A stretch of 64,000 nt of DNA from an uncultured Eubacteriales bacterium (GTDB lineage Bacteria > Bacillota > Clostridia > Oscillospirales > Oscillospiraceae), in contig ONEB01000011.1 of NCBI GenBank assembly GCA_900316745.1, positions 6,105 to 70,104 of the forward strand, in the 5' to 3' direction. Shown piece by piece: positions 1 through 64,000 of the stretch. The translations under genes and the position numbers were made by a program. Within the stretch, counting starts at the first letter, position 1. The number at the start of each line of letters is the position of its first letter. The notes beneath the pieces were generated by a model. The model was given only the letters and a program-made list of their open reading frames with translations, did no database searches and was not told where the DNA came from.

Positions 1-1108
1 CCAGCCGGCTCACACAGCGCCAGACGATTCGTTTTCTTCCTCCACTCGTCCAGGTGCAGCGCTTATATCGGCTGCCGCACTCTCCACAGATCAGGACATC
101 GGTGAGAGCATATCGGGAATGACGGCCAGAAGCTGTTATCGCCCTTTTGTGTGACTGAGGAGATTTTGCATTTCTCCGGCTCATCTCCTCCTGAGTGCGG
201 TTGAAAATCTCACGGCTGATGATTGCAGGGTGGCTGTTCTCCACGAGATACATGGGCGCCTCGCCCTCGTTCTTTTTCCGGACCTTGGAGATGCAGTCAA
301 CCGTCACCGTTTTCTGCAGAATGCAGTCACCACAGTACCGTTCGTTTTTCAGAATGTTTCGTATCATCCCCAGGCTGAAATCGATCTCCTTTCCGGGAAT
401 GTCAATATGCTCCGACTGAAGTGCATTGGATATGCTGCGCAGCGTTTCTCCGGCAAGATACATCCGGAAGATTCGCTTCACGATCTCCGCTTCCTCAGGG
501 ACGATCTCCGGCTCTCCGTCATCTCCTCTGCGGTAGCCCAACCACTTTTTATAGGAGAAGGAAGGTTTTCCCTCCTCGTATTTTTTCCGAACACTCCATG
601 TGACGTTCCTGCTGATGCTCTCTGATTCGGACTGCGCAAACCCGGCATAGATGACCAGATACAGCTCACTATCGCTTTTCAGGGTATCAATGTTCTGTTC
701 CTCAAAGTAGATCCCGATCCCGTGCGCTCTGAGCATTCTCACATACTCAAGGCATTCCACGGTGTTGCGTGCAAAGCGAGACACGGATTTTGTAATGATG
801 TAGTCGATCTTCCCTGCCAGGCAGGCTTGGATCATTTTCTTGAATTCATCACGTTTCTTCGCAAGCGTTCCGGTAATGCCTTCGTCCGCATACAGCCCGG
901 CAAACTCCCACTCAGGCTTCGCGGCGATCATTTCGGTATAGACGCGCTTCTGATTGGCATAGGAATTGAGCTGCTCTTCACTGTCCGTGGACACACGGCA
1001 GTAGGCGGCCACGCGTTTTTGCCTATGCTTCTCTTTGTCCACGATCATCGTCTTTTTCGGTTCGATGACCATGACCCGACGCTTGGGTATTTTCTGAACA
1101 CCCATCAT
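1..1108 (-). CDS. Large serine recombinase, N-terminal 369 aa (C-terminus lies outside the window)
   Basis: Absent from the ORF track because no stop falls in the window. My reverse-complement translation from the ATG at 1108 gives MMGVQKIPKRRVMVIEPKK...RVAAYCRVSTDSEEQLNSYANQ...YADEGITGT...ITKSVSRFARNT...LICGECGSRYKRCTW (resolvase catalytic Ser motif, recombinase domain, zinc ribbon). SD GGAGGAG lies upstream. Confidence 0.9.
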   Translation of the reverse strand, partial: MMGVQKIPKRRVMVIEPKKTMIVDKEKHRQKRVAAYCRVSTDSEEQLNSYANQKRVYTEMIAAKPEWEFAGLYADEGITGTLAKKRDEFKKMIQACLAGKIDYIITKSVSRFARNTVECLEYVRMLRAHGIGIYFEEQNIDTLKSDSELYLVIYAGFAQSESESISRNVTWSVRKKYEEGKPSFSYKKWLGYRRGDDGEPEIVPEEAEIVKRIFRMYLAGETLRSISNALQSEHIDIPGKEIDFSLGMIRNILKNERYCGDCILQKTVTVDCISKVRKKNEGEAPMYLVENSHPAIISREIFNRTQEEMSRRNAKSPQSHKRAITASGRHSRYALTDVLICGECGSRYKRCTWTSGGRKRIVWRCVSRL

Positions 1109-1109
1109 A

Positions 1110-1973
1110 TCACTCCTCCGTGGTTACAACCATATTGGTTTTCGTATGCAGGGTGACATCACCCTGCGAATTCAGCGTTATATAGGACACAAGATCCGAG
1201 AAGTACGCACAGTTGAATGTGTCCTGCGGATGCATCATCCGTACTCGGTGGAGCGCTATTCTCGCAGCAACCTGCTCCTTTGCCTGCCCTTCGCGATAGA
1301 GCTGCGAAGCAACATCACGAATCTTTTCCAGAATATATTCCTCACTGGGCTGCTCCCGCTCCAGCTCCTTTTGCAGCTCCTGCCGCAAATGCGTCACTAC
1401 AGGCGAATCAGATCTCCTTGCTTTCTGCTTTGGCAGCATCAGTGAAGCGTTTCGGATGATGCGATTCATGATTACCGTAATCTTCATCAGAAGATCAGTA
1501 TCGCTGATACGAACGCGGCATCCGCAATCCGGCTTCGTACACACCCAGCTCTGCTTGACATAGCTTTTGGAGCAGACATGCCGGGTCATGACGCTGTTGC
1601 AGGCATCGCATCGAACCCGATTGCGCAGGAGTGCGATGGCAGCGTTCTCCTGTCTCGTCTGGCAGGATTGCCGGGCAGCTTTCGTTGCGATTGCTTCATG
1701 GTACAGCGCATCTTCAATGATCGGATCATAGCCGTCATCTCCGATGTACCTCGTGTTTTCCAATATCCTTGCGATCCGCGCCTTATCCCAATTGGTAGTT
1801 TTCTCGGTATATGGAACCTTTCTGGCAGTCAGCTCCGACGCCAAGGCTTTCAAGGAAGCACCTCTTGTGTACTCCTCGAAGATCTGACGGATGATCTCCG
1901 CCTCGGTATGATTGATCACTGTGTGACCATTTCTCACCGTGTAGCCATATGGGATGTAGCGCGTTTTCTTCAT
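1110..1973 (-). CDS. Recombinase-domain protein with no resolvase catalytic domain (recombinase domain, Cys-rich ribbon and coiled-coil tail only)
   Basis: Starts MKKTRYIPYGYTV..., which aligns to the post-catalytic PYGY segment of the neighbouring 513-aa recombinase. Contains CDACNS...CTKPDCGC. Has its own SD (AGGAGA) before the ATG at 1973. The track ORF is extended to 2006. Confidence 0.75.
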   Translation of the reverse strand: MKKTRYIPYGYTVRNGHTVINHTEAEIIRQIFEEYTRGASLKALASELTARKVPYTEKTTNWDKARIARILENTRYIGDDGYDPIIEDALYHEAIATKAARQSCQTRQENAAIALLRNRVRCDACNSVMTRHVCSKSYVKQSWVCTKPDCGCRVRISDTDLLMKITVIMNRIIRNASLMLPKQKARRSDSPVVTHLRQELQKELEREQPSEEYILEKIRDVASQLYREGQAKEQVAARIALHRVRMMHPQDTFNCAYFSDLVSYITLNSQGDVTLHTKTNMVVTTEE

Positions 1974-1984
1974 GATGGTATCTC

Positions 1985-3526
1985 CTAAATCAGCTCGGTA
2001 AAGCACAGTCCGCCGAGCAGGATGACCGCGAGCATATCGTCTTTGTTGATGCTCATCTCCGTAACGACTTCCGAGAACAGTTTTTCATCGAAGACCTCCA
2101 GTGGCGCGTCCAGCTCGTTCAGAAGTTCCTTTAATTTGCTTACCTCGGTGCGCATACTCTGAAGATGAGAGTCCAGTTCCCCTTTTCGCGCAGCTCGAAG
2201 CGAACGGATTTGAGACTGAAGCTCCCTGCTCTGCGCCTGGAAGACCTCAGGTGCCAGATAGCCTTTGGACCGAAGCTGATCAAGCATCACCTGTTTTGCA
2301 TTGAGCCCCGCAATCTCCTGACTCATCTGGTGGGCATTCTGGTTTTTTCGCTTATATGCATCCTGGGCAGTATCGAGCATGCTCATCACCTGCTGAATGA
2401 TGTCTGCTTCCCCAAAGCGAAGATGATTGATGATGGTAATTACGCCATCATAGATTCTGTCCTCTGCGTAGTAATAGGATCGGCAGGCGGACGCATCTTC
2501 CTCGTGCCGGGAGCAGACCCATTTCACAACACCGGACTGCACCTTGCGCCGATAGAATGAGCCGCATTCGGAACACCGAATGCGGCTCGTAAGCGGATAT
2601 GTCGTTCTGACACTGGTTTTCTTAAACTGTTCTCTGCGCTGCTCCAGCAGCTTCTTTGCTCGGTCAAAGGTTTCTTTATCTATGATCGGCTCGTGTGTAT
2701 CTGTGGCGTAGTACATATCTACCTCGCCGTGATTGATACGTTTGGGGAACGGGATCATGGTATCATTATAGGTTTTCTGAAACAAACTGTCTCCGATATA
2801 TTTTTCATTGGAGAGAATGTAAGCAATCACGCGGGGATTCCATTCCTGATTGCCGCTCTTGGTCGGCACTCCCTGTTCCGTCAACGCACGGGAGATTTCA
2901 CGCACAGAGCGGCCGTTCAGATAAAGCCGGAAGATTTCCCGAATGATCTTTGCCTCCGGCTCGTAAACGCACAGTTTTTTCTGAACCAGCCGATAACCAT
3001 ACGGAGCATTGCTGTCCACATATTCTCCCCGCTCCATCCGCTTCACGATGGAGTTTCGCAGGTTCTGGGAGATGGACTTGGATTCCTCCTGTGCGATCGC
3101 CGTGAAGAGGTTGAGGAGCATTTCATCTCCAAGGGAGAGTGTATTGATGCCCTCCTCTTCAAACTGTACCCCGATTCCGAGCAGCTTCAGTCTCCGAGTG
3201 CATTCCAGCGCTTCTTTCACATTGCGCGCGAATCTCGCCACGGATTTTGTGATGATCAGATTGATCTGGTGATGCTCACACATCTGAATCATCCGCAGGA
3301 ACTCCGGTCTTTTCTCTGCGGACATTCCGGTAATTCCCTCGTCCGCAAAAATCTCTACCAGCTCCCACTTCGGGTTTCGTCGGATCATCTCCGTATAGGT
3401 TTTAATCTGCCTTGCATAGGAATTGCGCTGGTCGGCAGAATTGGTGGATACTCTGCAATAGGCAGCGACCCGCAGCGTCTGAACACCCTGCCTGGTTACC
3501 GGTGCAATCAGCTTTGCATTCGGCAC
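1985..3526 (-). CDS. Large serine recombinase (full length, 513 aa)
   Basis: RVAAYCRVSTNSADQ catalytic Ser motif, ADEGITG, ITKSVARFARN, PYGYRL recombinase domain, CSECGSFYRR...WVCSRH zinc ribbon. GTG start with GGAAGGAG upstream. Confidence 0.9.
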   Translation of the reverse strand: MPNAKLIAPVTRQGVQTLRVAAYCRVSTNSADQRNSYARQIKTYTEMIRRNPKWELVEIFADEGITGMSAEKRPEFLRMIQMCEHHQINLIITKSVARFARNVKEALECTRRLKLLGIGVQFEEEGINTLSLGDEMLLNLFTAIAQEESKSISQNLRNSIVKRMERGEYVDSNAPYGYRLVQKKLCVYEPEAKIIREIFRLYLNGRSVREISRALTEQGVPTKSGNQEWNPRVIAYILSNEKYIGDSLFQKTYNDTMIPFPKRINHGEVDMYYATDTHEPIIDKETFDRAKKLLEQRREQFKKTSVRTTYPLTSRIRCSECGSFYRRKVQSGVVKWVCSRHEEDASACRSYYYAEDRIYDGVITIINHLRFGEADIIQQVMSMLDTAQDAYKRKNQNAHQMSQEIAGLNAKQVMLDQLRSKGYLAPEVFQAQSRELQSQIRSLRAARKGELDSHLQSMRTEVSKLKELLNELDAPLEVFDEKLFSEVVTEMSINKDDMLAVILLGGLCFTELI

Positions 3527-3615
3527 ACGACCAGCTCCTTCCTGTCAAGTTTGGTTTTGTTAAACACACATTATATTCATGAAATCCAAAAAGTCTATCT
3601 TTATTTTTGTAAAAC

Positions 3616-3774
3616 TCAGTGAAGAATGATAATGTCCGCACCGGTCAGGCGACGATAGTATTTCTTTGCGCGGCAATACTCTTTTTCCGTGATAACCTTG
3701 GTATCCCGCAGATACTTGAGCGCCGCCACAATACGAATAAAATTCGCGCTTTTCTTCTGGGTTTCCGTAAGCAT
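3616..3774 (-). CDS. Small conserved-looking protein (52 aa), translationally coupled to the helicase
   Basis: Below the track cutoff. Manual translation: MLTETQKKSANFIRIVAALKYLRDTKVITEKEYCRAKKYYRRLTGADIIILH. The ATG sits 1 nt after the helicase TGA (TGATATG). Confidence 0.5.
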   Translation of the reverse strand: MLTETQKKSANFIRIVAALKYLRDTKVITEKEYCRAKKYYRRLTGADIIILH

Positions 3775-3775
3775 A

Positions 3776-5713
3776 TCATTCCCTCCGATCATGAAAATAC
3801 GAGTCCGGTTTTACAGAGCGCATAAACGCCCGAAGCTCCTTGATGGAATACACCTGCGGGTACTGCGCCAGTGCCTGCTTCACTCGTTTTTCATGGCGGC
3901 TCATGGTCGCACGGGTATCCAGAATAGCAATCACGCCGGTATCCGTCTCGCTGCGGATCAGACGCCCCGCGCCCTGGCGGAGCTTGATCAGCATCTCCGG
4001 AACTGCGTAATCGTTCACGAAATCGCGCACCGAATCATAGCGGCTGCGCTTCAGTTCCATGACGGCTGACCTCTGTGGAAACGGAAGCCGGACAATGATC
4101 AGTGATGAAAGGCAATCCCCTACACAATCCACGCCCTCCCACATGCTTCCGGAAGCAAAGAGAACACCGTTCCGGCTGCGGCGAAAGGTATCAATCGCAG
4201 TGCGATTGCTTCTCGTCATGCAAATCACGTCGTAGTCCCGCAGACGCTCTGCGGTCAACTCGTGCACCCGCTGGAGCGCGCGGTAAGATGTAAAAAGAAT
4301 TGCCGTATGTCCGCAGGTCGCCCGAACCAGCCGCACGATACGCTTTGAAACCTCACGAAAGTAAGATTCACTGTTATCCGGCCACGGGAGTCCTTTTGCA
4401 AGATAGAGTCGGGCCTGGTGTTGATAGTCAAACGGAGACGGAAACATGCGTTCCTCGATGCGATCCGGAAGCAGTCTGTTCAATCCATGCTCCTGCTTAT
4501 AAAAGCGGAAGTCCCTGCCATCGCTCAGCGTGCCGGACAGGAGAACATGGTGCTTTCGGTATGTCCAAACGCATGTCTCAAACTCCGCGTTCAGATTCTT
4601 TGGACAGCCGCAGAGGGTAAGACTGTCATTTTCATCCATCTCGACCCATGTTGTGATAAAGCTCTTCTGGCGCAGCACCTCGAGCGAAGTCGTAATACGG
4701 CCGATATCCATGCTGTACCCGCCGAAGCCGGAGCGCATTCGTTCCAGTCTTTCAAGCGTATCAATCAGCGTATGGATCACGTCCAGACAGCCTGCGTTCA
4801 AATCTACGATGCTGTGTCCATCCGAAGTCACTTCCTCTTCGTGGTACCGCGTCCGAAGCCAGGAAAAGAGCATATCATTGAGCTCCATTGCTTCGCTCTG
4901 CTCCATCTTATAAAAGGTCTGCTTTGTCCGGTCTCTGCACAGCGTCTTGCTCCAATTCAGATAATTGGGTATATCCTTTTCAGAGATGCTGGCGCCGAAT
5001 GCGCTTTGTGCGGCCTCTTTCAGCTTGTGCGCTTCATCCACGACGATGAGACTGCTCGGGCGGAGCAGCTTCGGATTGGTTCGGGACATCAGGTAAAGAT
5101 TATGATTTGTCACCTGAAATGAAAGTGGTCGGTTGACGTCCTGTGCATACCGCAGGAAATGCACATATTTACAGTTTGCGCACAGAGGGCAATGTCGGCA
5201 TCCGCCATGAACATTGATCGCGTCTTTCACATGACCCGGCAGATCCAGTTCATCCAGATCAAAAGCACCTGACACCCGATCTGACAGTCGGCTTGCGGCA
5301 GAAGGCTGGATACTGCCAAGATAATCCTGATAACGCTGCAGGCAGAAGTAATGCTCTTTCCCTTTCCGTAGTACCGTTGTCAATGGCTGGTGAATCATTC
5401 TTGCGCACAGCAGAATTCGAGAGAGCTGCGGGATTTCGCGCTCTACCAGAGCGGTCTGCAGCTCAATGCTTGACGTCGTAATAGTTATTGGTGCAGGATC
5501 CGTTTTATTCCCTTCCAGAGCTGCAACTCCCGCGACCAAATACGCAAGGGTCTTCCCTGTTCCAACCTCAGATTCCAATAAAGAAACCTGCTTGTTGCAG
5601 AATCCATGGTAGACCGCCAGGCTCAACTGAATCTGATCCTCCCGCACAACATATCCGTGCTTCGGGAGGATCACTCTGAAAATCCGGTCGATGATTGATT
5701 CGCCGTGATTCAA
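3776..5713 (-). CDS. DinG/XPD(Rad3)-family DEAH helicase with a putative 4Fe-4S cysteine cluster
   Basis: Walker A SEVGTGKT, DEAH box VVDEAHKL, Cys cluster HYFC...GGCRHCPLCANCKY, C-terminal helicase motifs (SGSMWEGVD, QGAGRLIR). Likely TTG start at 5713, 7 nt after AGGAGG; the track ORF is extended to 5761. Confidence 0.85.
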   Translation of the reverse strand: MNHGESIIDRIFRVILPKHGYVVREDQIQLSLAVYHGFCNKQVSLLESEVGTGKTLAYLVAGVAALEGNKTDPAPITITTSSIELQTALVEREIPQLSRILLCARMIHQPLTTVLRKGKEHYFCLQRYQDYLGSIQPSAASRLSDRVSGAFDLDELDLPGHVKDAINVHGGCRHCPLCANCKYVHFLRYAQDVNRPLSFQVTNHNLYLMSRTNPKLLRPSSLIVVDEAHKLKEAAQSAFGASISEKDIPNYLNWSKTLCRDRTKQTFYKMEQSEAMELNDMLFSWLRTRYHEEEVTSDGHSIVDLNAGCLDVIHTLIDTLERLERMRSGFGGYSMDIGRITTSLEVLRQKSFITTWVEMDENDSLTLCGCPKNLNAEFETCVWTYRKHHVLLSGTLSDGRDFRFYKQEHGLNRLLPDRIEERMFPSPFDYQHQARLYLAKGLPWPDNSESYFREVSKRIVRLVRATCGHTAILFTSYRALQRVHELTAERLRDYDVICMTRSNRTAIDTFRRSRNGVLFASGSMWEGVDCVGDCLSSLIIVRLPFPQRSAVMELKRSRYDSVRDFVNDYAVPEMLIKLRQGAGRLIRSETDTGVIAILDTRATMSRHEKRVKQALAQYPQVYSIKELRAFMRSVKPDSYFHDRRE

Positions 5714-6192
5714 ATAATCTCCTCCTATGTTGGCGACAGAATGGTATGCAGAAGGACGCAAGCGCCCTTCTGCACAATCGTTCCATCGCCAAAATAAATT
5801 TGGTAATGTTCTTGATGATTCGTCGCATTTTTCTCAGCCCCCGACGATATGGGGAGATTCAGAGCTCCTTTCAGCGCGCAAGGATCATATATGGCATTGA
5901 GGACGTTCGTTCCAGCCCAAAACGACCATATCCCGCCTTCCAGCGGGCTGTGTACTGCACAGAAGTATCATTATTTCCGCTCCCGGTCATTGCCTGCAGC
6001 GCAGTGCTGTTCCTGCGCTGTCCGTGGCAGATGTTTTTCGCTCACTCAGAATTGAGATCCTGGCGCATATGCTCGGCGGCTTTCCTCTCGGCAGAAGCGG
6101 TAACGTACTCTGAATCCCGATATCGACTTTTCAAGGTTCAGCGAAGACGTGCAAAGCATGTCCCTTCACTAAACGCCGATTTCGATTCGGTT

Positions 6193-6687
6193 TTAGCCCC
6201 TGTTTTTCGCTTTCTTAAAAAATTTTTTGATTCTTTTTTCCGCAGCCAGCAGAGATTTTGAGATTCTGCTTTGCCCGACAGACTCCAGATCCGCAATTTT
6301 TTGCTCTGTGAGACCACTCACATGGTACAGCCAGAGTCTGCGGAACTGCTTCTCTGTTACCACGCCTCGGATTTGCAGCACGGTTTCGGCTGCATACTGT
6401 TTCTGCTTTCGCCGCTTGTCTCGTCGGATTGCCGCTGCTTCCGGCGACGGAGTCTCGGTGGCTTGCTCGATCAACAAAGTTTGTGAAACCATATGATTGC
6501 TGTAAATATGGTCTGCTTTTTCTTCCGTGTGGTAGCTTTCGTCCGACCACTCCTTCCATTTCATGAATTCCTCTTCCGTGTCGAAATCTTCACGGGTCAG
6601 TCGGACAATCTGATAATTTGCGTCGATATATACGATAGCATCTCTGTCCTTCTTATTCAGGGCATAGCTGGATTTAGGATTCAGCAA
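6193..6687 (-). CDS. Sigma-70 region-4-like HTH protein (ICE regulatory protein)
   Basis: C-terminal TEKQFRRLWLYHVSGLTEQKIADLESVGQSRISKSLLAAEKRIKKF resembles a sigma region 4 HTH. TTG start preceded by GGAGG. Confidence 0.6.
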   Translation of the reverse strand: MLNPKSSYALNKKDRDAIVYIDANYQIVRLTREDFDTEEEFMKWKEWSDESYHTEEKADHIYSNHMVSQTLLIEQATETPSPEAAAIRRDKRRKQKQYAAETVLQIRGVVTEKQFRRLWLYHVSGLTEQKIADLESVGQSRISKSLLAAEKRIKKFFKKAKNRG

Positions 6688-6695
6688 AATATGTA

Positions 6696-6730
6696 CCTCC
6701 GATCAAATTTTTTTGAAATTTGATCGGAGG
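6696..6730 (-). promoter_or_regulatory. Perfect 15-bp inverted repeat (5-nt spacer) that includes the SD of the sigma-like gene
   Basis: cctccgatcaaattt-ttttg-aaatttgatcggagg. In the mRNA sense the 3' arm carries GGAGG, 9 nt before the TTG start, and the 5' arm carries the anti-SD CCUCC. Confidence 0.6.
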
Positions 6731-6907
6731 CGGCGGGCTTCGGCAGCGCAGGCAAAACTCGCCGGATTTCATCGGCAAAATGCTGAATTTTATAAAAATC
6801 TTGTGAGAAACAAATAATTCGAGAAAAACGACAAAAAATAATCGACCGCTTTCCGCAAATCCACCTACCGTTCGATAGGAGAAGCTGTGGAAAGCGGTCG
6901 AAATAAA

Positions 6908-6958
6908 TTGGAGCGCAGACAATCTATGGATCGTCTGCGCTCCAATTTGTGGTTTTTG
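6908..6958. terminator. Strong stem-loop with flanking A and T tracts (probable bidirectional intrinsic terminator)
   Basis: ttggagcgcagac-(12 nt)-gtctgcgctccaa followed by tttgtggtttttgtg. An A-rich run lies upstream. Confidence 0.6.
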
Positions 6959-7069
6959 TGTTCTTCGTCTGGTGACGGGAGGATCACTTCCACCCACACC
7001 AGACAAGAGCAATCTGATATTCAATCATCGCATCCCCTTTTGGCGGGTGCGAATGATTGTATCAGACAA

Positions 7070-7107
7070 TTCCTCTCTTTTTCCTCTCTTTCTCCTCTCT
7101 TTTCCCT
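7070..7107 (+). repeat. 38-nt pure polypyrimidine (CT) tract
   Basis: ttcctctctttttcctctctttctcctctcttttccct, in the noncoding junction between cargo and ICE backbone. Confidence 0.8.
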
Positions 7108-7261
7108 ACAAATATCGCAACTTCAGACAAGACTCGACTTTGCCGAATTCAAAGTATTTCATCTTAAAGATTTACCTCTGCTGCATATGTTTTCATTGAA
7201 TCAAAGGCACAAGCCAGCCCTCCGGTCAGCTTATAGGCGCTTTCGATCTGTTCCCGTCTGG

Positions 7262-7918
7262 TCATGCGCTTTCTCCTTCATTCGTATTGGCTCTTTTCTT
7301 ATATCCGCAGTCGCAGTAGGGACCGCCGGATGCCAGCGTATACTCCCGCACAAATACCGATGCTCCGCCAGCCTCGCTCATGGTATAGTCCAGGCGGCAC
7401 ATGGCCGGAACGAGATCAAAGAGCCCCAGCTCCCGCATCAGCGTGCAGATGCCGCATTTTAAAAACCGTGCTTCATAGCCGCTGCCGTCCGGGTAAGGCA
7501 GATAGTCCATATTCCAGGAATAGGGGTTTCGGTCTGCGGCTCTCAAAGCGGCGGTTTCACGCATTCCCTGAATGTCCTTTTCGCTGAATTTCCGCTTCCC
7601 GCTCATCCGGCAAAACCACTTCATAGGAGCTGTCATCATGGATTCCTTATAATACTCCGTCGTCTTTTCAACCGTCGGCCTTTCCGGCAGATTCAGAAGA
7701 AAAGCGGACAGCATCGCACAATTGACAATATTCATCTGAAAGCGGTCCGCCTTCTCGAATTCCGGGAGACTCCGGATGATCTCCTTATATCTCGGTTTTG
7801 CTTTGTTGGTGATTGCCTTCGCCGTTTCAGGATCATAGCCGTAAACCGAAGATAAATGCTTCCGGAAGGATCTTGCAAACAGCGCCCACATGCCAAGCGG
7901 CATCCCCACGTATTTCAT
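7262..7918 (-). CDS. L-2-amino-thiazoline-4-carboxylic acid hydrolase-like protein (family assignment from memory)
   Basis: 218 aa with a Cys-containing C-terminus (FLKCGICTLMRELG...PAMCRLDY...GGPYCDCGYKK), typical of that family as I recall it. Confidence 0.5.
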   Translation of the reverse strand: MKYVGMPLGMWALFARSFRKHLSSVYGYDPETAKAITNKAKPRYKEIIRSLPEFEKADRFQMNIVNCAMLSAFLLNLPERPTVEKTTEYYKESMMTAPMKWFCRMSGKRKFSEKDIQGMRETAALRAADRNPYSWNMDYLPYPDGSGYEARFLKCGICTLMRELGLFDLVPAMCRLDYTMSEAGGASVFVREYTLASGGPYCDCGYKKRANTNEGESA

Positions 7919-7967
7919 ATTACTGGTCTCCTATGATTCCAAGCTTCATTTGTTCATTGCTCCTTCT

Positions 7968-8741
7968 TCATCGATCTGCGGGCATCTCCATGAATTCGTC
8001 AATCGCCTTCAGCACCGGCACGGTATATTGCTCTCCACCGAAGAGCCACTGTTCGTGCTGCATATCAAATTCCCGGATGTCCGGATCCCGGAAATATTTT
8101 TTATAGCGCTTCAGATACTTTTCGCCCATCTTGTTCGCGTAGATGAAGTGCACCTTCGTATTCTCCACATGGATATCGTCCTTCAGCCAGGTGAGCAGGT
8201 CGGTGTAATACTCGTTTTTGATGGACTCCGGATTGAATTTGGCAAAACAGCCCATGAAGCGGTCCGCCGTCTCATCGTTCATCTCAAAGAAGCCTTTGAG
8301 TTTTTCTCTGGTCTTTGCCATCTTTTTCTCGCTTTTGGTAAAGCTGGTCAGCAGCGGGACCACCAACTTGGACTGCAGCCAGGCGCTGATCTTTCCGCTC
8401 TGGTCCAGATCCGGGCTGCCGAAGATCCCGTGATCGATATGTACCTGTTCCCGCTGGATCAGCTGACCTACAAAGCTGCTGCCCAGAGATGAGCCGAGCG
8501 CCCCGTCCATGCGGCCGCCGAATTTTTCTTTGATGTACATCTCTATCTTCTCCGTGACCGTGATCATGTCGGGGAAAATGGTATCGCTTCCGTCAAAGCC
8601 ATCGTAATTGACGCAGATCAGGTGGTATTTCTTTCCCAGTCGATCCAGTACAGATCCAAAGTTCGTCTGATAATCGCAGGCCGTCCCCGGGAGCAGCATT
8701 AGGGTTTTTCCCGCCGGATTACCCATCTCAACAAATTGCAT
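7968..8741 (-). CDS. Alpha/beta hydrolase
   Basis: Nucleophile elbow GSSLG; N-terminal LMLLPG oxyanion-type segment; 257 aa. Confidence 0.75.
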   Translation of the reverse strand: MQFVEMGNPAGKTLMLLPGTACDYQTNFGSVLDRLGKKYHLICVNYDGFDGSDTIFPDMITVTEKIEMYIKEKFGGRMDGALGSSLGSSFVGQLIQREQVHIDHGIFGSPDLDQSGKISAWLQSKLVVPLLTSFTKSEKKMAKTREKLKGFFEMNDETADRFMGCFAKFNPESIKNEYYTDLLTWLKDDIHVENTKVHFIYANKMGEKYLKRYKKYFRDPDIREFDMQHEQWLFGGEQYTVPVLKAIDEFMEMPADR

Positions 8742-8754
8742 CGTTACACCCTCC

Positions 8755-9249
8755 TTATTTCAGGACCAAGGCCATGAGCCCGGAGAGAACAGCAGCGATG
8801 ACCGCCATGCCCACCGTCCCCATAATCCACTTCTGTTTTTTGTCCTTTGCCGTGATATACGGCCTTAAATCCTCCGTTCCCGGGATGATCCAATCCTTGG
8901 TATGCCCGACCCAATAATCGTCGATCAAAAAGCGGTCGATCAGATTCATAATGGACAGGATTACAAGCCCCTGCCAGAAGCCAGGCCAAAATCCCTGCGC
9001 ACCGTTAACGGCGTACACGCAGAGAAGCACGTAGATCAGATACCCCGGCAGACACAGGCCTTTGAAACGCACGCTTCGCTTCCGAATCTCGTCTCTGGTC
9101 GTCAGGCCAAGTGCGATGACGCGCTCCTGCACCTTTTGATCGTACAGATGGACCATTCCAACGGCGCCGTTCCGAATGCCGATCGCACAGATAAGATACA
9201 GCAGAAAGCCCAGAACGAGACCTTCCGCGATGAGTTTTACCACAAGCAT
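8755..9249 (-). CDS. Multi-pass membrane protein, paralogue family A (copy 1)
   Basis: 164 aa with several hydrophobic segments. Shares the motif LIDRFLIDDYW with AFDMIFIDWFLL of the 10577-11074 protein. Confidence 0.6.
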   Translation of the reverse strand: MLVVKLIAEGLVLGFLLYLICAIGIRNGAVGMVHLYDQKVQERVIALGLTTRDEIRKRSVRFKGLCLPGYLIYVLLCVYAVNGAQGFWPGFWQGLVILSIMNLIDRFLIDDYWVGHTKDWIIPGTEDLRPYITAKDKKQKWIMGTVGMAVIAAVLSGLMALVLK

Positions 9250-9321
9250 TTGTCATCCTCCGGATCTTTTAGGACCGTTTATAATGCCTTCTGATATCAA
9301 TTCACAAGCGGCTCAGATTTC

Positions 9322-10575
9322 TTACGTATCAAATTCCGGGAGACCGTGTGACATCGCAGATTCCAATCCTGCCGCAAGACGTTCCGGCTGGAGCGGCGCG
9401 AGTCCGCCGTGACCGACGTTCTCGAGCGCGCGAAAAGCCGCCTGCGGAAAGTGCTTCTTCACATAGGCGATGTCCCACGCTCTTTCCTTCGCTTCCGCCT
9501 GCGCATACCAGTATTCGATGTGCTCGCAGGCGATCTCCATTGGCTCCGGCATAGGATAGTTGTTGCAGGAGTCAAACGTGCGCCAGATCGTTTTTCGGCT
9601 CAGAGAATGGAGCACGTCGGCGATATACTGCAGATCCTCTGCGGAATACTCGTCCGTGGCGAACGCCTTTTCCAACAGCTTAATCCCGCCGAGCTTTCCC
9701 ATGGCGATCATCAGGTAATCCCTCAGGGCGATGAAGCGCGTCGCGATCCACGGCAGCTGATACGGCGTGATGCCGCCGTCGATGACGGCGCTGCGTGTCT
9801 TCACCCTTCCGTCCGCAAGAAAGCGAATCACAATGGAGCCGCCCATGGAGCAGCCGTAGATGCAGTCGATCTCCGGGTGTCCGTTCGCAAGCAGCCAGTC
9901 CGCAAGCTCGTCAGCGATCTCCTCGATGCTCGTAAATTCCGACTGCCGATCCGGGTCATAGCCCGGCAGAGCCGGAATAACCAGATGATAGTTCTGCTCC
10001 ATCAGCGGGATCACATATTCAAAGTAATCCCACCGCACCAGCGACGGGTGGATCAGCACCACAGTGCGCGGATTGCCTTTCCCGAATTCGTGGATCGTCA
10101 TGGTCTCCCCTTCTGGCCTCTGCCTTTTATATCCGCGATATAACAATCCTGCAAACACAAAGCAGAGCAGACTGCCGAGACTCATGGTGAGCAGCTCCCC
10201 GCAGGCGCCGAGCTTCATGCCGTGTGAAATGCTGACAATGATTGCAGCAGCGGACAGAATCATTCCGGTCAGACCGCCCAGCGTCAGCGCCCCGAATCCC
10301 AAATGCAGCTGCCATTTCGGCAGGATGCGATCCTGCTTCCGGATTCGCTCATGGATCAGATGGATCAGTTCTCCGATCCCTGTGAGCATCAGCAGCGCAG
10401 GAAGGACCGCGCAGACGGAAAGAACCAGCACAGCCGGAATCTCCAAAAACGCTGGCCGATTCACGAAGATGCGGATCAGGCCGACCAGATACGCGATCCA
10501 GCCGAGATTGCCCGGCACGTCATAGGCGTACCATCTGGCGTCGGAGATATTGGTCTTGTATATTTCCTGCTTCAT
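9322..10575 (-). CDS. Membrane-anchored alpha/beta hydrolase (N-terminal multi-TM domain plus hydrolase domain)
   Basis: About 150 aa of hydrophobic N-terminus, then VVLIHPS...PALPGY...GCSMGG nucleophile elbow. Confidence 0.75.
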   Translation of the reverse strand: MKQEIYKTNISDARWYAYDVPGNLGWIAYLVGLIRIFVNRPAFLEIPAVLVLSVCAVLPALLMLTGIGELIHLIHERIRKQDRILPKWQLHLGFGALTLGGLTGMILSAAAIIVSISHGMKLGACGELLTMSLGSLLCFVFAGLLYRGYKRQRPEGETMTIHEFGKGNPRTVVLIHPSLVRWDYFEYVIPLMEQNYHLVIPALPGYDPDRQSEFTSIEEIADELADWLLANGHPEIDCIYGCSMGGSIVIRFLADGRVKTRSAVIDGGITPYQLPWIATRFIALRDYLMIAMGKLGGIKLLEKAFATDEYSAEDLQYIADVLHSLSRKTIWRTFDSCNNYPMPEPMEIACEHIEYWYAQAEAKERAWDIAYVKKHFPQAAFRALENVGHGGLAPLQPERLAAGLESAMSHGLPEFDT

Positions 10576-10576
10576 A

Positions 10577-11074
10577 TTAAAACAGCGTGCAGATCCACGC
10601 AGCGAGTGCAGACGCCACAGGGAAAATGACCAGCAGCTTCAGCAGCTGACTTTTGAGATTGAAGCCGTACTTTCTGCCGTTGAACACCGGCGCTACCTCG
10701 GGGTAGAAATACTGGAAGAAATGGAACTTGCAAAGGAGAAACCAGTCGATGAAAATCATGTCAAACGCTTTGTAGATCGTAAAGATCACAACAAAGCGCA
10801 GGAAGAACTGCACGAAGGAATAGCCGTTTCTGAAACCGTCCCAGATCGAGACCACACCTACAAACAAGATGACCACGATGCTAAGAATCATCATCGCCCA
10901 GCCGATCGTTCTGGCGCCGTAAAACAGCTCCTTCTCTCTCGGCTTCAAAACCTCCCGTGCCTCCTTCGGTGCTGACGAGAACAGCCGCGTATCCTGCACG
11001 AAGGCGACCCCTGAGATCATCATGAGCGATACCGCCGCACAAAACACGATTGCCAGAAATAACGTTAAGAGCAT
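10577..11074 (-). CDS. Multi-pass membrane protein, paralogue family A (copy 2)
   Basis: 165 aa. Its C-terminus FIDWFLLCKFHFFQYFYPEVAPVFNGRKYGFNLK... is homologous to the truncated remnant at 14793-14978. Confidence 0.6.
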   Translation of the reverse strand: MLLTLFLAIVFCAAVSLMMISGVAFVQDTRLFSSAPKEAREVLKPREKELFYGARTIGWAMMILSIVVILFVGVVSIWDGFRNGYSFVQFFLRFVVIFTIYKAFDMIFIDWFLLCKFHFFQYFYPEVAPVFNGRKYGFNLKSQLLKLLVIFPVASALAAWICTLF

Positions 11075-11094
11075 AATGGTTTCCTCTCAATCAA

Positions 11095-11718
11095 TTACTT
11101 CTTTGCCAGTACCGCAAGCCACGGCTTTGACGGGTGGTGGTATGCGGTGACGGCTGTGAATCCGGCGGATTTCAGCGCGGCCTCGAGCTGCTCGGCGGTA
11201 TGGCACTTCATGCCCTCGATGATCTGCTCAAATTTCAGGCTCGCGGCGTCCGTGCCGTCGGACTCGTTGCAGATGAGAAACGCGCCGCCCGGTTTCAGAA
11301 CGCGCGCGACCTCGGCAAAGCATTTCTCCAGCCCCGGCCAGAAATAGACCGTCTCAAACGCCGTGGCGAGATCATACGCCCCGCTCTCCAGAGTAAGCTC
11401 TGAGACGTCGCCCTGCAGCACCTCGCAGCGCCCCTCCGCAATTGCTTCGGCGTTATACGCTGTCGCCTTCTCGACGGACAGAGCGGAATAATCCACAGCG
11501 GTTACACGCGCGTTCGGGTATCGCTTGAGTAATTCAGCCGCGTTTCTCCCACCGCCGCAGCCCAGCTCCGCAACGCGCTGAGGTTCAATGCCTTTTAAGC
11601 ACGCCATGCCCCAATCCGCGAGCTTGGCATGACCGCCGTTCATGCCGCTGATCATGAGCTTTCCGAGAAAGCCCTCCGGCTTTCTGGTCTGATTGAAATA
11701 CTTTTTGAGCAAGCCCAT
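11095..11718 (-). CDS. Class I SAM-dependent methyltransferase
   Basis: Motif I VAELGCGGGRN; acidic loop TAVDYS; LKPGGAFLI post-I motif. Confidence 0.85.
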   Translation of the reverse strand: MGLLKKYFNQTRKPEGFLGKLMISGMNGGHAKLADWGMACLKGIEPQRVAELGCGGGRNAAELLKRYPNARVTAVDYSALSVEKATAYNAEAIAEGRCEVLQGDVSELTLESGAYDLATAFETVYFWPGLEKCFAEVARVLKPGGAFLICNESDGTDAASLKFEQIIEGMKCHTAEQLEAALKSAGFTAVTAYHHPSKPWLAVLAKK

Positions 11719-12566
11719 TATGCACCCTCCTTTTCAAAATCCATCCGAATGATCTGCATGTTCATAAAGCTGTCCGCGATCTTCGCGAGAACCCGGAAAG
11801 TTCCCGGTACGGACGGGTCGCGCAGATCGTTGTAGCCAAGCATATAGCCGCGGGCGGTGACTTTGGCGTTCGTCATCCAAGGAAGGATATCCGCCTCGAG
11901 GCTGTCGACCTTGAAGTAGTCGGAGATGCTGGTGACGCCCGCATCCTTCACCCAGGTCTTCAGCATGATCTTCACCGCGCGCTTGTTCGCCGCATCGAAG
12001 CAGAGCCTGCCGCCCGGAAAGCGCTTCGCCATGGCGGGCAGGAGCTTTCGCATGTCCTCGGTTTTGAAATAGTAAAACACGCCCGCCGCGAGGAAGAACA
12101 CGCCGTTCGAGGCGTCGATCTGATCAAACCACGAAAGATCGTTGAGATCGGCGGCGAGGTTTTTCACGCGGTCGGTCTCCGGCAGCAGCTCGTTTCTGAC
12201 GGCGATGACATCCGGCAGATCGATGTTGTAGATACGGCACTGACCGTTGTCGCAGTTCTCCGCCGTCTGGTCAAGACCGCAGCCGAGATTCACCAAAGCT
12301 GCCTTGGGATGCTCGGCGAGATACGCCCTTGCCTCAATCATCAGATCGCTCTCGCGCATGGCGACCTCCAGCGCGCCGAAGCGGTAGCCCATGCCGGAGG
12401 CCTTCGCCTCCAGCGGCGAGAAGTCATAGTCAATGCGCTCAATCAGCTCGACCGCCTTCGGGTCCTGAAACAGATTTGGGAACTGCTCTGTGCACAGCTT
12501 GCGGCCGAAGAGCGGGATGACCAGCGTCTCCTGCACGGTGTTTTTCTCAATGTGCGTTTTTTCCAT
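11718..12566 (-). CDS. O-methyltransferase of the leucine-carboxyl / TcmP-like class I family
   Basis: LVNLGCGLDQT...IYNIDLPDVI...FFLAAGVFYYF pattern. TAATG overlap with the downstream gene. Confidence 0.65.
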   Translation of the reverse strand: MEKTHIEKNTVQETLVIPLFGRKLCTEQFPNLFQDPKAVELIERIDYDFSPLEAKASGMGYRFGALEVAMRESDLMIEARAYLAEHPKAALVNLGCGLDQTAENCDNGQCRIYNIDLPDVIAVRNELLPETDRVKNLAADLNDLSWFDQIDASNGVFFLAAGVFYYFKTEDMRKLLPAMAKRFPGGRLCFDAANKRAVKIMLKTWVKDAGVTSISDYFKVDSLEADILPWMTNAKVTARGYMLGYNDLRDPSVPGTFRVLAKIADSFMNMQIIRMDFEKEGA

Positions 12567-12577
12567 GTTGCATCACC

Positions 12578-13366
12578 TTATTTCTTTCCAACGAGCAGCG
12601 CCGATCCGGCGAGCTCCATCCAAAGGGCTTCAAAGGGCGTGATTGGATTGCCGTTCGTGGTAGAGATCAGCTGCACCTCCTGATAGCCCAGATCGCGGAG
12701 CTTCTGCACGAAGGCCTGCATGTCTCCGTATTTGGATTTTGAGAAAATGTCATGCAGCGCAAACGTACCGCCCTTTTTCAGCACACGCAGCGTCTCAAGC
12801 AGGATCGCCTGCCGGTCACGGCTCGGAATGTTGTGGTAGACATAGTTGCTCACGACGGCGTCAAAGCGCTCGTCTGCAAAATCGAGATGAAAGGCATCGC
12901 CCTTTGCGAAGGAGACGTTCTGCACGCCCTCCGCCTCGGCGTTTTGCTCGCAGAGCGTTTTGCTGAAGGAGGCGTATTCCTTGCCCCAGCGGTCCACGCC
13001 GAGGAAACGCGCGCCGGGATTGTGTCTGGCGCAGGCGATGGTGAGCGCGCCGCTGCCGCAGCCGATATCGAGCGCCTCACTGCCCTCCGGCAGAGACACA
13101 TGCGAGGCAATCTCCTCTATGATGCGGCGGGAGAGCTGGCGCTTGCCGTCATAGGAGAACGTGCGGTACATGAGCGTCATCCAGATTGTCGACACCGCGC
13201 CCACCGCAAATCCGGCAAGACCGGTGGCAAGCAGCGCGGTGCGCCAGCCGGCGGAGACCAGCCCGGTCAGGCGAACGACCAGATACAGCGCGAGAAACGC
13301 GCCTGTCCCGCCCGCTCCGGCATAGATCATGCCCTTCGGCATCCAGTTTTTATAGTTTGGTTTCAT
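12578..13366 (-). CDS. Membrane-anchored class I SAM methyltransferase (two N-terminal TM segments)
   Basis: Hydrophobic N-terminus, then ALDIGCGSGALT...FLGVDRW...VSNYVYHNI...LKKGGTFAL. Confidence 0.8.
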   Translation of the reverse strand: MKPNYKNWMPKGMIYAGAGGTGAFLALYLVVRLTGLVSAGWRTALLATGLAGFAVGAVSTIWMTLMYRTFSYDGKRQLSRRIIEEIASHVSLPEGSEALDIGCGSGALTIACARHNPGARFLGVDRWGKEYASFSKTLCEQNAEAEGVQNVSFAKGDAFHLDFADERFDAVVSNYVYHNIPSRDRQAILLETLRVLKKGGTFALHDIFSKSKYGDMQAFVQKLRDLGYQEVQLISTTNGNPITPFEALWMELAGSALLVGKK

Positions 13367-13369
13367 TCT

Positions 13370-13864
13370 TCAAACTCCTTTTGGGAACCATGGGATACAA
13401 CGATTTACTTGTTTGCAATAGCTTTCATAGTCCGCGCCGTACAGATCCCGCAGCCATCGCTCCTCAGTGTGTTTCATCAGTACCGTCAAAAACAGCCAAT
13501 ACAGCGGCGGAAGCAGGAACAGCCATGCGTTGCCGACGATCAGCAGAACACCGGTGCAGACGATCAGAATGGCGGAGTAGATCGGGTTTCTGACCCAGGC
13601 GTAAATGCCGGAAGTGACAAGTCGGTTTTCCTTGATTCCGTCATCAATCTTGGAAACGAAAACAGACTGAACCCAAATGAAAATGCCGAGCGCGATCAGA
13701 GCGATTCCCAGCACCAATAACGGAATCCGGAACGTGGTCAGCTTCCCGCCGGAAAGCGCCGGAAGTCTCCCGACAAAGACGCCCGCGATTGTCAGAACCG
13801 CAACCACGCCGCCATAGATCGGGCCGACGCCATAAAGCGGCAGATGGTCGTTTTTCGTTTTCAT
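13370..13864 (-). CDS. Isoprenylcysteine carboxyl methyltransferase (ICMT/PEMT)-family integral membrane methyltransferase
   Basis: GIYAWVRNPIYSAILIV...HTEERWLRDLYGADYESYCKQV matches the ICMT-family C-terminal signature. Confidence 0.75.
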   Translation of the reverse strand: MKTKNDHLPLYGVGPIYGGVVAVLTIAGVFVGRLPALSGGKLTTFRIPLLVLGIALIALGIFIWVQSVFVSKIDDGIKENRLVTSGIYAWVRNPIYSAILIVCTGVLLIVGNAWLFLLPPLYWLFLTVLMKHTEERWLRDLYGADYESYCKQVNRCIPWFPKGV

Positions 13865-13870
13865 TCTCCG

Positions 13871-14779
13871 TCAGCCTTCTTCCCGGATCAGCCGGATCAT
13901 CAAGTCCCAGCCCTCTTTTGCTTCCCTGCAGATTGGAAACACGGGATAGCAGTGGAACATGCCCTCGCCCACGATCATTTCATAGTCGACGCCATAACGC
14001 CGCATGGCCTCCTCAAATGACGGTGCGATGGAATAAAGCACCTCGTCGGTACCATAGATAAACGTGACCTTCGGGCAGCCGGTGAAATCTCCAGTCTGGA
14101 GAAAGATCATATAATCCGGCACGGTCTCATCGCCGTGACGCATGATCTCCTCCGCCGTCTGCATATACTTTGCGGAAATCACCACGTCTTTCTCATCCAG
14201 CGCCAGCATACGCCGCGTCTCCTCCTCCGTTTTCGCACAGGTGCCGGGGGAAATTGCAAGAATGTAGCCGGGCTTCGGCAAGTCCATCTGATTCGCATTC
14301 AGATATGCAACCAGGCCAAGCGCAAGATTACCGCCGGAGGATGTCCCGAGCAGGGAGATGTTTTCGGACTTATATTCCGCAAGCATCGCTCTGTATGTTT
14401 CGCAGATCATCTCATACGCTCGTGTCACAGGACCTTCTGTGCACAGCGGATAATACGGGATGAAGACGTCCACACCGGTTTCCTTTGCAAAGCGGAGCGC
14501 CTTTTTGATTGAGCCCGGTCTGGGCGCGCTTACCATGCCTCCGCCAATGATGAAGAGATTTGCCTTCTCCGCCCTTCCCGGATGCTTCATGCGGAGAACC
14601 GGACAACCCATAATCTCCACCCTGCTGATCTCCAGATCAGGATCGTGCAGCTCCGGGATCACGTTCTTCTCGTTTTCCTTTCGCTTTACGGCAAGAATCT
14701 CGGACGCGCTCATTTCGCCGCGCTTTTTCATACCGGACAGCTTGACGAGCCGCTTCAGAACTTCGTATTTCATACTCAT
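13871..14779 (-). CDS. Alpha/beta hydrolase fold-3 type esterase/lipase
   Basis: FIIGGGMV oxyanion-type motif and GTSSGG nucleophile elbow. ATG at 14779 lies 9 nt after GAGGAG; the track ORF is extended to 14818. Confidence 0.75.
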   Translation of the reverse strand: MSMKYEVLKRLVKLSGMKKRGEMSASEILAVKRKENEKNVIPELHDPDLEISRVEIMGCPVLRMKHPGRAEKANLFIIGGGMVSAPRPGSIKKALRFAKETGVDVFIPYYPLCTEGPVTRAYEMICETYRAMLAEYKSENISLLGTSSGGNLALGLVAYLNANQMDLPKPGYILAISPGTCAKTEEETRRMLALDEKDVVISAKYMQTAEEIMRHGDETVPDYMIFLQTGDFTGCPKVTFIYGTDEVLYSIAPSFEEAMRRYGVDYEMIVGEGMFHCYPVFPICREAKEGWDLMIRLIREEG

Positions 14780-14792
14780 GATTATATACTCC

Positions 14793-14978
14793 TCAAAACA
14801 ACATACAGATTCCGACAAGCGCCGCGGATACGACTGGGCACAGCAGAATCATGCCAAAATGAGACTTCCAATTGAAGCCAAACTTGTGAAAGCCCTCGCC
14901 GCCCTCCGTCTCCGGATAGAAATGCTGGTAAAAATACGAATTCGTCAACAGAAAGATCAGAATCCACGTGACGTTATT
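14793..14978 (-). pseudogene. 3' remnant (about 58 codons) of a third family-A membrane protein gene
   Basis: Manual translation WILIFLLTNSYFYQHFYPETEGGEGFHKFGFNWKSHFGMILLCPVVSAALVGICMLF* aligns with the C-terminus of the 10577-11074 protein. An in-frame TAA at 14979-14981 cuts it off, with no start codon; upstream DNA turns AT-rich. Confidence 0.65.
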
Positions 14979-15115
14979 TTACTGTGACACTTGGCTTTCT
15001 ATCTTAGCAAGCGAGAGTTAGACATGGCTAATTCATTATATCTCACATTTCTCGTCGGTTCAAGTTTTTTTGATTCGCAGAGCAGAAATTAGAAATATCT
15101 CTGCGACAGGAACCA

Positions 15116-15811
15116 TTAAGATTCCGGAAGAAAACGGTAGCCCACACCTCGAACTGTTTCAATGTATTTTGGCCGTTCCTTATCATCATCCAGCTTCTTG
15201 CGCAAATATGTAATCACGGGCGTAATATCCCGAGCTTCATCAGCTTCATCAAGCCATACTGCCTCGCGGATCTGATCTTGAGTCAAAACAATTCCTGGGT
15301 TTCTCGCGAAGTATGCCAGTAAGCGGAACTCACGGGGCCGAAGATAGATTTGTGTATTTTCCTTCATCACACGATGACGTTTTGAATCAATGATCAGATC
15401 GCCTCGATATAGCGTAGAGGCTTCAGGATCAAACGCATCATAGCGATCGTAGATAATATATCTGCGCAGCAATGCCATCGCCTGCGAAAAAATGATTCGG
15501 AGATTTGTCGTGGATGGAACACACACATCCGCCCCAACCTCAAGCGTTGACGCAATCATCTCCAACTTTGTCAACACGAGCACTGGAGCGTATGTTATCG
15601 TTCTTATTCTACTGACAAAGCTCTGTGTCTTGTCTGATGATTCATCAAAAACATTCAAGATGATCATACAATAATCATGTCTGTCCAAATGAATCATTGC
15701 TTCATGAAAACTGCTGCATGTCATCAGAGTATATTGATCCATCTCAAAATACCGATTGAAAATCTTAACCATTTCATCCGGTAGGCCAATCGTTAAAATC
15801 TGTTTTCCCAT
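15116..15811 (-). CDS. OmpR/PhoB-family winged-helix regulator with a degenerate receiver domain (orphan atypical response regulator)
   Basis: C-terminal PREFRLLAYFARNPG...ITYLRKKL...VRGVGYRF. The receiver has IILNVF where the canonical regulator in this window has ILLDVM (Asp to Asn), and GADVCVPST instead of GADDYLAKP (Lys missing). Confidence 0.8.
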   Translation of the reverse strand: MGKQILTIGLPDEMVKIFNRYFEMDQYTLMTCSSFHEAMIHLDRHDYCMIILNVFDESSDKTQSFVSRIRTITYAPVLVLTKLEMIASTLEVGADVCVPSTTNLRIIFSQAMALLRRYIIYDRYDAFDPEASTLYRGDLIIDSKRHRVMKENTQIYLRPREFRLLAYFARNPGIVLTQDQIREAVWLDEADEARDITPVITYLRKKLDDDKERPKYIETVRGVGYRFLPES

Positions 15812-15873
15812 ATTTCCTCTATAGACAATATATTTATCATTTTATAGTGTCTTCTCTCTATCTCGCAGAATCA

Positions 15874-15939
15874 TACGAAACAAAATAACGGAACTGTCCT
15901 ATCAACACAGAATCGCGTGTTCGAAAGAACAGTCCCGTT
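15874..15939 (-). terminator. Probable intrinsic terminator of the haem/ABC operon
   Basis: In mRNA sense: AACGGGACTGTTC...(27 nt)...GGACAGTTCCGTT followed by ATTTTGTTTCG. It begins 17 nt after the TAA at 15956. Confidence 0.5.
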
Positions 15940-15955
15940 TTTCGAAATTGTCTGT

Positions 15956-18900
15956 TTACGACTGTCTGGCGCGGGACATCTCGAATACGGTGTCCGCGAT
16001 GTTCATGGTGCTCTCCCGGTGCGAGACGAGAACGACGGTCTTCTCCCCTGCGCTCTCGCTCAGAGATTGGAGGATCACGCCCTCGTTGAGGGCGTCAAGG
16101 TTGCTGGTCGGCTCATCGAGCAGCATCAGCGGCGCGTCGTGCAGGAAGGCGCGAGCCACGCCGATGCGCTGTTTCTCGCCGCCGGAGAGCGTGTCGCCCA
16201 GCTCCCCGACCGGAGTGTCGTAGCCCTGCGGGAGCGACCGGATGAAGTCATGCACAGCAGCCTTCTTTGCCGCTTCCACGATCTCTTCCCGTGTGGCGTC
16301 GAGCTTGCCGATGGCGATGTTGTTCGCGATCGTGTCCTTGAAGAGCACCGTTTCCTGTGTGACGTAGGATTCCAAATTACGCAGGCAGGCGGTGTTGATC
16401 CGGCGCACATCCGTGCCGGAGAGCGCGACCCTGCCGCCTGTGACGTCCCAGAAGCGCATGAGGAGCTTCAGAAGCGTGGACTTGCCGGAGCCGCTTGGGC
16501 CGTGGATGCCGAGGATCTTTCCCTCCTGGAAGTCGAGCGAGAGGTCGTGCAGGATCTCTTCCCCGCCGTAGGAGAAGGAGACCTGCTCCGCCGCGGCGCC
16601 GGCGAAGGCGACGACCTCGCCGCCGGAGACCTCCTCCACCTCGGGCTCCTCCTCCAAAAGGCGCAGCACGCGCTCGCCGGATGCGAGCGTCTGGTTGAGG
16701 TTATTCGAGAGGCTGCTCAGCGCCACGACCGGGCCGAAGGAACCCATCATCGCGACCGTGACCAGCAGCGCCGTGTGGAAGTCCGCCGCGCCGCTGCGAT
16801 ACGCCGCGAGCATGAAAAACAGCATTCCGATGGAAAACAGCTCAATGAGCAGGTTCGTGACCGCGCGCTGGCTCTGCTCAAAGCGGTTGAGCTCCTTTTG
16901 CTCCTTGCCCATGGCGCGGGAGCGGCGCGTGATCTCGCCCATGCGTTTGGCGCCGTGCCCGTACTGGATGGTCTCGTCCAGACCGCGCAGGGACTCCAGC
17001 ATGAAGCTGTTCATCTCGCCGAAGCACTCCCGGAAGGACATGCCTGCAACGGCGCTGCGGCGTCCGTTCCAGAGCGGGACGATGAGGCCGACCGCAAGAT
17101 AGCCGCAGAGGGCAATCAGCGCGGCGCCGAGGGAACGTGTGCCGATGAAGATCAGCATGATGACCGATACAATCACGGCAATGGCAATGGGAGAAATCGT
17201 GTGCGCGTAGAACACCTCCAGCAGCTCGATGTCCGCCGTGAGAATGGAGATGAGGTCGCCGCGATCCCTGCCCTCCAGCTTTGCCGGGCAGAGCCTGCGC
17301 AGCACGGCAAAGACCTTATGCCGGATGATGGCAAGGAGCTTGAAGGCAATGAAGTGGTTGCAGTACTGCTCGCCGTAATGCAGCAGACCGCGGGCAACGG
17401 CGACGACGATCAGGATCGTGGTGAGCGTTTTGGTGGTCCGCTCGGTCATAACGAGCACAACGCCGTGGCTCGCGAGGATCGTGAGCGAAATGGCACAGAG
17501 ATAACCGACCACGCCGAGGAAGATGGCAAGGAGCATGACAGGCAGCAGTGGTTTCACCAACCCGATAAGTCTGCCCATGATGGCGGCACCGGAGCGGCGC
17601 ACGCCGGGCGTTTTTTCCTTTGCCGCCGTCTTGGCGGTCTGAACCTGCGCGGGCTCTGCCGTCTCTGCCTCCACGCGCTCGGCGTTCTTGGCGGCGTAGG
17701 CCTCGAGCTTCCGCTGCGTTTGGAATAGATCGGCGTATGAGCCGTTTTTCGCGAGCAGCGCCGCGTGGTCTCCCTGCTCGGTGATGGCTCCATCTTCGAG
17801 GAAATAAATCCGGTCGGACGGCACGACGTTCGCGAGGCGGTGGGAGATGAGCAGCACGGTGCGCTCCCTGGCGAGCTTGTGAATGACCTGCATGATGAGC
17901 TCTTCGCTCTCCACATCGATGTTGGACGTGGCCTCGTCGAAGATGTACACCGGCGTGTCGTGCAGCAGCGCGCGGGCGAGCGCCAGACGCTGGCACTGGC
18001 CGCCGGAGAGGTTGCTGCCGCGCTCGGCGATCTCGGTATCCAGTCCGTCCTGCGCCTCGACGAAGCGGCGGAGATTCACCTGCTCCAATGCCGCAAGCAG
18101 CGCAGCGTCGTCCGCATCGGGATTGCCCAGAAGCAGATTGTCCCGCACGGTGCCCTTGAAGATCGTGCTGCTGTGGGTGACGAGGGTGATGTGCCGCATG
18201 AGGCTCTCCTCGTTCAAATCCCGCAGCTCTCTCCCCTGCACGGTGATGCTGCCGGTGTAGCCCTTGTTGCGGCCCATGAGAATGCCCGCGATGGTGCTCT
18301 TGCCGCAGCCGGAGAGGCCGACGAGGGAGGTAAAGCTCCCGGCCGGGAGATCGAGGCTCACGCCGCGCAGCACCGGGTGCTCCTCGGTGTAGGCAAAGCC
18401 GACGTTTTCCAGATGAATGCTGATCGGATCGTCCGTGAGGACCTCCGTCTTCTGCTCCGGCTCCGGGGTATCGAGGAAGGAGAAGATGCGGTCGCTCGCG
18501 GACATGCCGTTCATGGCGATGTGGAAGAACGAGCCGAGAATGCGCAGCGGGATGAAAAACTCGCTGGCCAGCAGAATCGTCATCAGCGCTGCGGTCAGGG
18601 TGATCTTCCCCTGCGCGAACTGCGCGATCGTGACCGCCATGCCGATGGCAGCGCCGCCGTAGGCCATGATGTCCATGACGGAGGTGGAGTTGAGCTGCAT
18701 GGTGAGGACCTTCATCGTCACCTTGCGGAAGGTCTCGGACTCGGCGTCCATGTCCTCGGCCTTTTTCTCGTCCGCCCGGTAGATCTTCAGCGTGGTCATG
18801 CCCTGCAGATTCTCCAGGAAGCTGCTGCCGAGGGAGTGGTAAATATCCAGATACTTGTTGATGAAGCGCTTTGCGATCTTCTGCACAGCCACGATGGACG

Positions 18901-19411
18901 CGGGCAGCAGCGGCACGCAGATGAGCAGCACAACGCTGGCCTTCATGTTTACAAAGGCGAGGATGGCAAAGAGCGTCAGCGGGGCGAGCAGGCTGTAGAA
19001 AAACTGCGGCAGGAAGCGGCCGAAGTAGGTCTCCAGCTGCTCCACGCCCTCGACGGAGAGCTGCGTGAGCTCCGCCGTGGAGACGCGCTCACGATAGGAC
19101 GCGCCGAGGCGCAGGAGCTTGGAATAGAGCTTCTCGCGCAGGGTGCGCTTGACGTCCACGCTCGCGAGATAGCTCATCTTTGCGATGACGCGGTCAAAGA
19201 CGAATTTCAGCACCACGGCGACGCAGAAGACCACGCCGCGGCTGATGAGCATGCTTTGGCTCAGCGCTCCCGCGAGGGCCGAGCAGAGCAGCGTGACCGT
19301 GGCCCAAACGACGGCGACCTGACATAGCAGCGCCAGCCACTGGAACACAACCTGCCACACGATGTATTTCTTCGCGTGGCTCAGGCTCTGGATCAGTCGT
19401 TTTTTGATCAT
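15956..19411 (-). CDS. Fused two-half ABC exporter (TMD-NBD-TMD-NBD), CydD/CydC-like
   Basis: Two Walker A motifs (GLSGCGKST, GPSGSGKST), two signatures (LSGGQCQR, LSGGEKQR), two Walker B motifs (IFDEATS, LLDEPTS), two six-helix hydrophobic regions; 1151 aa. Confidence 0.9.
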   Translation of the reverse strand: MIKKRLIQSLSHAKKYIVWQVVFQWLALLCQVAVVWATVTLLCSALAGALSQSMLISRGVVFCVAVVLKFVFDRVIAKMSYLASVDVKRTLREKLYSKLLRLGASYRERVSTAELTQLSVEGVEQLETYFGRFLPQFFYSLLAPLTLFAILAFVNMKASVVLLICVPLLPASIVAVQKIAKRFINKYLDIYHSLGSSFLENLQGMTTLKIYRADEKKAEDMDAESETFRKVTMKVLTMQLNSTSVMDIMAYGGAAIGMAVTIAQFAQGKITLTAALMTILLASEFFIPLRILGSFFHIAMNGMSASDRIFSFLDTPEPEQKTEVLTDDPISIHLENVGFAYTEEHPVLRGVSLDLPAGSFTSLVGLSGCGKSTIAGILMGRNKGYTGSITVQGRELRDLNEESLMRHITLVTHSSTIFKGTVRDNLLLGNPDADDAALLAALEQVNLRRFVEAQDGLDTEIAERGSNLSGGQCQRLALARALLHDTPVYIFDEATSNIDVESEELIMQVIHKLARERTVLLISHRLANVVPSDRIYFLEDGAITEQGDHAALLAKNGSYADLFQTQRKLEAYAAKNAERVEAETAEPAQVQTAKTAAKEKTPGVRRSGAAIMGRLIGLVKPLLPVMLLAIFLGVVGYLCAISLTILASHGVVLVMTERTTKTLTTILIVVAVARGLLHYGEQYCNHFIAFKLLAIIRHKVFAVLRRLCPAKLEGRDRGDLISILTADIELLEVFYAHTISPIAIAVIVSVIMLIFIGTRSLGAALIALCGYLAVGLIVPLWNGRRSAVAGMSFRECFGEMNSFMLESLRGLDETIQYGHGAKRMGEITRRSRAMGKEQKELNRFEQSQRAVTNLLIELFSIGMLFFMLAAYRSGAADFHTALLVTVAMMGSFGPVVALSSLSNNLNQTLASGERVLRLLEEEPEVEEVSGGEVVAFAGAAAEQVSFSYGGEEILHDLSLDFQEGKILGIHGPSGSGKSTLLKLLMRFWDVTGGRVALSGTDVRRINTACLRNLESYVTQETVLFKDTIANNIAIGKLDATREEIVEAAKKAAVHDFIRSLPQGYDTPVGELGDTLSGGEKQRIGVARAFLHDAPLMLLDEPTSNLDALNEGVILQSLSESAGEKTVVLVSHRESTMNIADTVFEMSRARQS

Positions 19412-19412
19412 A

Positions 19413-20210
19413 TCAATCTTTCCTTTCCGGCGCGGGAATGGTTTTCACAAATCCGAAGAAATAGATCACATGCGCGACCCAAACCACCGCGAGGATGATG
19501 CAGGGCACCCAGATGTCCTTGCGAGCCATGAGAAAGAAGCCCACGCCCATCAGAAGCGTCACCATGGTCACAATGCTGAGCTTGGTTTTCAGGAGCATGC
19601 CTTCCTTTTTGACATAGGATTCCAGATGTTTCTTGTACAGCGAGGTGCCGATGAACCAATGATGCAGCTTTTCCGAGCTCTTTGTAAAGCAGAAAAGCGT
19701 CGCGAGGAAAAACGGCACGGTCGGCAGAATCGGCAGGACGACGCCGATGGTGCCCAGCGCGAGGCACAGGAAGCCCAGCACGATCCAGAAGATCCGAAAG
19801 CGGGATTTTGCTTCGGTCTGCGCCGGGGTCTGTTCGGTTTGTTCGGTCAGATTTTCCATGGGTACCACGTCCTTATTTTGTCTGCGCTGTTCCCTTTTGG
19901 ACTCTATCACGTGAGAAGCCGCCATCACGGGATGATGAAAGATCATCCGCGGGCCGGAAAAGCGCATGACCGCGCGGATCTTTTCGCGCATTTCCGGCTT
20001 GTAGCAATGGACGCGGCAGTTGGAACAAAAGGTCTTCTCTTCCATAAACGGGCAGCGGTCGCTCCGGGATCGGGCATACTGCTCCAGCTCGGCGCACTCA
20101 GGGCAAAGCTCTGTCTTTGTCCCGTGCTGCTTTTTGCAGTAAAGCCGGATCATCAGAGATACGACTTCCTTTTCCTTCTCCCGTTTGGATGTGATCTTCG
20201 CGTCTTCCAT
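19413..20210 (-). CDS. Fusion of a YgbA-like (nitrous-oxide-stimulated-promoter family) Cys-rich domain and a YbaN/DUF454 membrane domain
   Basis: N-terminus MIRLYCKKQHG...CPECAELEQYA...CPFMEEKTFCSNCRVHCYKPEMREKIRAVMRFSGPRM. C-terminus GTIGVVLPILPTVPFFLATLFCFTKSS... Confidence 0.6.
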   Translation of the reverse strand: MEDAKITSKREKEKEVVSLMIRLYCKKQHGTKTELCPECAELEQYARSRSDRCPFMEEKTFCSNCRVHCYKPEMREKIRAVMRFSGPRMIFHHPVMAASHVIESKREQRRQNKDVVPMENLTEQTEQTPAQTEAKSRFRIFWIVLGFLCLALGTIGVVLPILPTVPFFLATLFCFTKSSEKLHHWFIGTSLYKKHLESYVKKEGMLLKTKLSIVTMVTLLMGVGFFLMARKDIWVPCIILAVVWVAHVIYFFGFVKTIPAPERKD

Positions 20211-20211
20211 C

Positions 20212-21009
20212 TCAGGCGGTCAGAACGACCTTGCGGCCGTCCACCTCCACGACGTCGAGCCGGATGCCGTAGAGCGCTTCGATGCTCTCGGCGGTGATCG
20301 CATCCTGCGGCTCGCCCTGCATGGAGACCACGCCGTCCTTGAGACCGATCACGGCGTCGGAATAGGTGATGGCCTGGTTGATGTCATGCAGCACCATGAC
20401 GATGGTGATGCCGTATTCCTTGTTCAGCTTGCGGATGAGCTCCAGAATCTCGATCTGGTAGCGAATATCCAGATAGGTCGTCGGCTCATCCAGCAGGAGG
20501 ATCTTCGTATTCTGCGCAAGCGCCATGGCGATCCACACGCGCTGACGCTGGCCGCCGGAGAGACGCCCGACCTCCCGATTACGGAAAGGCACAATGTCCG
20601 TGACCTCCATCGCCCACTCGATGATGCGCTCGTCCTCCTCGGTCTGCGCCTGCATCATCTTCTTATACGGTGTGCGGCCGAAGGACACCAGCTGCTCCAC
20701 GGTCACATCGTCGCTGACGGTGTTGTACTGGTGGACAATGGCGACCTCTCTGGCGAAGTCCTTCAGGGTAAAGTTGCGGATGTTCTTCCCGCGGATGAAA
20801 ATGTCTCCCTTGCGGGCAAAAAGGTTTTTCGTCATGAGCAGAAACAGCGTGGACTTGCCGCAGCCGTTCGCGCCCATGATGGTCGTGATCTTGCCCTCCT
20901 CGATTTTGAGAGAGGCGTCGCGCAGCACCTTGTTTTTTCCGTAGGCAAAGCGCAGGCCGCGCACCTCCATGGCGGGCTTGGGCTTTTTGCTCTGCGTGTT
21001 ATTTGGCAT
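20212..21009 (-). CDS. Iron-complex/haem ABC importer ATPase (FecE/HtsC-like)
   Basis: GANGCGKST, LSGGQRQRVWIAMAL, LLLDEPTTYLD, VLHDIN. Confidence 0.9.
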   Translation of the reverse strand: MPNNTQSKKPKPAMEVRGLRFAYGKNKVLRDASLKIEEGKITTIMGANGCGKSTLFLLMTKNLFARKGDIFIRGKNIRNFTLKDFAREVAIVHQYNTVSDDVTVEQLVSFGRTPYKKMMQAQTEEDERIIEWAMEVTDIVPFRNREVGRLSGGQRQRVWIAMALAQNTKILLLDEPTTYLDIRYQIEILELIRKLNKEYGITIVMVLHDINQAITYSDAVIGLKDGVVSMQGEPQDAITAESIEALYGIRLDVVEVDGRKVVLTA

Positions 21010-22048
21010 ATCGCTTCGACCTCCTCAGAAGCAGAATGAAGAACGGACCGCCGATCACGTTCATGATGATGGAAGCCGAGACCTCATAGGGCGCAGCGAT
21101 GGTTCTGCCGAGGGTATCCGCGAGCAGGAACACGAACGCGCCCAGCAGCATGGAGTACGGCACCAGCTTTTTGTGATCGCTTCCGACGAGGATGCGGCCG
21201 ATGTGCGGCACGATGAGGCCGAGGAAGCTGATGACACCGACCACGGCGGTAGAGATGCTGGCGAGGATCGCCGCGATGATGGAGATGATGATGCGCGAGC
21301 GGTTGACGTTCACGCCGACGCTGCGGGCGGTCTTATCCTCCAGACTCAGGAGGTTGCAGGTGCCGCAGAAGAACACCGACAGGATCAGTCCCAGCGCAGC
21401 ATACGGCAGAAGCGTATACACGTCGTCCCAGGTCTTCATGGTGATGTTGCCGTTGACGATGGAGGCAACGCCCTGCATGTTGCCGCCGTTCATGGAGTTC
21501 AGTGCGCTTGAAAGGCCCGTGAACATGGCGCTCACGGCGACGCCCACGAGGATGATGCGCAGCGGGCTCAGTCCGCCCTTCCACGACAGGCTGTACACCA
21601 GCGCAAAGGCGAGGCAGCCGCCGATGCAGGCGATGATGGGCATGAAGAAAAACAACTCCGGCAGAAACGCCGTGACCGCCACGGCAAAGAAGCTCGCGCC
21701 GCCGGAGATGCCGATCACGCCGGGGTCGGCGAGCGGGTTTTTCAGCACGGCCTGAAACAGCACGCCGGACACCGCAATGGCAGCGCCTGCGAGCATAGAG
21801 ATGAAGATGCGGGGAAAGCGCAGATCGCGGATCGTGTCCACGGTGTCGTTCGGCTCTGAGAACAGGCCGCGCAGCAGCTCGCCGAAGCCCACCTTCAGCG
21901 AGCCGATGTTGATCGCGGCGAAAAACAGCGCCACAAGCAGCACCGCCGTGAGCACAAAGGCCAGCACGGACACGACTGTCTTGCGTTTTTGGCGCGTCAC
22001 ATCCAATGCCTCTGCGGGGATCTCGGTTTTTTCCGGTTTTGTTTTCAT
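20999..22048 (-). CDS. FecCD-family ABC importer permease
   Basis: 349 aa with about 9-10 hydrophobic helices and FecCD-like motifs (RDLRFPRI, GLIVPHIGR). Confidence 0.85.
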   Translation of the reverse strand: MKTKPEKTEIPAEALDVTRQKRKTVVSVLAFVLTAVLLVALFFAAINIGSLKVGFGELLRGLFSEPNDTVDTIRDLRFPRIFISMLAGAAIAVSGVLFQAVLKNPLADPGVIGISGGASFFAVAVTAFLPELFFFMPIIACIGGCLAFALVYSLSWKGGLSPLRIILVGVAVSAMFTGLSSALNSMNGGNMQGVASIVNGNITMKTWDDVYTLLPYAALGLILSVFFCGTCNLLSLEDKTARSVGVNVNRSRIIISIIAAILASISTAVVGVISFLGLIVPHIGRILVGSDHKKLVPYSMLLGAFVFLLADTLGRTIAAPYEVSASIIMNVIGGPFFILLLRRSKRYAK

Positions 22049-22063
22049 CCGAAGCTCCCTCCT

Positions 22064-23170
22064 TTAATTGGCATGGGTCTGCATGCCCGGCAGATCGTCG
22101 TCGTCATAGAGTGTGGAGGCGTTGGAATCCACAGCCTCCTGCGCCGCGTTCTCACTGTTGGCGCGCGCCTTTTCCAGATCCTCTTCACTTTCGGGATACA
22201 GGATCGGCTGCAGCTCTTCGAGCGCGTCGGGATAATTGAACTTCGCGCTCATGCCGAAATTGTCATAGCTCAGATCGTAAACTCTGCCCTCCTGCACGGC
22301 CTTGAAGTGCCGCCAGATGTCGTTCTCGGCAAATTCCTTGTTGAACATGGCGATGATCTGATCCTCCGGCAGCGCGTGGGCGCAGCGGAGGATGATGTCC
22401 GGCTCCTTGGTTTTCATGTCCTCGGTATTCACGGTGAGAAACTCCTGATCCGTGCCGGCATAGACGTTCTCCCCGCCCGCAAGCGCGACGAGGCTGCCGA
22501 CATAGGAGTTTTCCGTGGCAATGATGTAGCTGCCGGGGACGCCCATGAGGATGAGCACCTTCGGGTGCTCCTTGCCCTCATTTCTCTGGCTGTATTCACT
22601 GTAGAAAGCAATGAACTCATCCACAAGCGCCTGCGCCTGCTCCTGCTTGCCGAAGATCTCGCCCAACTCCTGAATGGAGCGGTACATACCCTGCACGCTG
22701 CGCAGGTTCAAAAAAGCCCAGTCGGTATCGATTGCTTCATACTTCGGCTGCAGATCGCTCTGCAGGCTGGAGGGGCTGAGCACCCAGTCGGGGTGCAGGG
22801 ACGCGACGATCTCCATATCCGGGCTCATGGCAAGACCGACAATCGGAAGATCCGCATAGCGCTCCGGGATCTCGGAGACGTTGGACTTGCAGACGCCGAC
22901 GAGCTCGAGCTCGAGCTTGTCGCAGATATCCGCGACGGCGGGCGACGTGGCGATGATACGCGGAGTGCCGCCCATGCTCATGACCTTTGCCTTCGCCGCC
23001 TCCACAGCGGCCCTCTCGGTGGGGTCGGTGATCTCCAGCAGCGTTTCGGCGCGCTGGACGCTTGCGGATTGCTCGTTTTCTTTCTTTCCGCAGGCACAGA
23101 GACTCAGTACCATGACGAGAGACACCAGCGCCGCGACGGTGCGGAAAAACGGCTTATTCTTCATCGTCAT
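22064..23170 (-). CDS. Lipoprotein substrate-binding protein of the iron-complex/haem ABC importer
   Basis: Signal peptide with a lipobox-like LCAC; class III periplasmic-binding-protein-like layout (RIIATSPAVADI...DPDWVL...KEPDIIL). Confidence 0.75.
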   Translation of the reverse strand: MTMKNKPFFRTVAALVSLVMVLSLCACGKKENEQSASVQRAETLLEITDPTERAAVEAAKAKVMSMGGTPRIIATSPAVADICDKLELELVGVCKSNVSEIPERYADLPIVGLAMSPDMEIVASLHPDWVLSPSSLQSDLQPKYEAIDTDWAFLNLRSVQGMYRSIQELGEIFGKQEQAQALVDEFIAFYSEYSQRNEGKEHPKVLILMGVPGSYIIATENSYVGSLVALAGGENVYAGTDQEFLTVNTEDMKTKEPDIILRCAHALPEDQIIAMFNKEFAENDIWRHFKAVQEGRVYDLSYDNFGMSAKFNYPDALEELQPILYPESEEDLEKARANSENAAQEAVDSNASTLYDDDDLPGMQTHAN

Positions 23171-24152
23171 CCAAGCCTCCGCCCCAGCGATACCAGTTTT
23201 TGCGGATATAGATGATGAGTCCCGCCGCGACTGCCATAAGAATGCATCCGGAGATCAGGATCGAAAGCACATTCACGAGGATCTGGCTCCCGACGCCGCC
23301 GGGGGCGGCGGCTGCGGCAGTCTCGTTCTCCGCCGTGGAGAGGCTGAGCCCCTGCGCAGAGGAGAGCGAGGAATCCGTATCCGGCGCGGGGTTTTCGTTC
23401 ACAGGATCGGTGAGCTTGGTCTGGAGCTCCGGCGCGCCCTCTGCCGAGGGAATACCGCCTTCGGTGGAGCCGGAGGCCTTGTTGTTGGAGGGCAGTGTGC
23501 TGTTGCCCGCGCTGACGGTGCCGCTGCCCGCGGAAGTTCCGCCGGACACACCTCCGCTTGCCGCGCCGTTATTCGATGCGGCTCCGCCGTTGTCCGCGGC
23601 GTCCGCCGTGATGAAGGAGGGCGTCATGTCCGTGGAGTTGCCCGCGTTGTAGTTGCTGGGATACATGTACCACACAACGTCGCGGCCCATGGGCTCGACG
23701 TACATGCTGCCGCGCAGGACGCAGCTCTCGTTCGGGACCTCGATGCAGATGTCTGCAGTGGTGCCGTTGGTGTCCGAGCCATAGCCGACAATGCCTGCAG
23801 CGGGGCTGCTCCAGGCGCTGTCACCCACGTTCTGCACCCAGAAGGTATGGCCGGAGGTATAGTCCATGAGGCTCATGCGGATGGTGAGATAATAATGCCC
23901 GTCCGCCGTGACCTCCATGATGCCGGTGTCATAGACACAGCCCTCGACCATGCCCTGACCGGTGGCGTAGGAGCCCTCGCCGCCGCTGTCCTCGATCACG
24001 CCGGAGACCGGGTGACGATAGCAGCGGTTGATCGTGCAGGTATAGACATTGCCGCTGACCGCCTTGGCACTCATACCGACCGCAGCGAACATCGAGACGG
24101 TCAGCGAGAAGCAAAGCAGTAGCATGGCGAGCTTTTTCAGATAGGTTCTCAT
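23154..24152 (-). CDS. Shp-like cell-surface haem-binding protein with C-terminal TM anchor
   Basis: N-terminal domain YTCTINRCYRHPVSGVIEDSGGEGSYATGQGMVEGCVY...GSDTNGTTADICIEVP...RGSMYVEPMGRDVVWYMY closely matches my recollection of Streptococcus pyogenes Shp. This is followed by a low-complexity linker, a TM segment and an acidic tail. Confidence 0.7.
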   Translation of the reverse strand: MRTYLKKLAMLLLCFSLTVSMFAAVGMSAKAVSGNVYTCTINRCYRHPVSGVIEDSGGEGSYATGQGMVEGCVYDTGIMEVTADGHYYLTIRMSLMDYTSGHTFWVQNVGDSAWSSPAAGIVGYGSDTNGTTADICIEVPNESCVLRGSMYVEPMGRDVVWYMYPSNYNAGNSTDMTPSFITADAADNGGAASNNGAASGGVSGGTSAGSGTVSAGNSTLPSNNKASGSTEGGIPSAEGAPELQTKLTDPVNENPAPDTDSSLSSAQGLSLSTAENETAAAAAPGGVGSQILVNVLSILISGCILMAVAAGLIIYIRKNWYRWGGGLDDDEE

Positions 24153-25510
24153 GCTTCTTCCTTCCCCTTTTTCTTCTTTGTGGCGATCATGACGCCAGTG
24201 AAAAGAGCGGCGTTAAGCGCTGTGAGCGCGGCCACCACCGTAATGACGTTTCCACGCTCATCACCGGTCTGGGGGGTATGTGCATTGCCGTTTTTCAGCG
24301 AGGCGTTGCCGCTGGCCAGAGATTGATTCCCGGTCGTGCCGCCGTTTTTCAGCGTAAGGCTGCCGTTTCCGTTCAGACCGGAATTGCCGCTCAGGCTCTT
24401 GTTCCCAGAGGGCAGCGTGTTGTTGCCCGAGGGCAGGGTATTGTTCCCCGGCAGGCCGGTGTTGCCGCTCAGGCCGTTTCCGGTGGAGAGATCTACCAGC
24501 GCGTAGGGACTGAACTTGTCCGCCGCGAAGACATATTCGCCGTTTTCCGTCGTACCCTTGACCACCGCGGAAGTTTCGCCGTCAAAGTGATAGGCCGTGA
24601 GTCTCGCGGCGTTGAAGCCCTCGGGAATGGGCAGACGCACCGTGACCGCCTGCGCGGGCTGCACGATCACGCCCTCGACGTTTTCAAAGTGGATCTCATA
24701 CAGCTTGAAGCTCTTGCCGCTGATGAACGCATTGTTCTTCGCGGTGTCGTAGGTCTCGCCCTCGGTGATTTCCTCGATGACGAGCATAATGTCCGTGCTG
24801 AATGCGCCCTCGGGCACCGTGACCGTGACGCCGGTCACGGGGTCCGTGATGGAAACGCTGTTATCCTCAACCGGCTCGTCCGGCGTAGCGGGCGCGGTGG
24901 GATCGGTATAGGGCGCGAGGCGGGCGTCATCTGCCGAGACCTGCTCGAGCGTGGACCAGTCCAGCTTGAGGTACACTGGCTGGGTACCGTTGCCCTCGGA
25001 GATGCTCTCCATGACCGCGACGAAGACCTGCAGCGGAACGAGGCCGTTCTCTCTCGCCTCGGGGATCATGGGATAGGTCAGCGTGCGGGGATAGTCCGTG
25101 CCGAAGGTGTCGGAAAAGCGGCTGCCGTCGTCGTTCAGCTGGTACGACAGGACTTCCGCATCGGCGGTCGTGCCCTGCGGATAGCCGTATGCCGTCTCGG
25201 TGTAGCCGGTCTCAAAGTATTTCAGTGTGCCGAGATAGCCGCGCTGGGAGCCGATGGTCAGGCCGTCGAACTGCATGGTGATCATGCAGACGCCGTTTTC
25301 CACCGTAAGCAGGACATTGTGATTGATGGTTTTGTCGGCCATGGACGCGGTGGTCTTGTCGTTCTTCACCATGTCGCCATGGATCAGGTAGATGCCGTCC
25401 GCGAGTGCGTCCGTGTCCGCCGCCGCGACGGGGATCGCCGCGAGCGAGACCGCGAGCACCAGCACGAGCAGCACGCTCAGCAACGTCCGGGTAGGATTTC
25501 GTTTTGTCAT
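24149..25510 (-). CDS. Secreted NEAT-like haem-binding protein with a sortase-type sorting signal (TPQTG plus TM plus KKKKGK)
   Basis: Signal peptide. NEAT-like domain at aa 36-188 (DGIYLIHGDMVKNDKTTASMADK...VAVMESI...VYLKLDWSTL). SGN-rich stalk. C-terminal HTPQTGD-hydrophobic-KKKKGKEEA. ATGA overlap with the Shp-like gene. Confidence 0.65.
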   Translation of the reverse strand: MTKRNPTRTLLSVLLVLVLAVSLAAIPVAAADTDALADGIYLIHGDMVKNDKTTASMADKTINHNVLLTVENGVCMITMQFDGLTIGSQRGYLGTLKYFETGYTETAYGYPQGTTADAEVLSYQLNDDGSRFSDTFGTDYPRTLTYPMIPEARENGLVPLQVFVAVMESISEGNGTQPVYLKLDWSTLEQVSADDARLAPYTDPTAPATPDEPVEDNSVSITDPVTGVTVTVPEGAFSTDIMLVIEEITEGETYDTAKNNAFISGKSFKLYEIHFENVEGVIVQPAQAVTVRLPIPEGFNAARLTAYHFDGETSAVVKGTTENGEYVFAADKFSPYALVDLSTGNGLSGNTGLPGNNTLPSGNNTLPSGNKSLSGNSGLNGNGSLTLKNGGTTGNQSLASGNASLKNGNAHTPQTGDERGNVITVVAALTALNAALFTGVMIATKKKKGKEEA

Positions 25511-25545
25511 GATTTCTTCCTCACTTCTATTTCTTATTTCTAAAT

Positions 25546-26379
25546 TTACAGTATGAATACCGCCACAGCGACCGACTCCGGCATGTGCATGATGCCAACG
25601 TCGCAGCGCATGGAGAGCTTTGCGCTTCCGTGCAGCACCTGTCTACCGTCAGACAGGATATTCTGAAAGCGCATACGGAAGGCCGGGAATGAAAACACGT
25701 CGCCCTCCTGGTCGCAGGGAATGTACATTTTCCCCTCCATGTATTTCACGCTTTCGACCTTGCCCTGCATCTCCAGCCCGCTGACGCGGGATTTGGCGAT
25801 CATGGGCTTGCTCGTCATATAGAACGTACCGAAGCCGTGATGCACCTTGAAAATGGAAGGCTGCTCAAAACCTGCGTTGGCCATGGAAAGAATGTCAGGG
25901 CTTTTGCCGCGGCCATTTGCACGGTAAATAAAAAACGGTACTCTGTACTCCCCGTCCGGCAAATGACGGCAGAGCTCTCCGCCGGAGACCTGTGTGCGAT
26001 CCTGAACGGCAAGCTTTGCCCGATAAAGCCGTGCAGACTGCAGTCTGGCCGGACTGATCTCTTCGGAACCGTAAAGCGTCAGGTAAGAGGCGTCATGCGT
26101 CGCATCCTCATAAGCTGCGCCCTCATTCAGCAGGTGATACAATTGGATTTGAAATCTCCGATCCAACGCACGCGCAGACTCGATTCCCTGTTCTGTCAGA
26201 TGCGGGCTGATATTCGGATCCATTTCGAGCAATCCTTCCGCCGCGAGCGCCTGCATACCTTCGCGGATCTCGCGCTCTTCACACGCAAAGCTTGACGCAA
26301 GCATACGTTCCGAAACATCGTCCGAGCCAGCGTGGAGCAGCTGCAGCAGGATCTTGAATCGCAGCAAATCCTTATTCAC
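25546..26379 (-). CDS. DtxR/MntR-like N-terminal wHTH regulator with an uncharacterised ~150-aa C-terminal domain (paralogue 2)
   Basis: N-terminus ...LTEQGIESARALDRRFQIQLYHLL... fits the DtxR HTH/dimerisation layout. 277 aa. It ends 35 nt upstream of the NEAT gene. Confidence 0.55.
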   Translation of the reverse strand: MNKDLLRFKILLQLLHAGSDDVSERMLASSFACEEREIREGMQALAAEGLLEMDPNISPHLTEQGIESARALDRRFQIQLYHLLNEGAAYEDATHDASYLTLYGSEEISPARLQSARLYRAKLAVQDRTQVSGGELCRHLPDGEYRVPFFIYRANGRGKSPDILSMANAGFEQPSIFKVHHGFGTFYMTSKPMIAKSRVSGLEMQGKVESVKYMEGKMYIPCDQEGDVFSFPAFRMRFQNILSDGRQVLHGSAKLSMRCDVGIMHMPESVAVAVFIL

Positions 26380-27209
26380 AGCGTAAACACCACCACCGCA
26401 GCGGATTCTGGCATATGCGCGATGCCGACGTCGCAGCGCATGGAGAGCCGCACCGACCCGTGCAGCACCTGTCTGCTGTCAGAGAGGATGTTCTGGAAAT
26501 GCACGCCCGCCGCCGGGAAGGAAAACACGTCCCCGTCGCGTTCGCAGGGAACGTACTCCCGCCCGCTGATGTACTTCACGCTTTCGACCTTGCCCTGCAT
26601 CCGCAGTCCGGTGACGCGGGACTTTGCGGTCATGGGCTTGCCGGTCAGGGAAATGGTTCCCACGCCGTTGACCACGCGCAGCTTCGCAGGCTGCTCAAAG
26701 CCCGCGTTCGCCATGGAGAGGATGTCCGAGCTTCTGCCGCGCTCCTTGGTTTTATAAATGAAAAACGGCACGCTGTACTCCCCGTCGGCAAGATGTTTGC
26801 AGAATTCCGCACCTCTGATCTGTTCCTTGCTGCGCAGCGCCAGCTTTGCCCGGTAATACTGATCAGTCTCGCGGCGGGCATAATTGGTCGCGTCAGAGCA
26901 GTACAGCGCCATGAAGTAGGCGTCATGCATCGCATTCTCCTCGTCCACGCCCTCATAGAGCAGATGGTGCAGATTGAGCTGGATCTTTTCGTGATACTCC
27001 TGCGCGGTTTTCAGACCGCGTTCGGTCAGGCGCGGGCGGCGGTTGTCGCTCATATCGACCATGCCCTCGTCCTGCAGCTCATGCATCATGTTGCTAATGT
27101 AGGTCTTTCCGTAGCCGAAGATTCGGGCCAGAGACGTTACAGAGATCGCTTCCTCACTCTGCTCGAGGAATTGAAGCAGAATTTTCATCTTCAGCAGGTC
27201 CTTGTTCAT
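26376..27209 (-). CDS. DtxR/MntR-like N-terminal wHTH regulator with an uncharacterised ~150-aa C-terminal domain (paralogue 1)
   Basis: LARIFGYGKTYISNMMHELQDEGMV...LTERGLKTAQEYHEKIQLNLHHLLYEGVDEENAMHDA. 277 aa. 4-nt overlap with paralogue 2. Confidence 0.55.
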   Translation of the reverse strand: MNKDLLKMKILLQFLEQSEEAISVTSLARIFGYGKTYISNMMHELQDEGMVDMSDNRRPRLTERGLKTAQEYHEKIQLNLHHLLYEGVDEENAMHDAYFMALYCSDATNYARRETDQYYRAKLALRSKEQIRGAEFCKHLADGEYSVPFFIYKTKERGRSSDILSMANAGFEQPAKLRVVNGVGTISLTGKPMTAKSRVTGLRMQGKVESVKYISGREYVPCERDGDVFSFPAAGVHFQNILSDSRQVLHGSVRLSMRCDVGIAHMPESAAVVVFTL

Positions 27210-27513
27210 TACGATCCGCTCCTTTTCGTTTTTCTTTTAAAACGTCCGTAACTTTACCCTCCGCACACCGGATTTTGCTGTGCGGACGATAAAGCTATGG
27301 TCATTTGTGCGATCAGATCGCTCAGTTTATGATTGTTCCTCCCTCAGAAAGCACCGCGTTGGCACGGTGCTTTCCAAAGAAGTGAGGATATTCCCCTTTT
27401 TCATCCCGAGCGGAGGATCACGCTTTAGCAGAAGGAAGGTCTGCTCCGCTCGGGATGACACGCGGGGGATTGCGTGCTTGCCCTTGCCTTCCCCCTCGGG
27501 GGAAGGCTTTTCT

Positions 27514-30500
27514 TTACGCCATATCCCGGTACAGGAACGTGACGACCTGGCCGCGGGTGCAGGGCTTGTCCGGGCTGAAGTGCGTGGCGTCCGTGCCGTT
27601 GGTGATCTGCGGGTTGTGGTTCACCGCCCAGAGCACCGCGTCGGTGTAATACTGTCCGGCGGGGACGTCGGCGAACGGATTGCTGCTGCCGGCGGCGGGC
27701 TTGTTCTCCGCGCGCCACAGGAACGTGACCACATGGGCGCGGGTGCAGGGATCGTTCGGGCTGAACGTCGTGGCGCTCGTGCCGTTGGTGATGCCGTTCT
27801 CGTTCGCCCACAGGACGGCCTTGTAGTAGTAATCCGAGGCCTTGACGTCGCTAAACGGATTGTTCGTGGTCTTCGGCTCCGGGCACCCCTTGGCGCGCCA
27901 CAGGAACGTGACGACCTGACCGCGCGTGCAGGTAGCCATGGGGCTGAAGTGCGTCGCGTCCGTGCCGTTCGTGATCTGCGGGTCATGGTTCACCGCCCAG
28001 AGGACGGGATCGTAGTAGTACTGGCCCTGCGCCACATCGACGAACGGATTCTTGACGTCCAGCTTCGGGATCTTGTGCGTCTCGGTCTCGCCGCAGACGG
28101 AGCAGGTACGGGTCTGCTCACCCTCGGCGCTCGTCGTGGCGGCCTTGGTGACCTTCCACTCGCCCCAGGTGTGACCCTTGGCGGCAATGGTCTCGCCCTG
28201 CTTCACGGTCTCACCGCAGACGGTGCAGACCTCGTCGCCGGTGTAACCGGCCTCGGTGCAGGTGGCGGCCTTGGCGTTCTTTACTTCGGTCTTGTGGCCG
28301 TCCGCGCAGGGATCGACATATTCCGCAGCCTTGTCCCAATCAAACACAAGGATGGCGTTCTGATCGAAGCCCTCCATGGCGTCGACATGAACACGGATAA
28401 AGATCTCATTCTCAGCATCGCCGCTGCGCTCGATGGCAACGGTCTTTACAAAGGTGGAGGTTCCACCGTTCAGATCCTTGTCCTGATAAGTTGCGGTGAC
28501 GGCAGCAAGCACCGGATCGGCCAGCTTATTCGCGGCATCGCGGTCAGCAAAGCTCCACATCTCCAGCAGATGACCGAAGGAAGTACCGATCGTGACGCCC
28601 TTGAGATTCAGGCTGTAAGTCAACTTGCCGTCCTTGACGGTTACGATGGCGTTGCCGTCCAGCGCGGCGTTGCCCATGGATTCCTTATCCGGGCTTGTGA
28701 AGTTCATCATCTTCACCGGAACGCTGTAGACGCCATCAGCGACAGGAGCCTTCTCCACTGCGGTGAGTTCAGTGTCCGTCGTAGCAACGGCAGTGCTCCA
28801 CGTGAATTTCAGGCGCGCGTCCATGCCATCAGGCATTGTGAGATCCATCGGCGTGTCGGGCACGGTGAAGTGCGCGGGCACATAAGTAATCTCGTTGGCA
28901 GCGGGAGCCTCCGTATTCAGGTTGAAGGAGGCGCGCTTGATGTACTTGTAGTCATTCCCGGTCTCACCGGAGATGATGGTAGTCAGGTCTCCGGTCTCCT
29001 GCACAGTCACAGGCTCACCATTCACAGTCATGGCAGTGATGGCAGTGTAGTAGCCAGTAAGATCCACAGGATTGGTGGCAAACTGCACGGTGGTGATTTT
29101 CCCGTCCTTCACAGTGACAAGAGCCCTCGGATTCAGCTCAAATGCCTTGCTGCCCATACTGGCCTCATCCGTTGCGGACTTCCAGAGCGTCATATCCACA
29201 TAGTAGTTGCCGTCATCCGGATAGGCACTCTGCTGGGTTCCGGAGTCATCGGTCTGATAGGTCTTGGTGCTGATTGCCCAGACGGAGAAGTGCGTGGTCG
29301 TCCAAGCCGCATTGCCGCCGGCAACAGTGGCGGTCTGCTTGTCTACGAGCTTGCCGTTCTTGATCTGGTAGGCATAGGCGCTGGTTCCGTCGGTGAGCTC
29401 GGTGGGCACACTCACGGTGGCCTTGCCGGAGCCAAAGTCCATATCCTTGCCGTCCACGGTCAGATTGAGCAAATACGAGGTATCGAACTTGTTGCCTGCT
29501 TTGGTAGAGATGCTGCCGCTCTTCTCGATGGAGAGAATCGCGGGCGCGTCCTTTGTGGCAGTCTCGCTGATCTGCTTTAAAAGCGCGCTGTCGAGCGTGA
29601 TGATGCCGACATTGGTGGTGATCTCCACGGGCTTGCCGCTGTCTGCAAAGGCCTTGGCAACCGACTTCGGCAGGACAACTGCAGTTGCATCAGCCGCGTC
29701 CTCGGATGCAGCGTTCACGCACACCTTATTGCTCTGGATGGAAATGCCCTTTTCTCCATTGGTGGTCAGAGCATCGCCCGTAAGCGTCGCGGTCACTTTT
29801 CCGCCGCTGGCTTCCACGGAGGCAACCTCCACAGGCTTCGAGCCTTTGGGTGCGACGGTGACGGAAATCTCCTTGGAGATCACATCAGTGCTGTCGCTGT
29901 TATTCGTCAGCTTGACGGTGACGGTGGTCTCACCAGCTGCAACGCCGGTCACGGTAACAACGCCGTCTTTCAGAACAGCGGTAGCAATGGACGCGTTGCC
30001 GCTTTCGGTGGAAAGGGCGTAGTCGTCCGCATTCTGCACGGTGACTGCCACGGTATCGCTGGCAGCATTGGAATCGCCAACAATAACGGAGACTTCCTCT
30101 TTATCAAGCTGGAGGCTGGGGAAATAGTGGTCAAGCGTCAGGGTATCCCACTGGATGGCGAGATCGGCGCGCTGCTTGCCGATGCCGAGCGCGTTCATCA
30201 TATCTACGCTTACCCGAATCAAATGCCGATTATCTTCCGCACTGTGATAGTAAAGAGGAAGGCGAACGGTATAGGGGTAACACTTCTGCGAACCATCGGA
30301 GTTATATACATGACCGTGGTCATGTTCGTCTGTGCATTCAATTATATTTGTGCTGGAACTTGCGTCTGTGTACCAGTTCTCAACTGGCACATCTTCAACA
30401 ATGCCATTGGTCGCGGCGGCGCGACTTGAGCCAGAATATGTTTCAAGTCCAACTAAGTGCCCCCACTTTCCAAAGAGATACAAAGGTTTGAAACGCACAT

Positions 30501-33009
30501 AAAGCGTGTAGCTACCATCTTGAACGTAAAGTTGCGCGTATGACTCTACAGCCCCGTTTGCCATTGATGTGCTATCTGTACCATTTGCGTAAACTACGAC
30601 GCCGACTTTGTAAACGCCATCGTTTAGACTGTTTGGATCGAGTTCAGATTTGCCTTTCAGATTATCTACCGCTCGCATGAGAGCGTTATATGTGTAGTCG
30701 ATCTCAACTTGGCTGGCGTTGACTGCAACAGATGTGAAAGTTCCATCGGAGTTGATTGAAACAATAGATTCTGCGGACGCAATTGCCGTGTTCAAAACAG
30801 CCAGCGAATCAGCGGTATATGTATTGGCATCCGCAGCCTTTTGATTTGCCATTTTCAGCGCATTCACGAGATCATCCAGATACTGATAAGTAAATACGTA
30901 TTTTTTCCCGTTAGCATCGGTAGCTGTATAAACTGTTCCATCCTTCCCAATGCGTTCAGTTGTAAACAGGCTCTTTCGCGTTACAATGCCATAATATCCC
31001 TCATAATCGCCCGAGGTTTCCGCTTTTGGGGAAAGAATATAATATCCCTGATTTGTGTCAAATGTCAGATCAGTGTCATTCTGGGAATTATAGCTGTCAA
31101 TCCAATCTTGCGTATATTCACTGTCCGCTTTATAGGTAACAGTTACACTGTCCGCAAAAGGCTTATCCGTAAACTTAAAATAGCCACCATTGAGAAGAAT
31201 GGTTCCTGCATTTGCATAGTTAATTGATGTAGTGCCACCTTCAAATTTAGCATTATCTTCAATTGTCAAGTTCACAGTTGAAGCGAGCACGCTAACTGCT
31301 GTACCGTTTTGTGAAGAAATATAGGCGTTGCCATTTACAATCACAGATTCGCGAGCCTCAAACTTGAGCGCCGTGTCTGCATTAGGACCAATATTTTTAA
31401 TTATCGCATCTCCGCCGATTTCTATCGGGTTAGATATGTAATTTAATGTAACCGTATCTTTTTCTGACGTGATAGTTCCGCCAGTAATTCTTACTGTTTC
31501 AAGGCCACTCACCGCAACACAACCTGAAATATCACCGCCCGTAATAACGAGTGACTTTCCACCAAGTACTGCATTGAGATCAATAGCATATTCTGTTGCA
31601 GACACATTTCCCTGTGTGATCGTGACAGAGCCCTGATGTTTTACGCCCTTAAACGCAATCGCTGTATCAGCTCCGCTTAACTCACCGCCATTAATGTCCA
31701 AAGAGCCGGATTCTCCTAATGTAATACCATAACTGCATGCGAATTTAATTTTGCCCGTTCCAATGCTGTCGGTGATAACTAACTTACCTGAGTTTACATG
31801 AATCGCACCAGCTTTTGCAGATGTAGCGTAAGGGGCAAGGGAAAGAATATGACCATTCAAATCAACTGAGACATCTCCACTTATTGCCGCACCAGTTTTT
31901 TGATTGGTCCAAGTCGAGTCATTCTGCAGGACAATGGTGCCACCATTTTTTGCTGCTGCAAAAGCCTCCTTTACACTCTTATAGTTGGCAACCTCCCCAC
32001 CCGCTGGAGTAACAGTTAAATCTCCAGAGTCCGTTTCGACCGGCGCGGTTTGAATACAAAAACCCTTCTCGGTCTCGTCATACATTAGAGATTTTCCTTC
32101 AGGCGTAATGATATCCGCATAGCTTTCAAAAGCTACACCAACATCTGAGGACGGTGATTTCAGAAGTCCACCGACTACTTCAGTAAGGCAGCCTGAAGCA
32201 GCAATAATTGGAGAAGCCGTTACCAGTTCCCCACTTTCAACCCTTATTTTACCTGTTATTGCATTCGTGGAGCTCATACGAGCAAAAATACTACTCTCAG
32301 CAGACAGATTAAAATTCTTCAAGATAATCTCATCAGTAGAATTCCAGCTCGTCAATTCAAAAACAGCTTTTGAGGTGCTTGTAAATGTTCCCGACCCACC
32401 AGTGACGTGAAACTTTCGACTATGAGTATCAGCAGAACCGCCTCCGTCGAGCAAATAATTCCCTGACATAGCACAATTTACGATTTCAATCGTCGAATAA
32501 TTGCCAACCGCAAAACAGGGCTTCTCTATTGTTATGCTGTCAAATTTAGCAACAATCTGATTCTCAGAGTTATTAACAATGCTTATCTTTGCATTAGCAG
32601 AATGACTCGTTAGCTTACCCGAATTAGCAGAAGAACTGTCTCTAACGGTAAAATTACCCGTTACCTCCATCGAGTTACCTCTAAACGAATATGTAAAGCC
32701 ATTTAAATCTAGTGTAATCGTCTTCCCAGTTGGATAATTAAAGTTTTCAGCCTTTTTTGCAGCTATGAAATCGGAATTAAGCTTTATCGTAACATCGTCA
32801 AGATTTTGTTCTGTGATATAAGCTCCAACTCCACTTAATGTCGTAGTATCGCCGGTGTAATTGATCTCAGTTCCATTGGAATCGAAAAGTGTAAAGCCTG
32901 GCTCACCCTCCGCTCTCGCCGCCGGCGTCATCGCCGGGAACAGCGACAGCACCATCAGCACCGCCAGAACGAGCGACAGCACACGGTTGGTTGTCTTCGT
33001 TTTTTGCAT
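27514..33009 (-). CDS. Giant (1831 aa) SLH-anchored surface protein: signal peptide, beta-helix-like repeat region, three NEAT-like domains, Ig-like (Big_2-like) domain, Cys-rich ribbons, three SLH domains
   Basis: Signal peptide ...PAARA/EGE. G-x-I/V repeat-rich region at aa ~40-620. NEAT-like segments at aa ~796-957, 1265-1406 and 1424-1562. CxxC ribbons (CTVCGE, CSVCGE). SLH x3 (FVDVAQGQYYYDPVLWAV..., FSDVKASDYYYKAVLWA..., FADVPAGQYYTDAVLWAV...). Confidence 0.85.
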   Translation of the reverse strand: MQKTKTTNRVLSLVLAVLMVLSLFPAMTPAARAEGEPGFTLFDSNGTEINYTGDTTTLSGVGAYITEQNLDDVTIKLNSDFIAAKKAENFNYPTGKTITLDLNGFTYSFRGNSMEVTGNFTVRDSSSANSGKLTSHSANAKISIVNNSENQIVAKFDSITIEKPCFAVGNYSTIEIVNCAMSGNYLLDGGGSADTHSRKFHVTGGSGTFTSTSKAVFELTSWNSTDEIILKNFNLSAESSIFARMSSTNAITGKIRVESGELVTASPIIAASGCLTEVVGGLLKSPSSDVGVAFESYADIITPEGKSLMYDETEKGFCIQTAPVETDSGDLTVTPAGGEVANYKSVKEAFAAAKNGGTIVLQNDSTWTNQKTGAAISGDVSVDLNGHILSLAPYATSAKAGAIHVNSGKLVITDSIGTGKIKFACSYGITLGESGSLDINGGELSGADTAIAFKGVKHQGSVTITQGNVSATEYAIDLNAVLGGKSLVITGGDISGCVAVSGLETVRITGGTITSEKDTVTLNYISNPIEIGGDAIIKNIGPNADTALKFEARESVIVNGNAYISSQNGTAVSVLASTVNLTIEDNAKFEGGTTSINYANAGTILLNGGYFKFTDKPFADSVTVTYKADSEYTQDWIDSYNSQNDTDLTFDTNQGYYILSPKAETSGDYEGYYGIVTRKSLFTTERIGKDGTVYTATDANGKKYVFTYQYLDDLVNALKMANQKAADANTYTADSLAVLNTAIASAESIVSINSDGTFTSVAVNASQVEIDYTYNALMRAVDNLKGKSELDPNSLNDGVYKVGVVVYANGTDSTSMANGAVESYAQLYVQDGSYTLYVRFKPLYLFGKWGHLVGLETYSGSSRAAATNGIVEDVPVENWYTDASSSTNIIECTDEHDHGHVYNSDGSQKCYPYTVRLPLYYHSAEDNRHLIRVSVDMMNALGIGKQRADLAIQWDTLTLDHYFPSLQLDKEEVSVIVGDSNAASDTVAVTVQNADDYALSTESGNASIATAVLKDGVVTVTGVAAGETTVTVKLTNNSDSTDVISKEISVTVAPKGSKPVEVASVEASGGKVTATLTGDALTTNGEKGISIQSNKVCVNAASEDAADATAVVLPKSVAKAFADSGKPVEITTNVGIITLDSALLKQISETATKDAPAILSIEKSGSISTKAGNKFDTSYLLNLTVDGKDMDFGSGKATVSVPTELTDGTSAYAYQIKNGKLVDKQTATVAGGNAAWTTTHFSVWAISTKTYQTDDSGTQQSAYPDDGNYYVDMTLWKSATDEASMGSKAFELNPRALVTVKDGKITTVQFATNPVDLTGYYTAITAMTVNGEPVTVQETGDLTTIISGETGNDYKYIKRASFNLNTEAPAANEITYVPAHFTVPDTPMDLTMPDGMDARLKFTWSTAVATTDTELTAVEKAPVADGVYSVPVKMMNFTSPDKESMGNAALDGNAIVTVKDGKLTYSLNLKGVTIGTSFGHLLEMWSFADRDAANKLADPVLAAVTATYQDKDLNGGTSTFVKTVAIERSGDAENEIFIRVHVDAMEGFDQNAILVFDWDKAAEYVDPCADGHKTEVKNAKAATCTEAGYTGDEVCTVCGETVKQGETIAAKGHTWGEWKVTKAATTSAEGEQTRTCSVCGETETHKIPKLDVKNPFVDVAQGQYYYDPVLWAVNHDPQITNGTDATHFSPMATCTRGQVVTFLWRAKGCPEPKTTNNPFSDVKASDYYYKAVLWANENGITNGTSATTFSPNDPCTRAHVVTFLWRAENKPAAGSSNPFADVPAGQYYTDAVLWAVNHNPQITNGTDATHFSPDKPCTRGQVVTFLYRDMA
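27517..28047 (-). repeat. Three tandem SLH (S-layer homology) domain repeats inside the giant gene
   Basis: Three ~58-aa units with F-x-DV...YY...A-V-L-W-A...ITNGT...F-SP...CTR...VVTFL-W/Y-R. Confidence 0.85.
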
Positions 33010-33155
33010 AGTTCTTCTTCCTTTCTATTGTAAAATTTGTATGTGTATCTAAAACCGCCGAAGCGGGTGTTTCTTCGTCTCGTCAGAATGGGCTTGCTCC
33101 ATTCCGCAGCGCCGCAAGCGGCGCGGCTCCATATCAGCGCCCCCATTCTTCCTCT

Positions 33156-33182
33156 CCAAATTGAAACCATGTTTCAATTTGG
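33156..33182. promoter_or_regulatory. Perfect 12-bp inverted repeat (3-nt spacer) in the leader of the giant gene; candidate operator or RNA hairpin
   Basis: ccaaattgaaac-cat-gtttcaatttgg, 147-173 nt upstream of the ATG at 33009. Confidence 0.5.
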
Positions 33183-33293
33183 TCTTGAGGAGGGATGGGT
33201 TTTTTGCGGGGTGTTATCCGGACTTTACAAGTGTTAGATATTGCTAACTCTGCGTGCAAACACAAGCAGGCGTCTCGCAGCCTGCGTGGTGCT

Positions 33294-33323
33294 ATTTTAT
33301 CATGTAAAAAACGGAAATTTCAA
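33294..33323 (-). promoter_or_regulatory. Predicted sigma-A type promoter for the giant gene (-35 TTGAAA, 18-nt spacer, extended -10 TGATAAAAT)
   Basis: Read on the minus strand: TTGAAA (33323-33318), then 18 nt, then TAAAAT (33299-33294), with TG two positions upstream. Confidence 0.5.
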
Positions 33324-33461
33324 TATCCCCAAATCGTTCACTCTTTTGGACAAAATAATTTGACAAAAAACTCTTGATTATCAACGTTTTTCAGAATTGG
33401 CACTACCAAAAAAGCGCCAAAAAAAGCATAAAATGGGCTCTAATTTCGCGACTATTTCATC

Positions 33462-33501
33462 CGAAAAACCGCCGTTTTGTTCAGCGCTTGCGAACAAAAC
33501 A
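33462..33501 (-). terminator. Probable intrinsic terminator ending the ICE backbone transcript before the cargo
   Basis: In mRNA sense: TGTTTTGTTC-GCAAGCGCT-GAACAAAACG followed by GCGGTTTTTCGG; about 110 nt after the stop at 33613. Confidence 0.5.
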
Positions 33502-33612
33502 GAAGATAAATTTATGAATTTTTTGTAAACTTTCGTGAATCGCACTGTGATACCCCGTCGTCGGTGCCGGATTTGTTGTTGAACGCGCCATGCGGGCTTG
33601 AATGGCCAAGAT

Positions 33613-34137
33613 TTACGGGGCTTTCTCTCCGATTGCGTGGATCGCCTTTCCGTGCCGCATTGCGTAATGAACCGCAACGACAAAAGCGGCATTGTTTTCA
33701 TGCTCATTGTACCGGATGGACAGAAGCGCTTCGGAATGGTCGATGCTCTCAAGTACCGCTTCCATTTCGCAGTCTGGGGTGTAAGCCGTCGAGATCAGGA
33801 TGCTGGAAGTAGAACTCGCGAGAACATTGAAATACCGTTCGCGCAGCTCCGGCGTCCACTTGGTTGCCTGCTCCTCATGCGGGATGACGCAAATTAGCTC
33901 TAATGCGGGATTTGTTTCCTGCAGGCCTAACACAATCTCAGCAGCGTACAGGCAAACACCTGAATCCAGCGGTATAATGAAGCCGGTAATGCCCTCCGTT
34001 GTCAGACGTGACATTTCCTGCAGCATCCGCAGCTTCAAAAGTCCGCAGCCATCTGCTTCCTCATCATAACCCCACGGAAACGACAGAGGCGGTGCGCTGA
34101 TGACAGCGCAGTATTTTTGATCTCTCTGTTGTCTCAT
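33613..34137 (-). CDS. DUF1273/YpsA-like (SLOG-fold) protein
   Basis: GITGFIIPLDSGVCLYAAEIVLGLQETNPALELICVIPHEEQATKWTPELRERYFNVL... matches my recollection of the YpsA/DUF1273 layout. Confidence 0.55.
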   Translation of the reverse strand: MRQQRDQKYCAVISAPPLSFPWGYDEEADGCGLLKLRMLQEMSRLTTEGITGFIIPLDSGVCLYAAEIVLGLQETNPALELICVIPHEEQATKWTPELRERYFNVLASSTSSILISTAYTPDCEMEAVLESIDHSEALLSIRYNEHENNAAFVVAVHYAMRHGKAIHAIGEKAP

Positions 34138-34185
34138 CTAATCTCCTTTTGTAGCGTGATTCGTTATTTCATCGTGATGTAATTA

Positions 34186-34218
34186 TATAATATCGCCTTT
34201 TACACGTCAATGACGTGT
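34186..34218 (+). promoter_or_regulatory. Candidate -10 (TATAAT) plus a 17-bp perfect palindrome (operator candidate) in the divergent region before the XRE gene
   Basis: TATAAT at 34186-34191; acacgtca-a-tgacgtgt at 34202-34218. Confidence 0.4.
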
Positions 34219-34270
34219 TTTAAATTATTTTCGTTCATAGGATCTTTGGATAAACTATTTCCAAAGGCTG

Positions 34271-34525
34271 GTGAGCGGAATGAACAAATCGTTTGACTTT
34301 CAAAACCGGATGGAAAACCTGTCCTATGCGATCGGGTATTATCGCAAGAAGAAAGGACTGTCGCAGGAGCAGCTTGCCGAGGCGATCGGTTTAAGCAGGC
34401 AGCATGTGGCCTCGATCGAAGCGCCTGGAATGGATCGTGGACTGTCGCTCGATACGCTGTTTAAGATCGCGACTGTACTGGAGATTGAACCCTATCTCCT
34501 GCTGAAATTCAAACTGGAAGTGTAA
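34271..34525 (+). CDS. XRE-family helix-turn-helix transcriptional regulator
   Basis: YYRKKKGLSQEQLAEAIGLSRQHVASIE is a classic Cro/CI-type HTH. The only plus-strand gene inside the conjugation module. The start may instead be the ATG at 34280. Confidence 0.8.
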   Translation: MSGMNKSFDFQNRMENLSYAIGYYRKKKGLSQEQLAEAIGLSRQHVASIEAPGMDRGLSLDTLFKIATVLEIEPYLLLKFKLEV

Positions 34526-34534
34526 GAAACCTGT

Positions 34535-34579
34535 GGGGACAGCTCTGAGCTCAGAGCTGTCCCCTTGTCTGTCTTTCTG
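34535..34579 (+). terminator. Intrinsic terminator after the XRE gene
   Basis: 30-nt perfect palindrome ggggacagctctgagctcagagctgtcccc followed by ttgtctgtctttctg. Confidence 0.7.
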
Positions 34580-34711
34580 CCATCAATTCTTGTTTTCTTT
34601 CTGTTGTAATCTCTTTTCAGGTGGGTAAGTTCCCTTTCTCCTTGCACGATGACAGGTACCACCTACCAGCATGAGGGCAGAATGATGCCTTGGTGAAAAG
34701 CGCGATTGATA

Positions 34712-34966
34712 TTATGTCAACTTATACAGCAGGCTGCTTTTTCCGCCGTTGAGGCGGTATCGCTGCGTGGTTTCAATGAGCCCCTCTCCGCGGAGATCCT
34801 GGAGCGCGCGGCGGACAGTAGACTGGGACAGCTTCAATTCCTTCGCAATCGTAGGAATAGCAGGCCAACAAATGCCGTCCTGATTCGCGCGCTCCGCGAG
34901 ATAGATATAGACGGAGATTGCCCTATGCGGCAGTTCCGTCTGATACAGGAAGCTATACCGACTCAC
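34712..34966 (-). CDS. Small winged-helix/HTH DNA-binding protein (ICE accessory)
   Basis: ISVYIYLAERANQDGICWPAIPTIAKELKLSQSTVRRALQDLRGEGLI; overlaps the coupling-protein gene end. Confidence 0.55.
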   Translation of the reverse strand: MSRYSFLYQTELPHRAISVYIYLAERANQDGICWPAIPTIAKELKLSQSTVRRALQDLRGEGLIETTQRYRLNGGKSSLLYKLT

Positions 34967-36827
34967 GCTTTGGCTCCTTCCACGCCTGACGCGGCGAGTC
35001 GATAATCACATCACTGTTTCTCTCTTTTCCTGCGGACGTTTGCACCTGCGTTTGGCTCGTCTGCTCCGCCTGCGCCTGAGCGAAGGATTTACCACCTTTC
35101 CCGGTTCTGACCTCAGCGTGTGTTTTCACATCTGGGTATTTCTCCAATATTCCCTCTATGATCTCCTGCTTCTGAGCGTAATGAACGATACGGTTTCCAT
35201 TCTCCGGCACAGAATATGTGTTGTTCTGATCGAACACGATGCCCCACTCGAAAAACAGCTTAAGCTTCACTTTCATCGGATGCGCGCCCGTTTTCATGAC
35301 GATGAACTGCCCTTTCGGAAGACTTTTCAGTTCGTCCGGCGTCATGAGCGGGCGCTCAATCATCTGAAGCGACTGAGACGGGTTATCCTTCCCTCTGGAC
35401 ACAGAACCGGACATGACCGTCCGACTCCCAAGCGCTTTGGAGAGCGTTTCCGCAGAGGAACTGTTTGGAGCAAAGCCGCCGAAGATCGTGAGCTGCGTAT
35501 TATCCACTATGATCTCCGCGCCCTCTTTCCCATAGTTTTTATCGAGCTGGGAAAAGGACTGAATGATCGGAACGATCTGCAGTCGGCGGGAACGAGAGGC
35601 GGAAAACATCATTTCAGCAGACTCGATCTTTGGCAGCGTGCCGAACTCATCGCAGAAGAACACGCAGCGGTTTTCAAGCTGCCCTCCGTTCTCATCCGCA
35701 ACCGCAAGAATCTCCCGGTAGAGCTGCTGGATGATGAGAGAAATCATGAAGAACGTATTCGGGTTTTCCTCCGGCATGATGATGAATATCGCGGATTTCT
35801 CCTTACAAAATTTCTCGGCGTCGATCTCCGTATCGAAGCACAGCAGTTGCTCCAGCTCCGAGTCCAGAAAGGAATTCAGCCGGGAGAGCGCCGTGGACAT
35901 AACCGCAGCCATGCTCTGATCTGACGTATTCAGCGCCGCACCGGCAAACCACTTTGCCTTATGATCATCCGGCAGAAGCTCCATCATCTGCTGAAAATGG
36001 TTCTTCCCCTTCTGCTTCGATGGCGCAAGCAGCTCCTGAATGATCTTGAACACGGACACGATGTGCCGCTCCTCTGGCTTGCAGAATTCCGCAAGCAGAA
36101 GAATGGTTGCGGTGAGAAGTCCCTCCGCCGCATCATAGAAATATGCGTTCTGGCCAAACGAGGAAGCATCTGCACCGGAGAGGATAATCGTCTTGGAAAT
36201 GATCTTGGCGTACTTCTCTGCCTTTGCTTTATAGAGCAGTATCTCCGGATTCTCCAGATAGAGATCCATATATTTATTCACGAGATAGAGCAGATTGTTG
36301 CCATTGGAGCGCGTCGGGTTGCGCAGATCAATGACCGACACATGGTAGCCATAGCCTTTGGCAATATTGCCGTAGTTGCGCATGATGTCTCCCTTTGTAT
36401 CGGTGGACAGAAACGACATTCCGCTGGCACAGGCATACTCAATGCACGGATAGAGCCAGTATGCGGTTTTGCCGACGCCAGCAGCGCCGATCATCAGCGC
36501 ATGGACATCTCCGGTATCCACCAGCGCCATAGTGCGCTTCCCCTCGCAACCGACCACAATGCCCTGCGGCAGCTGATTTCCGCTTGAGTCTGTAGGTTTC
36601 GCTCCTCTTGCCGCCTGCTGTCGCCAGCGCTCCGGGGTAAACAGAATGCGCCGGTAAAGCTTCTGGATTTCTCCTCGCGTCGCCCAACGGGCAGTACCGT
36701 GCTGTCCGTCACCCACGGTGCGGCTCTTGATGCGGTCCAGGTTATACAGATGCGTGAGCATGGAGACCACGCCGATGAAAGCGAACATCACAACGCCGAT
36801 GATAATCAGAGTTGTAAGTCCTGACAC
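34953..36827 (-). CDS. Type IV coupling protein (VirD4/TraG family)
   Basis: N-terminal TM segment, Walker A GAAGVGKTAY, Walker B-like CVFFCDEFG, TraG/VirD4-like C-terminal region. Confidence 0.9.
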   Translation of the reverse strand: MSGLTTLIIIGVVMFAFIGVVSMLTHLYNLDRIKSRTVGDGQHGTARWATRGEIQKLYRRILFTPERWRQQAARGAKPTDSSGNQLPQGIVVGCEGKRTMALVDTGDVHALMIGAAGVGKTAYWLYPCIEYACASGMSFLSTDTKGDIMRNYGNIAKGYGYHVSVIDLRNPTRSNGNNLLYLVNKYMDLYLENPEILLYKAKAEKYAKIISKTIILSGADASSFGQNAYFYDAAEGLLTATILLLAEFCKPEERHIVSVFKIIQELLAPSKQKGKNHFQQMMELLPDDHKAKWFAGAALNTSDQSMAAVMSTALSRLNSFLDSELEQLLCFDTEIDAEKFCKEKSAIFIIMPEENPNTFFMISLIIQQLYREILAVADENGGQLENRCVFFCDEFGTLPKIESAEMMFSASRSRRLQIVPIIQSFSQLDKNYGKEGAEIIVDNTQLTIFGGFAPNSSSAETLSKALGSRTVMSGSVSRGKDNPSQSLQMIERPLMTPDELKSLPKGQFIVMKTGAHPMKVKLKLFFEWGIVFDQNNTYSVPENGNRIVHYAQKQEIIEGILEKYPDVKTHAEVRTGKGGKSFAQAQAEQTSQTQVQTSAGKERNSDVIIDSPRQAWKEPKRESV

Positions 36828-37708
36828 ATCGCTTCCTCCTCTCCTGAAAACAGAAGATCCTCGTTCCAGTCCTTATGCGTTGGAACGAGGATTTCACTTT
36901 GTATGCCCATTGTACTGAGCTTTTCCATCATTCTCGCCGCGGCATCATGCCCGGCTTTATCGTTATCCAGACACAGGAACACTTTTTGCAGGCCGGGGTC
37001 ATCCTTCAGCATCTGCATCAGGACACGATCAGAAACTGAGCAAGCAGCAGCATAGCTTTGACTCTGCCAGTTCTCCGGATGCAATGTGATAAAGGATAGC
37101 ATATCAATCGGCGCCTCAAATAAATAGAGCCGACCGCTTTCTCCATGCCAATGGAAGCTGTACTCCGGGATGCTGCCCGCAGCGCTGCCCTTGAATGTGC
37201 TTTCGCTTCCTGTCCCTCGCAGGCTGGCGTGGCGCGGAATGCAGCCCGTGTCATATCCAACGAACACCGCGTTGTGGTAATCGGCAGATTCATAGAGCAT
37301 CTTTTCATGTACAAATGCATTGATGACGTCCCGATCGATCCCGCGCTGGTGCATCAGATATGCGTACACTCGACTCATGCGCTCATTACGAGGCGGCAGT
37401 TGGAATGCTGATGGTTCTTTTTCTGATCGCTCAATGTCTGCGATAGAATTCCCGAGCAGGAGCCGCACCGCCTCCGGGTAGCTCTTGTGGAAGAAACGAC
37501 GCACAAAGGAGATCGCATCTCCTCCCTCCTGTTGATAATGGTGATACCACAGGTTTCCACGGAGCGTCACCTTATCTGGACCGTCGCCCCAGACGTATTC
37601 TCTCCCGGAGCGCTTGACCGGCTCGCCCTGCGACCGGAGCAGATCAATCAGGTCTGTCTCTCGCGCCTGTCGCTTTTCTTCCTCTGTAAATGGGATGTAT
37701 TTTGCCAA
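36806..37708 (-). CDS. DUF3991/Toprim-domain protein (primase-like ICE protein)
   Basis: N-terminal LRGNLWYHHYQQEGGDAISFV; C-terminal Toprim-like LYLFEAPIDMLS...VFLCLDNDKAGHDAA. Confidence 0.7.
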   Translation of the reverse strand: MAKYIPFTEEEKRQARETDLIDLLRSQGEPVKRSGREYVWGDGPDKVTLRGNLWYHHYQQEGGDAISFVRRFFHKSYPEAVRLLLGNSIADIERSEKEPSAFQLPPRNERMSRVYAYLMHQRGIDRDVINAFVHEKMLYESADYHNAVFVGYDTGCIPRHASLRGTGSESTFKGSAAGSIPEYSFHWHGESGRLYLFEAPIDMLSFITLHPENWQSQSYAAACSVSDRVLMQMLKDDPGLQKVFLCLDNDKAGHDAAARMMEKLSTMGIQSEILVPTHKDWNEDLLFSGEEEAMCQDLQL

Positions 37709-37720
37709 TGATCTTCCCTC

Positions 37721-39121
37721 CTATTGTTTCAATCCCTGCGCCTGCTTTTTCTCATTGATGGTGCGCTGCTGCTTTCGATCAATACGGCCTTGTCGCCCAC
37801 GCTCATCCTGCATCCGCTGCTGAATCAGTTTGCTCGTGTGGTAGAGCAGGCGAATCACGCTGCCGCTGACATCAACTGTTGGAGCTGCCAAGGGAGCAGA
37901 CGATTCGCCTACAATTGGTCGTGCAGACACAGATTGTTCTGCGGTCTGCTTTACAGGTGGTGCATCATCGGTATGATCGTCCTGCTCGGCTCCAACTTGT
38001 GTGATGCCCAAAACGATCTTCATTGCCTCCTGGATAACAGCGTTTCGCACGGATTTGAATTCCCTGTTTTCAGAAAGCGGTACCCGCTCCGGCAGCTCAT
38101 CTGTATAAACTTTGATCGTCTCTTCCTTTTGCGTGTACCAGAGATCATACAGAGAAGCGATCCTTGGGTCCTCAGAAAGTCTCCGAACCACAGCGTCAAC
38201 CAGATCCTTCACTTCCGCTTTTAGATAGCCATATACCTTTTGCCCTTTCGTGCGGGACAGCCGTTCCGCAAGCTCCCGAAGCATTTGTTCCAGCACTGGA
38301 TCAGTCACTTCCCCCTCATTGATCTTCTCGACGATCTCTTCTGCCAGTTCGCGGCTGCGAAGGCGAATATCATCGCGCGCCTCAGTCTGCTTCTGATATA
38401 CCGAAATCAAATCCTGAGAAAAGATTTCTCTTCCCAAGGAAGCGCGCAAAGCCGCAATGCCCTGCTGAGACAGATAGCCCTCGCTTGGATCTGAAGAGTA
38501 AACGATCATGTGGACGTGTGGATGATGTCCTTCATTATGAAAAGCCGCATACCACTTCAGATGGCTTATTGGAATGTGAAATTGCATAGCCAGCTCATGA
38601 TTCTTCGTCTGTAGCAGTTCCCTCCAGCTTCGGCCGGAGTTATATCCAAGCCGCTCTGCATCCTCTCGCCGAAGCGAGAGGATTGCTGTCCATACGTTGC
38701 CGGTATAGGCGTTCATCTCTTTTGACACTTGATCGAGCTGCACAGGAACGCCTGCATCGGAAAATAAGCCATGAGTGCCCAGGCGTTCTGCTCTGGGACG
38801 CAGCGCGATATAGTCCGCATAGGTTTTTTGATCCAGTATGGATGCTGCATTCTCCTCCAACGCACAAGACAGGAATTCAGATGCATTCCTCATATTCGGT
38901 TGCGAAAGATAATCATCATACTCCAACAATTCTCTGCTCTCAGGAAAGTCTTTGAGCAATTTTTGAATCATCTGTTTCTGCTTCACGGTCGCATCTGCAA
39001 GCCCCTGTGTGTCGTTGATGGGATCAACTCCCTCGCGGGTGGCTATGTATTTTGCATAGCCACCCACGCCGGTGCGTGCACCTGGCTTCAAGTATTTGAA
39101 CTTCGTCACCAGCCGCGCCAT
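37721..39121 (-). CDS. Relaxase/mobilisation nuclease (MOBP-like histidine triad)
   Basis: N-terminal YAKYIATREG (candidate catalytic Tyr region) and HNEGHHPHVHMIV, which fits H-x-D/E-x-x-x-P-H-x-H. Confidence 0.8.
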   Translation of the reverse strand: MARLVTKFKYLKPGARTGVGGYAKYIATREGVDPINDTQGLADATVKQKQMIQKLLKDFPESRELLEYDDYLSQPNMRNASEFLSCALEENAASILDQKTYADYIALRPRAERLGTHGLFSDAGVPVQLDQVSKEMNAYTGNVWTAILSLRREDAERLGYNSGRSWRELLQTKNHELAMQFHIPISHLKWYAAFHNEGHHPHVHMIVYSSDPSEGYLSQQGIAALRASLGREIFSQDLISVYQKQTEARDDIRLRSRELAEEIVEKINEGEVTDPVLEQMLRELAERLSRTKGQKVYGYLKAEVKDLVDAVVRRLSEDPRIASLYDLWYTQKEETIKVYTDELPERVPLSENREFKSVRNAVIQEAMKIVLGITQVGAEQDDHTDDAPPVKQTAEQSVSARPIVGESSAPLAAPTVDVSGSVIRLLYHTSKLIQQRMQDERGRQGRIDRKQQRTINEKKQAQGLKQ

Positions 39122-39124
39122 AGC

Positions 39125-39535
39125 TTAGCCTCCGTGCTGCCACTCCAGCGCATCTTCATATCTGAACGAGCCGTTCAGTCTTTTGACCTCCTGCACGCAC
39201 TGCCCGCGCAGGCGTTCCATGGAGACGGGATCAAGGTTGTGATCCGCTGCAATCAGATTCATCAGGATCGCAAGCTCTACTGTCAGCTTAAACAGTATTC
39301 GGTTTTGGCGGTTATCACTCGCCTCAGCAATGCCTTGCATCGTAGAGAGAAACATGTGCGGAAAATAATTTGCGGGATCTCCCGCTGTGAGATAACCGAC
39401 GTAGAATCGGACCGCTTTCTCAATGAACTCCGATCTACTGCGGCAGTCATCACCTCGGTAGAGCTCATTAATTTTTACCAATGTTTCCGGGTGAAGCCAT
39501 GTAGCAAACTTCTGTTTATTCTTCGGTACTGCCAT
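39125..39535 (-). CDS. Relaxosome accessory protein (ribbon-helix-helix / MobC-like)
   Basis: Lies directly upstream of the relaxase. ...RSRSEFIEKAVRFYVGYL is an RHH-like segment. ATG at 39535 follows GGAGG; the track ORF is extended to 39553. Confidence 0.55.
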   Translation of the reverse strand: MAVPKNKQKFATWLHPETLVKINELYRGDDCRSRSEFIEKAVRFYVGYLTAGDPANYFPHMFLSTMQGIAEASDNRQNRILFKLTVELAILMNLIAADHNLDPVSMERLRGQCVQEVKRLNGSFRYEDALEWQHGG

Positions 39536-39553
39536 TTTTCCTCCTGTAACCAC

Positions 39554-39880
39554 GCAACCCCGCTGAAAAGCCTGAATTCATCGGGATTATTTCGATAATA
39601 GGTTCACCGCGCAACTCCGGTCTCCAAACCGGGTGCAACCCAGCGCTGAAAGTCCGAAACCCCTTGAGCGACCGGCGTTGCCGGGCGCCGTGAATGGCGA
39701 AGGGTTGCCGAAGCAACCCCTTCGCTTTCTCCTGCTTGAAAATCGACCCTGTCGATTTGCCGTTACCCCGGCGGTTCAAGCTGCGCCAAAACCGGGGCAA
39801 CGCCGCATTCTGCCGCCACATGGTATCCCGGTGCTGGAAACCGCGACACACGGGCAACAACGCGGCAAAGCGGGCTTCCC
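39554..39880. other. Structured GC-rich intergenic region; candidate oriT
   Basis: 327 nt of noncoding DNA upstream of mobC-relaxase. Hairpins at 39696-39725 (ggcgaagggttgc-cgaa-gcaaccccttcgc) and 39741-39757 (aatcgac-cct-gtcgatt), plus distal complementary cggcgttgccgg / ccggggcaacgccg. Confidence 0.35.
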
Positions 39881-40573
39881 TCACGCTGCTCGGAACGGGA
39901 TGTAGCCAAGCAGGCTGTCCTTCCCTCCCAAGTGCTGGTTCACGGTTCGGTAAAGGAAGGTCACTGCCTCGGCTCGCGTGCAGCTTTTCGTCGGAGAGAA
40001 ATAGCCTTCTGCTGTGCCGGAGATAATCTTTTGATCGCTGAGGAAGAACACGGCGTGCGAATAGTAAGCGCTGGGCGGGACATCATAGTATGTTTTTACG
40101 GTTTCATAGTCCACCCGACTTCCAAGCGCTCGCCAGAGGAACGTAACCACCTCCGCGCGGCTGATCGTGTCGTTCGGACAGAAGCACCGGACGCCGTTGA
40201 TGTATTCCCCGGTGCAGATGCCCTTCTGGCAAGCCCATGCCACCGCTTTCGCATAGTAAGCAGCGCTGTTCACGTCCGCGAATGGAATCGTCAGATTTCC
40301 TTTTGAATCCTTGGACGGTTGCGGGCAGCAGGCGTCTCGCCAGAGAAAAGTTAAGAACTGTGCACGTGTGCAAACACGGTTCGGAGAGAACGTCGTATTG
40401 CTGGTGCCGGAGGTGATATCCTCTCTGCACGCCCAGCGCACCGCGTCATAATACCAGGAGCCGCTTTTCACGTCATTGAAGTTCGTCACAGAAGCAGCAC
40501 TGGCGCCGGACATGCATCCGAGCGCTAGCACCACGATCAGCATTGCTGCAATGATTCTTTTGAAATGTTTCAT
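39881..40573 (-). CDS. Secreted protein consisting only of three SLH domains
   Basis: Signal peptide ...GASAAS, then three units (FNDVKSGSWYYDAVRWA..., FADVNSAAYYAKAVAWA..., YYDVPPSAYYSHAVFFL...), each ending ...TRA-x-x-VTFL-W/Y-R. Confidence 0.8.
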   Translation of the reverse strand: MKHFKRIIAAMLIVVLALGCMSGASAASVTNFNDVKSGSWYYDAVRWACREDITSGTSNTTFSPNRVCTRAQFLTFLWRDACCPQPSKDSKGNLTIPFADVNSAAYYAKAVAWACQKGICTGEYINGVRCFCPNDTISRAEVVTFLWRALGSRVDYETVKTYYDVPPSAYYSHAVFFLSDQKIISGTAEGYFSPTKSCTRAEAVTFLYRTVNQHLGGKDSLLGYIPFRAA

Positions 40574-40588
40574 TGGTTTTTCCTTTCC

Positions 40589-41266
40589 TTACAAATTCAT
40601 CTGGGGGTAATCGATTTCCGGCTCGTCACTCTCAAGCACAATTTCCTTTCCTTTCAGCGCAGTATGGAAGATCTCCGAACGGGCCGTCAGGTCAAGCCCC
40701 TGCTTCCGGTTCGCCTTATACGCCGCTATGGAGACATCATGCAGTGAGTAGGTCCACCAGGCGTTGTCGCTGCTCTCACAGACACTCATCGTGCCACCCT
40801 CAAAGTCCAAATCCACAAGCGCAGTAATCCTGTGATCATTCGGCATGCTGTCACAGAGTGATGAGAAGCTATTCGCGTCAATCTCATTTGCCACACCGAA
40901 GTGCTTCACCATATCCACAACCGAAGTTGTTCCAACCAGCTCTTGCAGCTTCAGCCGATAGGCGCACGCGATGCTGTAGAAATCTGTGCGCGTCTGAGAC
41001 GTCAGAAAGCAATCGTTTTCCGAATCGTGCAGATGGATCACGGAAAAACGAATCGCATCCTCCTGTGCTTTACGGATCTGAACCGCTTCCGCTTCCAGCT
41101 GCTGCTCAAGCGCATTGCGCTCCGAGTATGGAACCGTCTGAACGTAAATAGAAGTCAACGCAGCCTGAAGCGCACGCACTGCATCGTTGCCGTTTCTCCG
41201 AAGATAGGATTCCAGGAGCTGCAGCCTCTGTTCATTGAAGTACACCGTGAGCTCAACATCATTCAT
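40589..41266 (-). CDS. ICE hypothetical protein (225 aa); its N-terminal segment is paralogous to the preceding 80-aa protein
   Basis: MNDVELTVYFNEQRLQLLESYLRRNG...ALQAALTSIYVQTVP compares with VSVSYDADKLAALQLYLEQKG...ALAQAVDALYSKHVP. Start at 41266 (ATGAATGA overlap); the track ORF is extended to 41473. Confidence 0.5.
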   Translation of the reverse strand: MNDVELTVYFNEQRLQLLESYLRRNGNDAVRALQAALTSIYVQTVPYSERNALEQQLEAEAVQIRKAQEDAIRFSVIHLHDSENDCFLTSQTRTDFYSIACAYRLKLQELVGTTSVVDMVKHFGVANEIDANSFSSLCDSMPNDHRITALVDLDFEGGTMSVCESSDNAWWTYSLHDVSIAAYKANRKQGLDLTARSEIFHTALKGKEIVLESDEPEIDYPQMNL

Positions 41267-41501
41267 GCTCAGGTTCCTCCGTTTTGCCGGACGCACGGCG
41301 CGGCTTTCGAGACTCCTGCGGAGCGGATCCTCCGCGCAGATCGAGGAATTCCCGAACACCAGTCGGCACATGCTTTGAGTAAAGCGCGTCCACCGCCTGT
41401 GCCAGAGCTGCTTCCATAGTTGTTCCTTTCTGCTCCAGATACAGCTGGAGCGCTGCCAGCTTGTCAGCGTCATATGAGACGCTGACGGTTGTTTTCTTCA
41501 T
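41259..41501 (-). CDS. ICE small hypothetical protein (80 aa)
   Basis: Compact ORF between the CHAP hydrolase gene and the 225-aa gene; basic/acidic tail. Confidence 0.5.
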   Translation of the reverse strand: MKKTTVSVSYDADKLAALQLYLEQKGTTMEAALAQAVDALYSKHVPTGVREFLDLRGGSAPQESRKPRRASGKTEEPEHE

Positions 41502-41506
41502 GCTCT

Positions 41507-42430
41507 CTAACCTCCTGTTCCGCTGGCATCATAAGTGCCATAGCCGAGAATTTCATAATATCCGATTGCGTACTGGCGCTCGCGGCAGCTGTTGCTGGAA
41601 TTGCCTTCAATCGTGTAGACCACGCCGTTTTCCACGCGCTCCACAATGCCGACGTGATCCGCCGTTCCGTCCTGACCGTTTCTTGCCCAATCGAAGAAGA
41701 TAATCATGCCTGGTGACGGTGTTTCCGTCCGCTCCAGCCACTGTCCCTTGGATCGAAACCAATTCACGCCGTCCGGACAATAGGAGAATTTCGGCAGGAT
41801 GCCGCCCTCCAGGTAACCGCTCTCGTTGGCGCACCAGCTCACGAAGCAGGCGCACCATTCCACCCGCGTTTCAAACCCATACCACGACCAGTAGGGTTCT
41901 CCTCCGATGTTGCCGAGCTGCGACAGCGCGGCGGACACGATATCCGGGCTGATAGAGCCCATGAGCTTAGTAAATTCCTCCGTGGAGATATTGGTACCGA
42001 AGGCAGCGTTGACCGCCGCGACAAGCTCGTCATCCGTCTGCTCCGGCGCAAAGCACGCTACCAGCTTCTCCACAAAGTCCGGCTCGTTTGCGTATTCAGA
42101 GAGTGCAAGCGTATACAGCACCTGCGCCTCCAGAACACAATGCGCATCAAGTTCCGCCTCGGCCATCTCTGTTTCGATTGCGTGCATGGTATCCTCCACG
42201 AGCTGCAGGCGCTGGATCTCGGCATCGGACAGATTCTCTTCGACCACAGTCTGCAGGCGATCCCAATCGATCTCCACGCCGCTGTTAAACACGCTGACCA
42301 CAGCGAAGATCGGCGTCAGAATGGCAACTATGAGAATCAGAACCACCGTCAACAGCTTTTTGCCGAACTTCTGATCCGTCGCTGCCGCGGCTGCGAGCTT
42401 CTTGAGTGCAGCAACGACAGTCTCACCCAT
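41507..42430 (-). CDS. Conjugation-associated cell-wall hydrolase (N-terminal TM segment plus C-terminal CHAP/NlpC-P60-like amidase)
   Basis: EWCACFVSWCANESGY (catalytic Cys region) and DHVGIVERVENGVVYTIEGNS (His region). Confidence 0.8.
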   Translation of the reverse strand: MGETVVAALKKLAAAAATDQKFGKKLLTVVLILIVAILTPIFAVVSVFNSGVEIDWDRLQTVVEENLSDAEIQRLQLVEDTMHAIETEMAEAELDAHCVLEAQVLYTLALSEYANEPDFVEKLVACFAPEQTDDELVAAVNAAFGTNISTEEFTKLMGSISPDIVSAALSQLGNIGGEPYWSWYGFETRVEWCACFVSWCANESGYLEGGILPKFSYCPDGVNWFRSKGQWLERTETPSPGMIIFFDWARNGQDGTADHVGIVERVENGVVYTIEGNSSNSCRERQYAIGYYEILGYGTYDASGTGG

Positions 42431-44259
42431 CAGCGGCCTCCCGCTTTACCAAACAGCTCTGCCTTGTAGTCCGGCGCGATTACCTGTAGCAGATACCGTT
42501 CGTTGCCGCAGCGGTAGAGGCAGGTGCCGCGCTCCGGATACTTAATCAGCTCATACTCGCTCCCCTCTACCTGAAGTGCATCCATATACTCTCTCGGGTT
42601 GATCTGGCCCGGATGGAACAGGAACTGATGCGTAGGGATGCTGAACAGCGGCTTTGTAAACTCACGAATGGTGGGAATCAAAAAATCCTCCAGATTCTGA
42701 CTTGCCAGAATGATGGAGGATTCTTTCTTTCGTACACGCTTCATCGCATTACGGATGTATTCGATTGCCGTCATGTTTGTGAGGAAGAGATACAGCTCAT
42801 CGATGGACGCTGCGGTGTTTCCCTGTCCGAGCAGCTGGTTGCTAATAAACGAGAGGATATTGAACAGCATCGCATCCTTAAGCCTCTTATTCGTATCCAA
42901 CAGCCCCTTCACGCCGAAGACGAGGAACTGCGAGTCCGTGACATTGGTGTAGCCATTAAAATACCGGCTCTCCGCACCAATGCACATGGAGTGAATTCCC
43001 AGGCATACCGCCTGCAGCGTTTCCTCAGTGTAAAGGTACTTGCGCTGCTTATCATAAGTCATATACTCCTCTTCGCAGAGCTTATACAGATCCTCCATGA
43101 TCGGAAAGTCACGCGGGCGCATCACGCTGTAATCCGTGGAATCGGTGATGCCGAAGCGGGCATAGAGCTTTGCCAGGAGGATCTCAATGGTATCAATCTG
43201 ACTGTCATCGAAGTCCTTGTAGCTGCGGAAGAAGTCCTTGAGGAACGCAATGTGCTGGCTCAGCCGCGTGACACGGCGAAACGGCTCTGGCGTGGTTGCG
43301 TCCACCTCCCCGCTGCCATCCGTCCATGCCTTCGGTTCCAACGGATTGATCGTATACTCCCCGGAGAGGAAGTCGATATAGCACCCCCCGAGCGCCTCGC
43401 AAAGCTCTTCATATTCCGCCTCCGGATCGAGGCAGATGATCTGCTTTCCGGACTCCCGGATGTTTGTGAGGATCAGCTTTAGCAGATGGCTCTTGCCCTG
43501 CCCTGAGTTACCGAGGATCAGAATATTGGACGTAGTCTTATCCTCAGATCGCCGGTCAAAATCCACAAGGATGTTGGTGCCAAACTTATCACGCCCGACG
43601 TACAGTCCCTGTGGGTCCGTCTTGCCGGAGAAGTTCAGCGGATAGAGGTTTGCTACCGCGCTGGCCGGGAGGACGCGCTCATACTGCGTGCCGAACTGAT
43701 TTGCACCTACCGGCAGAACAGAGAGAAACCCTGCCTGCTGGCGAAGTGTCAGCCGTTCTACCTCAATCTTAGAGCGCGTCAGCTCCATGGAGATGTCGCT
43801 TTGGAGCGCTCTCAGCGCTTCCAGGCTTTTCGCTCTCAGCTCGATATACACCGCACAGTGCAGCAACGGTTCCCGGTTCTTGCGCAGGTTTGCCAGTAGC
43901 TCCACCACATCCTGCAGATTTCCCTCCGCCTCAATGGTTTCGTTCACATCGTTGCTGCCGGACTGAAGTCGGTTGCGACGTGTCGCGTTCTGGACGATCT
44001 TGCGCTGCTCCATGCTCTCGACCGGGCGGGAGTAGATATGCAACGTCACACCGCTGTGGTCCGCAAGCTGTGACAGGATCGCCTGTTCCTCCGTGCTGGG
44101 CGGGTACTCTCGCACCGCCCACACCGAGCAATAGTTGTCCCCGACAATGTAGTGATCCGTCAGGAACTTGATTGTCCCCGGCAAGATGCAGTCGAAGAAA
44201 TCCTTGGTCCGGATTTCTTCCATCTGCTCTGGCGTCAGAGACTTTTTCTTTCGTTTCAT
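42430..44259 (-). CDS. VirB4-like conjugative transfer ATPase
   Basis: Walker A GNSGQGKSHLLK, Walker B-like AASIDELYLF. ATG at 44259 follows GGAAAGGAGGAA; the track ORF is extended to 44340. Confidence 0.9.
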   Translation of the reverse strand: MKRKKKSLTPEQMEEIRTKDFFDCILPGTIKFLTDHYIVGDNYCSVWAVREYPPSTEEQAILSQLADHSGVTLHIYSRPVESMEQRKIVQNATRRNRLQSGSNDVNETIEAEGNLQDVVELLANLRKNREPLLHCAVYIELRAKSLEALRALQSDISMELTRSKIEVERLTLRQQAGFLSVLPVGANQFGTQYERVLPASAVANLYPLNFSGKTDPQGLYVGRDKFGTNILVDFDRRSEDKTTSNILILGNSGQGKSHLLKLILTNIRESGKQIICLDPEAEYEELCEALGGCYIDFLSGEYTINPLEPKAWTDGSGEVDATTPEPFRRVTRLSQHIAFLKDFFRSYKDFDDSQIDTIEILLAKLYARFGITDSTDYSVMRPRDFPIMEDLYKLCEEEYMTYDKQRKYLYTEETLQAVCLGIHSMCIGAESRYFNGYTNVTDSQFLVFGVKGLLDTNKRLKDAMLFNILSFISNQLLGQGNTAASIDELYLFLTNMTAIEYIRNAMKRVRKKESSIILASQNLEDFLIPTIREFTKPLFSIPTHQFLFHPGQINPREYMDALQVEGSEYELIKYPERGTCLYRCGNERYLLQVIAPDYKAELFGKAGGR

Positions 44260-44278
44260 CGGTTTCCTCCTTTCCGAT

Positions 44279-45076
44279 TCATGAAATGATGGAGATATAG
44301 GGAGACAGGAGCTCCTGCCGTTCCTCAACTGCCGCCACAACGAGCCGCTGATCGTGATCCGCGCAGGTGGAGCGCGTCAGGATTTGGTCACCCAATCGGG
44401 GCTGCTGCCCCGTCCAAAGCGCAGCCTTGCTCAGCAGCGTTTGAATGCCGGTATCATATACCTCTGCGGTGGCTGGGCACAGGAAGCTATACCATGCGTC
44501 CGTTTTGTTCAGCTGCGCAACCGCAAACACTTTGAAGGTTCGCATCCCGGATGAAGTCTCGAAATAGAGCTTTTGGTGTGCTGTCAAATAGCGGCGGTCA
44601 AAATAGGCTTTCAGACCGCCGAACATGGAGCCGTCGCGCATGTTGTGTCCGTAGATGATCAGGTTATGGTTCTCGGTCGTGCAGTGATAGTCCAAAAACG
44701 GCACACCAGCGTAGCTGTAGCTGCCGTAAAAATCCCGATGCAGATACCGCTGCGGCTCGTCCGGTGTAAGCATGACCGGATAACTAATACAGGTATCCGG
44801 AATACTGAGCCACCCGATGCAGTCCGGGTTGGATGCGCGCAGGTGTGCGATATCATGACACACAACTTCGGCCGCATCGCTCTTGGGTTTATCCGCCTCC
44901 GCCTCCGCTTTCTCAGCCGGGAGCGCACTCTCCTGATCCAGCATCTCAAAGGTTTCCTGTTCCTGTTTTCGCTGTATGGTCTCTTTCCACGCCTCCCGGA
45001 TCGAGAAGCAGGTCGCCGCCACCAGCAGAAGAGATAGAACGGCAATCACGATCTTAGCTCTTTGGCGCATCGGCAT
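44279..45076 (-). CDS. Class B sortase
   Basis: NPDCIGWLSIPDTCISYPV, IIYGHNMRDGSMFGGL (His), ILTRSTCAD (Cys), QRLVVAAV (Arg). N-terminal TM segment. Start at M26/M28 of the track ORF. Confidence 0.8.
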   Translation of the reverse strand: MPMRQRAKIVIAVLSLLLVAATCFSIREAWKETIQRKQEQETFEMLDQESALPAEKAEAEADKPKSDAAEVVCHDIAHLRASNPDCIGWLSIPDTCISYPVMLTPDEPQRYLHRDFYGSYSYAGVPFLDYHCTTENHNLIIYGHNMRDGSMFGGLKAYFDRRYLTAHQKLYFETSSGMRTFKVFAVAQLNKTDAWYSFLCPATAEVYDTGIQTLLSKAALWTGQQPRLGDQILTRSTCADHDQRLVVAAVEERQELLSPYISIIS

Positions 45077-45665
45077 ATCCCTCATAATACTGAGCACCAT
45101 CCACATCCGGCATCTGCTCGCCATACATAGATGCTTCGAAGTACAGCGCAAGGAAGCGCTTGATCTCCTCTTTCTCTAACCGCCGCACTTCAAATCCCTG
45201 CTCCGAGATTGTTTTCTCCACACGGTTTGCCGCGTCAAAAACCTGCTTCTCCTTCTGCCCCTTCAGGCGAGCGAGAAACAGAAACTGCCGCGCCGTCGCC
45301 ATTTCGATCTGCTTTCCGTCCAGGAATGCCATGTCCTGCTCCAGAAGCGAACGAATCTTCGGATTGCTCTCCGACGCCGTCCGCGCTTTGAGATAGGCTT
45401 TGTTGTCATCAAAGCACTCGCTTGAGTCCGTGCAGGTAATCTCCAGATCCGGTACAGCAGAGAGCACCATCATCAGATGACGAATCTTGATCTCAATGTT
45501 GGCATACGAGAGTACGGAGATATTCGTGGGAGACACCAAGAAGAAGATCAGCTCCCCCTTTTCCGTCTCAAGTCCGTAGTTCGTAAATCCCTTGATCCCG
45601 ATCAGATCCTGCACGGATCTCCCCTTTCGCTTCTTTCGTTTCTTTTTCATGCCAGTTACCTCCAC
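45054..45665 (-). CDS. ICE conjugation-module protein (203 aa) resembling a stand-alone VirB4 N-terminal domain
   Basis: Basic N-terminus (KKKRKKRKGR), then SVQDLIGIKGF...ELIFFLVSPTNISVLS... The layout parallels the N-terminus of the 42430-44259 ATPase by eye. No NTPase motifs. Confidence 0.45.
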   Translation of the reverse strand: MEVTGMKKKRKKRKGRSVQDLIGIKGFTNYGLETEKGELIFFLVSPTNISVLSYANIEIKIRHLMMVLSAVPDLEITCTDSSECFDDNKAYLKARTASESNPKIRSLLEQDMAFLDGKQIEMATARQFLFLARLKGQKEKQVFDAANRVEKTISEQGFEVRRLEKEEIKRFLALYFEASMYGEQMPDVDGAQYYEGYADAPKS

Positions 45666-45922
45666 TCAAAATATTGCTGCGTTGTAATGAAATAACGTAC
45701 CGCATATCGGAGGAAATCCAGAATGGTGGTGTCCTCCATACGGATAGTCAGGAATCCGTAACACAGCGTTGCCGCAGCCGGAACGAGCCAATGCAGCTCC
45801 ACAAGCACCACAATTGAGAGCAGCGCCGCGATTGCGAGAATCGCAAAATCCCGCAGACTCCAAAGCCAAAGATTTGCCTTCGCCTTCAGATTCTGCGGGT
45901 AAAGATATCTGGTTGTCATCAT
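45656..45922 (-). CDS. PrgI/VirB3/TcpE-like small membrane protein
   Basis: 88 aa with two hydrophobic helices; positioned between the VirB6-like and VirB4-like genes. Confidence 0.55.
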   Translation of the reverse strand: MMTTRYLYPQNLKAKANLWLWSLRDFAILAIAALLSIVVLVELHWLVPAAATLCYGFLTIRMEDTTILDFLRYAVRYFITTQQYFEWR

Positions 45923-45929
45923 GTCCTCC

Positions 45930-46859
45930 TTATCTTGCGTGAGACAGCACGCGGGTGAGATTCACCGCAGTACTGGTGGCGTGTACCACATTCATCATGT
46001 TAAAGCGGACAGAGGAATCCAGACCGAATTGCTGGGCAATGCGAGGCACCTCGTTTGCAGCCAGCATGATACCGAGCCCAAGAAGCATGTGATCCGGGAA
46101 CGTCAGCAATCCGAGATAAAGCAGCGTCGTCTGCATAAAAGCCGTGAGGCAGATTGCAATGACCTGCTTGATCCACTGTGTAAAGCCTTCTGAATATCCG
46201 CGCGGCACACTGAACATATACAGTGCGCCGACTGAGATCTGCACCAGAAGGATGCCGCCGCGCCGAATATTCTGAAAGAAGATCTTTACCACACAGTAGG
46301 CAAACGCGATCAGGCAGAGCAGGTTCATAAGTCCCAGCTCCATCTGTCCGTCTATGGTGAAGGAATGCGTCAGAACGGACAGGCTTCGCTCCGCCAGGGA
46401 GGCAGTTTGCTCATCTGCCACGAGCACGGCAAGATCATGAGAAAATGTGTTTTGCAGAGAAATACAGAACTTATAAAGCTCAATCGGCACCTTCCCGATC
46501 AGACTACAGGCGAAAAAGCCCTTGAAGATGTTGAGTGCCGTGGTCTTAATGCTGGCGCGACCGGTTTGGTATTCCACCGCCAGATCGAACACCGCAACCA
46601 CCACACCTGCGGCAAACAGCGACCAGCCGAAGAGCGTAAACAGGCGAACGACCGCCTCCACCCACGCAAGGTCAAAGATGTCCGCGCCCATGTTCCCCAT
46701 CTGCTCGAAGAAATCTGCCACCGCTCCGAAAATGGTTTCGTACCACCAGTGCAGAAGCGCATCAAATATCGTGTTGGAAAGCTCTCTCCCCAGCCCGACG
46801 ATCGTCTCGCCGATCGCATCGCCGATAGCGGAAAAGATGTCTCCCAACCAATCAAACAT
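45930..46859 (-). CDS. VirB6/TrbL-like polytopic membrane protein
   Basis: 309 aa with at least 6 hydrophobic helices; standard position in Clostridia ICE T4SS modules. Confidence 0.65.
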   Translation of the reverse strand: MFDWLGDIFSAIGDAIGETIVGLGRELSNTIFDALLHWWYETIFGAVADFFEQMGNMGADIFDLAWVEAVVRLFTLFGWSLFAAGVVVAVFDLAVEYQTGRASIKTTALNIFKGFFACSLIGKVPIELYKFCISLQNTFSHDLAVLVADEQTASLAERSLSVLTHSFTIDGQMELGLMNLLCLIAFAYCVVKIFFQNIRRGGILLVQISVGALYMFSVPRGYSEGFTQWIKQVIAICLTAFMQTTLLYLGLLTFPDHMLLGLGIMLAANEVPRIAQQFGLDSSVRFNMMNVVHATSTAVNLTRVLSHAR

Positions 46860-46917
46860 TGCGTTTCACCTCCAGATCAGATATGGCGGAGCATCCGAAG
46901 ATGCCCCGCCTGATGCC

Positions 46918-47250
46918 TCAGATGATGGTCCAGATATACATTGGTGCGGTCAGCGTGAAGATCAGGCACCCAAACAGAATGCAGGGTGCCGCGAACTCGA
47001 ACTGGCCGTGCTTCCGATAATCGAAATAGGACGTTCCAACCTTCACGAAGAAGAGAATGGCAAGAATCATATCCACCACAGGAAACACGACGTTATCAAC
47101 CACCGACTGCACCTGTGCCTTCGCCGCCACCCAGGTAGACTGAATGGCTCCAGAGACATCTCCTGCCGCAAACGCACTAATGCTCAGAAGCATCGGCAGT
47201 GAAAGCGCGAGGACGGCGATGATCCAAATCCGCTTCTTTTTCATGCTCAT
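46918..47250 (-). CDS. Small secreted/membrane protein (Maff2-like)
   Basis: Signal-like N-terminus plus two hydrophobic helices. ATG at 47250 lies 6 nt after GGGAGGTG. Confidence 0.5.
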   Translation of the reverse strand: MSMKKKRIWIIAVLALSLPMLLSISAFAAGDVSGAIQSTWVAAKAQVQSVVDNVVFPVVDMILAILFFVKVGTSYFDYRKHGQFEFAAPCILFGCLIFTLTAPMYIWTII

Positions 47251-47280
47251 AGCAATCACCTCCCAATCTGCAGAGCATAC

Positions 47281-50200
47281 TTATTCTTCTTCCGTTTCTT
47301 CTCTTCGGATCTTCCAATAAACAATCACACAGGCGATCACGCCGCCGAGTGCGACTCCGGCGCAGGCAAGCCACATGCCGATTCTCGAATTATCACCGGT
47401 CTTGGGCGTGTCAGGCGTGTGAATTGTCACGGTCTGATTCTGATCCTTCAGATCCGCATGCGTCATGACGAGTTCCTCGTCACGGTACATTGCCTCAAAC
47501 ACGACGAGGGTCGTATCCGTCTTGATCGAAGCACCATCAAAGGTGAAGGTAACGTCAATCGTGCCATCCTTTGTCTCCGGCATGAATTTCACCTCGGACA
47601 CGACTGCCTCACCATTGACCGTGAAGGGTTCTCCGGTTTTCTGATCGACGAGCACGCCCTTGAGCGTGTACTCCTTGCCGACCACCAGATTCGTGAACGT
47701 CACTGTATCCGTAATCTTCACGGTTTTTGTGACGACGGCCTCCTTTTCCCCATTCACCTTCGCGGTGGTATGCATCGTCGGGACGCGGATGGTCACAGTT
47801 TGCCCCTCATCCTTCAAATCAGCATGTACAGCGAGCTCCCGCTCTCCATCGTACACAAACTCGAACGCGACCAACGTGGTATCCTCTGTCAGCAAAGCGG
47901 AATCAAAATCAAAGGACAGTTCCACTGTGCCCTCCGAGGTCTCCGGAATGAAAATTACGCTTGCAGCGATCTCCTGGTCCCCCTGCTTAAAGATCTCACC
48001 GGTCTTGCCATCCATCAACGTACCGGAGACCGTGTACTCTCTTCCGGGCTCCAGACCACGGTACGAAACCACATCCACAAGTGTCAGCATATGGTCCTTC
48101 ACGACCTCATGCTCTCCGTTGATCGTGGCAGTCGTACCGATTTCCGGCGTGTACACAGTCTGATCCTCATCGGTAATGTCCGCATGAATGGCGACCTCAC
48201 GTCCCTGATAAGAAACAGACTCAAACGCTACCGTGGTTTTACCGCGCAGGATCGTTGCGTCATCAATGTGGAATGTGATCTCCACACTGCCGTCCTTCTT
48301 CTCGGGTGAAAAGGTCTGCGTCGCGGTGATCGGGTTCCCATCCGCGTCGAGAATTGCCTCGCCGGTGGACTTATCCATCAGCGTTCCTGCGAGCGTATAC
48401 TCCTTACCGGGCTGCAGGCTGGTATACTGCACGGTATCCACGAGATCAATCTGCCCGTCTGCTTTGGCAGAGTGCGTACCGTCAATCGTCGCAGTCGTAC
48501 CGATGTGCGGCCACCAGATCGTCTGTCCCTCGTCCTTCAGGTCCGCGTGGGTCACAAGCTCCTTGCCATCTCGGGAAAGAGCTTCAAACACAACCGTCAC
48601 CTTGCCCTCCAGAATGGATGCATCGGCAATCTCAAACACCACCTCGATATCCTCAGACGATTTTGCAGCCTTGAATTCCTTCTCTGCTGTGATGTCCTTG
48701 CCGTCATGCTGAACTGCCTTGCCAGTCGCCTTATCCATCAGGGTCGCATGAAGCTGATAGGTTGTGCCGACTACGAGGTTCTTGCAGTGAACCGTGTCCG
48801 TGAGCTTGACGCTGCCTGCGGGCTTTGCCACCTGTGCGCCATCCACAGCGGCGGTAGTACCAATGGTCGGAATCGGGACGTCCTCGGTCTTGAAGGTGCC
48901 GGTCTTGTTCTCCGCATTGACAGTGACAGGGCCGATCACGGCGGCATTCAGCTCATAGCCAGCGGGAGCCTTACTCTCCTTGGCGTAATAGCTGCCGTAA
49001 GGAACCGTGATGGAATTGGATTTACCACTCTGATCCGTGGTCAGCTTGCCAACGGCGGTTTTGCAGGCAGCGTCGCTGTACACGGTGTACTCCGCACCAG
49101 CAAGGGAAATGCCGCTGTTCACAACAGCGGAGGTTTTCATGAGCGTGACATCGCCGGTCTCCGGCGCGTCGCTCGCCTGAAACACGCCGGTTTCACCCGG
49201 CTTGACAGTCACAGACAAAACCTCACTGTTGAGCTTGTAGCCCTTCGGTGCTTTGCTCTCTCTGGCGTAGTAGGTTCCCGCCGGAACCGTGAGCGTTTCG
49301 GAAGTACCATCGTCCTTGGTGGTCAGCGTACCAACCTTGGTCTTGCAATCCTTGTCCGAAAACACATCGTAGGTCGCATTGGCGAGGGAGTAATTCTCAT
49401 TTCCGCTCGTGATCTTGGCATCCGATGAGACTTTCTTCAGCGAGGCATAACCGGGGACATACACATCCTGCACCTTGAGGATCGCGGTCTCATTTGCTTT
49501 TACGACCATCGTATGGACTGTTTCATCCTCCTCAAATCCGGCAGGCGCTTTGGTCTCCTTCACATAGTAGGTACCGGCATCAAGCTCAACGGTCTGGGAA
49601 TTGCCGTTTTTGTCCGTTTTCAGGACAGCAACGGACTTCTTGAGCTGATCATCGGCATACACGGTATACTCCGCGCCCTCAAGAGAATAGTAGCTGTTGC
49701 CGCTCGTGATTTCGGGATTGGCAGACTGCTTCTGGAGCTTGCCGCTGCCGGTGGTCGGCGTCGGATGGTCCGTCGCGTTGAACACGCCGGGGGTGTTGGA
49801 GGCATTGACCGCAACAGGTCCGAGAACTTCAGAATTGAGCTCAAAACCCTTCGGCGCTTTGGTCTCTTTGGCGTAATAGCTGCCTTCCTTGACGTTCAAG
49901 ATATCCGACACGCCGTTATCTCCGGTCGTCAGAACGCCGACCTTTTGGGTGCAATTGGCATCACTGTACACGGTGTACTCCGCGCCGCCGAGACTGTACT
50001 TGCTGTTATTGTCCGTAAGCGCAGGATTGGAGGAGACCTTCTTGAGGTACAGAGGAAATTTCGGGACAGCATGCATCCAGACAAGATCCTGCAGGCCGTT
50101 GTCAGAGCCCTTCAGCCGATACACATACGCTTGGCTGGTAGCGTTGGGGTTGGCATTCGCCCAGTTGGTGATCTGCTCCAGCAGACCGCCGGAACCAAGG

Positions 50201-50937
50201 ATTTTGGACTGCATGGCAGAGTCCCATCTGTACGGCGTGCCATGAGAGCCGGGATCATAGAGATAACCAAGGATCGCATGAACCGTCGCAAACATCGTAT
50301 CAGAGGCAGCGAGGCTCGGATCGATGACGCTCCAAAAATCCTGATGATACTCAGGAAGCGGGCCGAACGGACTCGTGAGGATCACGGCCTTGAACACATT
50401 CAGCGTGGTATAAGGCGTATCCTCGTTCGCATTCAGACGCTGAACCGCCGCGCCGCTGTAATGACCGGTGTTCGGTCCTGACATGGACGGGCAAGCGCAA
50501 AACGCTGCGCTCGCGAAGTTTTTGTCTCCCTCATGTGCAAGGGCACCTTCACCCATCCACACCGAGTAATAGTCTGTGACATAGCCGTCGCCGTAGCGCA
50601 CATAGCCGCCGCGCTGAAGGTAAATGCTCTCTCCGGCAGGAACGCTCAGAACGGTTGCTCCGCTGGATTGTTCACCGCGCACAATGGCGTTATAGTCCGT
50701 ATCCTCCCAGCAGGCCATAATGCCGATGGCAGTATCGTTCAGGGCAGCTACAACGGGCGAAATGGTGAACGTATCTTCTTCCGGCAAAGGCTCCGGGGAT
50801 TCCGGCGCAGGAGACACAGCGTCCTCTTCGTGCTCCACTTCCGGCTCGGAGGCAATCACCGCGGGTGAGAAAATCGAAATCAGGGCAATGGCGCACAGCA
50901 GCAGTGCCAGCCATCTGGTTGCAGGTTTTGTTTTCAT
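47281..50937 (-). CDS. Sortase-anchored surface adhesin: putative thioester-type N-terminal domain, 4 SpaA/prealbumin-like domains, 4 VaFE repeats, TPKTG sorting signal
   Basis: Signal peptide. AAFCACPSMSG...GLQDLVW is a candidate Cys/Gln thioester pair. YSLxGAEYTVYxD units x4. IGTTAxxDG...V(V/A)FE...HADLKDEGQTV units x4. C-terminal TPKTGD-hydrophobic-KIRREE. Confidence 0.85.
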   Translation of the reverse strand: MKTKPATRWLALLLCAIALISIFSPAVIASEPEVEHEEDAVSPAPESPEPLPEEDTFTISPVVAALNDTAIGIMACWEDTDYNAIVRGEQSSGATVLSVPAGESIYLQRGGYVRYGDGYVTDYYSVWMGEGALAHEGDKNFASAAFCACPSMSGPNTGHYSGAAVQRLNANEDTPYTTLNVFKAVILTSPFGPLPEYHQDFWSVIDPSLAASDTMFATVHAILGYLYDPGSHGTPYRWDSAMQSKILGSGGLLEQITNWANANPNATSQAYVYRLKGSDNGLQDLVWMHAVPKFPLYLKKVSSNPALTDNNSKYSLGGAEYTVYSDANCTQKVGVLTTGDNGVSDILNVKEGSYYAKETKAPKGFELNSEVLGPVAVNASNTPGVFNATDHPTPTTGSGKLQKQSANPEITSGNSYYSLEGAEYTVYADDQLKKSVAVLKTDKNGNSQTVELDAGTYYVKETKAPAGFEEDETVHTMVVKANETAILKVQDVYVPGYASLKKVSSDAKITSGNENYSLANATYDVFSDKDCKTKVGTLTTKDDGTSETLTVPAGTYYARESKAPKGYKLNSEVLSVTVKPGETGVFQASDAPETGDVTLMKTSAVVNSGISLAGAEYTVYSDAACKTAVGKLTTDQSGKSNSITVPYGSYYAKESKAPAGYELNAAVIGPVTVNAENKTGTFKTEDVPIPTIGTTAAVDGAQVAKPAGSVKLTDTVHCKNLVVGTTYQLHATLMDKATGKAVQHDGKDITAEKEFKAAKSSEDIEVVFEIADASILEGKVTVVFEALSRDGKELVTHADLKDEGQTIWWPHIGTTATIDGTHSAKADGQIDLVDTVQYTSLQPGKEYTLAGTLMDKSTGEAILDADGNPITATQTFSPEKKDGSVEITFHIDDATILRGKTTVAFESVSYQGREVAIHADITDEDQTVYTPEIGTTATINGEHEVVKDHMLTLVDVVSYRGLEPGREYTVSGTLMDGKTGEIFKQGDQEIAASVIFIPETSEGTVELSFDFDSALLTEDTTLVAFEFVYDGERELAVHADLKDEGQTVTIRVPTMHTTAKVNGEKEAVVTKTVKITDTVTFTNLVVGKEYTLKGVLVDQKTGEPFTVNGEAVVSEVKFMPETKDGTIDVTFTFDGASIKTDTTLVVFEAMYRDEELVMTHADLKDQNQTVTIHTPDTPKTGDNSRIGMWLACAGVALGGVIACVIVYWKIRREETEEE
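47422..48864 (-). repeat. Four tandem ~120-aa VaFE-type repeats (coding)
   Basis: Units start IGTTAAVDG, IGTTATIDG, IGTTATING, MHTTAKVNG and contain VVFEAL / VAFESV / VAFEFV / VVFEAM. Confidence 0.8.
48868..50052 (-). repeat. Four tandem ~95-aa SpaA/Cna-B-like repeats (coding)
   Basis: Recurrent ...YSL-x-GAEYTVY-x-D...G-x-YY-x-KE-x-KAP-x-G(F/Y)... Confidence 0.75.
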
Positions 50938-50952
50938 GTACTACTCTCCTTT

Positions 50953-50982
50953 CAAAAAAATGAGCAGCCGTCAAAGGCTGCT
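50953..50982 (-). terminator. Weak stem-loop plus U-tract between the YodL-like gene and the adhesin gene (possible attenuator)
   Basis: In mRNA sense: AGCAGCC-TTTGAC-GGCTGCT followed by CATTTTTTTGAAAGGAGAG (the adhesin SD follows immediately). Confidence 0.4.
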
Positions 50983-51037
50983 TTCTGTCGTTTTATAGAT
51001 GACGCTGAGGGCGGGGCTCTCGCACGATAGTGTTGTT

Positions 51038-51727
51038 TCATTGCTCCAACCCCACGAAATAGAAGCCGGTATCCTCCTCGACTTCCTCCGGTGTGATCTC
51101 ATCCGGGACTTCAAAGATCCGCATATACTCCGCAGCTTCCGCATCCGACAGGCTGCGGAAGGTCTCTCCACCGTCTCCACAGATGAAGAACGATCCGGCC
51201 ATGATCGAATCTGTCTCGGGGATATAGCGGTTCCCCTCCATGCCGAGCAGCTTGGATTCTTCATTTCCGACCAGAATCACACCGTCTCCCATGTAGATTG
51301 GCTCGATCAGCCCACCGCCGACCGCCTTCTGCTCTGCTTCCAGCGTATCCGGAATTTCCGCTTCGTAAGGCGGCTTATGCGGCTCCACATACAGAATCCG
51401 CATCAAATTCTCGGGCTTCTGCGTTTTTGTCTCATCAAACGGGATTTCCTGAAATCCAACGAAATCGCAGAAATATGCTTTCCCCTGCATGCAAACGACG
51501 TCGGACATGGACAAGGAGTGACCGCGAAACAGCGGGTGATACTCCGAATTAAACTTGGCATACAGATCCTCCAATCCCATTTCATCCACTTCCGCGTTGA
51601 ACACCTCATCGTAGATCGTGGGATCGATTTGATCGCTCCCGAGAAGCTCCTGAAGCTGCGTTGTGCTGAGAAACTTCACATGGTTCGTATCCCGGTAGGG
51701 ATTCACCTGATAGATTTTGACGCGCAT
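51038..51727 (-). CDS. YodL-like / DUF3846-like two-domain ICE protein
   Basis: MRVKIYQV...FRGHSLSMSDVV fits a YodL-like N-terminus as I recall it. The C-terminal half LIEPIYMGDGVILVGNEE...FFICG is DUF3846-like. Confidence 0.5.
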   Translation of the reverse strand: MRVKIYQVNPYRDTNHVKFLSTTQLQELLGSDQIDPTIYDEVFNAEVDEMGLEDLYAKFNSEYHPLFRGHSLSMSDVVCMQGKAYFCDFVGFQEIPFDETKTQKPENLMRILYVEPHKPPYEAEIPDTLEAEQKAVGGGLIEPIYMGDGVILVGNEESKLLGMEGNRYIPETDSIMAGSFFICGDGGETFRSLSDAEAAEYMRIFEVPDEITPEEVEEDTGFYFVGLEQ

Positions 51728-51728
51728 A

Positions 51729-52151
51729 TCATATTCCTCCTATGATCATATCGTGAGACTGCACTGGCACTTGCACAGGCTCCGACGCCAGCACATGATC
51801 TGTAAACAGGCTCGTGAGTCCGGGGTGACTGCGAACGCAATAGTCCCGAACAAACGTTTCATCCGGAACCTCCTGCTCCGACGCCCAGCGCTTGTTCTCC
51901 CGCGACACTCTTCCGTCAAAATCCAGCTTCTGAATGGTGGCCGCCAGAACAAACTTCACACGATCCGCTCCGAACAGCCGGAGCACAGCTTCGGTGCCAT
52001 CCCGCAGATGATATTCCCGGTAGTGGCTTGCAATAGCCGCCTCGATGGCACGGGCGCAGGCGCAGTTTTTCTTATAGCTTTCACGCCACTGCTGCTGCTC
52101 CATTTCGGTATTCGCTTCCGCCAACGGAAGCAGAAAGATGTAATCATCCAT
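51729..52151 (-). CDS. DUF3849-like ICE protein
   Basis: ...WRESYKKNCACARAIEAAI... pattern. Probable ATG at 52151; the track starts at GTG 52160. Confidence 0.5.
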   Translation of the reverse strand: MDDYIFLLPLAEANTEMEQQQWRESYKKNCACARAIEAAIASHYREYHLRDGTEAVLRLFGADRVKFVLAATIQKLDFDGRVSRENKRWASEQEVPDETFVRDYCVRSHPGLTSLFTDHVLASEPVQVPVQSHDMIIGGI

Positions 52152-52199
52152 GCGTATCACCTACCGGCGGCGTCTCGCCCAAAAACCGATAAACCCGCT

Positions 52200-52379
52200 T
52201 CACTGGAAGTCGTCCTCCTCTTCATTTTCCGGGTCGAGTTCGCCGGGCTCCAGATCAATCACGCTGATATGAAAGACTTCATCGCGGTAATAGGTCTGCA
52301 GGACTGCATTCGGATTCGACTTCAGAAGCCCCGTCATCAGGCGCGGCAGGCGAATTTGCAGGGTAAGATGGGTTGTCAC
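52200..52379 (-). CDS. Possible 59-aa ORF coupled to the Dam methylase gene
   Basis: Below the track cutoff. GTG at 52379 overlaps the methylase TGA (GTGA), with AGGAGG ~10 nt upstream. Translation (V)TTHLTLQIRLPRLMTGLLKSNPNAVLQTYYRDEVFHISVIDLEPGELDPENEEEDDFQ. Confidence 0.35.
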   Translation of the reverse strand: MTTHLTLQIRLPRLMTGLLKSNPNAVLQTYYRDEVFHISVIDLEPGELDPENEEEDDFQ

Positions 52380-53395
52380 GATTCATTTCCTCCTTGGTAT
52401 TTGTTATTTGGTACAATGCGCTCCCGCATTGCTGATTCACTGTCCAGATCCGCTCCGAACAGGTCAAGCTGAACCGGCTTGACACGTTCTCTTTCGTACA
52501 GGTCATAATTGGCAATCAGCAGCTCCGGAAACAGGTTCTTTTCTTCATCGTCCTCATACGGGCTGCGAAACTGATTTCGCATGCTGTGATTTCGATAGAA
52601 GAAGAACATTTCATAGCCCTCATAGAGCTCGCAGATCTCCGGACACTGGTTATACGACAGGAGAAACTTTCCCTGGATCTGCCCCAGCGTCTCCCGAAGC
52701 CGGACATGATCCTCCCATCGAAATGGGACGTCATACATATCCTCTGTGGAGAAATACGGCGGGTCGAGATAGAAGAATGCGTTCTCCCGGTCATAGTGTT
52801 TGATCAGAGTCTCAAAATCCTGATTCTCAATCACGACGTTCTGCAGGCGCGATTCCGCTGCCTGCACAAGATTGTGAAGATTTGCCAGATTGAACGGGCG
52901 ACCTCCAAAGGAGTCGCCCTTACTGGCATAGCTGCACCGAAGCTGCTTGAAAAAAGCGACAGCACGCCGGACATCATAGTCTCCGGCGCGCTGTCGCTGC
53001 ATGGCTTGCAGTTCTTTCGCTTCGAATGGCGGGAACAGAATCTCGGTAAGCTCCAACTCCTCCTGCAGAAACCGATTTTGCATATCCTCATCACCGCGCA
53101 GGAATCGCTTCCAAGCATAGAAGTCTCCGCGGGCGTTCAGATGGCAAAAGCCCAGTTCTCTGAGAAATGCCATGTTCCTGTCCCGCAGGCAACGGAACAG
53201 ATTCACAAGATCTCTATCGAAATCATTATAGACCTCAAACGGCGCCACCGTCGGCGTGTCCAGAAGCACGCTGCCCGATCCGCCGAACACATCGATGAAT
53301 CGCTCATACTCCAGCGGAAACAGCGCATAAAGGATGTGGCGAATGGCGCTCTTGTTCCCCACGCGGGAAACAGGTGTTTTCAAGTGGATTCCCAC
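52376..53395 (-). CDS. Orphan N6-adenine DNA methyltransferase (Dam / D12 class)
   Basis: N-terminal VGNKSAI...FIDVFGGSGSV (SAM-binding) and catalytic YLDPPY. No adjacent restriction endonuclease. Confidence 0.85.
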   Translation of the reverse strand: MGIHLKTPVSRVGNKSAIRHILYALFPLEYERFIDVFGGSGSVLLDTPTVAPFEVYNDFDRDLVNLFRCLRDRNMAFLRELGFCHLNARGDFYAWKRFLRGDEDMQNRFLQEELELTEILFPPFEAKELQAMQRQRAGDYDVRRAVAFFKQLRCSYASKGDSFGGRPFNLANLHNLVQAAESRLQNVVIENQDFETLIKHYDRENAFFYLDPPYFSTEDMYDVPFRWEDHVRLRETLGQIQGKFLLSYNQCPEICELYEGYEMFFFYRNHSMRNQFRSPYEDDEEKNLFPELLIANYDLYERERVKPVQLDLFGADLDSESAMRERIVPNNKYQGGNES

Positions 53396-53592
53396 CTTTC
53401 TCGACCAGCATCTTCTTCTCCCTGCAGCAAATTCATGCTGCGCATCGCCTCGTCCAGATCGGCGCCCCCGCGAACCGCTTCCAGCACGTTTTCATACGCA
53501 TGGATGCGGTTGATCTGAAGGAAGCACATAATAATCATCATAAAGATGCCACCGACCCCAAAGCCTACAAAAAACCAAATCGCTTTTGTCAT
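53380..53592 (-). CDS. Small membrane protein (70 aa)
   Basis: Single strong TM segment (IWFFVGFGVGGIFMMIIMCFL); overlaps both neighbouring genes. Confidence 0.4.
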   Translation of the reverse strand: MTKAIWFFVGFGVGGIFMMIIMCFLQINRIHAYENVLEAVRGGADLDEAMRSMNLLQGEEDAGRERWEST

Positions 53593-53921
53593 TGCAAATT
53601 CATCCCTTCATTTTCTTCCGGCAGGTAAGCATTGCTGACAGCATCCTCACCCAGTTCCTCGAGCAGCGCATGATACTGCTCTACATCTTCACATCTGTGA
53701 ATACCAAATTCCGCACACATGCGGTCATACGCTTCACGGTTCTCTCCCGGAGAATCCAGCGACGTGTTCAGATCCAGCCACGCTTTTCCGTAGTCCCATG
53801 CAACACACAGATAGGTTGGGTAGCCGCCGGTCTGATCACATTGAAAATCCGGTGACACGAAGAAGTCCTCCGACTCCTGCGTCAGCATCTGCGTCTGCTC
53901 CAGAAATGCTTGATAGACCAT
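53589..53921 (-). CDS. ICE hypothetical protein (110 aa)
   Basis: ATG at 53921 overlaps the upstream TAA (TAATG). The track ORF extension to 54128 overlaps the upstream gene. Confidence 0.45.
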   Translation of the reverse strand: MVYQAFLEQTQMLTQESEDFFVSPDFQCDQTGGYPTYLCVAWDYGKAWLDLNTSLDSPGENREAYDRMCAEFGIHRCEDVEQYHALLEELGEDAVSNAYLPEENEGMNLQ

Positions 53922-54487
53922 TACTGCAGCTCCATTTCCATACCAGAATCCACAGACGTGATATTTACATACTCGCCGATAATACCGAGCGCCTTGTAAT
54001 AGTCTCCGGACTCCGTAATGCGCTGGCGCATTTCCTGTGCTTGCTGATCCATACCGTTCTCCCGGAGCGTTCTTGCCGCAACCCCGATCAGATTGAAGAT
54101 GTTGCCGTCCTGCCCGATCAGCGGACAATCCGGCTTCTGTGACGCTGGCTGCGCTTCCTCAACGAAGCCGCCGAGCCGGTTTGGAACATAGTCAGACAGC
54201 CATGTTCCGCCGAAGTTGCCATGTGTTTGCAGCCGCCACATGGCGAGCCTTCCCATGTCGAGCTTCACATCTTCTGCAAACGGAAAGAGCAGACAGGTCA
54301 CGCCATCCTGCTCAAAGGTACTGCAATCATGGAATCTGGTACCATCCAGCAGGATGCCGTCCTTCGTCAGCATTTCGTTGATGCCGTCTACCCATTCATC
54401 CAAGTTGCCGCCGCACCCCTGAAGAATCAGCCCGTCACTGTCCTTCATACGGCGCAGCGAATCGGCGGAAATCGTTTTCACGCTCAC
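53921..54487 (-). CDS. ICE hypothetical protein (188 aa)
   Basis: GTG start overlaps the upstream TGA (GTGA), with GGGAGGG 9 nt upstream. Confidence 0.5.
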   Translation of the reverse strand: MSVKTISADSLRRMKDSDGLILQGCGGNLDEWVDGINEMLTKDGILLDGTRFHDCSTFEQDGVTCLLFPFAEDVKLDMGRLAMWRLQTHGNFGGTWLSDYVPNRLGGFVEEAQPASQKPDCPLIGQDGNIFNLIGVAARTLRENGMDQQAQEMRQRITESGDYYKALGIIGEYVNITSVDSGMEMELQ

Positions 54488-55806
54488 AGCTGCATCCCTC
54501 CCATCGTCAACTCCGCAAGCTCTGGAGCAGCAGCATCCCCATGGAGAGCCAGCCCGGTTTCTTCCGCCGCATCTTGACCGGTCAGTGCCTGATTTCTCAG
54601 CGGCTCAAAGGAAACAGCCTGAAAGAGCGAAACGCCAGGGGCGGACACGATGCCGTATTCGGTCATTTTCGCACCCAACCGCTCAAGAAGATGATACCCC
54701 TCTGTTCCGTCCGGCAGCGTATCCAGCCATCGTCGGTCGAAGTCCTGTCCCAGATGGTGGGCAAGATATTCCTTGAAGAAGACTGCCTCATCCGGAACGG
54801 TACGGATAAACTCATACTGCTGGAGATTCTCCATCTGGTAGAGCGCATCCGAAAGATCATACACGCCGTTTCTCTGCAGCACCGCCTTGAACTTGATCTG
54901 ATCCGTCTCGCTCATCTGGAGGTACTGCTCCGCCAGTTCGTTCAACTGTCGGAAGTCGGACAGATCCCGGATCGTTTCCATACCGATTTGCGGGATAGCA
55001 GACTCCACGGCAAACAGCATGCATTCCTCCACACACAGCTCGTGATGGCGATGCGCAATCATAACGGCTTCCTCCTGACTTACAGGCAGTTCAATCCATT
55101 CCAAAGATTCCTCCGGTTGATCCCAGCCACGATCAGAGGACTCCGCAATCTGGAGCCGGAACACTGCCCGATCCTCGGGCTCATCCACAGGACGCTCCAC
55201 GGACTGATACACCTTTGGCAGCACATAATTTCCCGCTTCGATATAGAGTCCATTCAGGAATAAGCCTCCCATCTGCTCGCGCTGCAGTGCGCCGATCCGT
55301 GCTCGATCCAGCAAATACAAAGACTCCTCCGGGATTGCAGCAACATCCGGGTGCAGATCATTCTCCATCACAAATGTTCCAAGCTCCGCATCGGTTTGGA
55401 TATTTGAGGCGATTGGAACCTGATCCAGATCGAACGTCATATTGATCAGCTCCTCGACCGAAACAGGTTCGATTCCGGTTCCGTCTCCGAAGCGTCTTTG
55501 GCAAAGTGCGCGGTAAACGGTCTGCTCCTCCTGTGAGAGATCACTCAGGCGCTTCGCAAGATAATTGAGCTCGTCCAGCGTCGGAACATCCAGTCTCAGG
55601 TCGCAAAGCTCCGGCGCCCACGGGCAGGAAAGCACCTTAATGATCTCCATCGCATCGGAATGGACGCCCCATCGCGCCCTCTGCTCGGCGTCGCGCAGAA
55701 GCGCTTTGCCGGTCGGGAGCGCAACCGTCGCGAATGAATATCCTCGGGCATGCTGACTCTCAGACGAGAGCTCCACTTTCATTTTGTTCTCATCCATATT
55801 ATTCAC
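54484..55806 (-). CDS. ICE acidic protein, paralogue of 58942-60090; possible ArdA-like antirestriction function
   Basis: Shares LDELNYLAKRLSDLSQEE with VDELNYLAKRMDSFIDAE in the paralogue. Acidic composition. The function is a guess from context. Confidence 0.45.
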   Translation of the reverse strand: MNNMDENKMKVELSSESQHARGYSFATVALPTGKALLRDAEQRARWGVHSDAMEIIKVLSCPWAPELCDLRLDVPTLDELNYLAKRLSDLSQEEQTVYRALCQRRFGDGTGIEPVSVEELINMTFDLDQVPIASNIQTDAELGTFVMENDLHPDVAAIPEESLYLLDRARIGALQREQMGGLFLNGLYIEAGNYVLPKVYQSVERPVDEPEDRAVFRLQIAESSDRGWDQPEESLEWIELPVSQEEAVMIAHRHHELCVEECMLFAVESAIPQIGMETIRDLSDFRQLNELAEQYLQMSETDQIKFKAVLQRNGVYDLSDALYQMENLQQYEFIRTVPDEAVFFKEYLAHHLGQDFDRRWLDTLPDGTEGYHLLERLGAKMTEYGIVSAPGVSLFQAVSFEPLRNQALTGQDAAEETGLALHGDAAAPELAELTMGGMQL

Positions 55807-57128
55807 TCCTCTGTAAAAACAAAAAAGCCGCCAACAGAATCGAAAGTATCTGTTGACGGCCTTCCTCTATGCCTGTATTTCATTTTCTGTTCTCCTTGAT
55901 TCAACATCTGATACAGTCCTTCAACGGTATCATAGTCATGCTCATAATTTCGCAGCACTGCTGCGATTCCTGCTAAAAGCAGTGTTACGCATGGTATTGC
56001 AACGCTGTTTCCGAGTGCCTTGTATCTGTTAGAGTCAAAGGCACCGGGGATGTTCGTCCATCCGTCCGGAAAGCCCTGCAGGCGCTCACACTCAATCGGC
56101 ATTAAGCGCCGGATCAGCTTGGTCTCATCTGCCACCGGCTGGCTCATAATCAAGTCTGTTGCATCCTTGTGCTGCCGTGCGCTTTCGGTGCTGGCAACAT
56201 CGGCAGGCCTAAAGATGTCGGTTCGCTGTCTGCCGAATACTGCATGTTGATCGGTCGCAGTTAATGTGAACGCAACCTCCTCATTGACACCGGTTCCATT
56301 TCCGCCATTCTGAACCTCCTGATTGATGATATTGCCAACTATGCAATAGGCTGTGTCCCGCGTTACAAGAGGCGTGTTGTTGCCACCCTCCCCATATCCG
56401 GCTGTCACGGTCGTGGATACGGAGATTGGTCCATCAAATTGGGTTGATTGTCCATGATTGGAATAAACCAGCGGCTGATGCCCGTGCTCCTGAGAGCGCA
56501 AAGTACCGGTTTGCTCCACAGAGCTGTCCATTCGGTCTCCGCCCTGATCATTCAGGCACAGAGTTGGGAGCATGACTGCGCTGGACTTTCCGCCCGCCTT
56601 TAGCGTCGGTGCGGTTTCCTCCTGGAAGCCGATATTTCCCGCAGTGGACGAAGACTCCGGCAGAAAGCCCGCCGGTGCTTGTGCATATAGCTTCTCAGTA
56701 CGAATCAGCCCCGCCTGTATCCGCAGCGCCTGCTCGAGCAGCGGCGGCAGCGTTTTCCCCCGTTCTCGGGCTCTCCGCAGGATTCCGAGGCACGCCAAAG
56801 GGCTTAAATAGTATCTGGATGGGGCTGTATCCACTAAAATCTGCGATAAGGAAGATTCTGCGGCGCCGCTGGGGCACTCCGAAGTATTGAGCGTCCCAGG
56901 TGGTCCAAGCCACACAGGAGCGAGTTCCCAGCACGGCCCCAGCATATTCCCAGCGCCCGGCCGGAGGTCCAGCAACATGAAGAGATGGTTCTTCAACATG
57001 CAGGAACTCCTCCAGGACCGCGTGGAAGTCCTCCCCTCCGGCGCTGCTGTAGGCGCCGGGCACGTTCTCCCAGCATCCGTATCGAGGTCGAACAGCGATA
57101 CCTGTTCTTCCGCGTAGTCTGTCTGCAT
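55803..57128 (-). CDS. C5 cytosine DNA methyltransferase, C-terminal part (target-recognition region plus motifs IX/X), in a separate frame
   Basis: RRLMPIECERLQGFPDGW and GNSVAIPCV. The ATG at 57128 lies 6 nt after AAGGAGA. Its first 434 nt overlap the N-terminal-part ORF in another frame. Confidence 0.6.
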   Translation of the reverse strand: MQTDYAEEQVSLFDLDTDAGRTCPAPTAAPEGRTSTRSWRSSCMLKNHLFMLLDLRPGAGNMLGPCWELAPVWLGPPGTLNTSECPSGAAESSLSQILVDTAPSRYYLSPLACLGILRRARERGKTLPPLLEQALRIQAGLIRTEKLYAQAPAGFLPESSSTAGNIGFQEETAPTLKAGGKSSAVMLPTLCLNDQGGDRMDSSVEQTGTLRSQEHGHQPLVYSNHGQSTQFDGPISVSTTVTAGYGEGGNNTPLVTRDTAYCIVGNIINQEVQNGGNGTGVNEEVAFTLTATDQHAVFGRQRTDIFRPADVASTESARQHKDATDLIMSQPVADETKLIRRLMPIECERLQGFPDGWTNIPGAFDSNRYKALGNSVAIPCVTLLLAGIAAVLRNYEHDYDTVEGLYQMLNQGEQKMKYRHRGRPSTDTFDSVGGFFVFTEE

Positions 57129-57456
57129 CTCTCATCTCCTTAATTACACGAATTTGCTCCATGAAAAGGCCGGATCGTTCCCCGGCAAGGCCTGCTCTCG
57201 CTCCGGCAACGGACAGATCCTGGCAAGGCGATCCGCCGCAGATTATGTCAACCGGCTGCAGCTCTGCTCCGTTGAGCTTGGTGATGTCTCCGACGTGCTG
57301 CATCCTCGGAAATCGCTTCTTCGTGACCGCAATCGGGAATGCCTCAATTTCGCTCGCCCAGACCGGCTCGATCCCGTTTCTCACCGCGGCAAGCGGAAAG
57401 CCTCCTATGCCATCGAACAAGCTCCCCATGGTTATTTGCCGCATGGAACGCCTCAC
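56695..57456 (-). CDS. C5 cytosine DNA methyltransferase, N-terminal part (motifs I, IV, VI, VIII)
   Basis: FDGIGGF, GGSPCQDLS, WENVPG, AQYFGVPQRRRRIFLIADF. Possible starts: GTG 57456 (GTGA coupling), ATG 57444 or ATG 57429. Confidence 0.7.
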   Translation of the reverse strand: MRRSMRQITMGSLFDGIGGFPLAAVRNGIEPVWASEIEAFPIAVTKKRFPRMQHVGDITKLNGAELQPVDIICGGSPCQDLSVAGARAGLAGERSGLFMEQIRVIKEMRDADRLRGRTGIAVRPRYGCWENVPGAYSSAGGEDFHAVLEEFLHVEEPSLHVAGPPAGRWEYAGAVLGTRSCVAWTTWDAQYFGVPQRRRRIFLIADFSGYSPIQILFKPFGVPRNPAESPRTGENAAAAARAGAADTGGADSY

Positions 57457-57749
57457 ATGCTCATTACATGGTCTACCGTCTCTTCGTGGACCGTGATGTG
57501 TTCTTCTTCAAGCTCAGACTCCGTCAAACCGCGAAAACGATCCTCGCCGGGAATGAGACCAAGCTCCCTGCCGTTGTCGAACACACAATGCACTGTGCCA
57601 ATATCGTCCACGCACTGAACGGTTCCGCGCATATCGCTTTCCACAGGGCACGGATCAGCTCCCATCGCCAGAAGCATAATGCGCTTGCCGGGCGGATACT
57701 GCTGCTTATAACGTTCTGCCTGTCGACGCAGGCGCTCCCACTCGTTCAT
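57453..57749 (-). CDS. DUF4314-like small ICE protein
   Basis: ...MRGTVQCVDDIGTVHCVFDNGRELGL... pattern. Confidence 0.45.
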   Translation of the reverse strand: MNEWERLRRQAERYKQQYPPGKRIMLLAMGADPCPVESDMRGTVQCVDDIGTVHCVFDNGRELGLIPGEDRFRGLTESELEEEHITVHEETVDHVMSM

Positions 57750-58088
57750 TCAAAGTACCTCCATATCAAAGTTTTCCTCCTGATCCAGCAGGATTGTGAA
57801 TTCAGATTCCTGTGTTTGCTGCACACCGGGATGAGACAGGAAGTCATCCCCTCGTTGCGTATAGGCTGCAATTTCATATTCGTTGGCACGATAGGTTTCC
57901 CCCTCTCCATAAATGTAGGATTTGACTTCTGCAGTCAGGTACTCGGCGTCCGGATTATCCTCCAGAAAGTCCTGATAGGCAGTCCAGTCCTCCAGATCCG
58001 CCTCTTCCTCCGGAATCCCGGCGCAGAGGAACTCCTCAGTCGAGCCGTTGTCTGCAGTCAGATGGACTTTAGAAAACAGCACACCCAT
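57750..58088 (-). CDS. Acidic ICE hypothetical protein (112 aa)
   Basis: Compact ORF with GGGAGGG 7 nt upstream. Confidence 0.45.
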   Translation of the reverse strand: MGVLFSKVHLTADNGSTEEFLCAGIPEEEADLEDWTAYQDFLEDNPDAEYLTAEVKSYIYGEGETYRANEYEIAAYTQRGDDFLSHPGVQQTQESEFTILLDQEENFDMEVL

Positions 58089-58091
58089 TTT

Positions 58092-58940
58092 TCACATCCC
58101 TCCCATCTGCTGTCCCTGATTTTGCAAGAATTGATCCATCTCCTCATCGTCGTAGACAAAGTAATCGTCGCCACTATTCCACATCGATACAAAGAGCTCA
58201 CCGTCCTCCGTAAAGATCGGACGCTGCTCGAAGCCCTCGCCCAAGCCGTCAGAGTTCTGACCCGTAATCAGCTCCTTGAACTCTGCTTTTTCTTCCTCGG
58301 TGAACGGCTCCATTAGCCTCACACGGACAACTCCGTAAAGGATGTCGAATTCCTCGACGTCCCATTCAGCAGATACCAGCTTTGATCGGATTCCGGGATC
58401 ATCCCGCAGATACTGTGCCATGTCGCCGCCGCGTTCCGGACTCTGCTCTCGCGCCAGGGCCGTGCGGATCTGATCGGAATAGCGATAAATCTCGCTTGGG
58501 TCCGCCTCAAAGCTCTCTCCGTCATCCTCAAAAACGCCCGTGAGCGGAAAGTAGAAGTTCTTCTCTATCGCCGCCGCCTCGCGCAGCATCAGCTTGATAT
58601 CCTCGAACATCTGATCCGGCATGTCATACCGATTCTGCAGAATGGCAGCGGACAGCTGATCGCGAATGCGAATATCTGACTGCTCAAAAACAAAGGCAAG
58701 CATATTGGCGTCTGCAAGCGTGTTTTTTTCACGCAGCATACCGACCAAATGCTTGCCAATTTCTGTTTCCCCGTAGAGCTTGACGCGGATGTCGTCCCCT
58801 TCCTCATCTTTAAGGTGGATGTTGTCCGGTCTCTGCCGCACGCCGATCGATTGCAGCTTTCCGTAGAGGTCATAGATACTTCTTGGCATATCTACAATCA
58901 GTGTATCGTTATTATGATAGATTACAGCCCCAATTTGCAT
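58092..58940 (-). CDS. ICE hypothetical protein (282 aa)
   Basis: ATG at 58940 follows GGGAGGA. The track ORF extension to 59000 overlaps the upstream gene. Confidence 0.5.
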   Translation of the reverse strand: MQIGAVIYHNNDTLIVDMPRSIYDLYGKLQSIGVRQRPDNIHLKDEEGDDIRVKLYGETEIGKHLVGMLREKNTLADANMLAFVFEQSDIRIRDQLSAAILQNRYDMPDQMFEDIKLMLREAAAIEKNFYFPLTGVFEDDGESFEADPSEIYRYSDQIRTALAREQSPERGGDMAQYLRDDPGIRSKLVSAEWDVEEFDILYGVVRVRLMEPFTEEEKAEFKELITGQNSDGLGEGFEQRPIFTEDGELFVSMWNSGDDYFVYDDEEMDQFLQNQGQQMGGM

Positions 58941-58941
58941 T

Positions 58942-60090
58942 TTACATTCCTCCCATCTCCAAATTGATTGTCTCTGGCTCCAGTTGATCTTCAATCTCAT
59001 GCATGCTGTCAGCGCCGCGGTAGTAGAGAAATCCTCCGTTCACAAACGCGCCCTCCCGATCTTCGATAAGCCACTCCCCGAACGCTTCATAATTAAAGAA
59101 TGGCTCCAAATCTGAGTGGAGAGAATAATCTTCCTCGATTTTGGCAAAATACTCCCCCACATCCTGTGGCGACGCAAGTTCCTTCCGGAATCCAAGTACG
59201 TTATCAGCATTTGCGAGGACAGCCAGATTGTTCGCACTCGACACTTTGAAATACTCTGCTGCAGCAACCACCGTCTCAATATCCGGATAAGCTTCACTAA
59301 CTTGCTTAATCAGCCAGTTTGCAGCGTACAACGACTCTTGATCCACGACACGCTGAAGCATCTGCTGCCACTGCTCATTTTCCGTGCCCCACGCCGAAAT
59401 CTCCACCTCACAATCATGAATGTCAGCGGCACCCAGACGCCTGACTGCTTTCTGGATCGCCGTCTGTTCATCCGGAAGATATAGTGTCTCTTCTTTTCCG
59501 CCGTAAGAGATGACAGCTTCTGCCGAGCTTCCACCATGATAGTCATAGGCGGGAAATACCTGTCCATCGTAGACCTGCTCCGGCCGCACATCCGCGTGAA
59601 TGAACAACACACCATACTTCGTGAGAATCCCTGTTCCGGACTCCAGCAGTTGCTTTCCGATGGTTCCATATTTCGGGTCTGTGATCGATTCTGCGGGCAA
59701 GCAGCCCGCTTCATCCAACGCATAGGTAAAGCCAATGGCATGTGCGCTGCTGAGATCCTGAAGCACAGTGTACCGATTCAGATTGAACGTCAGATTGATC
59801 AAATCCGGGATCTGATAGATGTTCTCCTGTGTAATCGCAGCAAAGAAGCGAAGCCGCTCAGCGTCTATGAAACTGTCCATCCGTTTTGCCAGGTAGTTGA
59901 GCTCGTCCACATCATGCGCCTGCTGCTCCATCGGCGCAAACTCCTTCGGTTCTATGAATGCGTGTACCCACATGTTGTGGATATCAAAGCCGAAGTCAAA
60001 ATCATTCAGCTTTGTTGCGAGTTCCGCTTCCGTGCATGGGAATCGAATCGTGACATACTTTTTCTCATGTTCCAGCATTACTTCAATCAT
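58942..60090 (-). CDS. ICE acidic protein with an ArdA-like C-terminus (possible antirestriction protein)
   Basis: C-terminal ...LEPFFNYEAFGEWLIEDREGAFVNGGFLYY resembles the ArdA YIDYE-x-x-GRDL region as I recall it. Start ATG 60090/60093 follows GGAGG. Confidence 0.45.
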   Translation of the reverse strand: MIEVMLEHEKKYVTIRFPCTEAELATKLNDFDFGFDIHNMWVHAFIEPKEFAPMEQQAHDVDELNYLAKRMDSFIDAERLRFFAAITQENIYQIPDLINLTFNLNRYTVLQDLSSAHAIGFTYALDEAGCLPAESITDPKYGTIGKQLLESGTGILTKYGVLFIHADVRPEQVYDGQVFPAYDYHGGSSAEAVISYGGKEETLYLPDEQTAIQKAVRRLGAADIHDCEVEISAWGTENEQWQQMLQRVVDQESLYAANWLIKQVSEAYPDIETVVAAAEYFKVSSANNLAVLANADNVLGFRKELASPQDVGEYFAKIEEDYSLHSDLEPFFNYEAFGEWLIEDREGAFVNGGFLYYRGADSMHEIEDQLEPETINLEMGGM

Positions 60091-60127
60091 CATTTCCTCC
60101 TTTTGTTCACGAAAAGTTAACATATTT

Positions 60128-60177
60128 AAAACGGAAAAAGGGCCGATTTCACGAGAAAAAACTCATGAAATCGGCCC
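60128..60177 (-). terminator. Intrinsic terminator oriented into the first ICE gene
   Basis: In mRNA sense: GGGCCGATTTCA-(14 nt)-TGAAATCGGCCC followed by TTTTTCCGTTTT. Confidence 0.55.
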
Positions 60178-60342
60178 TAAATTGGTCTGTATTCGGTTCA
60201 TTTCCGGGCAAGGGGTAGAAAATATCTCTGAATCACGCGCTCTGAAAATGGGTAGAAAAAAGCCCCGAAACCGTTCCTTTTCAACGCATAGGGCAGTCAT
60301 CAAACAAGAGCATTGTAAAGGCAGCGTTATCGGGACAAGAAA

Positions 60343-60390
60343 AGCTCAGAACTGTGCATTTCCTTCAGTTCTGAGCTATTTCGTTTTTCG
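60343..60390. terminator. Bidirectional-looking intrinsic terminator
   Basis: agctcagaactg-(11 nt)-cagttctgagct with atttcgtttttcg downstream on the plus strand and TTTTCTTGTC downstream on the minus strand. Confidence 0.55.
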
Positions 60391-60454
60391 CACATTCGAC
60401 AATCTCCTTCTTGGTTCTGTACAATGGAAGCAGAATCGAGAAGGAGGTATTCTT

Positions 60455-60631
60455 ATGGAAAAAGTCGTTCGTTTCTCTCAAGATGAACAACGAATCATCG
60501 TGCGCGGGCTATACGACATGCGGAATGCAATGGAGAAAGATAATCCGCGGAAACGAGAATTGGAGCTGTTGATTCTCCGCGTGATCGACGCACCGGAGGT
60601 CAAACCGTTTTGGAGGAGGCTGTTCATATGA
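60455..60631 (+). CDS. Small protein (58 aa) coupled to tnpV
   Basis: AAGGAGG 7 nt before the ATG. MEKVVRFSQDEQRIIVRGLYDMRNAMEKDNPRKRELELLILRVIDAPEVKPFWRRLFI. ATGA overlap with tnpV. Confidence 0.55.
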   Translation: MEKVVRFSQDEQRIIVRGLYDMRNAMEKDNPRKRELELLILRVIDAPEVKPFWRRLFI

Positions 60632-60972
60632 AACTGACATTTCATTGGGAAGGCGATTATCTGATTCCGCATTTGTCTGCACCGGAACCTCCGCAGATCG
60701 GCATCTGGGGCGAGCGCAGACGGCAGTTCCTCCGCAAGCATCAAAGACCCATATACGACGCCATGCTGATGCACGGTACACTCAACGTCCATCTTGAAGA
60801 GATTGATCGAAATGCCGAAGAAATGATCGATCAACTCATGACACAAATGGCTGACAGCGAGGGAGTCACTGAACAGCTGAAATCGGAAGATCAGATGAAG
60901 TGGGTGCGCCGAATGAACAGCTCCCGCTACCGCGCCGAAGAAATTGTGCGAAAAGATCTGATTGAAAGCTGA
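60628..60972 (+). CDS. tnpV: TnpV-like protein (as in Tn4451-family elements)
   Basis: MKLTFHWEGDYLIPHL...IGIWGERRRQFLRKH...EGVTEQLKSEDQMKWVRRMN matches my recollection of TnpV. Confidence 0.75.
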   Translation: MKLTFHWEGDYLIPHLSAPEPPQIGIWGERRRQFLRKHQRPIYDAMLMHGTLNVHLEEIDRNAEEMIDQLMTQMADSEGVTEQLKSEDQMKWVRRMNSSRYRAEEIVRKDLIES

Positions 60973-61219
60973 ATCAATGAAGCAAAAACCATGAAAATAT
61001 TTCAAGCTATCATTCTCTACTGTATCTTCCTGATTATAACGAATATGTTTGTAATTTTAAAGCGGCTAGAAAAGCTGTTTTCTGAAAGAAATGGTACACA
61101 CAAAAGAATTGGAATGATTCCGAGTGATTAGTTTTTGCGCAGAGGACAAAGTAATTCTTTCACGAAGAAACTACCAAAATCATATAAGGGAGCTCGACAG
61201 AAAGCCCCATATAGTTAAA

Positions 61220-61246
61220 CAGCTCGCCATAATTAGTGGCGAGCTG
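61220..61246. other. 10-bp perfect stem-loop in the AT-rich junction
   Basis: cagctcgcca-taattag-tggcgagctg. Confidence 0.5.
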
Positions 61247-61326
61247 CTTAACTTGATGCAGAATTGATGCACTGCTGATGATATTTCGTATCTTTTTCAA
61301 TCTATGCTTTGCCCGAGGTGAAAAGC

Positions 61327-62394
61327 ATGATTGAATTTTTAGAGGAAACCACGCCGGAATATGAAGCGTTTTTGGCTGGTCATCCGCGAGGAACGCTGTT
61401 CCAGTCCGGGATTTGGGGAGGCGTGAAGCGGAGCTGGAGCTGGCGTGCAATCATTTATCGCCGGGACGGACGTATTGAAGGCAGCATGTCAATCCTGTTG
61501 CGGCGTATCCCGGGAACACCGTGGAAGCTTGCCTACGCACCGCGCGGACTGGTGTGTGATGCGCACGACTGTCAAGCATTACAGGAACTGACGGAGGGAG
61601 TCCGCATTCTAGGTCGTCGCGAGCATGTTTGCCTGTTAAAGCTGGATCCGGACGTACCAATAGATGATGAGTTTTTTCGGGATTCGATGTCTGAGCTGGG
61701 CTACCGGCTCTTACCGGAGTCTTGGGAATTTGACCGAATCCAGCCCCAGCATCTGGCACGAATCGATCTGCGCGGGAAAGACCGAGAAACAGTTTTGAAG
61801 GACATGAAGCAAAAAACACGCTACAACATCCGTTTAGCAGAGCGGAATGGTGTGGAAGTGCGTATTTGCGGCCAAGAAGCACTCAAAGAATTCTGTGCGC
61901 TTATGAACGTTACTGGCGTCAGGGACGGATTCGCCGCTCGCCCGTGTTGTTATTTTGACGGGATGCTCCGAGCACTCGGTGACCACGCACGACTTTATTT
62001 AGCCTACTATGAAGGGAAACCGCTGGCTGGTGCAATTGCCGCAACGTTTGGAAATAAAACATGGTATCTATATGGTGCTTCTGCCGACGAATACCGGGAT
62101 AAAATGGCGAACTATCTGCTCCAATGGAACATGATACAATGGGCCATCGACAGTGGCTGTGACTGGTACGATTTTCGCGGCGTTTCAGGTGGCCAGGCAG
62201 AGAACAAGACCAAGGGCCTTTTGCGCTTCAAGAGCGGCTTCGGTGCGCAGATTTACAGTCTGGTGGGTGAATATGAGCTTCTGCTTCTTCCTGTCGCCAG
62301 TGTGATCGTGAAGTGGATGATACCCCGGCTCCAGCGATGTGTGCTGATGCTTGCATCATTGCGGACAAAGCTTTCTTTCCGGATGCAACTATGA
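61327..62394 (+). CDS. FemAB-family peptidoglycan interpeptide-bridge aminoacyltransferase
   Basis: ...FLAGHPRGTLFQSGIWGGVK...PRGLVCD...TRYNIRLAERNGVEV...ASADEYRDKMANYLLQW...GLLRFKSGFG. ATG at 61327 follows GAGGTG. Confidence 0.8.
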   Translation: MIEFLEETTPEYEAFLAGHPRGTLFQSGIWGGVKRSWSWRAIIYRRDGRIEGSMSILLRRIPGTPWKLAYAPRGLVCDAHDCQALQELTEGVRILGRREHVCLLKLDPDVPIDDEFFRDSMSELGYRLLPESWEFDRIQPQHLARIDLRGKDRETVLKDMKQKTRYNIRLAERNGVEVRICGQEALKEFCALMNVTGVRDGFAARPCCYFDGMLRALGDHARLYLAYYEGKPLAGAIAATFGNKTWYLYGASADEYRDKMANYLLQWNMIQWAIDSGCDWYDFRGVSGGQAENKTKGLLRFKSGFGAQIYSLVGEYELLLLPVASVIVKWMIPRLQRCVLMLASLRTKLSFRMQL

Positions 62395-62436
62395 TACAAT
62401 CAGGATGTAGTTTTGTATCCGAAAGGAGGGGTGCGC

Positions 62437-63090
62437 GTGATCCGAATTCTCATCGTGGAGGACGAGCGTCCCATTGCCGACCTGATCCAGTTAAGTCTGG
62501 AGGGAGAGGGCTACCACTGCACCTGTGTCTATGATGGTATCGCCGCCGCAGACCTTATTACGAACCGGCAGTTTGATCTGATTTTGTTGGATGTAATGCT
62601 GCCCGGTGCCAGCGGCTTTGAGCTGATGGACTACATTCGCCCCACGGGCATGCCGGTGATTTTTCTGACGGCGAAAGCTAACGTAGATGACCGTGTGCGA
62701 GGACTACATCTTGGGGCGGACGACTATTTGGCCAAGCCCTTCGAGATTGTTGAGCTGCAGGCGCGAGTGGAGGCGGTGCTCCGACGGTACAAAAAGTTGG
62801 ATCGGATGATCGATATTGGAGGACTGGAGATAGATACCTACTCCCGCACCGTGCGGAGAGATGGCGCGGAGATCGCCCTCACCAAAAAGGAATTTGACTT
62901 GCTTCTGCTTTTTGCCCGCAACCCGAACATCGCCCTATATCGCGAGACGATCTATGAGCGTGTCTGGGAGAGTGACTACATGGGCGACAGCCGTACCGTG
63001 GATCTGCATATCCAACGACTTCGCAAGAAGGTGGGCTGGGAGCAGCAATTAAAGGCCGTCTATAAGATCGGCTATCGACTGGAATTATGA
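62437..63090 (+). CDS. OmpR-family response regulator (canonical)
   Basis: IRILIVEDE, DLILLDVMLPG, FLTAK, DDYLAKPF, wHTH ...VDLHIQRLRKKV...YKIGYRL. GTG at 62437 follows AGGAGG. Confidence 0.9.
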   Translation: MIRILIVEDERPIADLIQLSLEGEGYHCTCVYDGIAAADLITNRQFDLILLDVMLPGASGFELMDYIRPTGMPVIFLTAKANVDDRVRGLHLGADDYLAKPFEIVELQARVEAVLRRYKKLDRMIDIGGLEIDTYSRTVRRDGAEIALTKKEFDLLLLFARNPNIALYRETIYERVWESDYMGDSRTVDLHIQRLRKKVGWEQQLKAVYKIGYRLEL

Positions 63091-64000
63091 GTAGGCACTT
63101 GAAATTCAGCACCCGCCTGTTTTTGAGCGTTCTGCTGCTTGTGACGGTAACGTTTACGCTCGGGGGAAATATGCTGCTGTACGCATCTTTCCGCTCCGCC
63201 TGTGACAGGGAGGCGGAAAACGCCCTCGTGAGTTATCGGCTTATGCAGTTTACAGCGGCGGCTGTCGGGGTGAATGAGCGGGACATACAGCTGTCGCGCG
63301 TTGTGAACGCTCTCAGTCAGATGCATTTGGACCCAGGTACCGCGCTTCGGCTGAGGATAGGTGATTCTGTTGCATATTCCAGCAGTGCTGATGAAGGCGT
63401 TTTCCGCCCAGTAGGGCGTGAGACGGAGGAAACTGAACTGGTGGAGCAGGTGTTTGTAGGAGAGGACGGTCTGCATTATCTGCAGATCACGGGTGCCTTG
63501 CCTTTGGGTAATCTCTCGGCGCAACTGGATGGCGTGTTCCGAATCGAAAGCGCCTATGAGTCACTGCACACTCAACAGCGACTGTATCGCGAGATTTTCT
63601 GTGCTGTAATGGTGCTGGGGGCGTTAATGGCTCTTGGTCTGATGCGTCTGCTTACGAAGCCGCTGAAAGCTTTGTCCGCCACAAGCCGTAAAATAGCGGA
63701 TGGTGATCTGACCTGCCGCGCTGAAGTGCAGGGAAGTGACGAGTTTGCCCTCCTGGCTTCTGACGTGAACCACATGGCGGATGAGCTGAACGCTCGTATC
63801 GACGCGCTCACCGATTCCATGCGTCGACAGGAGGAGTTCACTGGGGCATTTGCTCATGAAATGAAGACTCCTATGACATCCCTCATCGGCTATGCCGATC
63901 TGCTGCGCTCCCGTACACTGTCGGAGACACAGCAGCAGAAAGCTGCAAATTATATTTTTACGGAGAGCAAGCGATTGGAGCAGCTCTCCGTCAAGTTGTT
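63087..64000 (+). CDS. Sensor histidine kinase, N-terminal part (two TM segments, HAMP, HisKA); continues beyond the window
   Basis: Absent from the track (no stop in the window). Manual translation MSRHLKFSTRLFLSVLLLVTV...LTKPLKALSATSRKIADGDL...FTGAFAHEMKTPMTSLIGYADLL (H-box). ATGA overlap with the regulator gene. Confidence 0.85.
   Translation, partial: MSRHLKFSTRLFLSVLLLVTVTFTLGGNMLLYASFRSACDREAENALVSYRLMQFTAAAVGVNERDIQLSRVVNALSQMHLDPGTALRLRIGDSVAYSSSADEGVFRPVGRETEETELVEQVFVGEDGLHYLQITGALPLGNLSAQLDGVFRIESAYESLHTQQRLYREIFCAVMVLGALMALGLMRLLTKPLKALSATSRKIADGDLTCRAEVQGSDEFALLASDVNHMADELNARIDALTDSMRRQEEFTGAFAHEMKTPMTSLIGYADLLRSRTLSETQQQKAANYIFTESKRLEQLSVKL

Follow-up and report, generated by a model that had tools for sequence, protein, structure and literature searches.

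A mobile fragment of a widespread, reshuffling rumen gene array of methyltransferases, hydrolases and small membrane proteins

A block of ten co-directional minus-strand genes (7262-14779) in a 64,000-nucleotide stretch of DNA from an uncultured Eubacteriales bacterium, hereafter the window, is one piece of an undescribed, widespread and freely reshuffling rumen gene array, and it rides as cargo on an integrative conjugative element (ICE). Inspection of the open reading frames (ORFs) gave four SAM methyltransferases, three alpha/beta hydrolases, one ATC_hydrolase-like protein and two four-helix membrane proteins of ~165 aa (Table 1). All ten ORFs have the features described in the first-pass annotation, with intergenic distances of -1 to 72 bp in place of its "short gaps or overlaps", and the gene families that it had named were borne out. 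None of the genes reached an equivalog cut-off, and with it a characterised pathway, in an NCBIfam search, and no paper describing a methyltransferase-hydrolase-membrane-protein array was found in the literature. The block is mobile cargo rather than a self-contained system, and it is part of a longer array, with a remnant at either end. No signal peptides were found among the products, and topology and hydropathy analysis placed the predicted catalytic domains in the cytoplasm, at or near the membrane face, consistent with the membrane-proximal enzymes proposed earlier. Strong purifying selection acts on every gene tested, with dN/dS of 0.04-0.13 and saturated synonymous sites.

Table 1. Genes, domains, remnants and candidate transcription signals of the block, in window coordinates
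Feature	Position	Strand	Description	Basis
Probable terminator	6901..6943	-	15-bp stem, then U-rich tail	RNAfold -29.1 kcal/mol
Methyltransferase 5' remnant	7164..7265	-	class I, 33-aa ORF; array fragment's 3' end	
g1	7262..7918	-	ATC_hydrolase family, 218 aa	PF14196, 81.5 bits
g2	7968..8741	-	alpha/beta hydrolase, 257 aa	GSSLG elbow
g3	8755..9249	-	membrane protein, 164 aa, distant g5 paralogue	
g4, whole gene	9322..10575	-	TMx domain + alpha/beta hydrolase	
g4, C-terminal domain	9322..10110	-	alpha/beta hydrolase	GCSMG elbow; Abhydrolase_6, 41.7 bits
TMx	10111..10575	-	g4 N-terminal four-helix membrane domain	
g5	10577..11074	-	four-helix membrane protein, 165 aa	
g6	11095..11718	-	soluble class I SAM methyltransferase, 207 aa	Methyltransf_25/11
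g7	11718..12566	-	LCM/TcmP-type O-methyltransferase, 282 aa	PF04072, 39.7 bits
g8	12578..13366	-	class I SAM methyltransferase, 262 aa	Methyltransf_31/11/25
g9	13370..13864	-	integral-membrane PEMT/ICMT-family methyltransferase, 164 aa	
g10	13871..14779	-	hormone-sensitive-lipase-type esterase, 302 aa	GTSSG elbow; Abhydrolase_3, 79.5 bits
g5-like 3' remnant	14793..14954	-	last ~51 aa	tblastn with g5: 43% identity, E 2e-7
Candidate promoter	15035..15063	-	sigma-70-like, TTGAAC-17-TATAAT	consensus match alone, 10/12

The four methyltransferases claimed previously correspond to g6, g7, g8 and g9 by Pfam. The top NCBIfam match of g6 was BioC (49 bits vs a cut-off of 185), and g7 scored 40.3 bits against TIGR00027, under the cut-off of 93.55, with no PDB relative found by sequence search. 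Hydropathy shows both of the N-terminal TM helices attributed to g8, whose best NCBIfam matches were arsenite-methyltransferase-type models (61 bits vs cut-offs of 510-575). The membrane enzyme g9 matched both PEMT (PF04191, 54.2 bits) and ICMT (PF04140, 30.2 bits), and its motifs RNPxY and EE...Y are conserved in relatives; it scored 50.6 bits against NF040696 (equivalog cut-off 160) and weakly against the methanethiol S-methyltransferase MddA (22.7 bits vs a cut-off of 270), and LmtA was a weak NCBIfam match (30 bits).

All three hydrolase elbows reported earlier are present. Although g2 has no Pfam match, it was assigned to the alpha/beta hydrolases because of its elbow, a weak similarity to g4 (BLAST E 0.01) and 25 related ORFs that match both; its nucleophile Ser is conserved in relatives, its dN/dS is 0.04-0.08 and it falls in a 90%-identity cluster of 642 members. 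The hydrolase said to be fused to a multi-TM domain is g4, with about four hydrophobic segments, in which S243 (nucleophile) and H389 (catalytic) are kept across 26 relatives. The esterase g10, with no TM segment by hydropathy, keeps G92-94, S160, E259 and H289 across 21 relatives, and its start codon is most likely the ATG at 14779, behind a GAGGAG ribosome-binding site, rather than the TTG at 14818. In g1 (90%-identity cluster of 650 members), C155, C174, D177, R191, C202 and D203 are kept across 37 relatives. The type member of its family, the Pseudomonas L-2-amino-thiazoline-4-carboxylate hydrolase AtcB, has partners AtcA and AtcC that are absent here; g1 matches the whole model and has three Cys and two Asp conserved, but the family has grown to several paralogues in each array, and "ATC_hydrolase" is used here as a family label only.

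The membrane proteins had been described as a three-copy family with two intact copies. BLAST gives no match between g3 (about 3600 homologues, no Pfam family) and g5 (about 3000 homologues, no Pfam or NCBIfam match), but profile-profile comparison of the two families with hhalign joined them over their full length (probability 98.1%, E 7e-14, 12% identity), and the truncated third copy is real, being the g5-like remnant. D105 and D110 in TM3 of g5 are invariant. The AF2 model of g5 (pLDDT 68.5) had no fold match in the PDB, and that of TMx (pLDDT 92.9) had weak matches only to four-helix bundles and tetraspans, so that these structures give no functional clue. In other genomes TMx is either encoded on its own or joined to an ICMT-like protein; the latter fusion was found in four Butyrivibrio/Pseudobutyrivibrio species, followed by a g4-type hydrolase downstream. 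This Rosetta-stone fusion links the ICMT-like methyltransferase, TMx and the g4 hydrolase.

With g5 as the anchor gene for comparing loci, a conserved-neighbourhood search showed that the association of methyltransferases, hydrolases and membrane proteins recurs in at least 80 species. The g5-homologue loci of these 80 species come mainly from ruminant-gut Clostridia and also from Treponema, Bacteroidales and Chloroflexi bins, with 60-79% identity between loci binned as Clostridia, Treponema, Bacteroidales, Chloroflexi and Erysipelotrichaceae; binning errors could inflate this cross-phylum spread. Among the loci of at least 12 kb (n=50), 47 carried one or more of the nine remaining families, five or more being present in 25. 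Most family genes (410/438) are co-directional with g5, 126 of 296 junctions are shorter than 30 bp, family matches cluster within 2 kb of the anchor, and TMx as an alternative anchor retrieves the same families. About 15 families contribute to the arrays, which are tight co-directional operons, the longest with at least 14 genes. Copy number varies between loci, with seven ATC_hydrolase genes and five methyltransferases in one (L004). Family adjacency is near random in either order (g4>g5 and g5>g4 eight times each), for which recombination between arrays with common genes is our simplest guess. Integron cassette arrays likewise consist of small, mostly single-function, co-directional genes with free order and content between relatives; the junctions here differ in being plain stop-RBS-start, and neither attC-like repeats nor an integrase was found beside the arrays checked.

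Both ends of the block bear recombination scars. The g5-like remnant corresponds to residues ~113-163 of full-length relatives, and the ORF at the other end matches residues 1-28 of ~226-aa methyltransferases (E 6e-8 to 2e-6) that belong to arrays L051, L055, L062 and L040. The flanks in the window hold serine recombinases along with a T4 coupling protein and a MobL relaxase, and a second element carries it at 99.9% identity with a different upstream neighbour, with a recombination breakpoint at 14788. Directly upstream (15116-19411) lie a response-regulator-like gene (GC 0.43) and an ABC exporter (GC 0.63), the latter in a separate recombination segment from the block (GC 0.55). Since the candidate promoter is located past the regulator-like gene, whose stop is at 15116, and ahead of the g5-like remnant, the junctions are plain, and a probable terminator hairpin (6901-6943) follows the last gene, the block is probably one operon transcribed from near 15040; a further hairpin lies at 6695-6731. 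Elsewhere, one array adjoins a relaxase (L103) and another TnpV (L106). Mobile-element markers lie within 10 kb of only about 4 of the 80 genome loci, so most arrays may be chromosomal.

The first-pass annotation had proposed one reversible carboxyl-methylation cycle acting on a hydrophobic substrate, in which methyltransferases write an ester and alpha/beta hydrolases erase it. Enzymes of the ICMT and LCM families do methylate carboxyl groups, and in eukaryotes the alpha/beta hydrolases ICME and PME-1 serve as the erasers; plant ICME, like g10, belongs to the Abhydrolase_3 type. g9 falls in the PEMT/ICMT superfamily and g7 in the LCM family, g9 and g10 are neighbours separated by 6 bp, TMx is fused to either an ICMT-like protein or the g4 hydrolase, and most arrays hold methyltransferases and hydrolases together. 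Against a single coupled cycle, order, copy number and family content are near random between loci, and neither the pairing nor the stoichiometry of methyltransferases and hydrolases is fixed. The strongest co-occurrences (g1-g7, g2-g10 and g6-g8) are like-with-like or outside the proposed pairing, that of g9 with g10 is weak (odds ratio 4.4, p 0.09), and g9 and g7 are present in just 17 and 19 of the 80 loci. Class I methyltransferases like g6 and g8 are not carboxyl-specific, and a co-transcribed writer and eraser would presumably burn SAM futilely. The ICMT/Ste14-ICME and LCMT-1-PME-1 pairs also differ in their substrates, prenylated proteins and PP2A, which are not known in these bacteria, and in that the block scores under equivalog cut-offs and no writer-eraser pairing is conserved across loci. 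A second precedent is biotin synthesis, where the O-methyltransferase BioC (class I) and the alpha/beta-hydrolase esterase BioH act on the same carboxyl as a methyl-ester disguise; g6 has BioC as its top match and a g2 relative appears in one source as "pimeloyl-ACP methyl ester carboxylesterase", but the g6 score is far under the cut-off, other bio genes are absent and the name is a generic COG label. A single fixed cycle is unlikely.

It is also doubtful that the enzymes tailor an endogenous envelope component (a membrane lipid, lipoprotein or lipid-linked intermediate), with paralogue diversity generating surface or membrane variation. The PEMT/ICMT family does include phospholipid and lipid A methyltransferases, LmtA among the weak matches; two methyltransferases and one hydrolase are membrane-bound, three small membrane-protein families are present and g10 is of the lipase/esterase family. 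However, the arrays are accessory and mobile, their genes are shared at 60-79% identity by bins with very different envelopes (Gram-positive Clostridia, spirochaetes, Bacteroidales, Chloroflexi), the catalytic domains are predicted to face the cytoplasm, and lipid-synthesis, glycosyltransferase and flippase genes are not among the recurrent neighbours. Methylation of thiols, sulfide or metal(loid)s for volatilisation or neutralisation, with Cys-rich ATC_hydrolase-like proteins binding metal or sulfur, appears less likely still. It would suit the arsenite-methyltransferase-type and MddA matches of g8 and g9, the conserved Cys and Asp residues of g1, the ZIP transporters (9 loci) and P-type ATPases (13 loci) near arrays, and human TMT1A/B, membrane-anchored class I thiol methyltransferases that we take to be a structural analogue. 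Those matches are all far under their cut-offs, ars, mer or other metal-resistance regulators are not recurrent, three to four serine-hydrolase families are left unexplained, and the P-type ATPase, flavodoxin and DUF3793 neighbours may reflect mere lineage synteny. A chance assembly of functionally unrelated accessory genes within the ICE cargo region, which the GC mosaic and the recombination scars at either end might suggest and which was named earlier as a possible refutation, is contradicted by the tight, co-directional recurrence of the same families around g5 across 80 species and by their return with TMx as anchor, and deserves hardly any credence.

The absence of a transporter or regulator noted earlier stands for the block itself but does not extend to its relatives. 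MDR-type ABC exporters were found in 30 of the 80 loci (53 ORFs in 1.1 Mb), in 22 loci no more than 1.5 kb from an array gene, and nearly always on the same strand; heterodimeric exporters are often found beside the arrays, and TetR regulators occur in 10 loci. Weak hints come from Clostridioides difficile, where an ATC_hydrolase is up 11-fold in a MATE-efflux mutant (PMC13435710), and from Faecalibacterium prausnitzii, where an ATC hydrolase belongs to a STRING cluster of which 7 of 14 genes share a co-expression module (PMC9674144). The arrays resemble conjugative multidrug-resistance or detoxification islands (TetR, modifying enzyme, ABC exporter) in being accessory and horizontally transferred, as ICE cargo here and near a relaxase or TnpV elsewhere, and in their exporter and TetR neighbours. 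They differ in having no known resistance gene and in being long, tight and co-directional without bounding IS elements or transposons; resistance islands are usually transposons or cassettes, not tight translationally coupled operons.

We therefore prefer, at somewhat less than even confidence, to read the block as a horizontally exchanged, ICE-captured array fragment encoding modular, cytoplasm-facing enzymes that modify small lipophilic molecules. Counted against this are the few loci with mobile markers, the possible binning errors and the window's own exporter, which lies in a different recombination segment; the label "xenobiotic handling" draws on family-level chemistry and on ABC exporter and TetR neighbours, which is circumstantial. 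The anatomy, recurrence, shuffling, selection, mobility and fusion link are observed, whereas the substrate class, the reaction order and the role of the membrane proteins are inferred. The block, captured by the conjugative element from a much larger recurrent array of ruminant-gut anaerobes, encodes products predicted to be cytoplasmic or tethered at the cytoplasmic membrane face: four methyltransferases (two membrane-embedded or anchored), three serine hydrolases, the Cys/Asp-rich ATC_hydrolase-like protein and three small, non-enzymatic-looking membrane modules (g3, g5 and TMx). The latter may anchor enzymes or hand substrate over, and the TMx fusions show its physical coupling to the ICMT-like methyltransferase and the g4 hydrolase. 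Each gene or small sub-block may work independently of the others on small lipophilic molecules, most likely foreign compounds, that reach the membrane or cytoplasm; plant secondary metabolites, fatty acids and feed additives are examples. Hydrolases would cleave esters, thioesters or lactones, methyltransferases would cap carboxyl, thiol, hydroxyl or phosphate groups, newly exposed or pre-existing, and in many relatives the adjoining ABC exporters would remove the products.

The ten genes g1-g10 lie in a compact, operon-like block on the minus strand (7164-15063), with g10 transcribed first and g1 last. The gaps between them range from -1 to 72 bp and hold only a stop codon, a ribosome-binding site (RBS) and a start codon. 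ORF and Pfam/NCBIfam analysis reproduced the co-directional genes and families described by the first-pass annotation, which had listed four methyltransferases, three alpha/beta hydrolases, an ATC-hydrolase-like protein and a family of small membrane proteins; to this we add a second gene remnant (7265-7164) and a revised start for g10, moved from 14818. The methyltransferase to which the second remnant corresponds is intact in arrays elsewhere, that is, in recurrent co-directional clusters of the same families.

Features of the block, of the surrounding element and of related fusion genes (window positions unless a locus, L, is named)
Feature	Position	Strand	Remarks
Serine recombinases	1110-3526
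DinG-like helicase gene	3776-5761
dinG RNA motif RF03082	5889-5972	-	68 bits; immediately 5' of the DinG-like helicase gene
Hairpin	6943-6901	-	15-bp, U-rich tail, -29 kcal/mol
33-codon ORF	7265-7164	-	overlaps g1 stop; first 28 residues of a ~226-aa class I methyltransferase
g1		-	ATC_hydrolase-family protein
g2		-	alpha/beta hydrolase without Pfam model
g3		-	membrane protein, 164 aa
g4		-	alpha/beta hydrolase fused to a four-helix membrane domain (TMx)
g5		-	membrane protein, 165 aa
g6		-	class I methyltransferase
g7		-	O-methyltransferase, LCM-type
g8		-	class I methyltransferase with two N-terminal hydrophobic helices
g9		-	PEMT/ICMT-family membrane methyltransferase
g10	ATG at 14779	-	Abhydrolase_3 esterase; preceded by GAGGAG RBS
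g5-like gene remnant	14954-14793	-	last ~51 codons
Promoter candidate	15063-15035	-	sigma-70-like; 5' end of block
Regulator-like gene	15116-15811	-	231-aa OmpR-type, Trans_reg_C only; GC 0.43
Fused full-length ABC exporter	15956-19411	-	1151 aa, two ABC_membrane and two ABC_tran; GC 0.63
Haem-acquisition locus	19413-33009	-	complete, Gram-positive type
Low-GC stretch	30000-34000		GC 0.43-0.45
YpsA/SLOG-like gene	33613-34137
Type IV (T4) coupling protein	34953-36827
Toprim protein and MobL relaxase	36806-39121		MobL relaxase itself 37721-39121
ICMT-like-TMx fusion gene	L063:8778-9677
ICMT-like-TMx fusion gene	L067:7393-8292
ICMT-like-TMx fusion gene	L068:7851-8750
ICMT-like-TMx fusion gene	L082:8326-9225

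Homology searches placed g9, g7, g10 and g1 at the superfamily level, and all equivalog cut-offs were missed widely. The g9 protein matched both PEMT (PF04191, 54.2 bits, cut-off 25) and ICMT (PF04140, 30.2 bits, cut-off 24), and of the 18 relatives compared at least 90% keep its C-terminal SAM-binding motifs (R92-N93-P94-Y96 and E134-E135...Y142/Y146); against the isoprenylcysteine O-methyltransferase equivalog NF040696 it scored 50.6 bits, under the cut-off of 160. Likewise, g7 matched PF04072 (39.7 bits, gathering score 22.3) and scored 40.3 bits against TIGR00027 (cut-off 93.55), while g10 matched PF07859 (79.5 bits), with GxSxG, the oxyanion glycines G92-G94, S160, E259 and H289 conserved, and reached 77 bits against the NCBIfam HSL subfamilies, whose cut-offs are 380-430. 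The g1 protein covers all of PF14196 (positions 1-145 of 145; 81.5 bits, cut-off 28.1), and the partners for converting ATC to cysteine, AtcA (racemase) and AtcC (N-carbamoyl-L-cysteine amidohydrolase), are absent from the block and from its recurrent neighbours. Both g6 (49.4 bits) and g8 (52.2 bits) stayed under the BioC cut-off (TIGR02072, 185), and Pfam annotation of the window context of the block revealed no bio genes. PDB sequence searches with g1, g2, g7 and the g3/g5 profile returned nothing meaningful, and Rfam detected no riboswitch or leader within or before the block, its sole match in the window being the dinG RNA. Existing labels of array members are generic names or "hypothetical" only.

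The membrane proteins g3 and g5 gave no mutual BLAST match, whereas profiles of the two families aligned over their full length (hhalign probability 98.1%, E 7e-14, 12% identity) and a single ORF in locus L021 matched both; the two are deep paralogues. The alignment, together with the g5-like remnant, bears out the three-copy membrane family proposed from the sequence alone. Among the residues that both families share are two aspartates, D105 and D110 in the third helix of g5, and several basic positions in the loops. The superfamily is narrow: at 50% identity it accounts for 608 clusters in a set of 1.84 billion representatives, and many of the superfamily's own representatives are fragments. 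None of the homologues of g5 (~3000) and g3 (~3600) has a Pfam domain or is informatively named. The AF2 model of g5 was of moderate confidence (pLDDT 68.5), and Foldseek found no PDB match at E<2. Four homologous proteins (P0490, P0513, P0583 and P0233) that join a g3- or g5-like part to half an alpha/beta hydrolase, an ABC ATPase, a permease or a CtsR-like HTH were rejected as informative g5-domain fusions, as they look like chimeric junction fragments, either in-frame remnants of array rearrangements or assembly chimeras.

The second membrane family, TMx, occupies residues 5-152 of g4, carries the motifs YDxPGNxGW, ELIxERI and RGFGALTLGG, and is unrelated to g3/g5 (hhalign probability <1%). 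It comprises 140 clusters and is usually a stand-alone protein of 130-155 aa. AF2 models it confidently (pLDDT 92.9) as a bundle of four helices with a small sheet, and the PDB offered only generic four-helix bundles and tetraspan auxiliary subunits as matches (best E 0.14, TM ~0.5). These matches are too weak for function to be deduced from the fold, and the model would fit a scaffold rather than an enzyme. In four Butyrivibrio/Pseudobutyrivibrio species TMx forms the C-terminus (residues 169-298) of a 299-aa protein whose residues 9-165 are ICMT-like. A g4-type hydrolase gene lies downstream of this fusion, directly so in L063 and L082, with a 4-bp overlap in the latter. The lineage of the window has TMx fused to the g4 hydrolase, not to the ICMT-like protein. 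Since TMx is fused to either partner, classical Rosetta-stone evidence suggests that the ICMT-like enzyme, TMx and the g4 hydrolase act jointly.

A scan for g5 with one genome per species returned 80 loci, which, judging from the record titles, come overwhelmingly from ruminant-gut MAGs and Hungate-type isolates. They belong to Butyrivibrio, Lachnospiraceae, Oscillospiraceae and Christensenellales, and also to Treponema, Bacteroidales, Anaerolineaceae/Chloroflexi and Solobacterium bins (60-79% identity). The neighbourhood search recommended in the first-pass annotation found the combination of families conserved and the gene order not. The ORFs of the loci were searched with the ten window proteins, and the 50 loci of at least 12 kb were counted. 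At least one of the other nine families lay beside g5 in 47 of these, at least three in 32 and at least five in 25, and one Butyrivibrio locus (L067) contained all ten. The matches are concentrated within 2 kb of the anchor gene g5, 410 of the 438 family genes run in the same direction as g5, and less than 30 bp lies between neighbours at 126 of 296 junctions. Family adjacency is nearly random, with both orders seen, and copy number varies widely, L004 encoding seven ATC_hydrolases and five methyltransferases. Partial synteny is kept only within a genus, the Butyrivibrio sub-blocks being g8-g6, g9/TMx-g4-g5 and g10-g2. With TMx as an alternative anchor the same kind of array was recovered, including one of at least 14 genes beside a relaxase (L103) and one separated by a few kb from a TnpV gene (L106). 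No plasmid record matched the block, g5 or g1 in DNA and protein searches.

Several further families recur in the 80 loci. Heterodimeric ABC exporters were found in 30 (53 ORFs in 1.1 Mb), nearly always on the same strand, and lay within 1.5 kb of an array gene in 22 loci; DUF6796 occurred in 29, ApbA-like reductases in 15, P-type ATPases in 13, BAAT_C-type hydrolases in 11, TetR regulators in 10, and metallo-beta-lactamase-fold hydrolases and ZIP transporters in 9 each, alongside additional ATC_hydrolase and methyltransferase subfamilies. One array, at L004/L005/L006 (1500-7100), illustrates how strongly a single family can be amplified, with seven near-consecutive ATC_hydrolase-family genes and two DUF6796 genes. 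Genes of the g7 type and g1-type ATC_hydrolase genes tend to travel together, often adjacent or overlapping (L001, L003, L051, L055, L060, L062 and L064), and may form a two-gene sub-module; their co-occurrence had an odds ratio of 23 (Fisher p 0.001, uncorrected, over loci that are not phylogenetically independent).

The block is cargo of an integrative conjugative element (ICE), which makes up the whole region. An identical block was found in metagenome contigs labelled cattle rumen (L087). A second variant of the element (L088) is 99.9% identical to window positions 568-14788, recombinases included, and diverges exactly upstream of the g10 RBS, where a different segment follows. The remnants at both ends and this breakpoint indicate that the block was cut out of a longer array, and the divergence of L088 marks the regulator, ABC exporter and haem segment as a separate acquisition. 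The cargo upstream of the block, comprising the regulator-like gene, the fused ABC exporter, the haem-uptake locus and a large SLH/NEAT surface protein, is mosaic in GC, its segments having 0.43, 0.63 and 0.59 against 0.55 for the block. The stretch at 30000-34000 adds to this mosaic picture, its low GC lying at the 5' part of the SLH/NEAT gene and in the sequence that precedes the YpsA/SLOG-like gene. The regulator-like protein has no receiver domain detectable at E<=1e-3, and a part for its gene as a dedicated regulator of the array is unsupported, since it was found in this one arrangement only and is missing next to the same block in L088. The exporter gene sits between the regulator-like gene and the haem locus. 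That locus encodes a YgbA_NO/DUF454 fusion, an ABC ATPase, a FecCD permease, a periplasmic-binding protein, a Shp haem-binding protein, several NEAT-domain proteins and the surface protein (1831 aa, SLH plus three NEAT domains), and is absent from L088.

Array genes are under strong purifying selection, pairwise dN/dS against orthologues being 0.04-0.13 for g1, g2, g3, g5 and g10 at saturated dS (at least 0.9, mostly above 1). Residues for catalysis or cofactor binding are conserved: g4 and g10 keep their Ser/His or Ser/Glu/His triads, g2 its nucleophile, g6, g8 and g9 their SAM motifs, and g1 three Cys and two Asp. At 90% identity, the g1 and g2 clusters have ~650 members each. Hydropathy and positive-inside counts predicted all catalytic domains to be cytoplasmic, in line with the membrane-proximal site first proposed, and the block proteins with catalytic domains carry no signal peptides.

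Independent assortment, variable paralogues, strong selection and mobility across phyla argue against a single fixed multi-step pathway and for largely self-sufficient units. Such units would be kept together through co-regulation, co-transfer, a shared cellular place and the same broad class of molecules, and their chemistry would be twofold: O, S or phosphate nucleophiles would be methylated, and esters, thioesters or lactones hydrolysed. A cytoplasmic site close to the membrane, the frequent same-strand ABC exporters and the TetR regulators fit the handling of lipophilic foreign compounds, and a role of the array in their hydrolysis, methyl capping and efflux is a plausible reading to which we give somewhat less than even weight. 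Weakly compatible with it are the induction of an ATC_hydrolase of C. difficile in an efflux mutant (PMC13435710) and the co-expression of a cluster with an ATC_hydrolase in F. prausnitzii (PMC9674144). More tentatively, the block may be one sample of an undescribed combinatorial toolkit, widespread in the ruminant gut, for defence against lipophilic plant or feed compounds. In such a toolkit ~15 gene families would reassort as single-gene units in tight co-directional operons without integron machinery and would be exchanged across phyla. Its members would be several subfamilies of methyltransferases and of hydrolases, paralogues of ATC_hydrolase, DUF6796 and at least two membrane-protein families without a Pfam model (the g3/g5 superfamily and TMx), the small membrane proteins acting as dedicated receptors or anchors for the enzymes; with the ABC exporters, they would provide a bacterial defence by hydrolysis, methyl capping and efflux.

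The first-pass annotation had instead proposed a reversible carboxyl-methylation cycle, in which a writer and an eraser act on one hydrophobic substrate; its closest functional analogues are ICMT/ICME, LCMT-1/PME-1 and BioC/BioH. The TMx fusions, seen in four species and in the window, tie an ICMT-like protein to the g4 hydrolase and are the best support for the coupling idea, which they cover for this trio only. Adjacency in the arrays is near random, the best co-occurrences are not methyltransferase-esterase pairs, and assortment, paralogue variation, selection and mobility argue against a stoichiometric writer/eraser pair. We consider the full cycle unlikely. Tailoring of envelope lipids by these enzymes is likewise improbable, and methylation of thiols or metalloids is more doubtful still. 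An accidental pile-up of genes, which the first-pass annotation had named as fatal to its reading, deserves almost no credence, being already contradicted by the recurrence of the families in 47 of the 50 long g5 loci and around TMx anchors.

Among known systems, integron cassette arrays are organised alike, whereas the arrays checked showed neither attC sites nor an integrase; integron-like cassettes were rejected on the gaps of -1 to 72 bp, which hold stop-RBS-start only, and on the lack of attC sites or IntI, and the Treponema locus L037 displayed no repeat family or integrase-like arrangement. Like resistance islands, the array is accessory, mobile and located beside efflux genes, and it differs from them in containing no known resistance gene. 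An anti-phage defence system was also rejected, PADLOC giving only generic methyltransferase-domain matches of g6 and g8 to "mad2" and no match for the other eight block proteins. The first-pass annotation did not recognise a described system, and no description of the array was found in the literature searched on ATC_hydrolase/PF14196, DUF6796, rumen ICE cargo and monensin resistance. Overall, the original observation is confirmed and its interpretation partly supported; nothing here demonstrates a new mechanism. The feature fits best among accessory small-molecule-modification islands on mobile elements, with an unusual combinatorial organisation and at least two membrane-protein families lacking any model.

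The array is widespread, strongly selected, ecologically centred on the ruminant gut and uncharacterised, and the link between the ICMT-like enzyme, TMx and the g4 hydrolase offers a concrete entry point for biochemistry. Should the array be a toolkit for tolerating feed additives, free fatty acids or plant secondary metabolites, it would have consequences for how rumen communities respond to diet and additives, for the chemical fate of such compounds, methylated products included, and for the view of what ICEs move other than antibiotic-resistance genes.

Follow-up and report, generated by a model that had tools for sequence, protein, structure and literature searches.

What is most unusual about this locus is its regulator-NEAT fusions, together with their predicted operator. 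The locus lies in a window of 64 kb (64,000 nt; the whole stretch of DNA analysed here) carried by a gut or rumen Clostridia bacterium. We lean towards the view that two regulators, RegA and RegB, belong with their relatives (clustering at 50% identity gives at least 110 groups) to a new class of haem-sensing bacterial transcription factors, in which a NEAT domain has moved into the cytoplasm and replaced the metal site of a DtxR/MntR repressor. Through the palindrome GTTAG-N6-CTAAC, this class would control an unrecognised haem regulon (Shr/Shp/IsdE uptake, CydDC-like exporters, YgbA/DUF454) of commensal gut Clostridia, of which a self-regulated copy would be spread by an ICE. The locus itself is probably one self-contained operon for the acquisition and homeostasis of haem, which is part of the ICE cargo and would be controlled by RegA. 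The uptake machinery is a predictable relative of streptococcal and clostridial systems.

Haem-uptake genes in the cargo of an ICE

Re-checking the ORFs recovered all ten co-directional genes listed in the preliminary description, on the minus strand and with order and coordinates unchanged. Its statement that the junctions from 25510 to 15956 are overlaps or gaps of 15 nt or less is off by no more than 2 nt. The NEAT453 and shp genes overlap by 4 nt, the permease and ATPase genes by 11 nt, the substrate-binding protein (SBP) and permease genes are separated by 15 nt, and the ATPase/ygbA-duf454 and ygbA-duf454/exporter junctions are gaps of 1 nt each; the exception is the shp/SBP junction, an overlap of 17 nt with the ATG at 23170 (14 nt with the metagenome-called start).

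The first gene (27514..33009) encodes an 1831-aa surface protein, in which a signal peptide and an all-beta passenger (about residues 31-790) are followed by Shr-type NEAT domains and by SLH repeats, three of each. Pfam NEAT matches it in three stretches (67.3 bits; gathering cut-off 32.8), and the proposed SLH anchoring is borne out by the C-terminal repeats (27517..28092; Pfam SLH 77.9 bits, E 5e-22), a non-covalent cell-wall anchor. NEAT domain 1 (N1; residues 791-957, 30139..30639) matches the Shr-type NEAT HMM at E 5e-43, with a lip S815-M816 and late M937/M938, and domain 3 (N3; residues 1420-1560, 28330..28752) at E 3e-32, with S1444-M1445 and M1545. For domain 2 (N2; residues 1260-1409, 28783..29232; lip S1284-M1285, late P-M1388), this HMM matches the first 46 residues only, while hhalign covers the full domain (96.7% probability, E 4e-10); judged by this alignment, N2 is a divergent but real NEAT domain. 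In the hhalign alignment N1, N2 and N3 all align at both Met positions of Shr.

The second receptor, NEAT453 (453 aa; 24149..25510), is a Shr-type NEAT protein with a C-terminal TPQTGD sorting signal, a transmembrane segment and a KKKK tail. It scores 34.0 bits with Pfam NEAT (cut-off 32.8), and its residues 34-188 match the Shr NEAT structure 9w5y (E 4e-40); the alignment pairs ESM with ASM, and PIM with AVM. As the preliminary description had noted, all four surface NEAT domains carry DG-x-Y, an S-M lip, a late Met and a closing W-(D/S), and the canonical late-strand YxxxY of the Isd Tyr type (beta8) is missing; it is absent from all six NEAT-type domains of the locus, and the sole YxxxY is YAQLY at residue 824, early in N1. 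In crystal structures of Shr, haem is ligated by two Met residues (Met390/Met475 and Met997/Met1107; PMC12796733), and on their motifs and alignments the surface domains of the locus are of this Shr-type bis-Met class.

The proteins of the inner part of the predicted pathway gave profile matches as well. The Shp homologue (23154..24152), with a C-terminal membrane anchor, scores 185.6 bits with Pfam HemeBinding_Shp (PF11545; above its cut-off, E 6e-55) and aligns with PDB 2q7a (E 2e-40), keeping both of the Met motifs pointed out earlier (GQGM and GSM..EPMG). Haem is ligated by Met66 and Met153 of Shp and, in HtsA, by Met79/His229 (PMC5026354). The SBP (22064..23170; Peripla_BP_2) is an IsdE/HtsA-type haem-binding lipoprotein, which scores 388.1 bits with NCBIfam IsdE (TIGR03659; equivalog cut-off 298.65), matches Lmo2184 (E 5e-70) and IsdE 2q8p (E 3.5e-62), and keeps both the Met and the His aligned to the latter. 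It thus groups with haem binders and not with siderophore or cobalamin (B12) binders, the grouping that had been named in advance as speaking against a haem relay. A FecCD-family permease (20999..22048; Pfam FecCD E 5e-90) and an importer ABC ATPase (20212..21009; Pfam ABC_tran, NCBIfam iron-complex and haem ATPase families) complete the importer. From the above, the profile searches proposed for NEAT, Shp, SLH, FecCD and PBP families all gave matches, and homology along the predicted uptake path is strong. Haem would be bound at the cell periphery by the three bis-Met NEAT domains of the SLH-anchored protein, handed to the sortase-type (TPQTGD) NEAT protein and then to membrane-anchored Shp, passed to the IsdE/HtsA-type lipoprotein with its Met/His ligands, and imported via the FecCD permease and the ATPase.

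The last two genes encode a Cys-rich YgbA_NO domain fused to a DUF454/YbaN membrane domain (19413..20210; Pfam E 4e-47 and E 4e-34) and an ABC exporter (15956..19411). The exporter had been described as a fusion, which is correct, and it is more exactly a CydD-CydC fusion with two membrane and two ATPase domains, scoring 673 bits for CydD and 539 bits for CydC (NCBIfam equivalog cut-offs 435 and 329). No cydAB genes were found in the locus, nor beside the CydDC-like genes of two related loci (L015 and L022). The CydDC fusion and YgbA-DUF454, co-transcribed with the importer, would act in its pathway and are unlikely to oppose import; candidate roles are haem delivery to envelope haemoproteins or export of a thiol reductant. 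It is improbable that the locus serves mainly for haem tolerance or redox protection, with CydDC as its core and surface proteins that sequester toxic haem. Such a role would suit the lack of a haem oxygenase or anaerobic haem-degrading enzyme in the locus, and many related loci consist of the regulator with CydDC-like and DUF454 genes only, but a full co-transcribed importer (IsdE equivalog, FecCD, ATPase) would be needless for sequestration alone.

The claim that the genes are ICE cargo was upheld. Genes for a coupling protein, a Toprim protein and a MobL relaxase lie beside the cargo (34953..39121, minus strand), and coupling protein, MobL relaxase, VirB4-like ATPase, CHAP (cell-wall hydrolase), sortase, ArdA and serine recombinases are encoded in one block. 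On this gene content the locus is the cargo of an ICE of about 59 kb, whose ends we infer from the recombinases at 1.1-3.5 kb (two genes, 1110..3526, minus strand; presumed left end) and from a switch of strand and GC skew at about 60 kb. The ICE-encoded sortase (44279..45151, minus strand; Pfam Sortase) is a candidate anchoring enzyme for the TPQTGD NEAT protein; a T-Q adhesin of the ICE also ends in TPKTGD and a transmembrane segment. In a second metagenome contig the ICE backbone is 98.9% identical and the cargo is a variant one. Comparison of the ICE variants indicates a conserved core cassette, to which the giant SLH protein is a variable accessory. The gene of this protein is 94-95% identical between variants at its 5' and 3' ends and differs in the middle.

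Regulators with a NEAT-fold domain

The two proteins that the preliminary description listed simply as regulators are not ordinary ones: each has a MntR/DtxR-type N-terminus and an extra C-terminal NEAT-fold domain. RegA (277 aa; 26376..27209, minus strand) contains DNA-binding and dimerisation domains in residues 1-125 and a NEAT fold in residues 135-277 (nt 26379-26807). RegB (277 aa; 25546..26379, minus strand; NEAT fold nt 25549-25977) is a tandem paralogue of the same architecture with 56% identity to RegA, and its GTG start overlaps the regA stop codon. No signal peptide was found in either protein, and both NEAT-fold domains also carry DG-x-Y and S-M. We found no published description of a regulator-NEAT family in the literature searched.

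Profiles and a structure model point to both halves. A PDB profile search gave E. coli MntR 2h09 (E 4.7e-12) and, among NEAT domains, IsdX1 and Hbp2-N2 (E 2e-5). For the AF2 model of RegA (mean pLDDT 84), the best Foldseek matches are NEAT domains (4nla, 4myp, 3sz6, 3sik and 4h8q; probability 1.0, target TM 0.52-0.59), and B. subtilis MntR is matched at a target TM of 0.74 (rmsd 2.2-2.9 Å). Moreover, hhalign aligns the C-terminal domain of the regulator family with Shr-type NEAT at 98% probability (E 8e-14), with S-M placed on the Shr lip S-M. Both regulators are thus predicted to join a MntR/DtxR winged-helix and dimerisation fold to a NEAT beta-sandwich with a lip helix. The metal ligands of MntR form the E-x-x-E-H motif of helix 5, and this motif is not conserved, since MntR 'DAEGMEHH' aligns to 'DAallaly' of the regulator family.

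The family is a real and conserved one of gut Clostridia, of which 110 representatives, most of them of full length, were recovered at E<1e-30. S165 is conserved in 88% of its members, M166 in 70%, M266 in 61% and Y213 in 92%, and 65 of 114 members have both M166 and M266. The haem ligands of RegA would include Met166 of the lip pair Ser165-Met166, homologous to the Shr ligand, and the second one is likely to come from the conserved HMPES loop, as Met266 or His265; the Shr late Met aligns 1-4 residues off M257 or M266, so that the second axial ligand is uncertain.

We regard it as unlikely that the regulator NEAT fold does not bind haem and serves another ligand (e.g. a different tetrapyrrole), oligomerisation or protein-protein contact instead. 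The Pfam NEAT (PF05031) score of RegA, 27.2 bits (E 5.6e-6), lies below the 32.8-bit cut-off, and the same search of RegB gave no match; M166 and M266 are each absent in 30-40% of the family, and some NEAT domains bind haemoglobin instead of haem (PMC4143258). These points must be set against the lip Ser-Met aligned to Shr haem ligands and the near-exclusive genomic link to haem uptake genes and CydDC-like exporters; besides, with the metal site of the scaffold lost, some other ligand-sensing module is needed. RegA-type proteins are thus candidate cytoplasmic haem-sensing repressors.

The genomic link comes from 80 genome loci, retrieved by the peptide patterns SMAN.. and HMPES.. and hence biased to the Met-bearing subset of the family. 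In 51 of the 52 loci with at least 8 kb of downstream flank, the regulator leads uptake and/or CydDC-like exporter genes (Shr-NEAT/Shp/IsdE/FecCD in 37, CydDC-like/YgbA/DUF454 in 40). Eight gene families were scored; among them, uptake genes lie downstream of the regulator and on its strand without exception, while CydDC-like, YgbA and DUF454 genes lie upstream of it in a few loci. YgbA homologues occur in 13 of the 80 loci and DUF454 in 26; they share loci with CydDC-like genes and are adjacent to them where inspected. The haem-uptake module is present in 80 species-level genomes of gut Clostridia. The proposal of a streptococcal-style Met-ligand relay therefore stands as far as type is concerned, the domains being Shr-type with aligned Met positions, whereas an import of the relay from streptococci, which the wording suggests, is not supported, the module being widespread among gut Clostridia and native to them.

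A predicted operator and the direction of control

An exact GTTAG-N6-CTAAC palindrome, GTTAGATATTGCTAAC, lies at 33233..33248, 224 nt 5' of the ATG of the giant gene. About 46 nt 5' of it is the -10 box of a sigma-70-like promoter (33294..33323, minus strand; -35 TTGAAA, 18 nt, TG-TAAAAT; 10 of 12 matches), the top-scoring one on the minus strand within 25400-33700 by consensus match only. Related loci totalling 1.285 Mb contain 195 exact copies, where about one is expected. The palindrome adjoins the regulator in 72 of 82 loci, lies ahead of the next gene in 59, and in 45 is found 38-135 nt 5' of the regulator ATG, often right behind a -10 box. We infer from this co-localisation that it is the operator of the NEAT regulators, and the site of the window fits a pattern of the family, with the operator ahead of a large NEAT surface protein.

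Known DtxR boxes, e.g. TTAGGTTAGCC... and ...GCCTAACCTAA (PMC524172), have a core equal to the GTTAG/CTAAC half-sites, with a spacer of 1 nt there and 6 nt here. The likeness might mean that another host regulator (e.g. an iron-responsive DtxR/IdeR) binds the palindrome, and that the NEAT regulators act elsewhere or as haem chaperones. The recognition helices are indeed partly diverged: at positions 35/39/40, where the family has K, S and R (82% conserved each), RegA has K/S/N and RegB E/R/E. The RegB helix, with its acidic residues, is degenerate, and N40 in place of R40 implies that the DNA specificity of RegA may have drifted. In addition, no GTTAG-type operator lies directly 5' of regA in the window. 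We nevertheless give this alternative little weight, as sites directly 5' of the regulator gene in many genera are typical of autoregulation, the spacer differs, and the single exact copy that the 64 kb of the window contain precedes a haem gene. The 94-nt leader of regA, which is 100% identical in the ICE variant L004 and beyond which the upstream sequences are unrelated, contains an inverted repeat CCGCACA-N11-TGTGCGG (27261..27285), a single copy in the window.

In the mechanism that we propose, RegA, in whose DtxR/MntR scaffold the metal ligands have been lost and a NEAT fold has been added at the C-terminus, would sense haem in the cytoplasm through this fold, bind GTTAG-N6-CTAAC at 33233-33248, 3' of the giant-gene promoter, and repress the operon of about 17 kb. 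RegB would probably modulate RegA as a heterodimer partner, or buffer haem. By analogy we somewhat favour haem as the co-repressor (feedback repression), because metal sensing in the DtxR family and cofactor uptake are generally feedback-repressed.

The opposite logic, in which apo-RegA represses, haem releases it from DNA, and uptake and exporter genes are haem-induced, is less likely. In HrtR, FhtR, HatR and PefR of other Gram-positive bacteria haem releases the repressor from DNA, and the cytoplasmic one-component haem sensors characterised in these bacteria are, to our knowledge, all de-repressed by haem. The predicted regulon also includes ABC exporters, which are typically haem-induced (CydDC-like pairs and a second exporter family behind the operator). 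However, proteins of the DtxR/MntR family bind DNA when ligand-bound, feedback repression is usual for cofactor scavenging systems, and in the window importer and exporter share an operon, which speaks against a detoxification pump opposed to uptake.

Relation to known haem systems

The preliminary description did not recognise the combination as described, a claim of novelty that went too far. NEAT domains of clostridia that lack the Tyr and conserve a Met (the 'Clostridial Group') and the SLH-NEAT protein BslK are published (PMC4143258), as is the Cht locus of C. perfringens (NEAT proteins ChtD and ChtE, and ChtA), with Shp-like and HtsA-like proteins and with haem binding shown for ChtD and ChtE (PMC5026354). 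The Cht locus resembles ours in its Tyr-less Met NEAT domains, Shp-like NEAT and HtsA-like SBP in Clostridia; it is chromosomal and from a pathogen, whereas the present module belongs to commensal Lachnospiraceae/Oscillospiraceae-type organisms. The text of that paper mentions no regulator, DtxR or SLH (PMC5026354). BslK of B. anthracis also combines SLH repeats with a haem-binding NEAT domain in one protein, from which haem is passed inward (PMC4143258; cited in PMC7815599). It has one Tyr-type NEAT domain feeding IsdC, unlike the giant protein with its three Met-type domains, passenger of about 760 aa and Shr-/Shp-type partners.

The sia/hts operon of S. pyogenes (shr-shp-htsABC) is repressed by the DtxR-family protein MtsR. 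It shares with the present locus the Shr-type bis-Met NEAT domains, Shp, the HtsA/IsdE-type Met/His SBP with its FecCD importer, the gene order and, on our prediction for RegA, control by a DtxR-family protein. In contrast, no haemoglobin-interacting (HID) or LRR domains of Shr were detected in our locus, its outer receptor is SLH-anchored and its second receptor has a sortase-type signal, its regulator has a NEAT domain and no metal ligands, and the operon adds CydDC and YgbA-DUF454 and lies on an ICE. Likewise, E. coli CydDC (a cysteine/glutathione and haem exporter) is resembled in both halves, each above its equivalog cut-off, and differs from the present exporter, which is a single fused polypeptide encoded without cydAB in the locus and predicted to be co-regulated with haem import.

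Among regulators, DtxR, IdeR and MntR share with RegA the N-terminal fold and, on our operator prediction, a palindromic site whose GTTAG/CTAAC half-sites are those of DtxR boxes, and DtxR and IdeR also share a third domain behind the dimerisation domain, which is SH3-like there and a NEAT fold in RegA. HrtR/FhtR/HatR (TetR family) and PefR/HsmR (MarR family) correspond to RegA in the predicted role, a cytoplasmic haem-responsive repressor of haem transport genes; their DNA-binding families are unrelated, the predicted sensor of RegA is a NEAT domain, which is otherwise known only from outside the cell, and the regulon predicted here covers both uptake and export. If true, the NEAT regulator would be a sixth scaffold among known haem-responsive regulators. 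A cytoplasmic NEAT domain would also extend a family that a systematic survey found exclusively extracytoplasmic (PMC4143258).

Haem strongly affects the growth of Lachnospiraceae/Ruminococcaceae isolates, an effect left unexplained by the authors (bioRxiv 10.1101/2022.01.25.477750). For haem use in these commensals there is now a concrete set of genes that is widespread, with candidates for the sensor and the operator, and cultured species are available for tests (Faecalicatena contorta, with the RegA orthologue WP_109712906.1, Lachnospira intestinalis, Diplocloster spp. and Merdimmobilis hominis). Carriage by an ICE implies that haem acquisition, together with its regulation, could pass horizontally between anaerobes of the gut and rumen.

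Haem-uptake genes of the locus

The preliminary description had reported a tightly packed gene string, and ten co-directional minus-strand ORFs are indeed found at 15956–33009. Between 25510 and 15956, neighbouring genes overlap by 4, 17 (or 14) and 11 nt or are separated by 15, 1 and 1 nt. The Pfam and NCBIfam profiles confirm every one of the gene assignments made in that description. The giant 1831-aa surface protein (27514–33009, minus strand) matches SLH at 77.9 bits and NEAT in three stretches at 67.3 bits (cut-off 32.8), while the 453-aa protein NEAT453 (24149–25510, minus strand) matches NEAT at 34.0 bits (cut-off 32.8). The Shp homologue (23154–24152) scores 185.6 bits with HemeBinding_Shp, and Peripla_BP_2, FecCD and ABC_tran profiles match the binding protein (22064–23170), permease and ATPase of an importer. 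YgbA_NO and DUF454 are both matched in one protein (19413–20210), and the double ABC exporter is a CydD-CydC fusion by NCBIfam (CydD 673 bits vs cut-off 435; CydC 539 vs 329).

All four surface NEAT domains share the DG-x-Y start, the S-M lip, a late Met and the W-(D/S) end, and the late-strand YxxxY is absent from each of them, as was first read from the sequence. N2, the divergent middle NEAT domain of the giant protein, is NEAT-like over its full length (hhalign 96.7%, E 4e-10). Residues 34–188 of NEAT453 match the Shr NEAT crystal structure 9w5y at E 4e-40 with both Met positions aligned, and in 2025 structures Shr ligates haem by bis-Met coordination, through Met390/Met475 with a Ser389 hydrogen bond and through Met997/Met1107 (PMC12796733). 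Both Met motifs are retained in the Shp homologue, which aligns with 2q7a at E 2e-40. In the binding protein, for which both Listeria Lmo2184 (E 5e-70) and S. aureus IsdE (E 3.5e-62) are matches, the aligned Met and His are conserved; the ligands in HtsA are Met79/His229 (PMC5026354). NCBIfam makes the binding protein an IsdE equivalog (388 bits vs cut-off 298.65), a score far above the alternatives, so that a siderophore or cobalamin (B12) binder, named earlier as an outcome that would refute the haem reading, is rejected. The identity and order of the components and their ligand residues are established by homology, which marks the uptake machinery as a Shr/Shp/HtsA-type relay. A haem-degrading enzyme was not found within the locus.

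From outside to inside, the relay uses four anchoring modes: three SLH repeats in the giant protein, a TPQTGD sorting signal with transmembrane segment and basic tail in NEAT453, a C-terminal membrane helix in Shp and a lipobox-like N-terminus in the binding protein. The NEAT453 signal (24149–24330) is of the same type as the TPKTGD signal of the T-Q/SpaA adhesin (47281–47493) of the ICE, the mobile element of about 59 kb that carries the locus. Since this element also has a sortase gene (44279–45151), its sortase may be the enzyme that anchors the cargo NEAT protein.

The whole combination had been put forward as not recognised as described, which is only partly the case, because the parts of the relay have published precedents. 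The S. pyogenes shr-shp-htsABC operon and, for Tyr-less NEAT domains, the C. perfringens Cht locus (PMC5026354; PMC4143258) precede the uptake part, Shr homologues have been noted in clostridia (PMC9945957), and BslK, an SLH-NEAT protein, is a precedent for joining SLH and NEAT. What is new in the uptake part is that Met-type NEAT domains are anchored through SLH, that CydDC and YgbA-DUF454 are linked to it, and that an ICE carries it.

Regulators with a C-terminal NEAT domain

RegA (26376–27209, minus strand) and RegB (25546–26379, minus strand) are tandem 277-aa proteins with 56% identity, and the start of regB overlaps the stop of regA. They had been described simply as two regulators, and a NEAT fold at the C-terminus went unnoticed. 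Residues 1–125 are MntR/DtxR-like: a PDB profile search finds E. coli MntR at E 4.7e-12, and Foldseek matches B. subtilis MntR (TM 0.74, rmsd 2.2–2.9 Å). In the alignment, the MntR metal motif DAEGMEHH stands opposite DAallaly in the regulator family, indicating that the metal site is gone. Ordinary MarR, GntR or IclR proteins were rejected as candidates, for their matches are weak and cover the helix-turn-helix only.

Residues 135–277 are predicted to adopt a NEAT fold. The Pfam NEAT profile matches this region at E 5.6e-6, with a score below the cut-off, and a profile search of PDB returns IsdX1 and Hbp2-N2 at E 2e-5. The top Foldseek matches of an AF2 model (pLDDT 84) are NEAT domains with probability 1.0, and profile-profile comparison with Shr-type NEAT domains gives 98% (E 8e-14), in which the regulator lip Ser165-Met166 aligns opposite the Shr lip Ser-Met. 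No signal peptide is present in RegA or RegB. A systematic survey of 343 NEAT domains found "No cytosolic proteins" (PMC4143258). A DtxR/MntR scaffold joined to a putative NEAT sensor domain and provided with its own predicted operator appears to be the new element of the regulator. We found no description of a regulator-NEAT fusion in the full texts searched or in NEAT and haem-regulation reviews, an absence that is not proof of novelty.

The two paralogues differ in the recognition helix. Family positions K35/S39/R40 are each 82% conserved, and read K/S/N in RegA and E/R/E in RegB. RegB probably does not recognise the same sequence. It retains the NEAT-domain motifs despite the acidic or altered E35, R39 and E40, and may be a non-DNA-binding paralogue, serving as heterodimer partner or haem buffer. 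Such tandem duplication is rare (two copies in 1 of 80 other loci).

Regulator family, predicted operator and direction of control

A word-indexed search recovered only 7 clusters of the regulator family, whereas full profile scanning of 1.84 billion representatives with HMMER gave 110 matches below E 1e-30 and 318 below E 1e-10, most of them full-length proteins of 255–297 aa. Their public names are "hypothetical protein", "MarR family", "Mn-dependent DtxR family", "MntR" and, assigned automatically, "Iron Transport-associated domain-containing protein". Among 114 full-length members, conservation is 96% for G143, 91% for Y145, 88% for S165, 70% for M166, 90% for F171, 92% for Y213, 97% for P232, 54% for H265 and 61% for M266, and M166 and M266 are jointly present in 65 of 114.

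In species-representative genomes we found 80 loci, drawn with an 8-sequence alignment and therefore biased towards SMAN/HMPES motifs. Nearly all are from gut Clostridia (Lachnospiraceae, Oscillospiraceae, Ruminococcus, Acutalibacteraceae), including the isolates Lachnospira intestinalis, Diplocloster spp., Faecalicatena contorta, Merdimmobilis hominis, Pseudoflavonifractor sp. An85, Eubacterium sp. AF22-9 and Brotonthovivens ammoniilytica, and the closest regulators are at most 47% identical to those of the window. Five loci (L014, L034, L069, L071 and L030) place a Clostridia-type regulator with haem genes in bins labelled Bacteroidaceae, Alloprevotella, Bacteroides, Desulfovibrio piger or Coriobacteriaceae, which are likely mis-binned contigs or cases of mobile-element transfer.

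Of 52 loci that extend at least 8 kb downstream, 51 have an uptake and/or exporter gene set after the regulator; Shr-type NEAT, Shp, IsdE and FecCD genes follow in 37, and CydDC-like, YgbA and DUF454 genes in 40. Without exception the uptake genes lie downstream of the regulator and share its strand; CydDC-like, YgbA and DUF454 genes lie upstream of it in a few loci. YgbA_NO homologues occur in 13 of 80 loci and DUF454/YbaN in 26 of 80, fused or separate, and adjoin CydDC-like genes in inspected loci (e.g. L018, L053, L056, L058, L064, L089), a conserved linkage. In two related loci checked, cydAB is absent beside the CydDC-like genes.

The regulator leaders contain a palindrome, GTTAG-N6-CTAAC, with the extended form R-GTTAG-Y-N4-R-CTAAC-Y by inspection. 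The loci, 1.285 Mb in all, contain 195 copies (about 1 expected), and a copy stands beside the regulator in 72 of 82 loci. In 45 loci it lies 38–135 nt upstream of the regulator ATG, often directly after a recognisable -35/-10 pair, and in 59 it precedes the next gene. The palindrome also stands in front of genes for large NEAT surface proteins, Shp, FecCD, CydDC-like exporters and another family of ABC-exporter pairs. This second pair of half-transporters, only 25–30% identical to CydDC, is found behind the palindrome in many related loci (L011 15–3612, L013 29–3569, L025, L038, L064 and others), which suggests that the regulon may include further exporters. DtxR boxes (TTAGGTTAGCC.../...GCCTAACCTAA; PMC524172) have the same half-sites, but a spacer of 1 nt instead of 6 nt. 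Comparative genomics establishes that the family exists with this architecture, that it is linked to haem genes and that the palindrome is enriched.

The sole perfect site in the 64-kb window is the predicted operator at 33233–33248, which reads GTTAGATATTGCTAAC on the plus strand and AGTTAGCAATATCTAACA on the coding strand. The best promoter-like element (33323–33294) is about 46 nt upstream of this site, and the giant gene is 224 nt downstream. Because no GTTAG-type site with up to 2 mismatches exists upstream of regA, the transcript under operator control in this ICE would most plausibly begin with the giant gene and continue through regA-regB into the transport genes. A one-mismatch site, GTTAGACATGGCTAAT (15017–15032), lies between an OmpR-type regulator without clear receiver domain (15116–15811) and an esterase gene (13871–14818); it may be a chance occurrence, as 0.57 one-mismatch sites are expected per window.

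In the proposed mechanism, the NEAT domain would bind haem in the cytoplasm, the regulator would bind GTTAG-N6-CTAAC, and haem would alter this binding; M266, H265 or M257 are candidates for the second axial ligand. By analogy with the DtxR paradigm and by cofactor-feedback logic, we slightly favour haem as co-repressor. The opposite logic, in which haem releases the repressor from DNA, is nearly as probable: to our knowledge, all known Gram-positive haem sensors work in this way, while the DtxR paradigm and the feedback reasoning count against it. Importer and CydDC share one operon, which speaks against the exporter as an opposing detoxification pump and is a further reason for preferring co-repression.

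ICE carriage and the variable SLH-NEAT protein

The ICE setting proposed earlier was confirmed by the presence of a coupling protein, a MobL relaxase, a VirB4-like ATPase and serine recombinases. Upstream of the locus are genes for YpsA, the coupling protein, a Toprim protein, the relaxase, an SLH protein, a CHAP hydrolase, the VirB4-like ATPase, sortase and the T-Q adhesin, followed up to about 60 kb by YodL/DUF3846, two DNA methyltransferases and two ArdA-like proteins. Strand and GC skew both flip at about 60 kb of the window, an approximate ICE end; downstream of the locus are further cargo (methyltransferases, hydrolases), a helicase and serine recombinases at 1.1–3.5 kb, where the end is also approximate. 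The SLH protein inside the conjugation module (230 aa, 39881–40573) indicates that the ICE itself uses such anchoring, which the host envelope probably supports.

A metagenome contig, L004, carries a variant of the element with an ICE backbone 98.9% identical to that of the window, a promoter/operator segment 90% identical and a core cassette (27300–16330) at 93.8% identity; the two diverge in the central part of the SLH protein, and L004 has additional toxin-antitoxin pairs. By this comparison the conserved core begins 94 nt upstream of regA: the 94-nt leader is 100% identical and the DNA further upstream is unrelated. Inside this leader, a perfect single-copy inverted repeat, CCGCACA-N11-TGTGCGG (27261–27285), marks the start of the core cassette and might act as a further operator or form a hairpin in the RNA. 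The cassette has no near match among plasmids in PLSDB.

The giant SLH-NEAT protein is a variable accessory to this core. The SLH proteins of the window and L004 (4606–8562) are 94–95% identical (DNA) in their signal-peptide and SLH ends, with unrelated middles, and the N-terminal half of the giant gene (30–33 kb) has 45% GC, compared with 58–63% in the remaining locus. In L004, ParE/Phd and HepT/MNT toxin-antitoxin pairs are inserted on both sides of the SLH gene. The shared ends, unrelated middles, flanking insertions and low-GC half suggest that the passenger region is exchanged cassette-like between ICE variants. The passenger (residues 31–790) has no meaningful Pfam match in five sub-segments (E up to 5) and no phmmer match in PDB; its single-sequence AF2 model (pLDDT 47.5) is too poor for a fold search, and a beta-solenoid-like appearance is only an impression from the sequence.

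A second cargo block (9322–14818) encodes an alpha/beta hydrolase, three class-I SAM methyltransferases, a leucine-carboxyl-methyltransferase-like protein, a PEMT/ICMT membrane methyltransferase and an esterase.

Follow-up and report, generated by a model that had tools for sequence, protein, structure and literature searches.

Two adjacent genes of equal length, A and B, stand next to a haem-uptake operon in the window, the 64,000-nucleotide stretch of DNA from an uncultured Eubacteriales bacterium that was analysed here. What do their products sense, and which genes do they control? The initial annotation, made from the letters of the window, took them for DtxR-like paralogues with a C-terminal domain that it could not place, and proposed that they could act as a hetero-dimeric or dual-specificity metal or haem sensor for the operon that follows.

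The gene pair and its locus

The description of A and B as two consecutive 277-codon genes with a 4-nt overlap is confirmed by the minus-strand reading frames, which share a GTGA (Table 1). The overlap suggests translational coupling of B to A, and the GTG start of B (VNKDLL/VNRDLL) is kept in two further loci, L003 and L087. The two proteins are 56% identical in an ungapped alignment (E=5e-115).

The haem operon was correctly placed downstream, with the first NEAT gene beginning 35 nt past B. A-B, the importer genes, a YgbA_NO/DUF454 fusion and a fused CydD-CydC exporter form one unbroken same-strand gene array. Both parts of the exporter score above the respective cut-offs (673 bits for CydD and 539 bits for CydC). 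The A-B haem system of the window is located on a conjugative element, and recombination does happen in the clade that carries the A-B pair (P0003/P0004).

Table 1 Features of the A/B locus, in positions of the window.
Feature	Position	Strand	Basis
Fused CydD-CydC ABC exporter	15956-19411	-	TIGR02857 CydD, TIGR02868 CydC
YgbA_NO/DUF454 fusion protein	19413-20210	-	Pfam
Haem ABC importer, three genes	20212..23170	-	Domain models
Importer ATPase	20212-21009	-	ABC_tran match
FecCD permease	20999-22048	-	FecCD match
IsdE-type binding protein	22064-23170	-	TIGR03659 IsdE, 388 bits (cut-off 299)
Shp-type haem-binding protein	23154..24152	-	PF11545, E=5.8e-55
NEAT-domain surface protein, 453 aa, first gene past B	24149..25510	-	ORF and domain match
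Gene B, 277 aa, GTG start, domains arranged as in A	25546..26379	-	ORF
GTGA overlap, A stop codon on B GTG start	26376..26379	-	Read from sequence
Gene A, 277 aa, ATG start	26376..27209	-	ORF
Gene A, NEAT-like domain, residues 131-277	26379-26819	-	
Gene A, codons His265-Met266, in HMPES of the beta7-beta8 loop	26412..26417	-	Motif conservation
Gene A, codons Ser165-Met166	26712-26717	-	Motif conservation
Gene A, MntR/DtxR-like DNA-binding and dimerisation domain, residues 1-130	26820-27209	-	
A leader, 91 nt, containing an inverted repeat	27210..27300	-	Sequence comparison
Inverted repeat TCCGCACA-N11-TGTGCGGA	27260-27286	-	Within A leader
Surface protein, 1831 aa, three NEAT domains and SLH repeats, upstream of A	27514..33009	-	
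Sole exact copy of GTTAG-N6-CTAAC in the window	33233..33248	.	Pattern search

Family and gene neighbourhood

An exhaustive profile search returned at least 110 clusters of related proteins at E<=1e-30, which overturned the extreme rarity suggested by a word-indexed search (7 clusters). Family copies occur in 80 species-representative genomes, mostly of gut Clostridia; the groups that host them include Lachnospiraceae, Oscillospiraceae and Ruminococcus, from human and animal gut. Among the curated Pfam and NCBIfam models searched, none reaches its cut-off for the family. On sequence grounds, A and B are members of an uncharacterised family of regulators that combine a DtxR/MntR-type core with a NEAT-like domain.

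Loci were collected with an alignment of eight sequences, and their neighbourhoods were read by homology mapping. The expected association with haem genes is found in other genomes as well. In 61 of the 72 loci with enough downstream sequence to be informative, the regulator adjoins a NEAT-Shp-IsdE importer, a CydDC exporter or both, lying directly upstream and on the same strand of NEAT-Shp-IsdE-FecCD-ATPase genes and/or CydDC with YgbA. This link between regulator and haem genes persists to about 30% identity.

An MntR/DtxR-like core with an altered metal site

Profile matches and the predicted fold both bear out the assignment of the N-termini to the DtxR/MntR-type winged helix. Compared with PDB chains, the family profile retrieves E. 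coli MntR 2h09 (E=7e-15), 5zr4 (4e-9), B. subtilis MntR (1e-7) and IdeR/DtxR (about 1e-5 to 1e-6). With single family sequences, PF01325 and PF02742 stay below their gathering scores, and the NCBIfam MntR model gives 38-49 bits against a cut-off of 153. The AF2 model of gene A (pLDDT 94.3, pTM 0.79) contains a winged helix-turn-helix and a helical dimerisation fold, and Foldseek aligns it with B. subtilis MntR at a TM(target) of 0.76-0.78 and an rmsd of about 3 Å.

Sensing of a metal by this domain had also been considered, and here the ligand positions, once checked, are not conserved. In the profile alignment, M/I, L/Y, A and L occupy the positions of the MntR metal ligands H77, E99, E102 and H103. 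The positions of D8 and E11 hold K/Q/R and I/V/Y, with no acidic counterpart. Some of the regulator loci also contain short canonical MntR-like genes, which retain EDYLKTIY and DAC-MEH. Because the metal ligands are replaced, metal sensing by the N-terminal domain of A/B is unlikely.

A divergent NEAT-like domain

The C-terminal half, which had seemed to match no domain, is a divergent NEAT-like domain by Pfam, family profile and Foldseek. PF05031 matches gene A over model positions 2-72 of 119 with E=5.6e-6 and 27.2 bits, under the gathering score of 32.8, and is found at E<=1 in eight of eight close family members. The family profile retrieves NEAT chains from the PDB at E values from about 2e-5, with 4myp, 3sik and 4h8p at 3e-5 to 1e-4; sequence likeness to NEAT is confined to the first half of the domain. 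The AF2 model and Foldseek give an eight-stranded beta-sandwich with a short lip helix (residues 166-170) and a beta7 (246-259)/beta8 (269-276) hairpin. The top-ranked structural matches are IsdX1, Hbp2-N2 and IsdX2-N5, with a probability of 1.0 and a moderate TM(target) of 0.52-0.59. Some relatives carry the UniRef name 'Iron Transport-associated domain-containing protein', and in the Pfam and PDB searches this half matched nothing but NEAT domains, with no FeoA or SH3 match. A closer kinship to the surface NEAT domains of the window itself was considered and rejected: hhalign matches them in the first half only (probability 55-74%), so its similarity to these neighbours does not exceed that to canonical NEATs.

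The regulator has no signal peptide or hydrophobic leader, LPXTG motif or SLH repeat, and its N-terminus is the DNA-binding domain. The fusion to a DNA-binding domain, together with the lack of a signal peptide and cell-wall anchor, indicates that the protein is cytoplasmic.

The lip sequence, Ser-Met-x-Asn-x-x-Phe, aligns with the SxxxxY lip of NEAT domains; S165 is retained and the tyrosine position is an invariant Gly170. The YxxxY motif is absent from the C-terminal domain, where HMPES precedes beta8 instead. In the 83 regulator copies from the loci, S165, M166, N168, F171, Y213 and HMPES are nearly invariant, as is SMAN-GF. Across 114 members, M166 and M266 occur together in 65 and are both missing in 29, with one alone in 20. 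Haem-binding NEAT domains without SxxxxY/YxxxY are known from Shr (PMC12796733) and from a clostridial group (PMC4143258). The haem ligands of Shr NEAT1 are Ser389-Met390 of the lip and a second methionine, Met475 (PMC12796733), and the clostridial domains, which do without YxxxY, have a conserved methionine in an extended beta7-beta8 loop (PMC4143258). From these motifs we infer Ser165-Met166 and His265-Met266 of A as candidate haem ligands.

A candidate operator

Of 80 regulator genes, 46 have the conserved palindrome GTTAG-N6-CTAAC in their upstream region, and it also occurs in 39 of 57 intergenic regions downstream. The 1.36 Mb of related loci contain 197 exact sites; permuted half-sites give 0-5, so that the box is enriched about 40-fold or more over these controls. 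Box-carrying promoters are those of the regulator gene, of the NEAT-Shp-IsdE operon for haem import and of the CydDC/YgbA operon for export, and the median distance from box to start codon is 45-65 nt. Counted from the start of the box, -35-like hexamers are most frequent at -40 and -10-like hexamers at -20 to -15. In many loci the box begins just past a sigma-70-type -10 element, which implies repression. Judged by co-occurrence alone, dimers of the family most likely bind RGTTAGY-N4-RCTAACY.

In the window, the one exact copy is found 224 nt ahead of the start codon (ATG) of the 1831-aa NEAT/SLH gene, right after a hairpin and a T-rich stretch. No canonical box occurs within two mismatches in the A leader or in the gap between B and the NEAT gene. 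The A leader of the window recurs without change in L003 and almost without change in L087. Its inverted repeat, TCCGCACA-N11-TGTGCGGA, was rejected as a shared operator: it has a single copy in the window and is imperfect in L087, with one mismatch and a 1-nt insertion. The intergenic hairpins gave no Rfam match to a riboswitch or other known RNA.

Age of the pair and divergence of B

The 3' halves of A and B do still align, at 73% nucleotide identity against 57% for the 5' halves. The initial annotation had concluded that the duplication was relatively recent, a view at odds with the synonymous divergence (dS 1.6 in the N-terminal and 0.95 in the C-terminal domain) and with the presence of the pair in three separate lineages, those of the window, L003 and L087. 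The tandem duplication is specific to one clade and old, with a dS of about 1-1.6. At a dS of 0.95 in the C-terminal half, a recent duplication or gene conversion is likewise rejected as the source of the similar 3' halves; their likeness in the window comes mainly from stronger protein constraint.

B departs from the DNA-contact residues of the family by K35E, S39R and R40E and, in the wing, by the change of R57/R58/R60 to I/S/H. The recognition-helix and wing residues are thus lost from B, and its NEAT-like motifs are intact. Residues 1-65 of B have a net charge of -6, where the family ranges from -3 to +7. A retains most of the DNA-contact residues, with N40 in place of the family R40. A dN/dS of about 0.2 for both genes indicates purifying selection, and values of 0.19-0.24 for B in comparison with its orthologues show that it is not a decaying copy. 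In two lineages with A genes about 25% different, the B genes are 96-99% identical. The loss of contact residues and the acidic DNA-binding domain would fit a non-DNA-binding partner better than a protein with a second DNA specificity.

Proposed mechanism

Our preferred reading, to which we give a probability of roughly 0.55, is that A and B represent a cytoplasmic haem-sensing family in which an MntR/DtxR core and a NEAT-like sensor repress transcription from the box, with B as a partner. Members of the A/B family would be cytoplasmic one-component regulators in which the metal site has been swapped for hydrophobic residues and the NEAT-like beta-sandwich has taken over the sensing role through haem binding. 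The Ser165-Met166 lip and the His265-Met266 loop would provide the ligands, similar to those of Met-ligated NEAT domains in Shr and Shp. Family dimers would bind RGTTAGY-N4-RCTAACY in front of the regulator, import and export operons. The haem-free protein would repress and haem binding would release it, the sign being a guess, and haem availability would then induce uptake and CydDC together. Precedent in the DtxR family is opposite to this sign, DNA being bound by the ligand-bound form. In the clade of the window, A would be the DNA reader, and B, which keeps the NEAT-like and dimerisation parts, would be a probable haem-binding partner of A, either as a heterodimer subunit or as a buffer. 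The domain architecture, the loss of the metal ligands, the gene neighbourhood, the palindrome with its position and the purifying selection on both genes are shown by the analysis, whereas haem as the ligand, the residues that bind it, binding of the palindrome by the family, the direction of regulation and what B does are inferred.

The same proteins and operator could also work with haem as co-repressor, the haem-bound dimer shutting uptake at haem sufficiency in the style of a DtxR/MtsR repressor in which haem replaces Fe/Mn. This is unlikely, though it has several points in its favour: the position of the box at promoters suits a repressor, autoregulation plus importer feedback is common, and metal-replete MtsR represses the shr-shp-sia haem operon (PMC6593403). 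However, CydDC, a haem exporter (PMC10374445), shares the gene array or the box with the regulator, and since it exports haem, its repression at high haem would be counter-productive. The hydrophobic metal-bridge positions also suggest a core that is permanently competent for DNA binding.

It is improbable that the NEAT-like fold senses something other than haem, be it another tetrapyrrole or a metal at Cys137, His250, His265 and Glu268, a relocated site comparable to the ancillary site that involves the SH3-like domain of DtxR. These four residues vary little among the regulator copies from the loci, the canonical NEAT tyrosine ligands are missing and the NEAT match is sub-threshold, but H250 is Q in many family members, C137 is variable in the wider set and the best-conserved, co-varying candidate ligands are the two methionines. 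Methionine is a poor ligand for Fe2+ or Mn2+. The neighbours, moreover, are specifically haem genes (IsdE, Shp, NEAT, CydDC) and not general iron or manganese transport genes. Very unlikely, finally, is a purely structural or oligomerisation role of the C-terminal domain in ligand-independent regulators, with B redundant and headed for loss, which would suit the missing DNA-contact residues of B but conflicts with the strongly conserved, pocket-typical lip and loop motifs in the 83 copies, with the constraint on B and its near identity across lineages, and with its conserved, translationally coupled start.

Significance

The literature that we searched presents NEAT domains as modules that capture and relay haem outside the cell in Gram-positive bacteria. 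If haem sensing by the A/B family is true, a haem-relay module of the cell surface has moved into the cytoplasm to serve as sensor on the DtxR scaffold of a transcription factor, direct sensing of haem having replaced that of metal. A cytoplasmic NEAT domain joined to a DNA-binding domain would be a new class of haem sensor, and a metalloregulator scaffold would have changed its effector through a domain swap. The regulon, with NEAT-Shp-IsdE import and CydDC export, would be widespread in gut Clostridia, and in the clade of the window an obligate pair would consist of one DNA-reading and one DNA-blind, haem-binding subunit. That this is the first intracellular NEAT-type domain serving as a haem sensor, complete with a regulon with its own operator and an obligate A/B pair, we advance tentatively, at a little below even odds.

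Almost no studies deal with haem acquisition or its control in the gut Clostridia that carry the family. The predicted operator, regulon and candidate ligands can be tested in the cultured Faecalicatena contorta, Diplocloster species and Lachnospira intestinalis. Single-copy relatives of A and B are encoded by Faecalicatena contorta (WP_109712906) and Diplocloster agilis. Because the system of the window sits on a conjugative element, haem uptake and its regulator can spread together horizontally.

Comparison with known systems

MntR of B. subtilis and E. coli and DtxR/IdeR resemble A/B in having a winged helix-turn-helix followed by dimerisation helices, and differ in that the family is without the metal ligands and has a 147-aa NEAT-like domain appended. 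The DtxR box is TTAGGTTAGCCTAACCTAA. It is resembled by the half-sites GTTAG/CTAAC of the candidate operator of the family, which are spaced by 6 nt rather than by 1.

MtsR, SloR and ScaR are likewise DtxR-type proteins with an extra C-terminal domain, and SloR and ScaR are among the structural matches. They sense Fe/Mn via retained metal sites and their C-terminal domain is FeoA/SH3-like. A/B, by contrast, have lost the metal site and end in a NEAT-like domain. MtsR controls shr-shp-sia, a Shp/NEAT/ABC haem-uptake operon (PMC6593403).

The surface NEAT domains of IsdX1, Hbp2-N2 and IsdX2-N5 share the beta-sandwich fold with A/B, and those of Shr and the clostridial group share the methionine in the extended beta7-beta8 loop. 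In contrast to the surface domains, the domain of A/B is fused to a DNA-binding domain, has Gly for the lip Tyr and HMPES for YxxxY. The words regulator, transcription and cytoplasm do not appear in a census of 343 NEAT domains (PMC4143258), and our literature search found no paper on NEAT-HTH or NEAT-DtxR fusions.

The job proposed here for A/B, tuning the genes for import and export of haem to the amount of haem in the cytoplasm or membrane, is shared with HrtR/FhtR (TetR), PefR (MarR), the two-component systems HssRS/ChrSA/HrrSA, and Irr. A/B have no homology to these proteins beyond a generic winged helix, and both their sensor fold, which is NEAT-like, and their DtxR/MntR scaffold are unlike those of the known haem regulators.

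Two adjacent regulator genes and their relatives in haem loci

The initial annotation placed and described genes A and B correctly. They are two minus-strand ORFs of 277 codons in which, read from the sequence, the stop codon of A and the start codon of B overlap in GTGA. A gap-free alignment of their proteins shows 56% identity. From B to the fused CydD-CydC gene, all genes lie on one strand with short gaps or none.

A word-indexed search recovers only seven family clusters; an exhaustive profile search yields 1222 proteins at E<=1e-3 and at least 110 at E<=1e-30, the latter mostly 255-300 aa long and matching over their full length. In curated assignment, family members stay below the cut-off of every Pfam and NCBIfam model, and their public names range from 'hypothetical protein' and 'MarR family' to 'Mn-dependent DtxR family' and 'Iron Transport-associated domain-containing protein'. 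Scanning one genome per species gives 80 loci, most of them in gut Clostridia (Lachnospiraceae, Oscillospiraceae, Ruminococcus, Acutalibacteraceae); cultured carriers include Faecalicatena, Diplocloster, Lachnospira, Brotonthovivens, Pseudoflavonifractor and Merdimmobilis.

Neighbourhoods were mapped by homologues of the window proteins. Of the 72 loci whose downstream sequence reaches 2.5 kb or more, 61 have the regulator immediately 5' of, and on the same strand as, a NEAT-Shp-IsdE-FecCD-ATPase importer and/or a CydD/CydC pair with YgbA_NO/DUF454, which bears out the proposed association with haem genes. CydDC is now viewed as a haem exporter (PMC10374445). YgbA_NO belongs to the 'nitrous oxide-stimulated promoter' family and is either fused to DUF454 or next to it; in the window and in most related loci it almost always accompanies CydDC beside the regulators. 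A 231-aa response-regulator-like protein (15116-15811) directly follows CydDC and is present in the related locus L087 too; its Pfam match is to the Trans_reg_C DNA-binding domain only, with no receiver-domain match at E<=0.001.

Coordinates of features in the window and, where prefixed, in related loci
Feature	Position	Strand	Remarks
A	26376..27209	minus	ORF, exactly 277 codons, ATG start
B	25546..26379	minus	ORF, exactly 277 codons, GTG start
453-aa NEAT protein gene		same as B	starts 35 nt after B
Shp gene		same	after 453-aa NEAT protein gene; PF11545 E=6e-55
IsdE-type binding protein gene		same	after Shp; TIGR03659 above cut-off
FecCD permease gene, then ABC ATPase gene		same	3' of IsdE-type gene
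YgbA_NO/DUF454 fusion protein	19413-20210	same as A and B	3' of ABC ATPase gene
Fused CydD-CydC exporter gene		same	3' of YgbA_NO/DUF454; both TIGR models above cut-offs
1831-aa NEAT/SLH protein	27514-33009	same as A	upstream of A; three NEAT domains, SLH repeats
Inverted repeat TCCGCACA-N11-TGTGCGGA	27260-27286		in A leader; unique
Three hairpins 5' of A	27340-27510		one at 27486-27507; another with a 14-bp stem, CATCCCGAGCGGAG/CTCCGCTCGGGATG; a third, GAAAGCACCG/CGGTGCTTTC
Conjugative element genes	1985-3526 and 34953-50937		
Mosaic comparison	25546-27300 vs L003:9910-11664		
Toxin-antitoxin insertions	L003:3635-4193 and 8700-9844		adjoin conserved box and gene A
Short MntR-like genes	L061:14888-15268, L066:19617-20006, L067:19643-20032, L078:19370-19750		alongside NEAT-fused regulator

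An MntR-type scaffold fused to a NEAT-like domain

The N-terminal half of both proteins (residues 1-130) is an MntR/DtxR-type domain, as first proposed. A alone matches E. coli MntR (PDB 2h09) at E=4e-5. A profile of 12 N-terminal halves matches the same structure at 7e-15, B. subtilis MntR at 1e-7, and IdeR, DtxR, SloR and ScaR at 1e-5 to 1e-6. In an AlphaFold2 model computed from 58 family members (pLDDT 94.3, pTM 0.79), this part superposes on B. subtilis MntR with a TM(target) of 0.76-0.78. MntR/DtxR sensing is defined by a binuclear metal site, and this site is gone, since the alignments pair the MntR ligands H77, E99, E102 and H103 with M/I, L/Y, A and L, and the equivalents of D8 and E11 are K/Q/R and I/V/Y; the metal sensing suggested for the pair is thus unsupported. 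Four related loci additionally encode, at the end of the haem importer operon, a canonical MntR-like protein of 127-130 aa that keeps the metal-ligand motifs EDYLKTIY and DAC-MEH. These short genes may resemble the ancestor of the NEAT-fused family.

The C-terminal half (residues 131-277), which the initial annotation could assign to no recognised domain, is NEAT-like. Pfam NEAT (PF05031) matches A at E=5.6e-6 (27.2 bits, under the gathering score of 32.8) and also matches all eight close family members. The family profile matches the NEAT structures Hbp2-N2, IsdX1 and IsdX2-N5 at about 3e-5 to 1e-4, and the same three are the top Foldseek matches for both models. Similarity at the sequence level is confined to the domain's first half and takes in the lip, where the family motif I-S-M-A-N-x-G-F-x-H-P aligns with SxxxxY, the serine being retained and the tyrosine replaced by glycine. 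YxxxY is absent from the domain, and the loop between beta7 (246-259) and beta8 (269-276) carries H265-M266-P-E-S in its place. S165, M166, Y213 and HMPES are nearly invariant across 83 regulator copies from the related loci; among 114 members, 65 have both M166 and M266, 29 have neither and 20 have one alone. Neither a signal peptide nor an anchor is present in the proteins, which places the NEAT-like domain in the cytoplasm.

A candidate operator

A palindrome search of the regions 5' of the regulators and of downstream intergenic regions recovers GTTAG-N6-CTAAC (consensus RGTTAGY-N4-RCTAACY) in 46/80 upstream and 39/57 downstream regions. Exact copies number 197 in 1.36 Mb of loci; 29 permuted half-sites, arranged in the same way, give 0-5 copies apiece. 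Boxes precede the start codons of regulator, NEAT and CydDC genes by a median of 45-65 nt. Hexamers like a -35 element peak at -40 from the box start and those like a -10 element at -20 to -15, so that in many loci the box would cover the transcription start, a repressor position; other sites lie 3' of a hairpin and T-run. The DtxR box has a similar half-site and a shorter spacer. From this likeness, the autoregulatory position and the recognition-helix residues K35, S/T39 and R40 common to members with boxes, we infer that the family proteins bind the palindrome.

In the window, the box was not found in the A leader or in the 35-nt gap after B, allowing up to two mismatches; the A leader holds a different inverted repeat. 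From the sole exact box (33233-33248) it is 224 nt to the large NEAT/SLH gene downstream; this box comes after a hairpin, as in many other loci. A one-mismatch box, GTTAGACATGGCTAAT, occurs at 15017-15032 between the response-regulator-like gene and an alpha/beta-hydrolase gene (13871-14818); the chance expectation for matches with at most one mismatch is 0.57 per window. Three GC-rich hairpins at 27340-27510, between the NEAT/SLH gene and A, have no Rfam match. The NEAT/SLH gene is itself a compositional mosaic, with a 3' part (27.5-30 kb) of about 58% GC, matching the remainder of the haem locus, and a 5' part (30-33 kb) of about 45%. Its counterpart in the related locus L003 is a different SLH protein of 1318 aa.

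Divergence, recombination and mobility

Among related loci, two regulator copies occur only in the clade of the window (window, L003-L006, L087). The N-terminal domains of A and B differ at dS 1.6 and their C-terminal domains at 0.95, and both copies are present in all three lineages (window, L003, L087). The duplication is therefore old, and its initial dating as relatively recent was overstated. Both genes are under purifying selection (dN/dS ~0.2). B carries E35, R39 and E40 where the family has K35, S39 and R40, has I, S and H instead of arginines in the wing, and has a net charge of -6 over residues 1-65 (family range -3 to +7); it retains all NEAT-like motifs. A keeps K35 and S39, with N40 at the third position.

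Recombination has made the clade a mosaic. The window and L003 share 97-100% identity in B and in the 91-nt A leader, but their A genes have diverged to dS ~1.0; the A genes of L003 and L087 are 96-97% identical, and their B genes differ by 10-20%. In the protein alignment A1, an A-type sequence (P0003) and the B-type copy of L087 (P0004) are nearly identical in their C-terminal halves, starting at about residue 120, which suggests that in some lineage the paralogues have exchanged the NEAT-like half.

A conjugative element carries the haem locus as cargo; the element encodes a serine recombinase, type IV coupling protein, Toprim/DUF3991 protein, MobL relaxase, CHAP hydrolase, VirB4-like ATPase, TrbL and a 1218-aa adhesin with TQ/SpaA domains. 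In L003 and L006, too, the haem locus is flanked by this coupling protein gene and by the same HTH and YpsA genes. Toxin-antitoxin pairs (ParE/PhD, HepT/MNT) are inserted in L003, L004 and L005, with none at those places in the window.

A putative haem sensor

The best-supported reading of our data is that the family is a putative one-component haem sensor, in which a DtxR/MntR scaffold that no longer senses metal is joined to a cytoplasmic, NEAT-like, putatively haem-binding domain. Acting at the GTTAG-N6-CTAAC box, the sensor would repress its own gene together with haem import and CydDC export. We infer that the apo-protein represses and haem releases it: the hydrophobic residues at the former metal-bridge positions suggest that the core can bind DNA at all times, and shared control of importer and CydDC exporter would be sensible if haem induces both. 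The main rival is the opposite sign of haem regulation. Other rivals concern the C-terminal domain, whose ligand could be a metal or something other than haem, or which could be purely structural. In the putative haem sensor, the simplest role for B would be that of a partner to A that binds haem but is blind to DNA; B would be made in step with A through the overlapping stop and start codons.

DtxR-family regulators and NEAT domains are each known; we found neither their combination nor this cellular location described, and the literature searched contains no description of a DtxR/MntR-type fusion to NEAT. In NEAT1 of Shr, the haem iron is ligated by Met390, next to the propionate-binding Ser389, and by Met475, and two-methionine ligation also occurs in Shr NEAT2 and Shp (PMC12796733). 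NEAT domains of the 'clostridial group' are without YxxxY and have a conserved methionine in an extended beta7-beta8 loop (PMC4143258). Together, these proteins provide a precedent for the candidate methionine ligands in the NEAT-like domain of the family.
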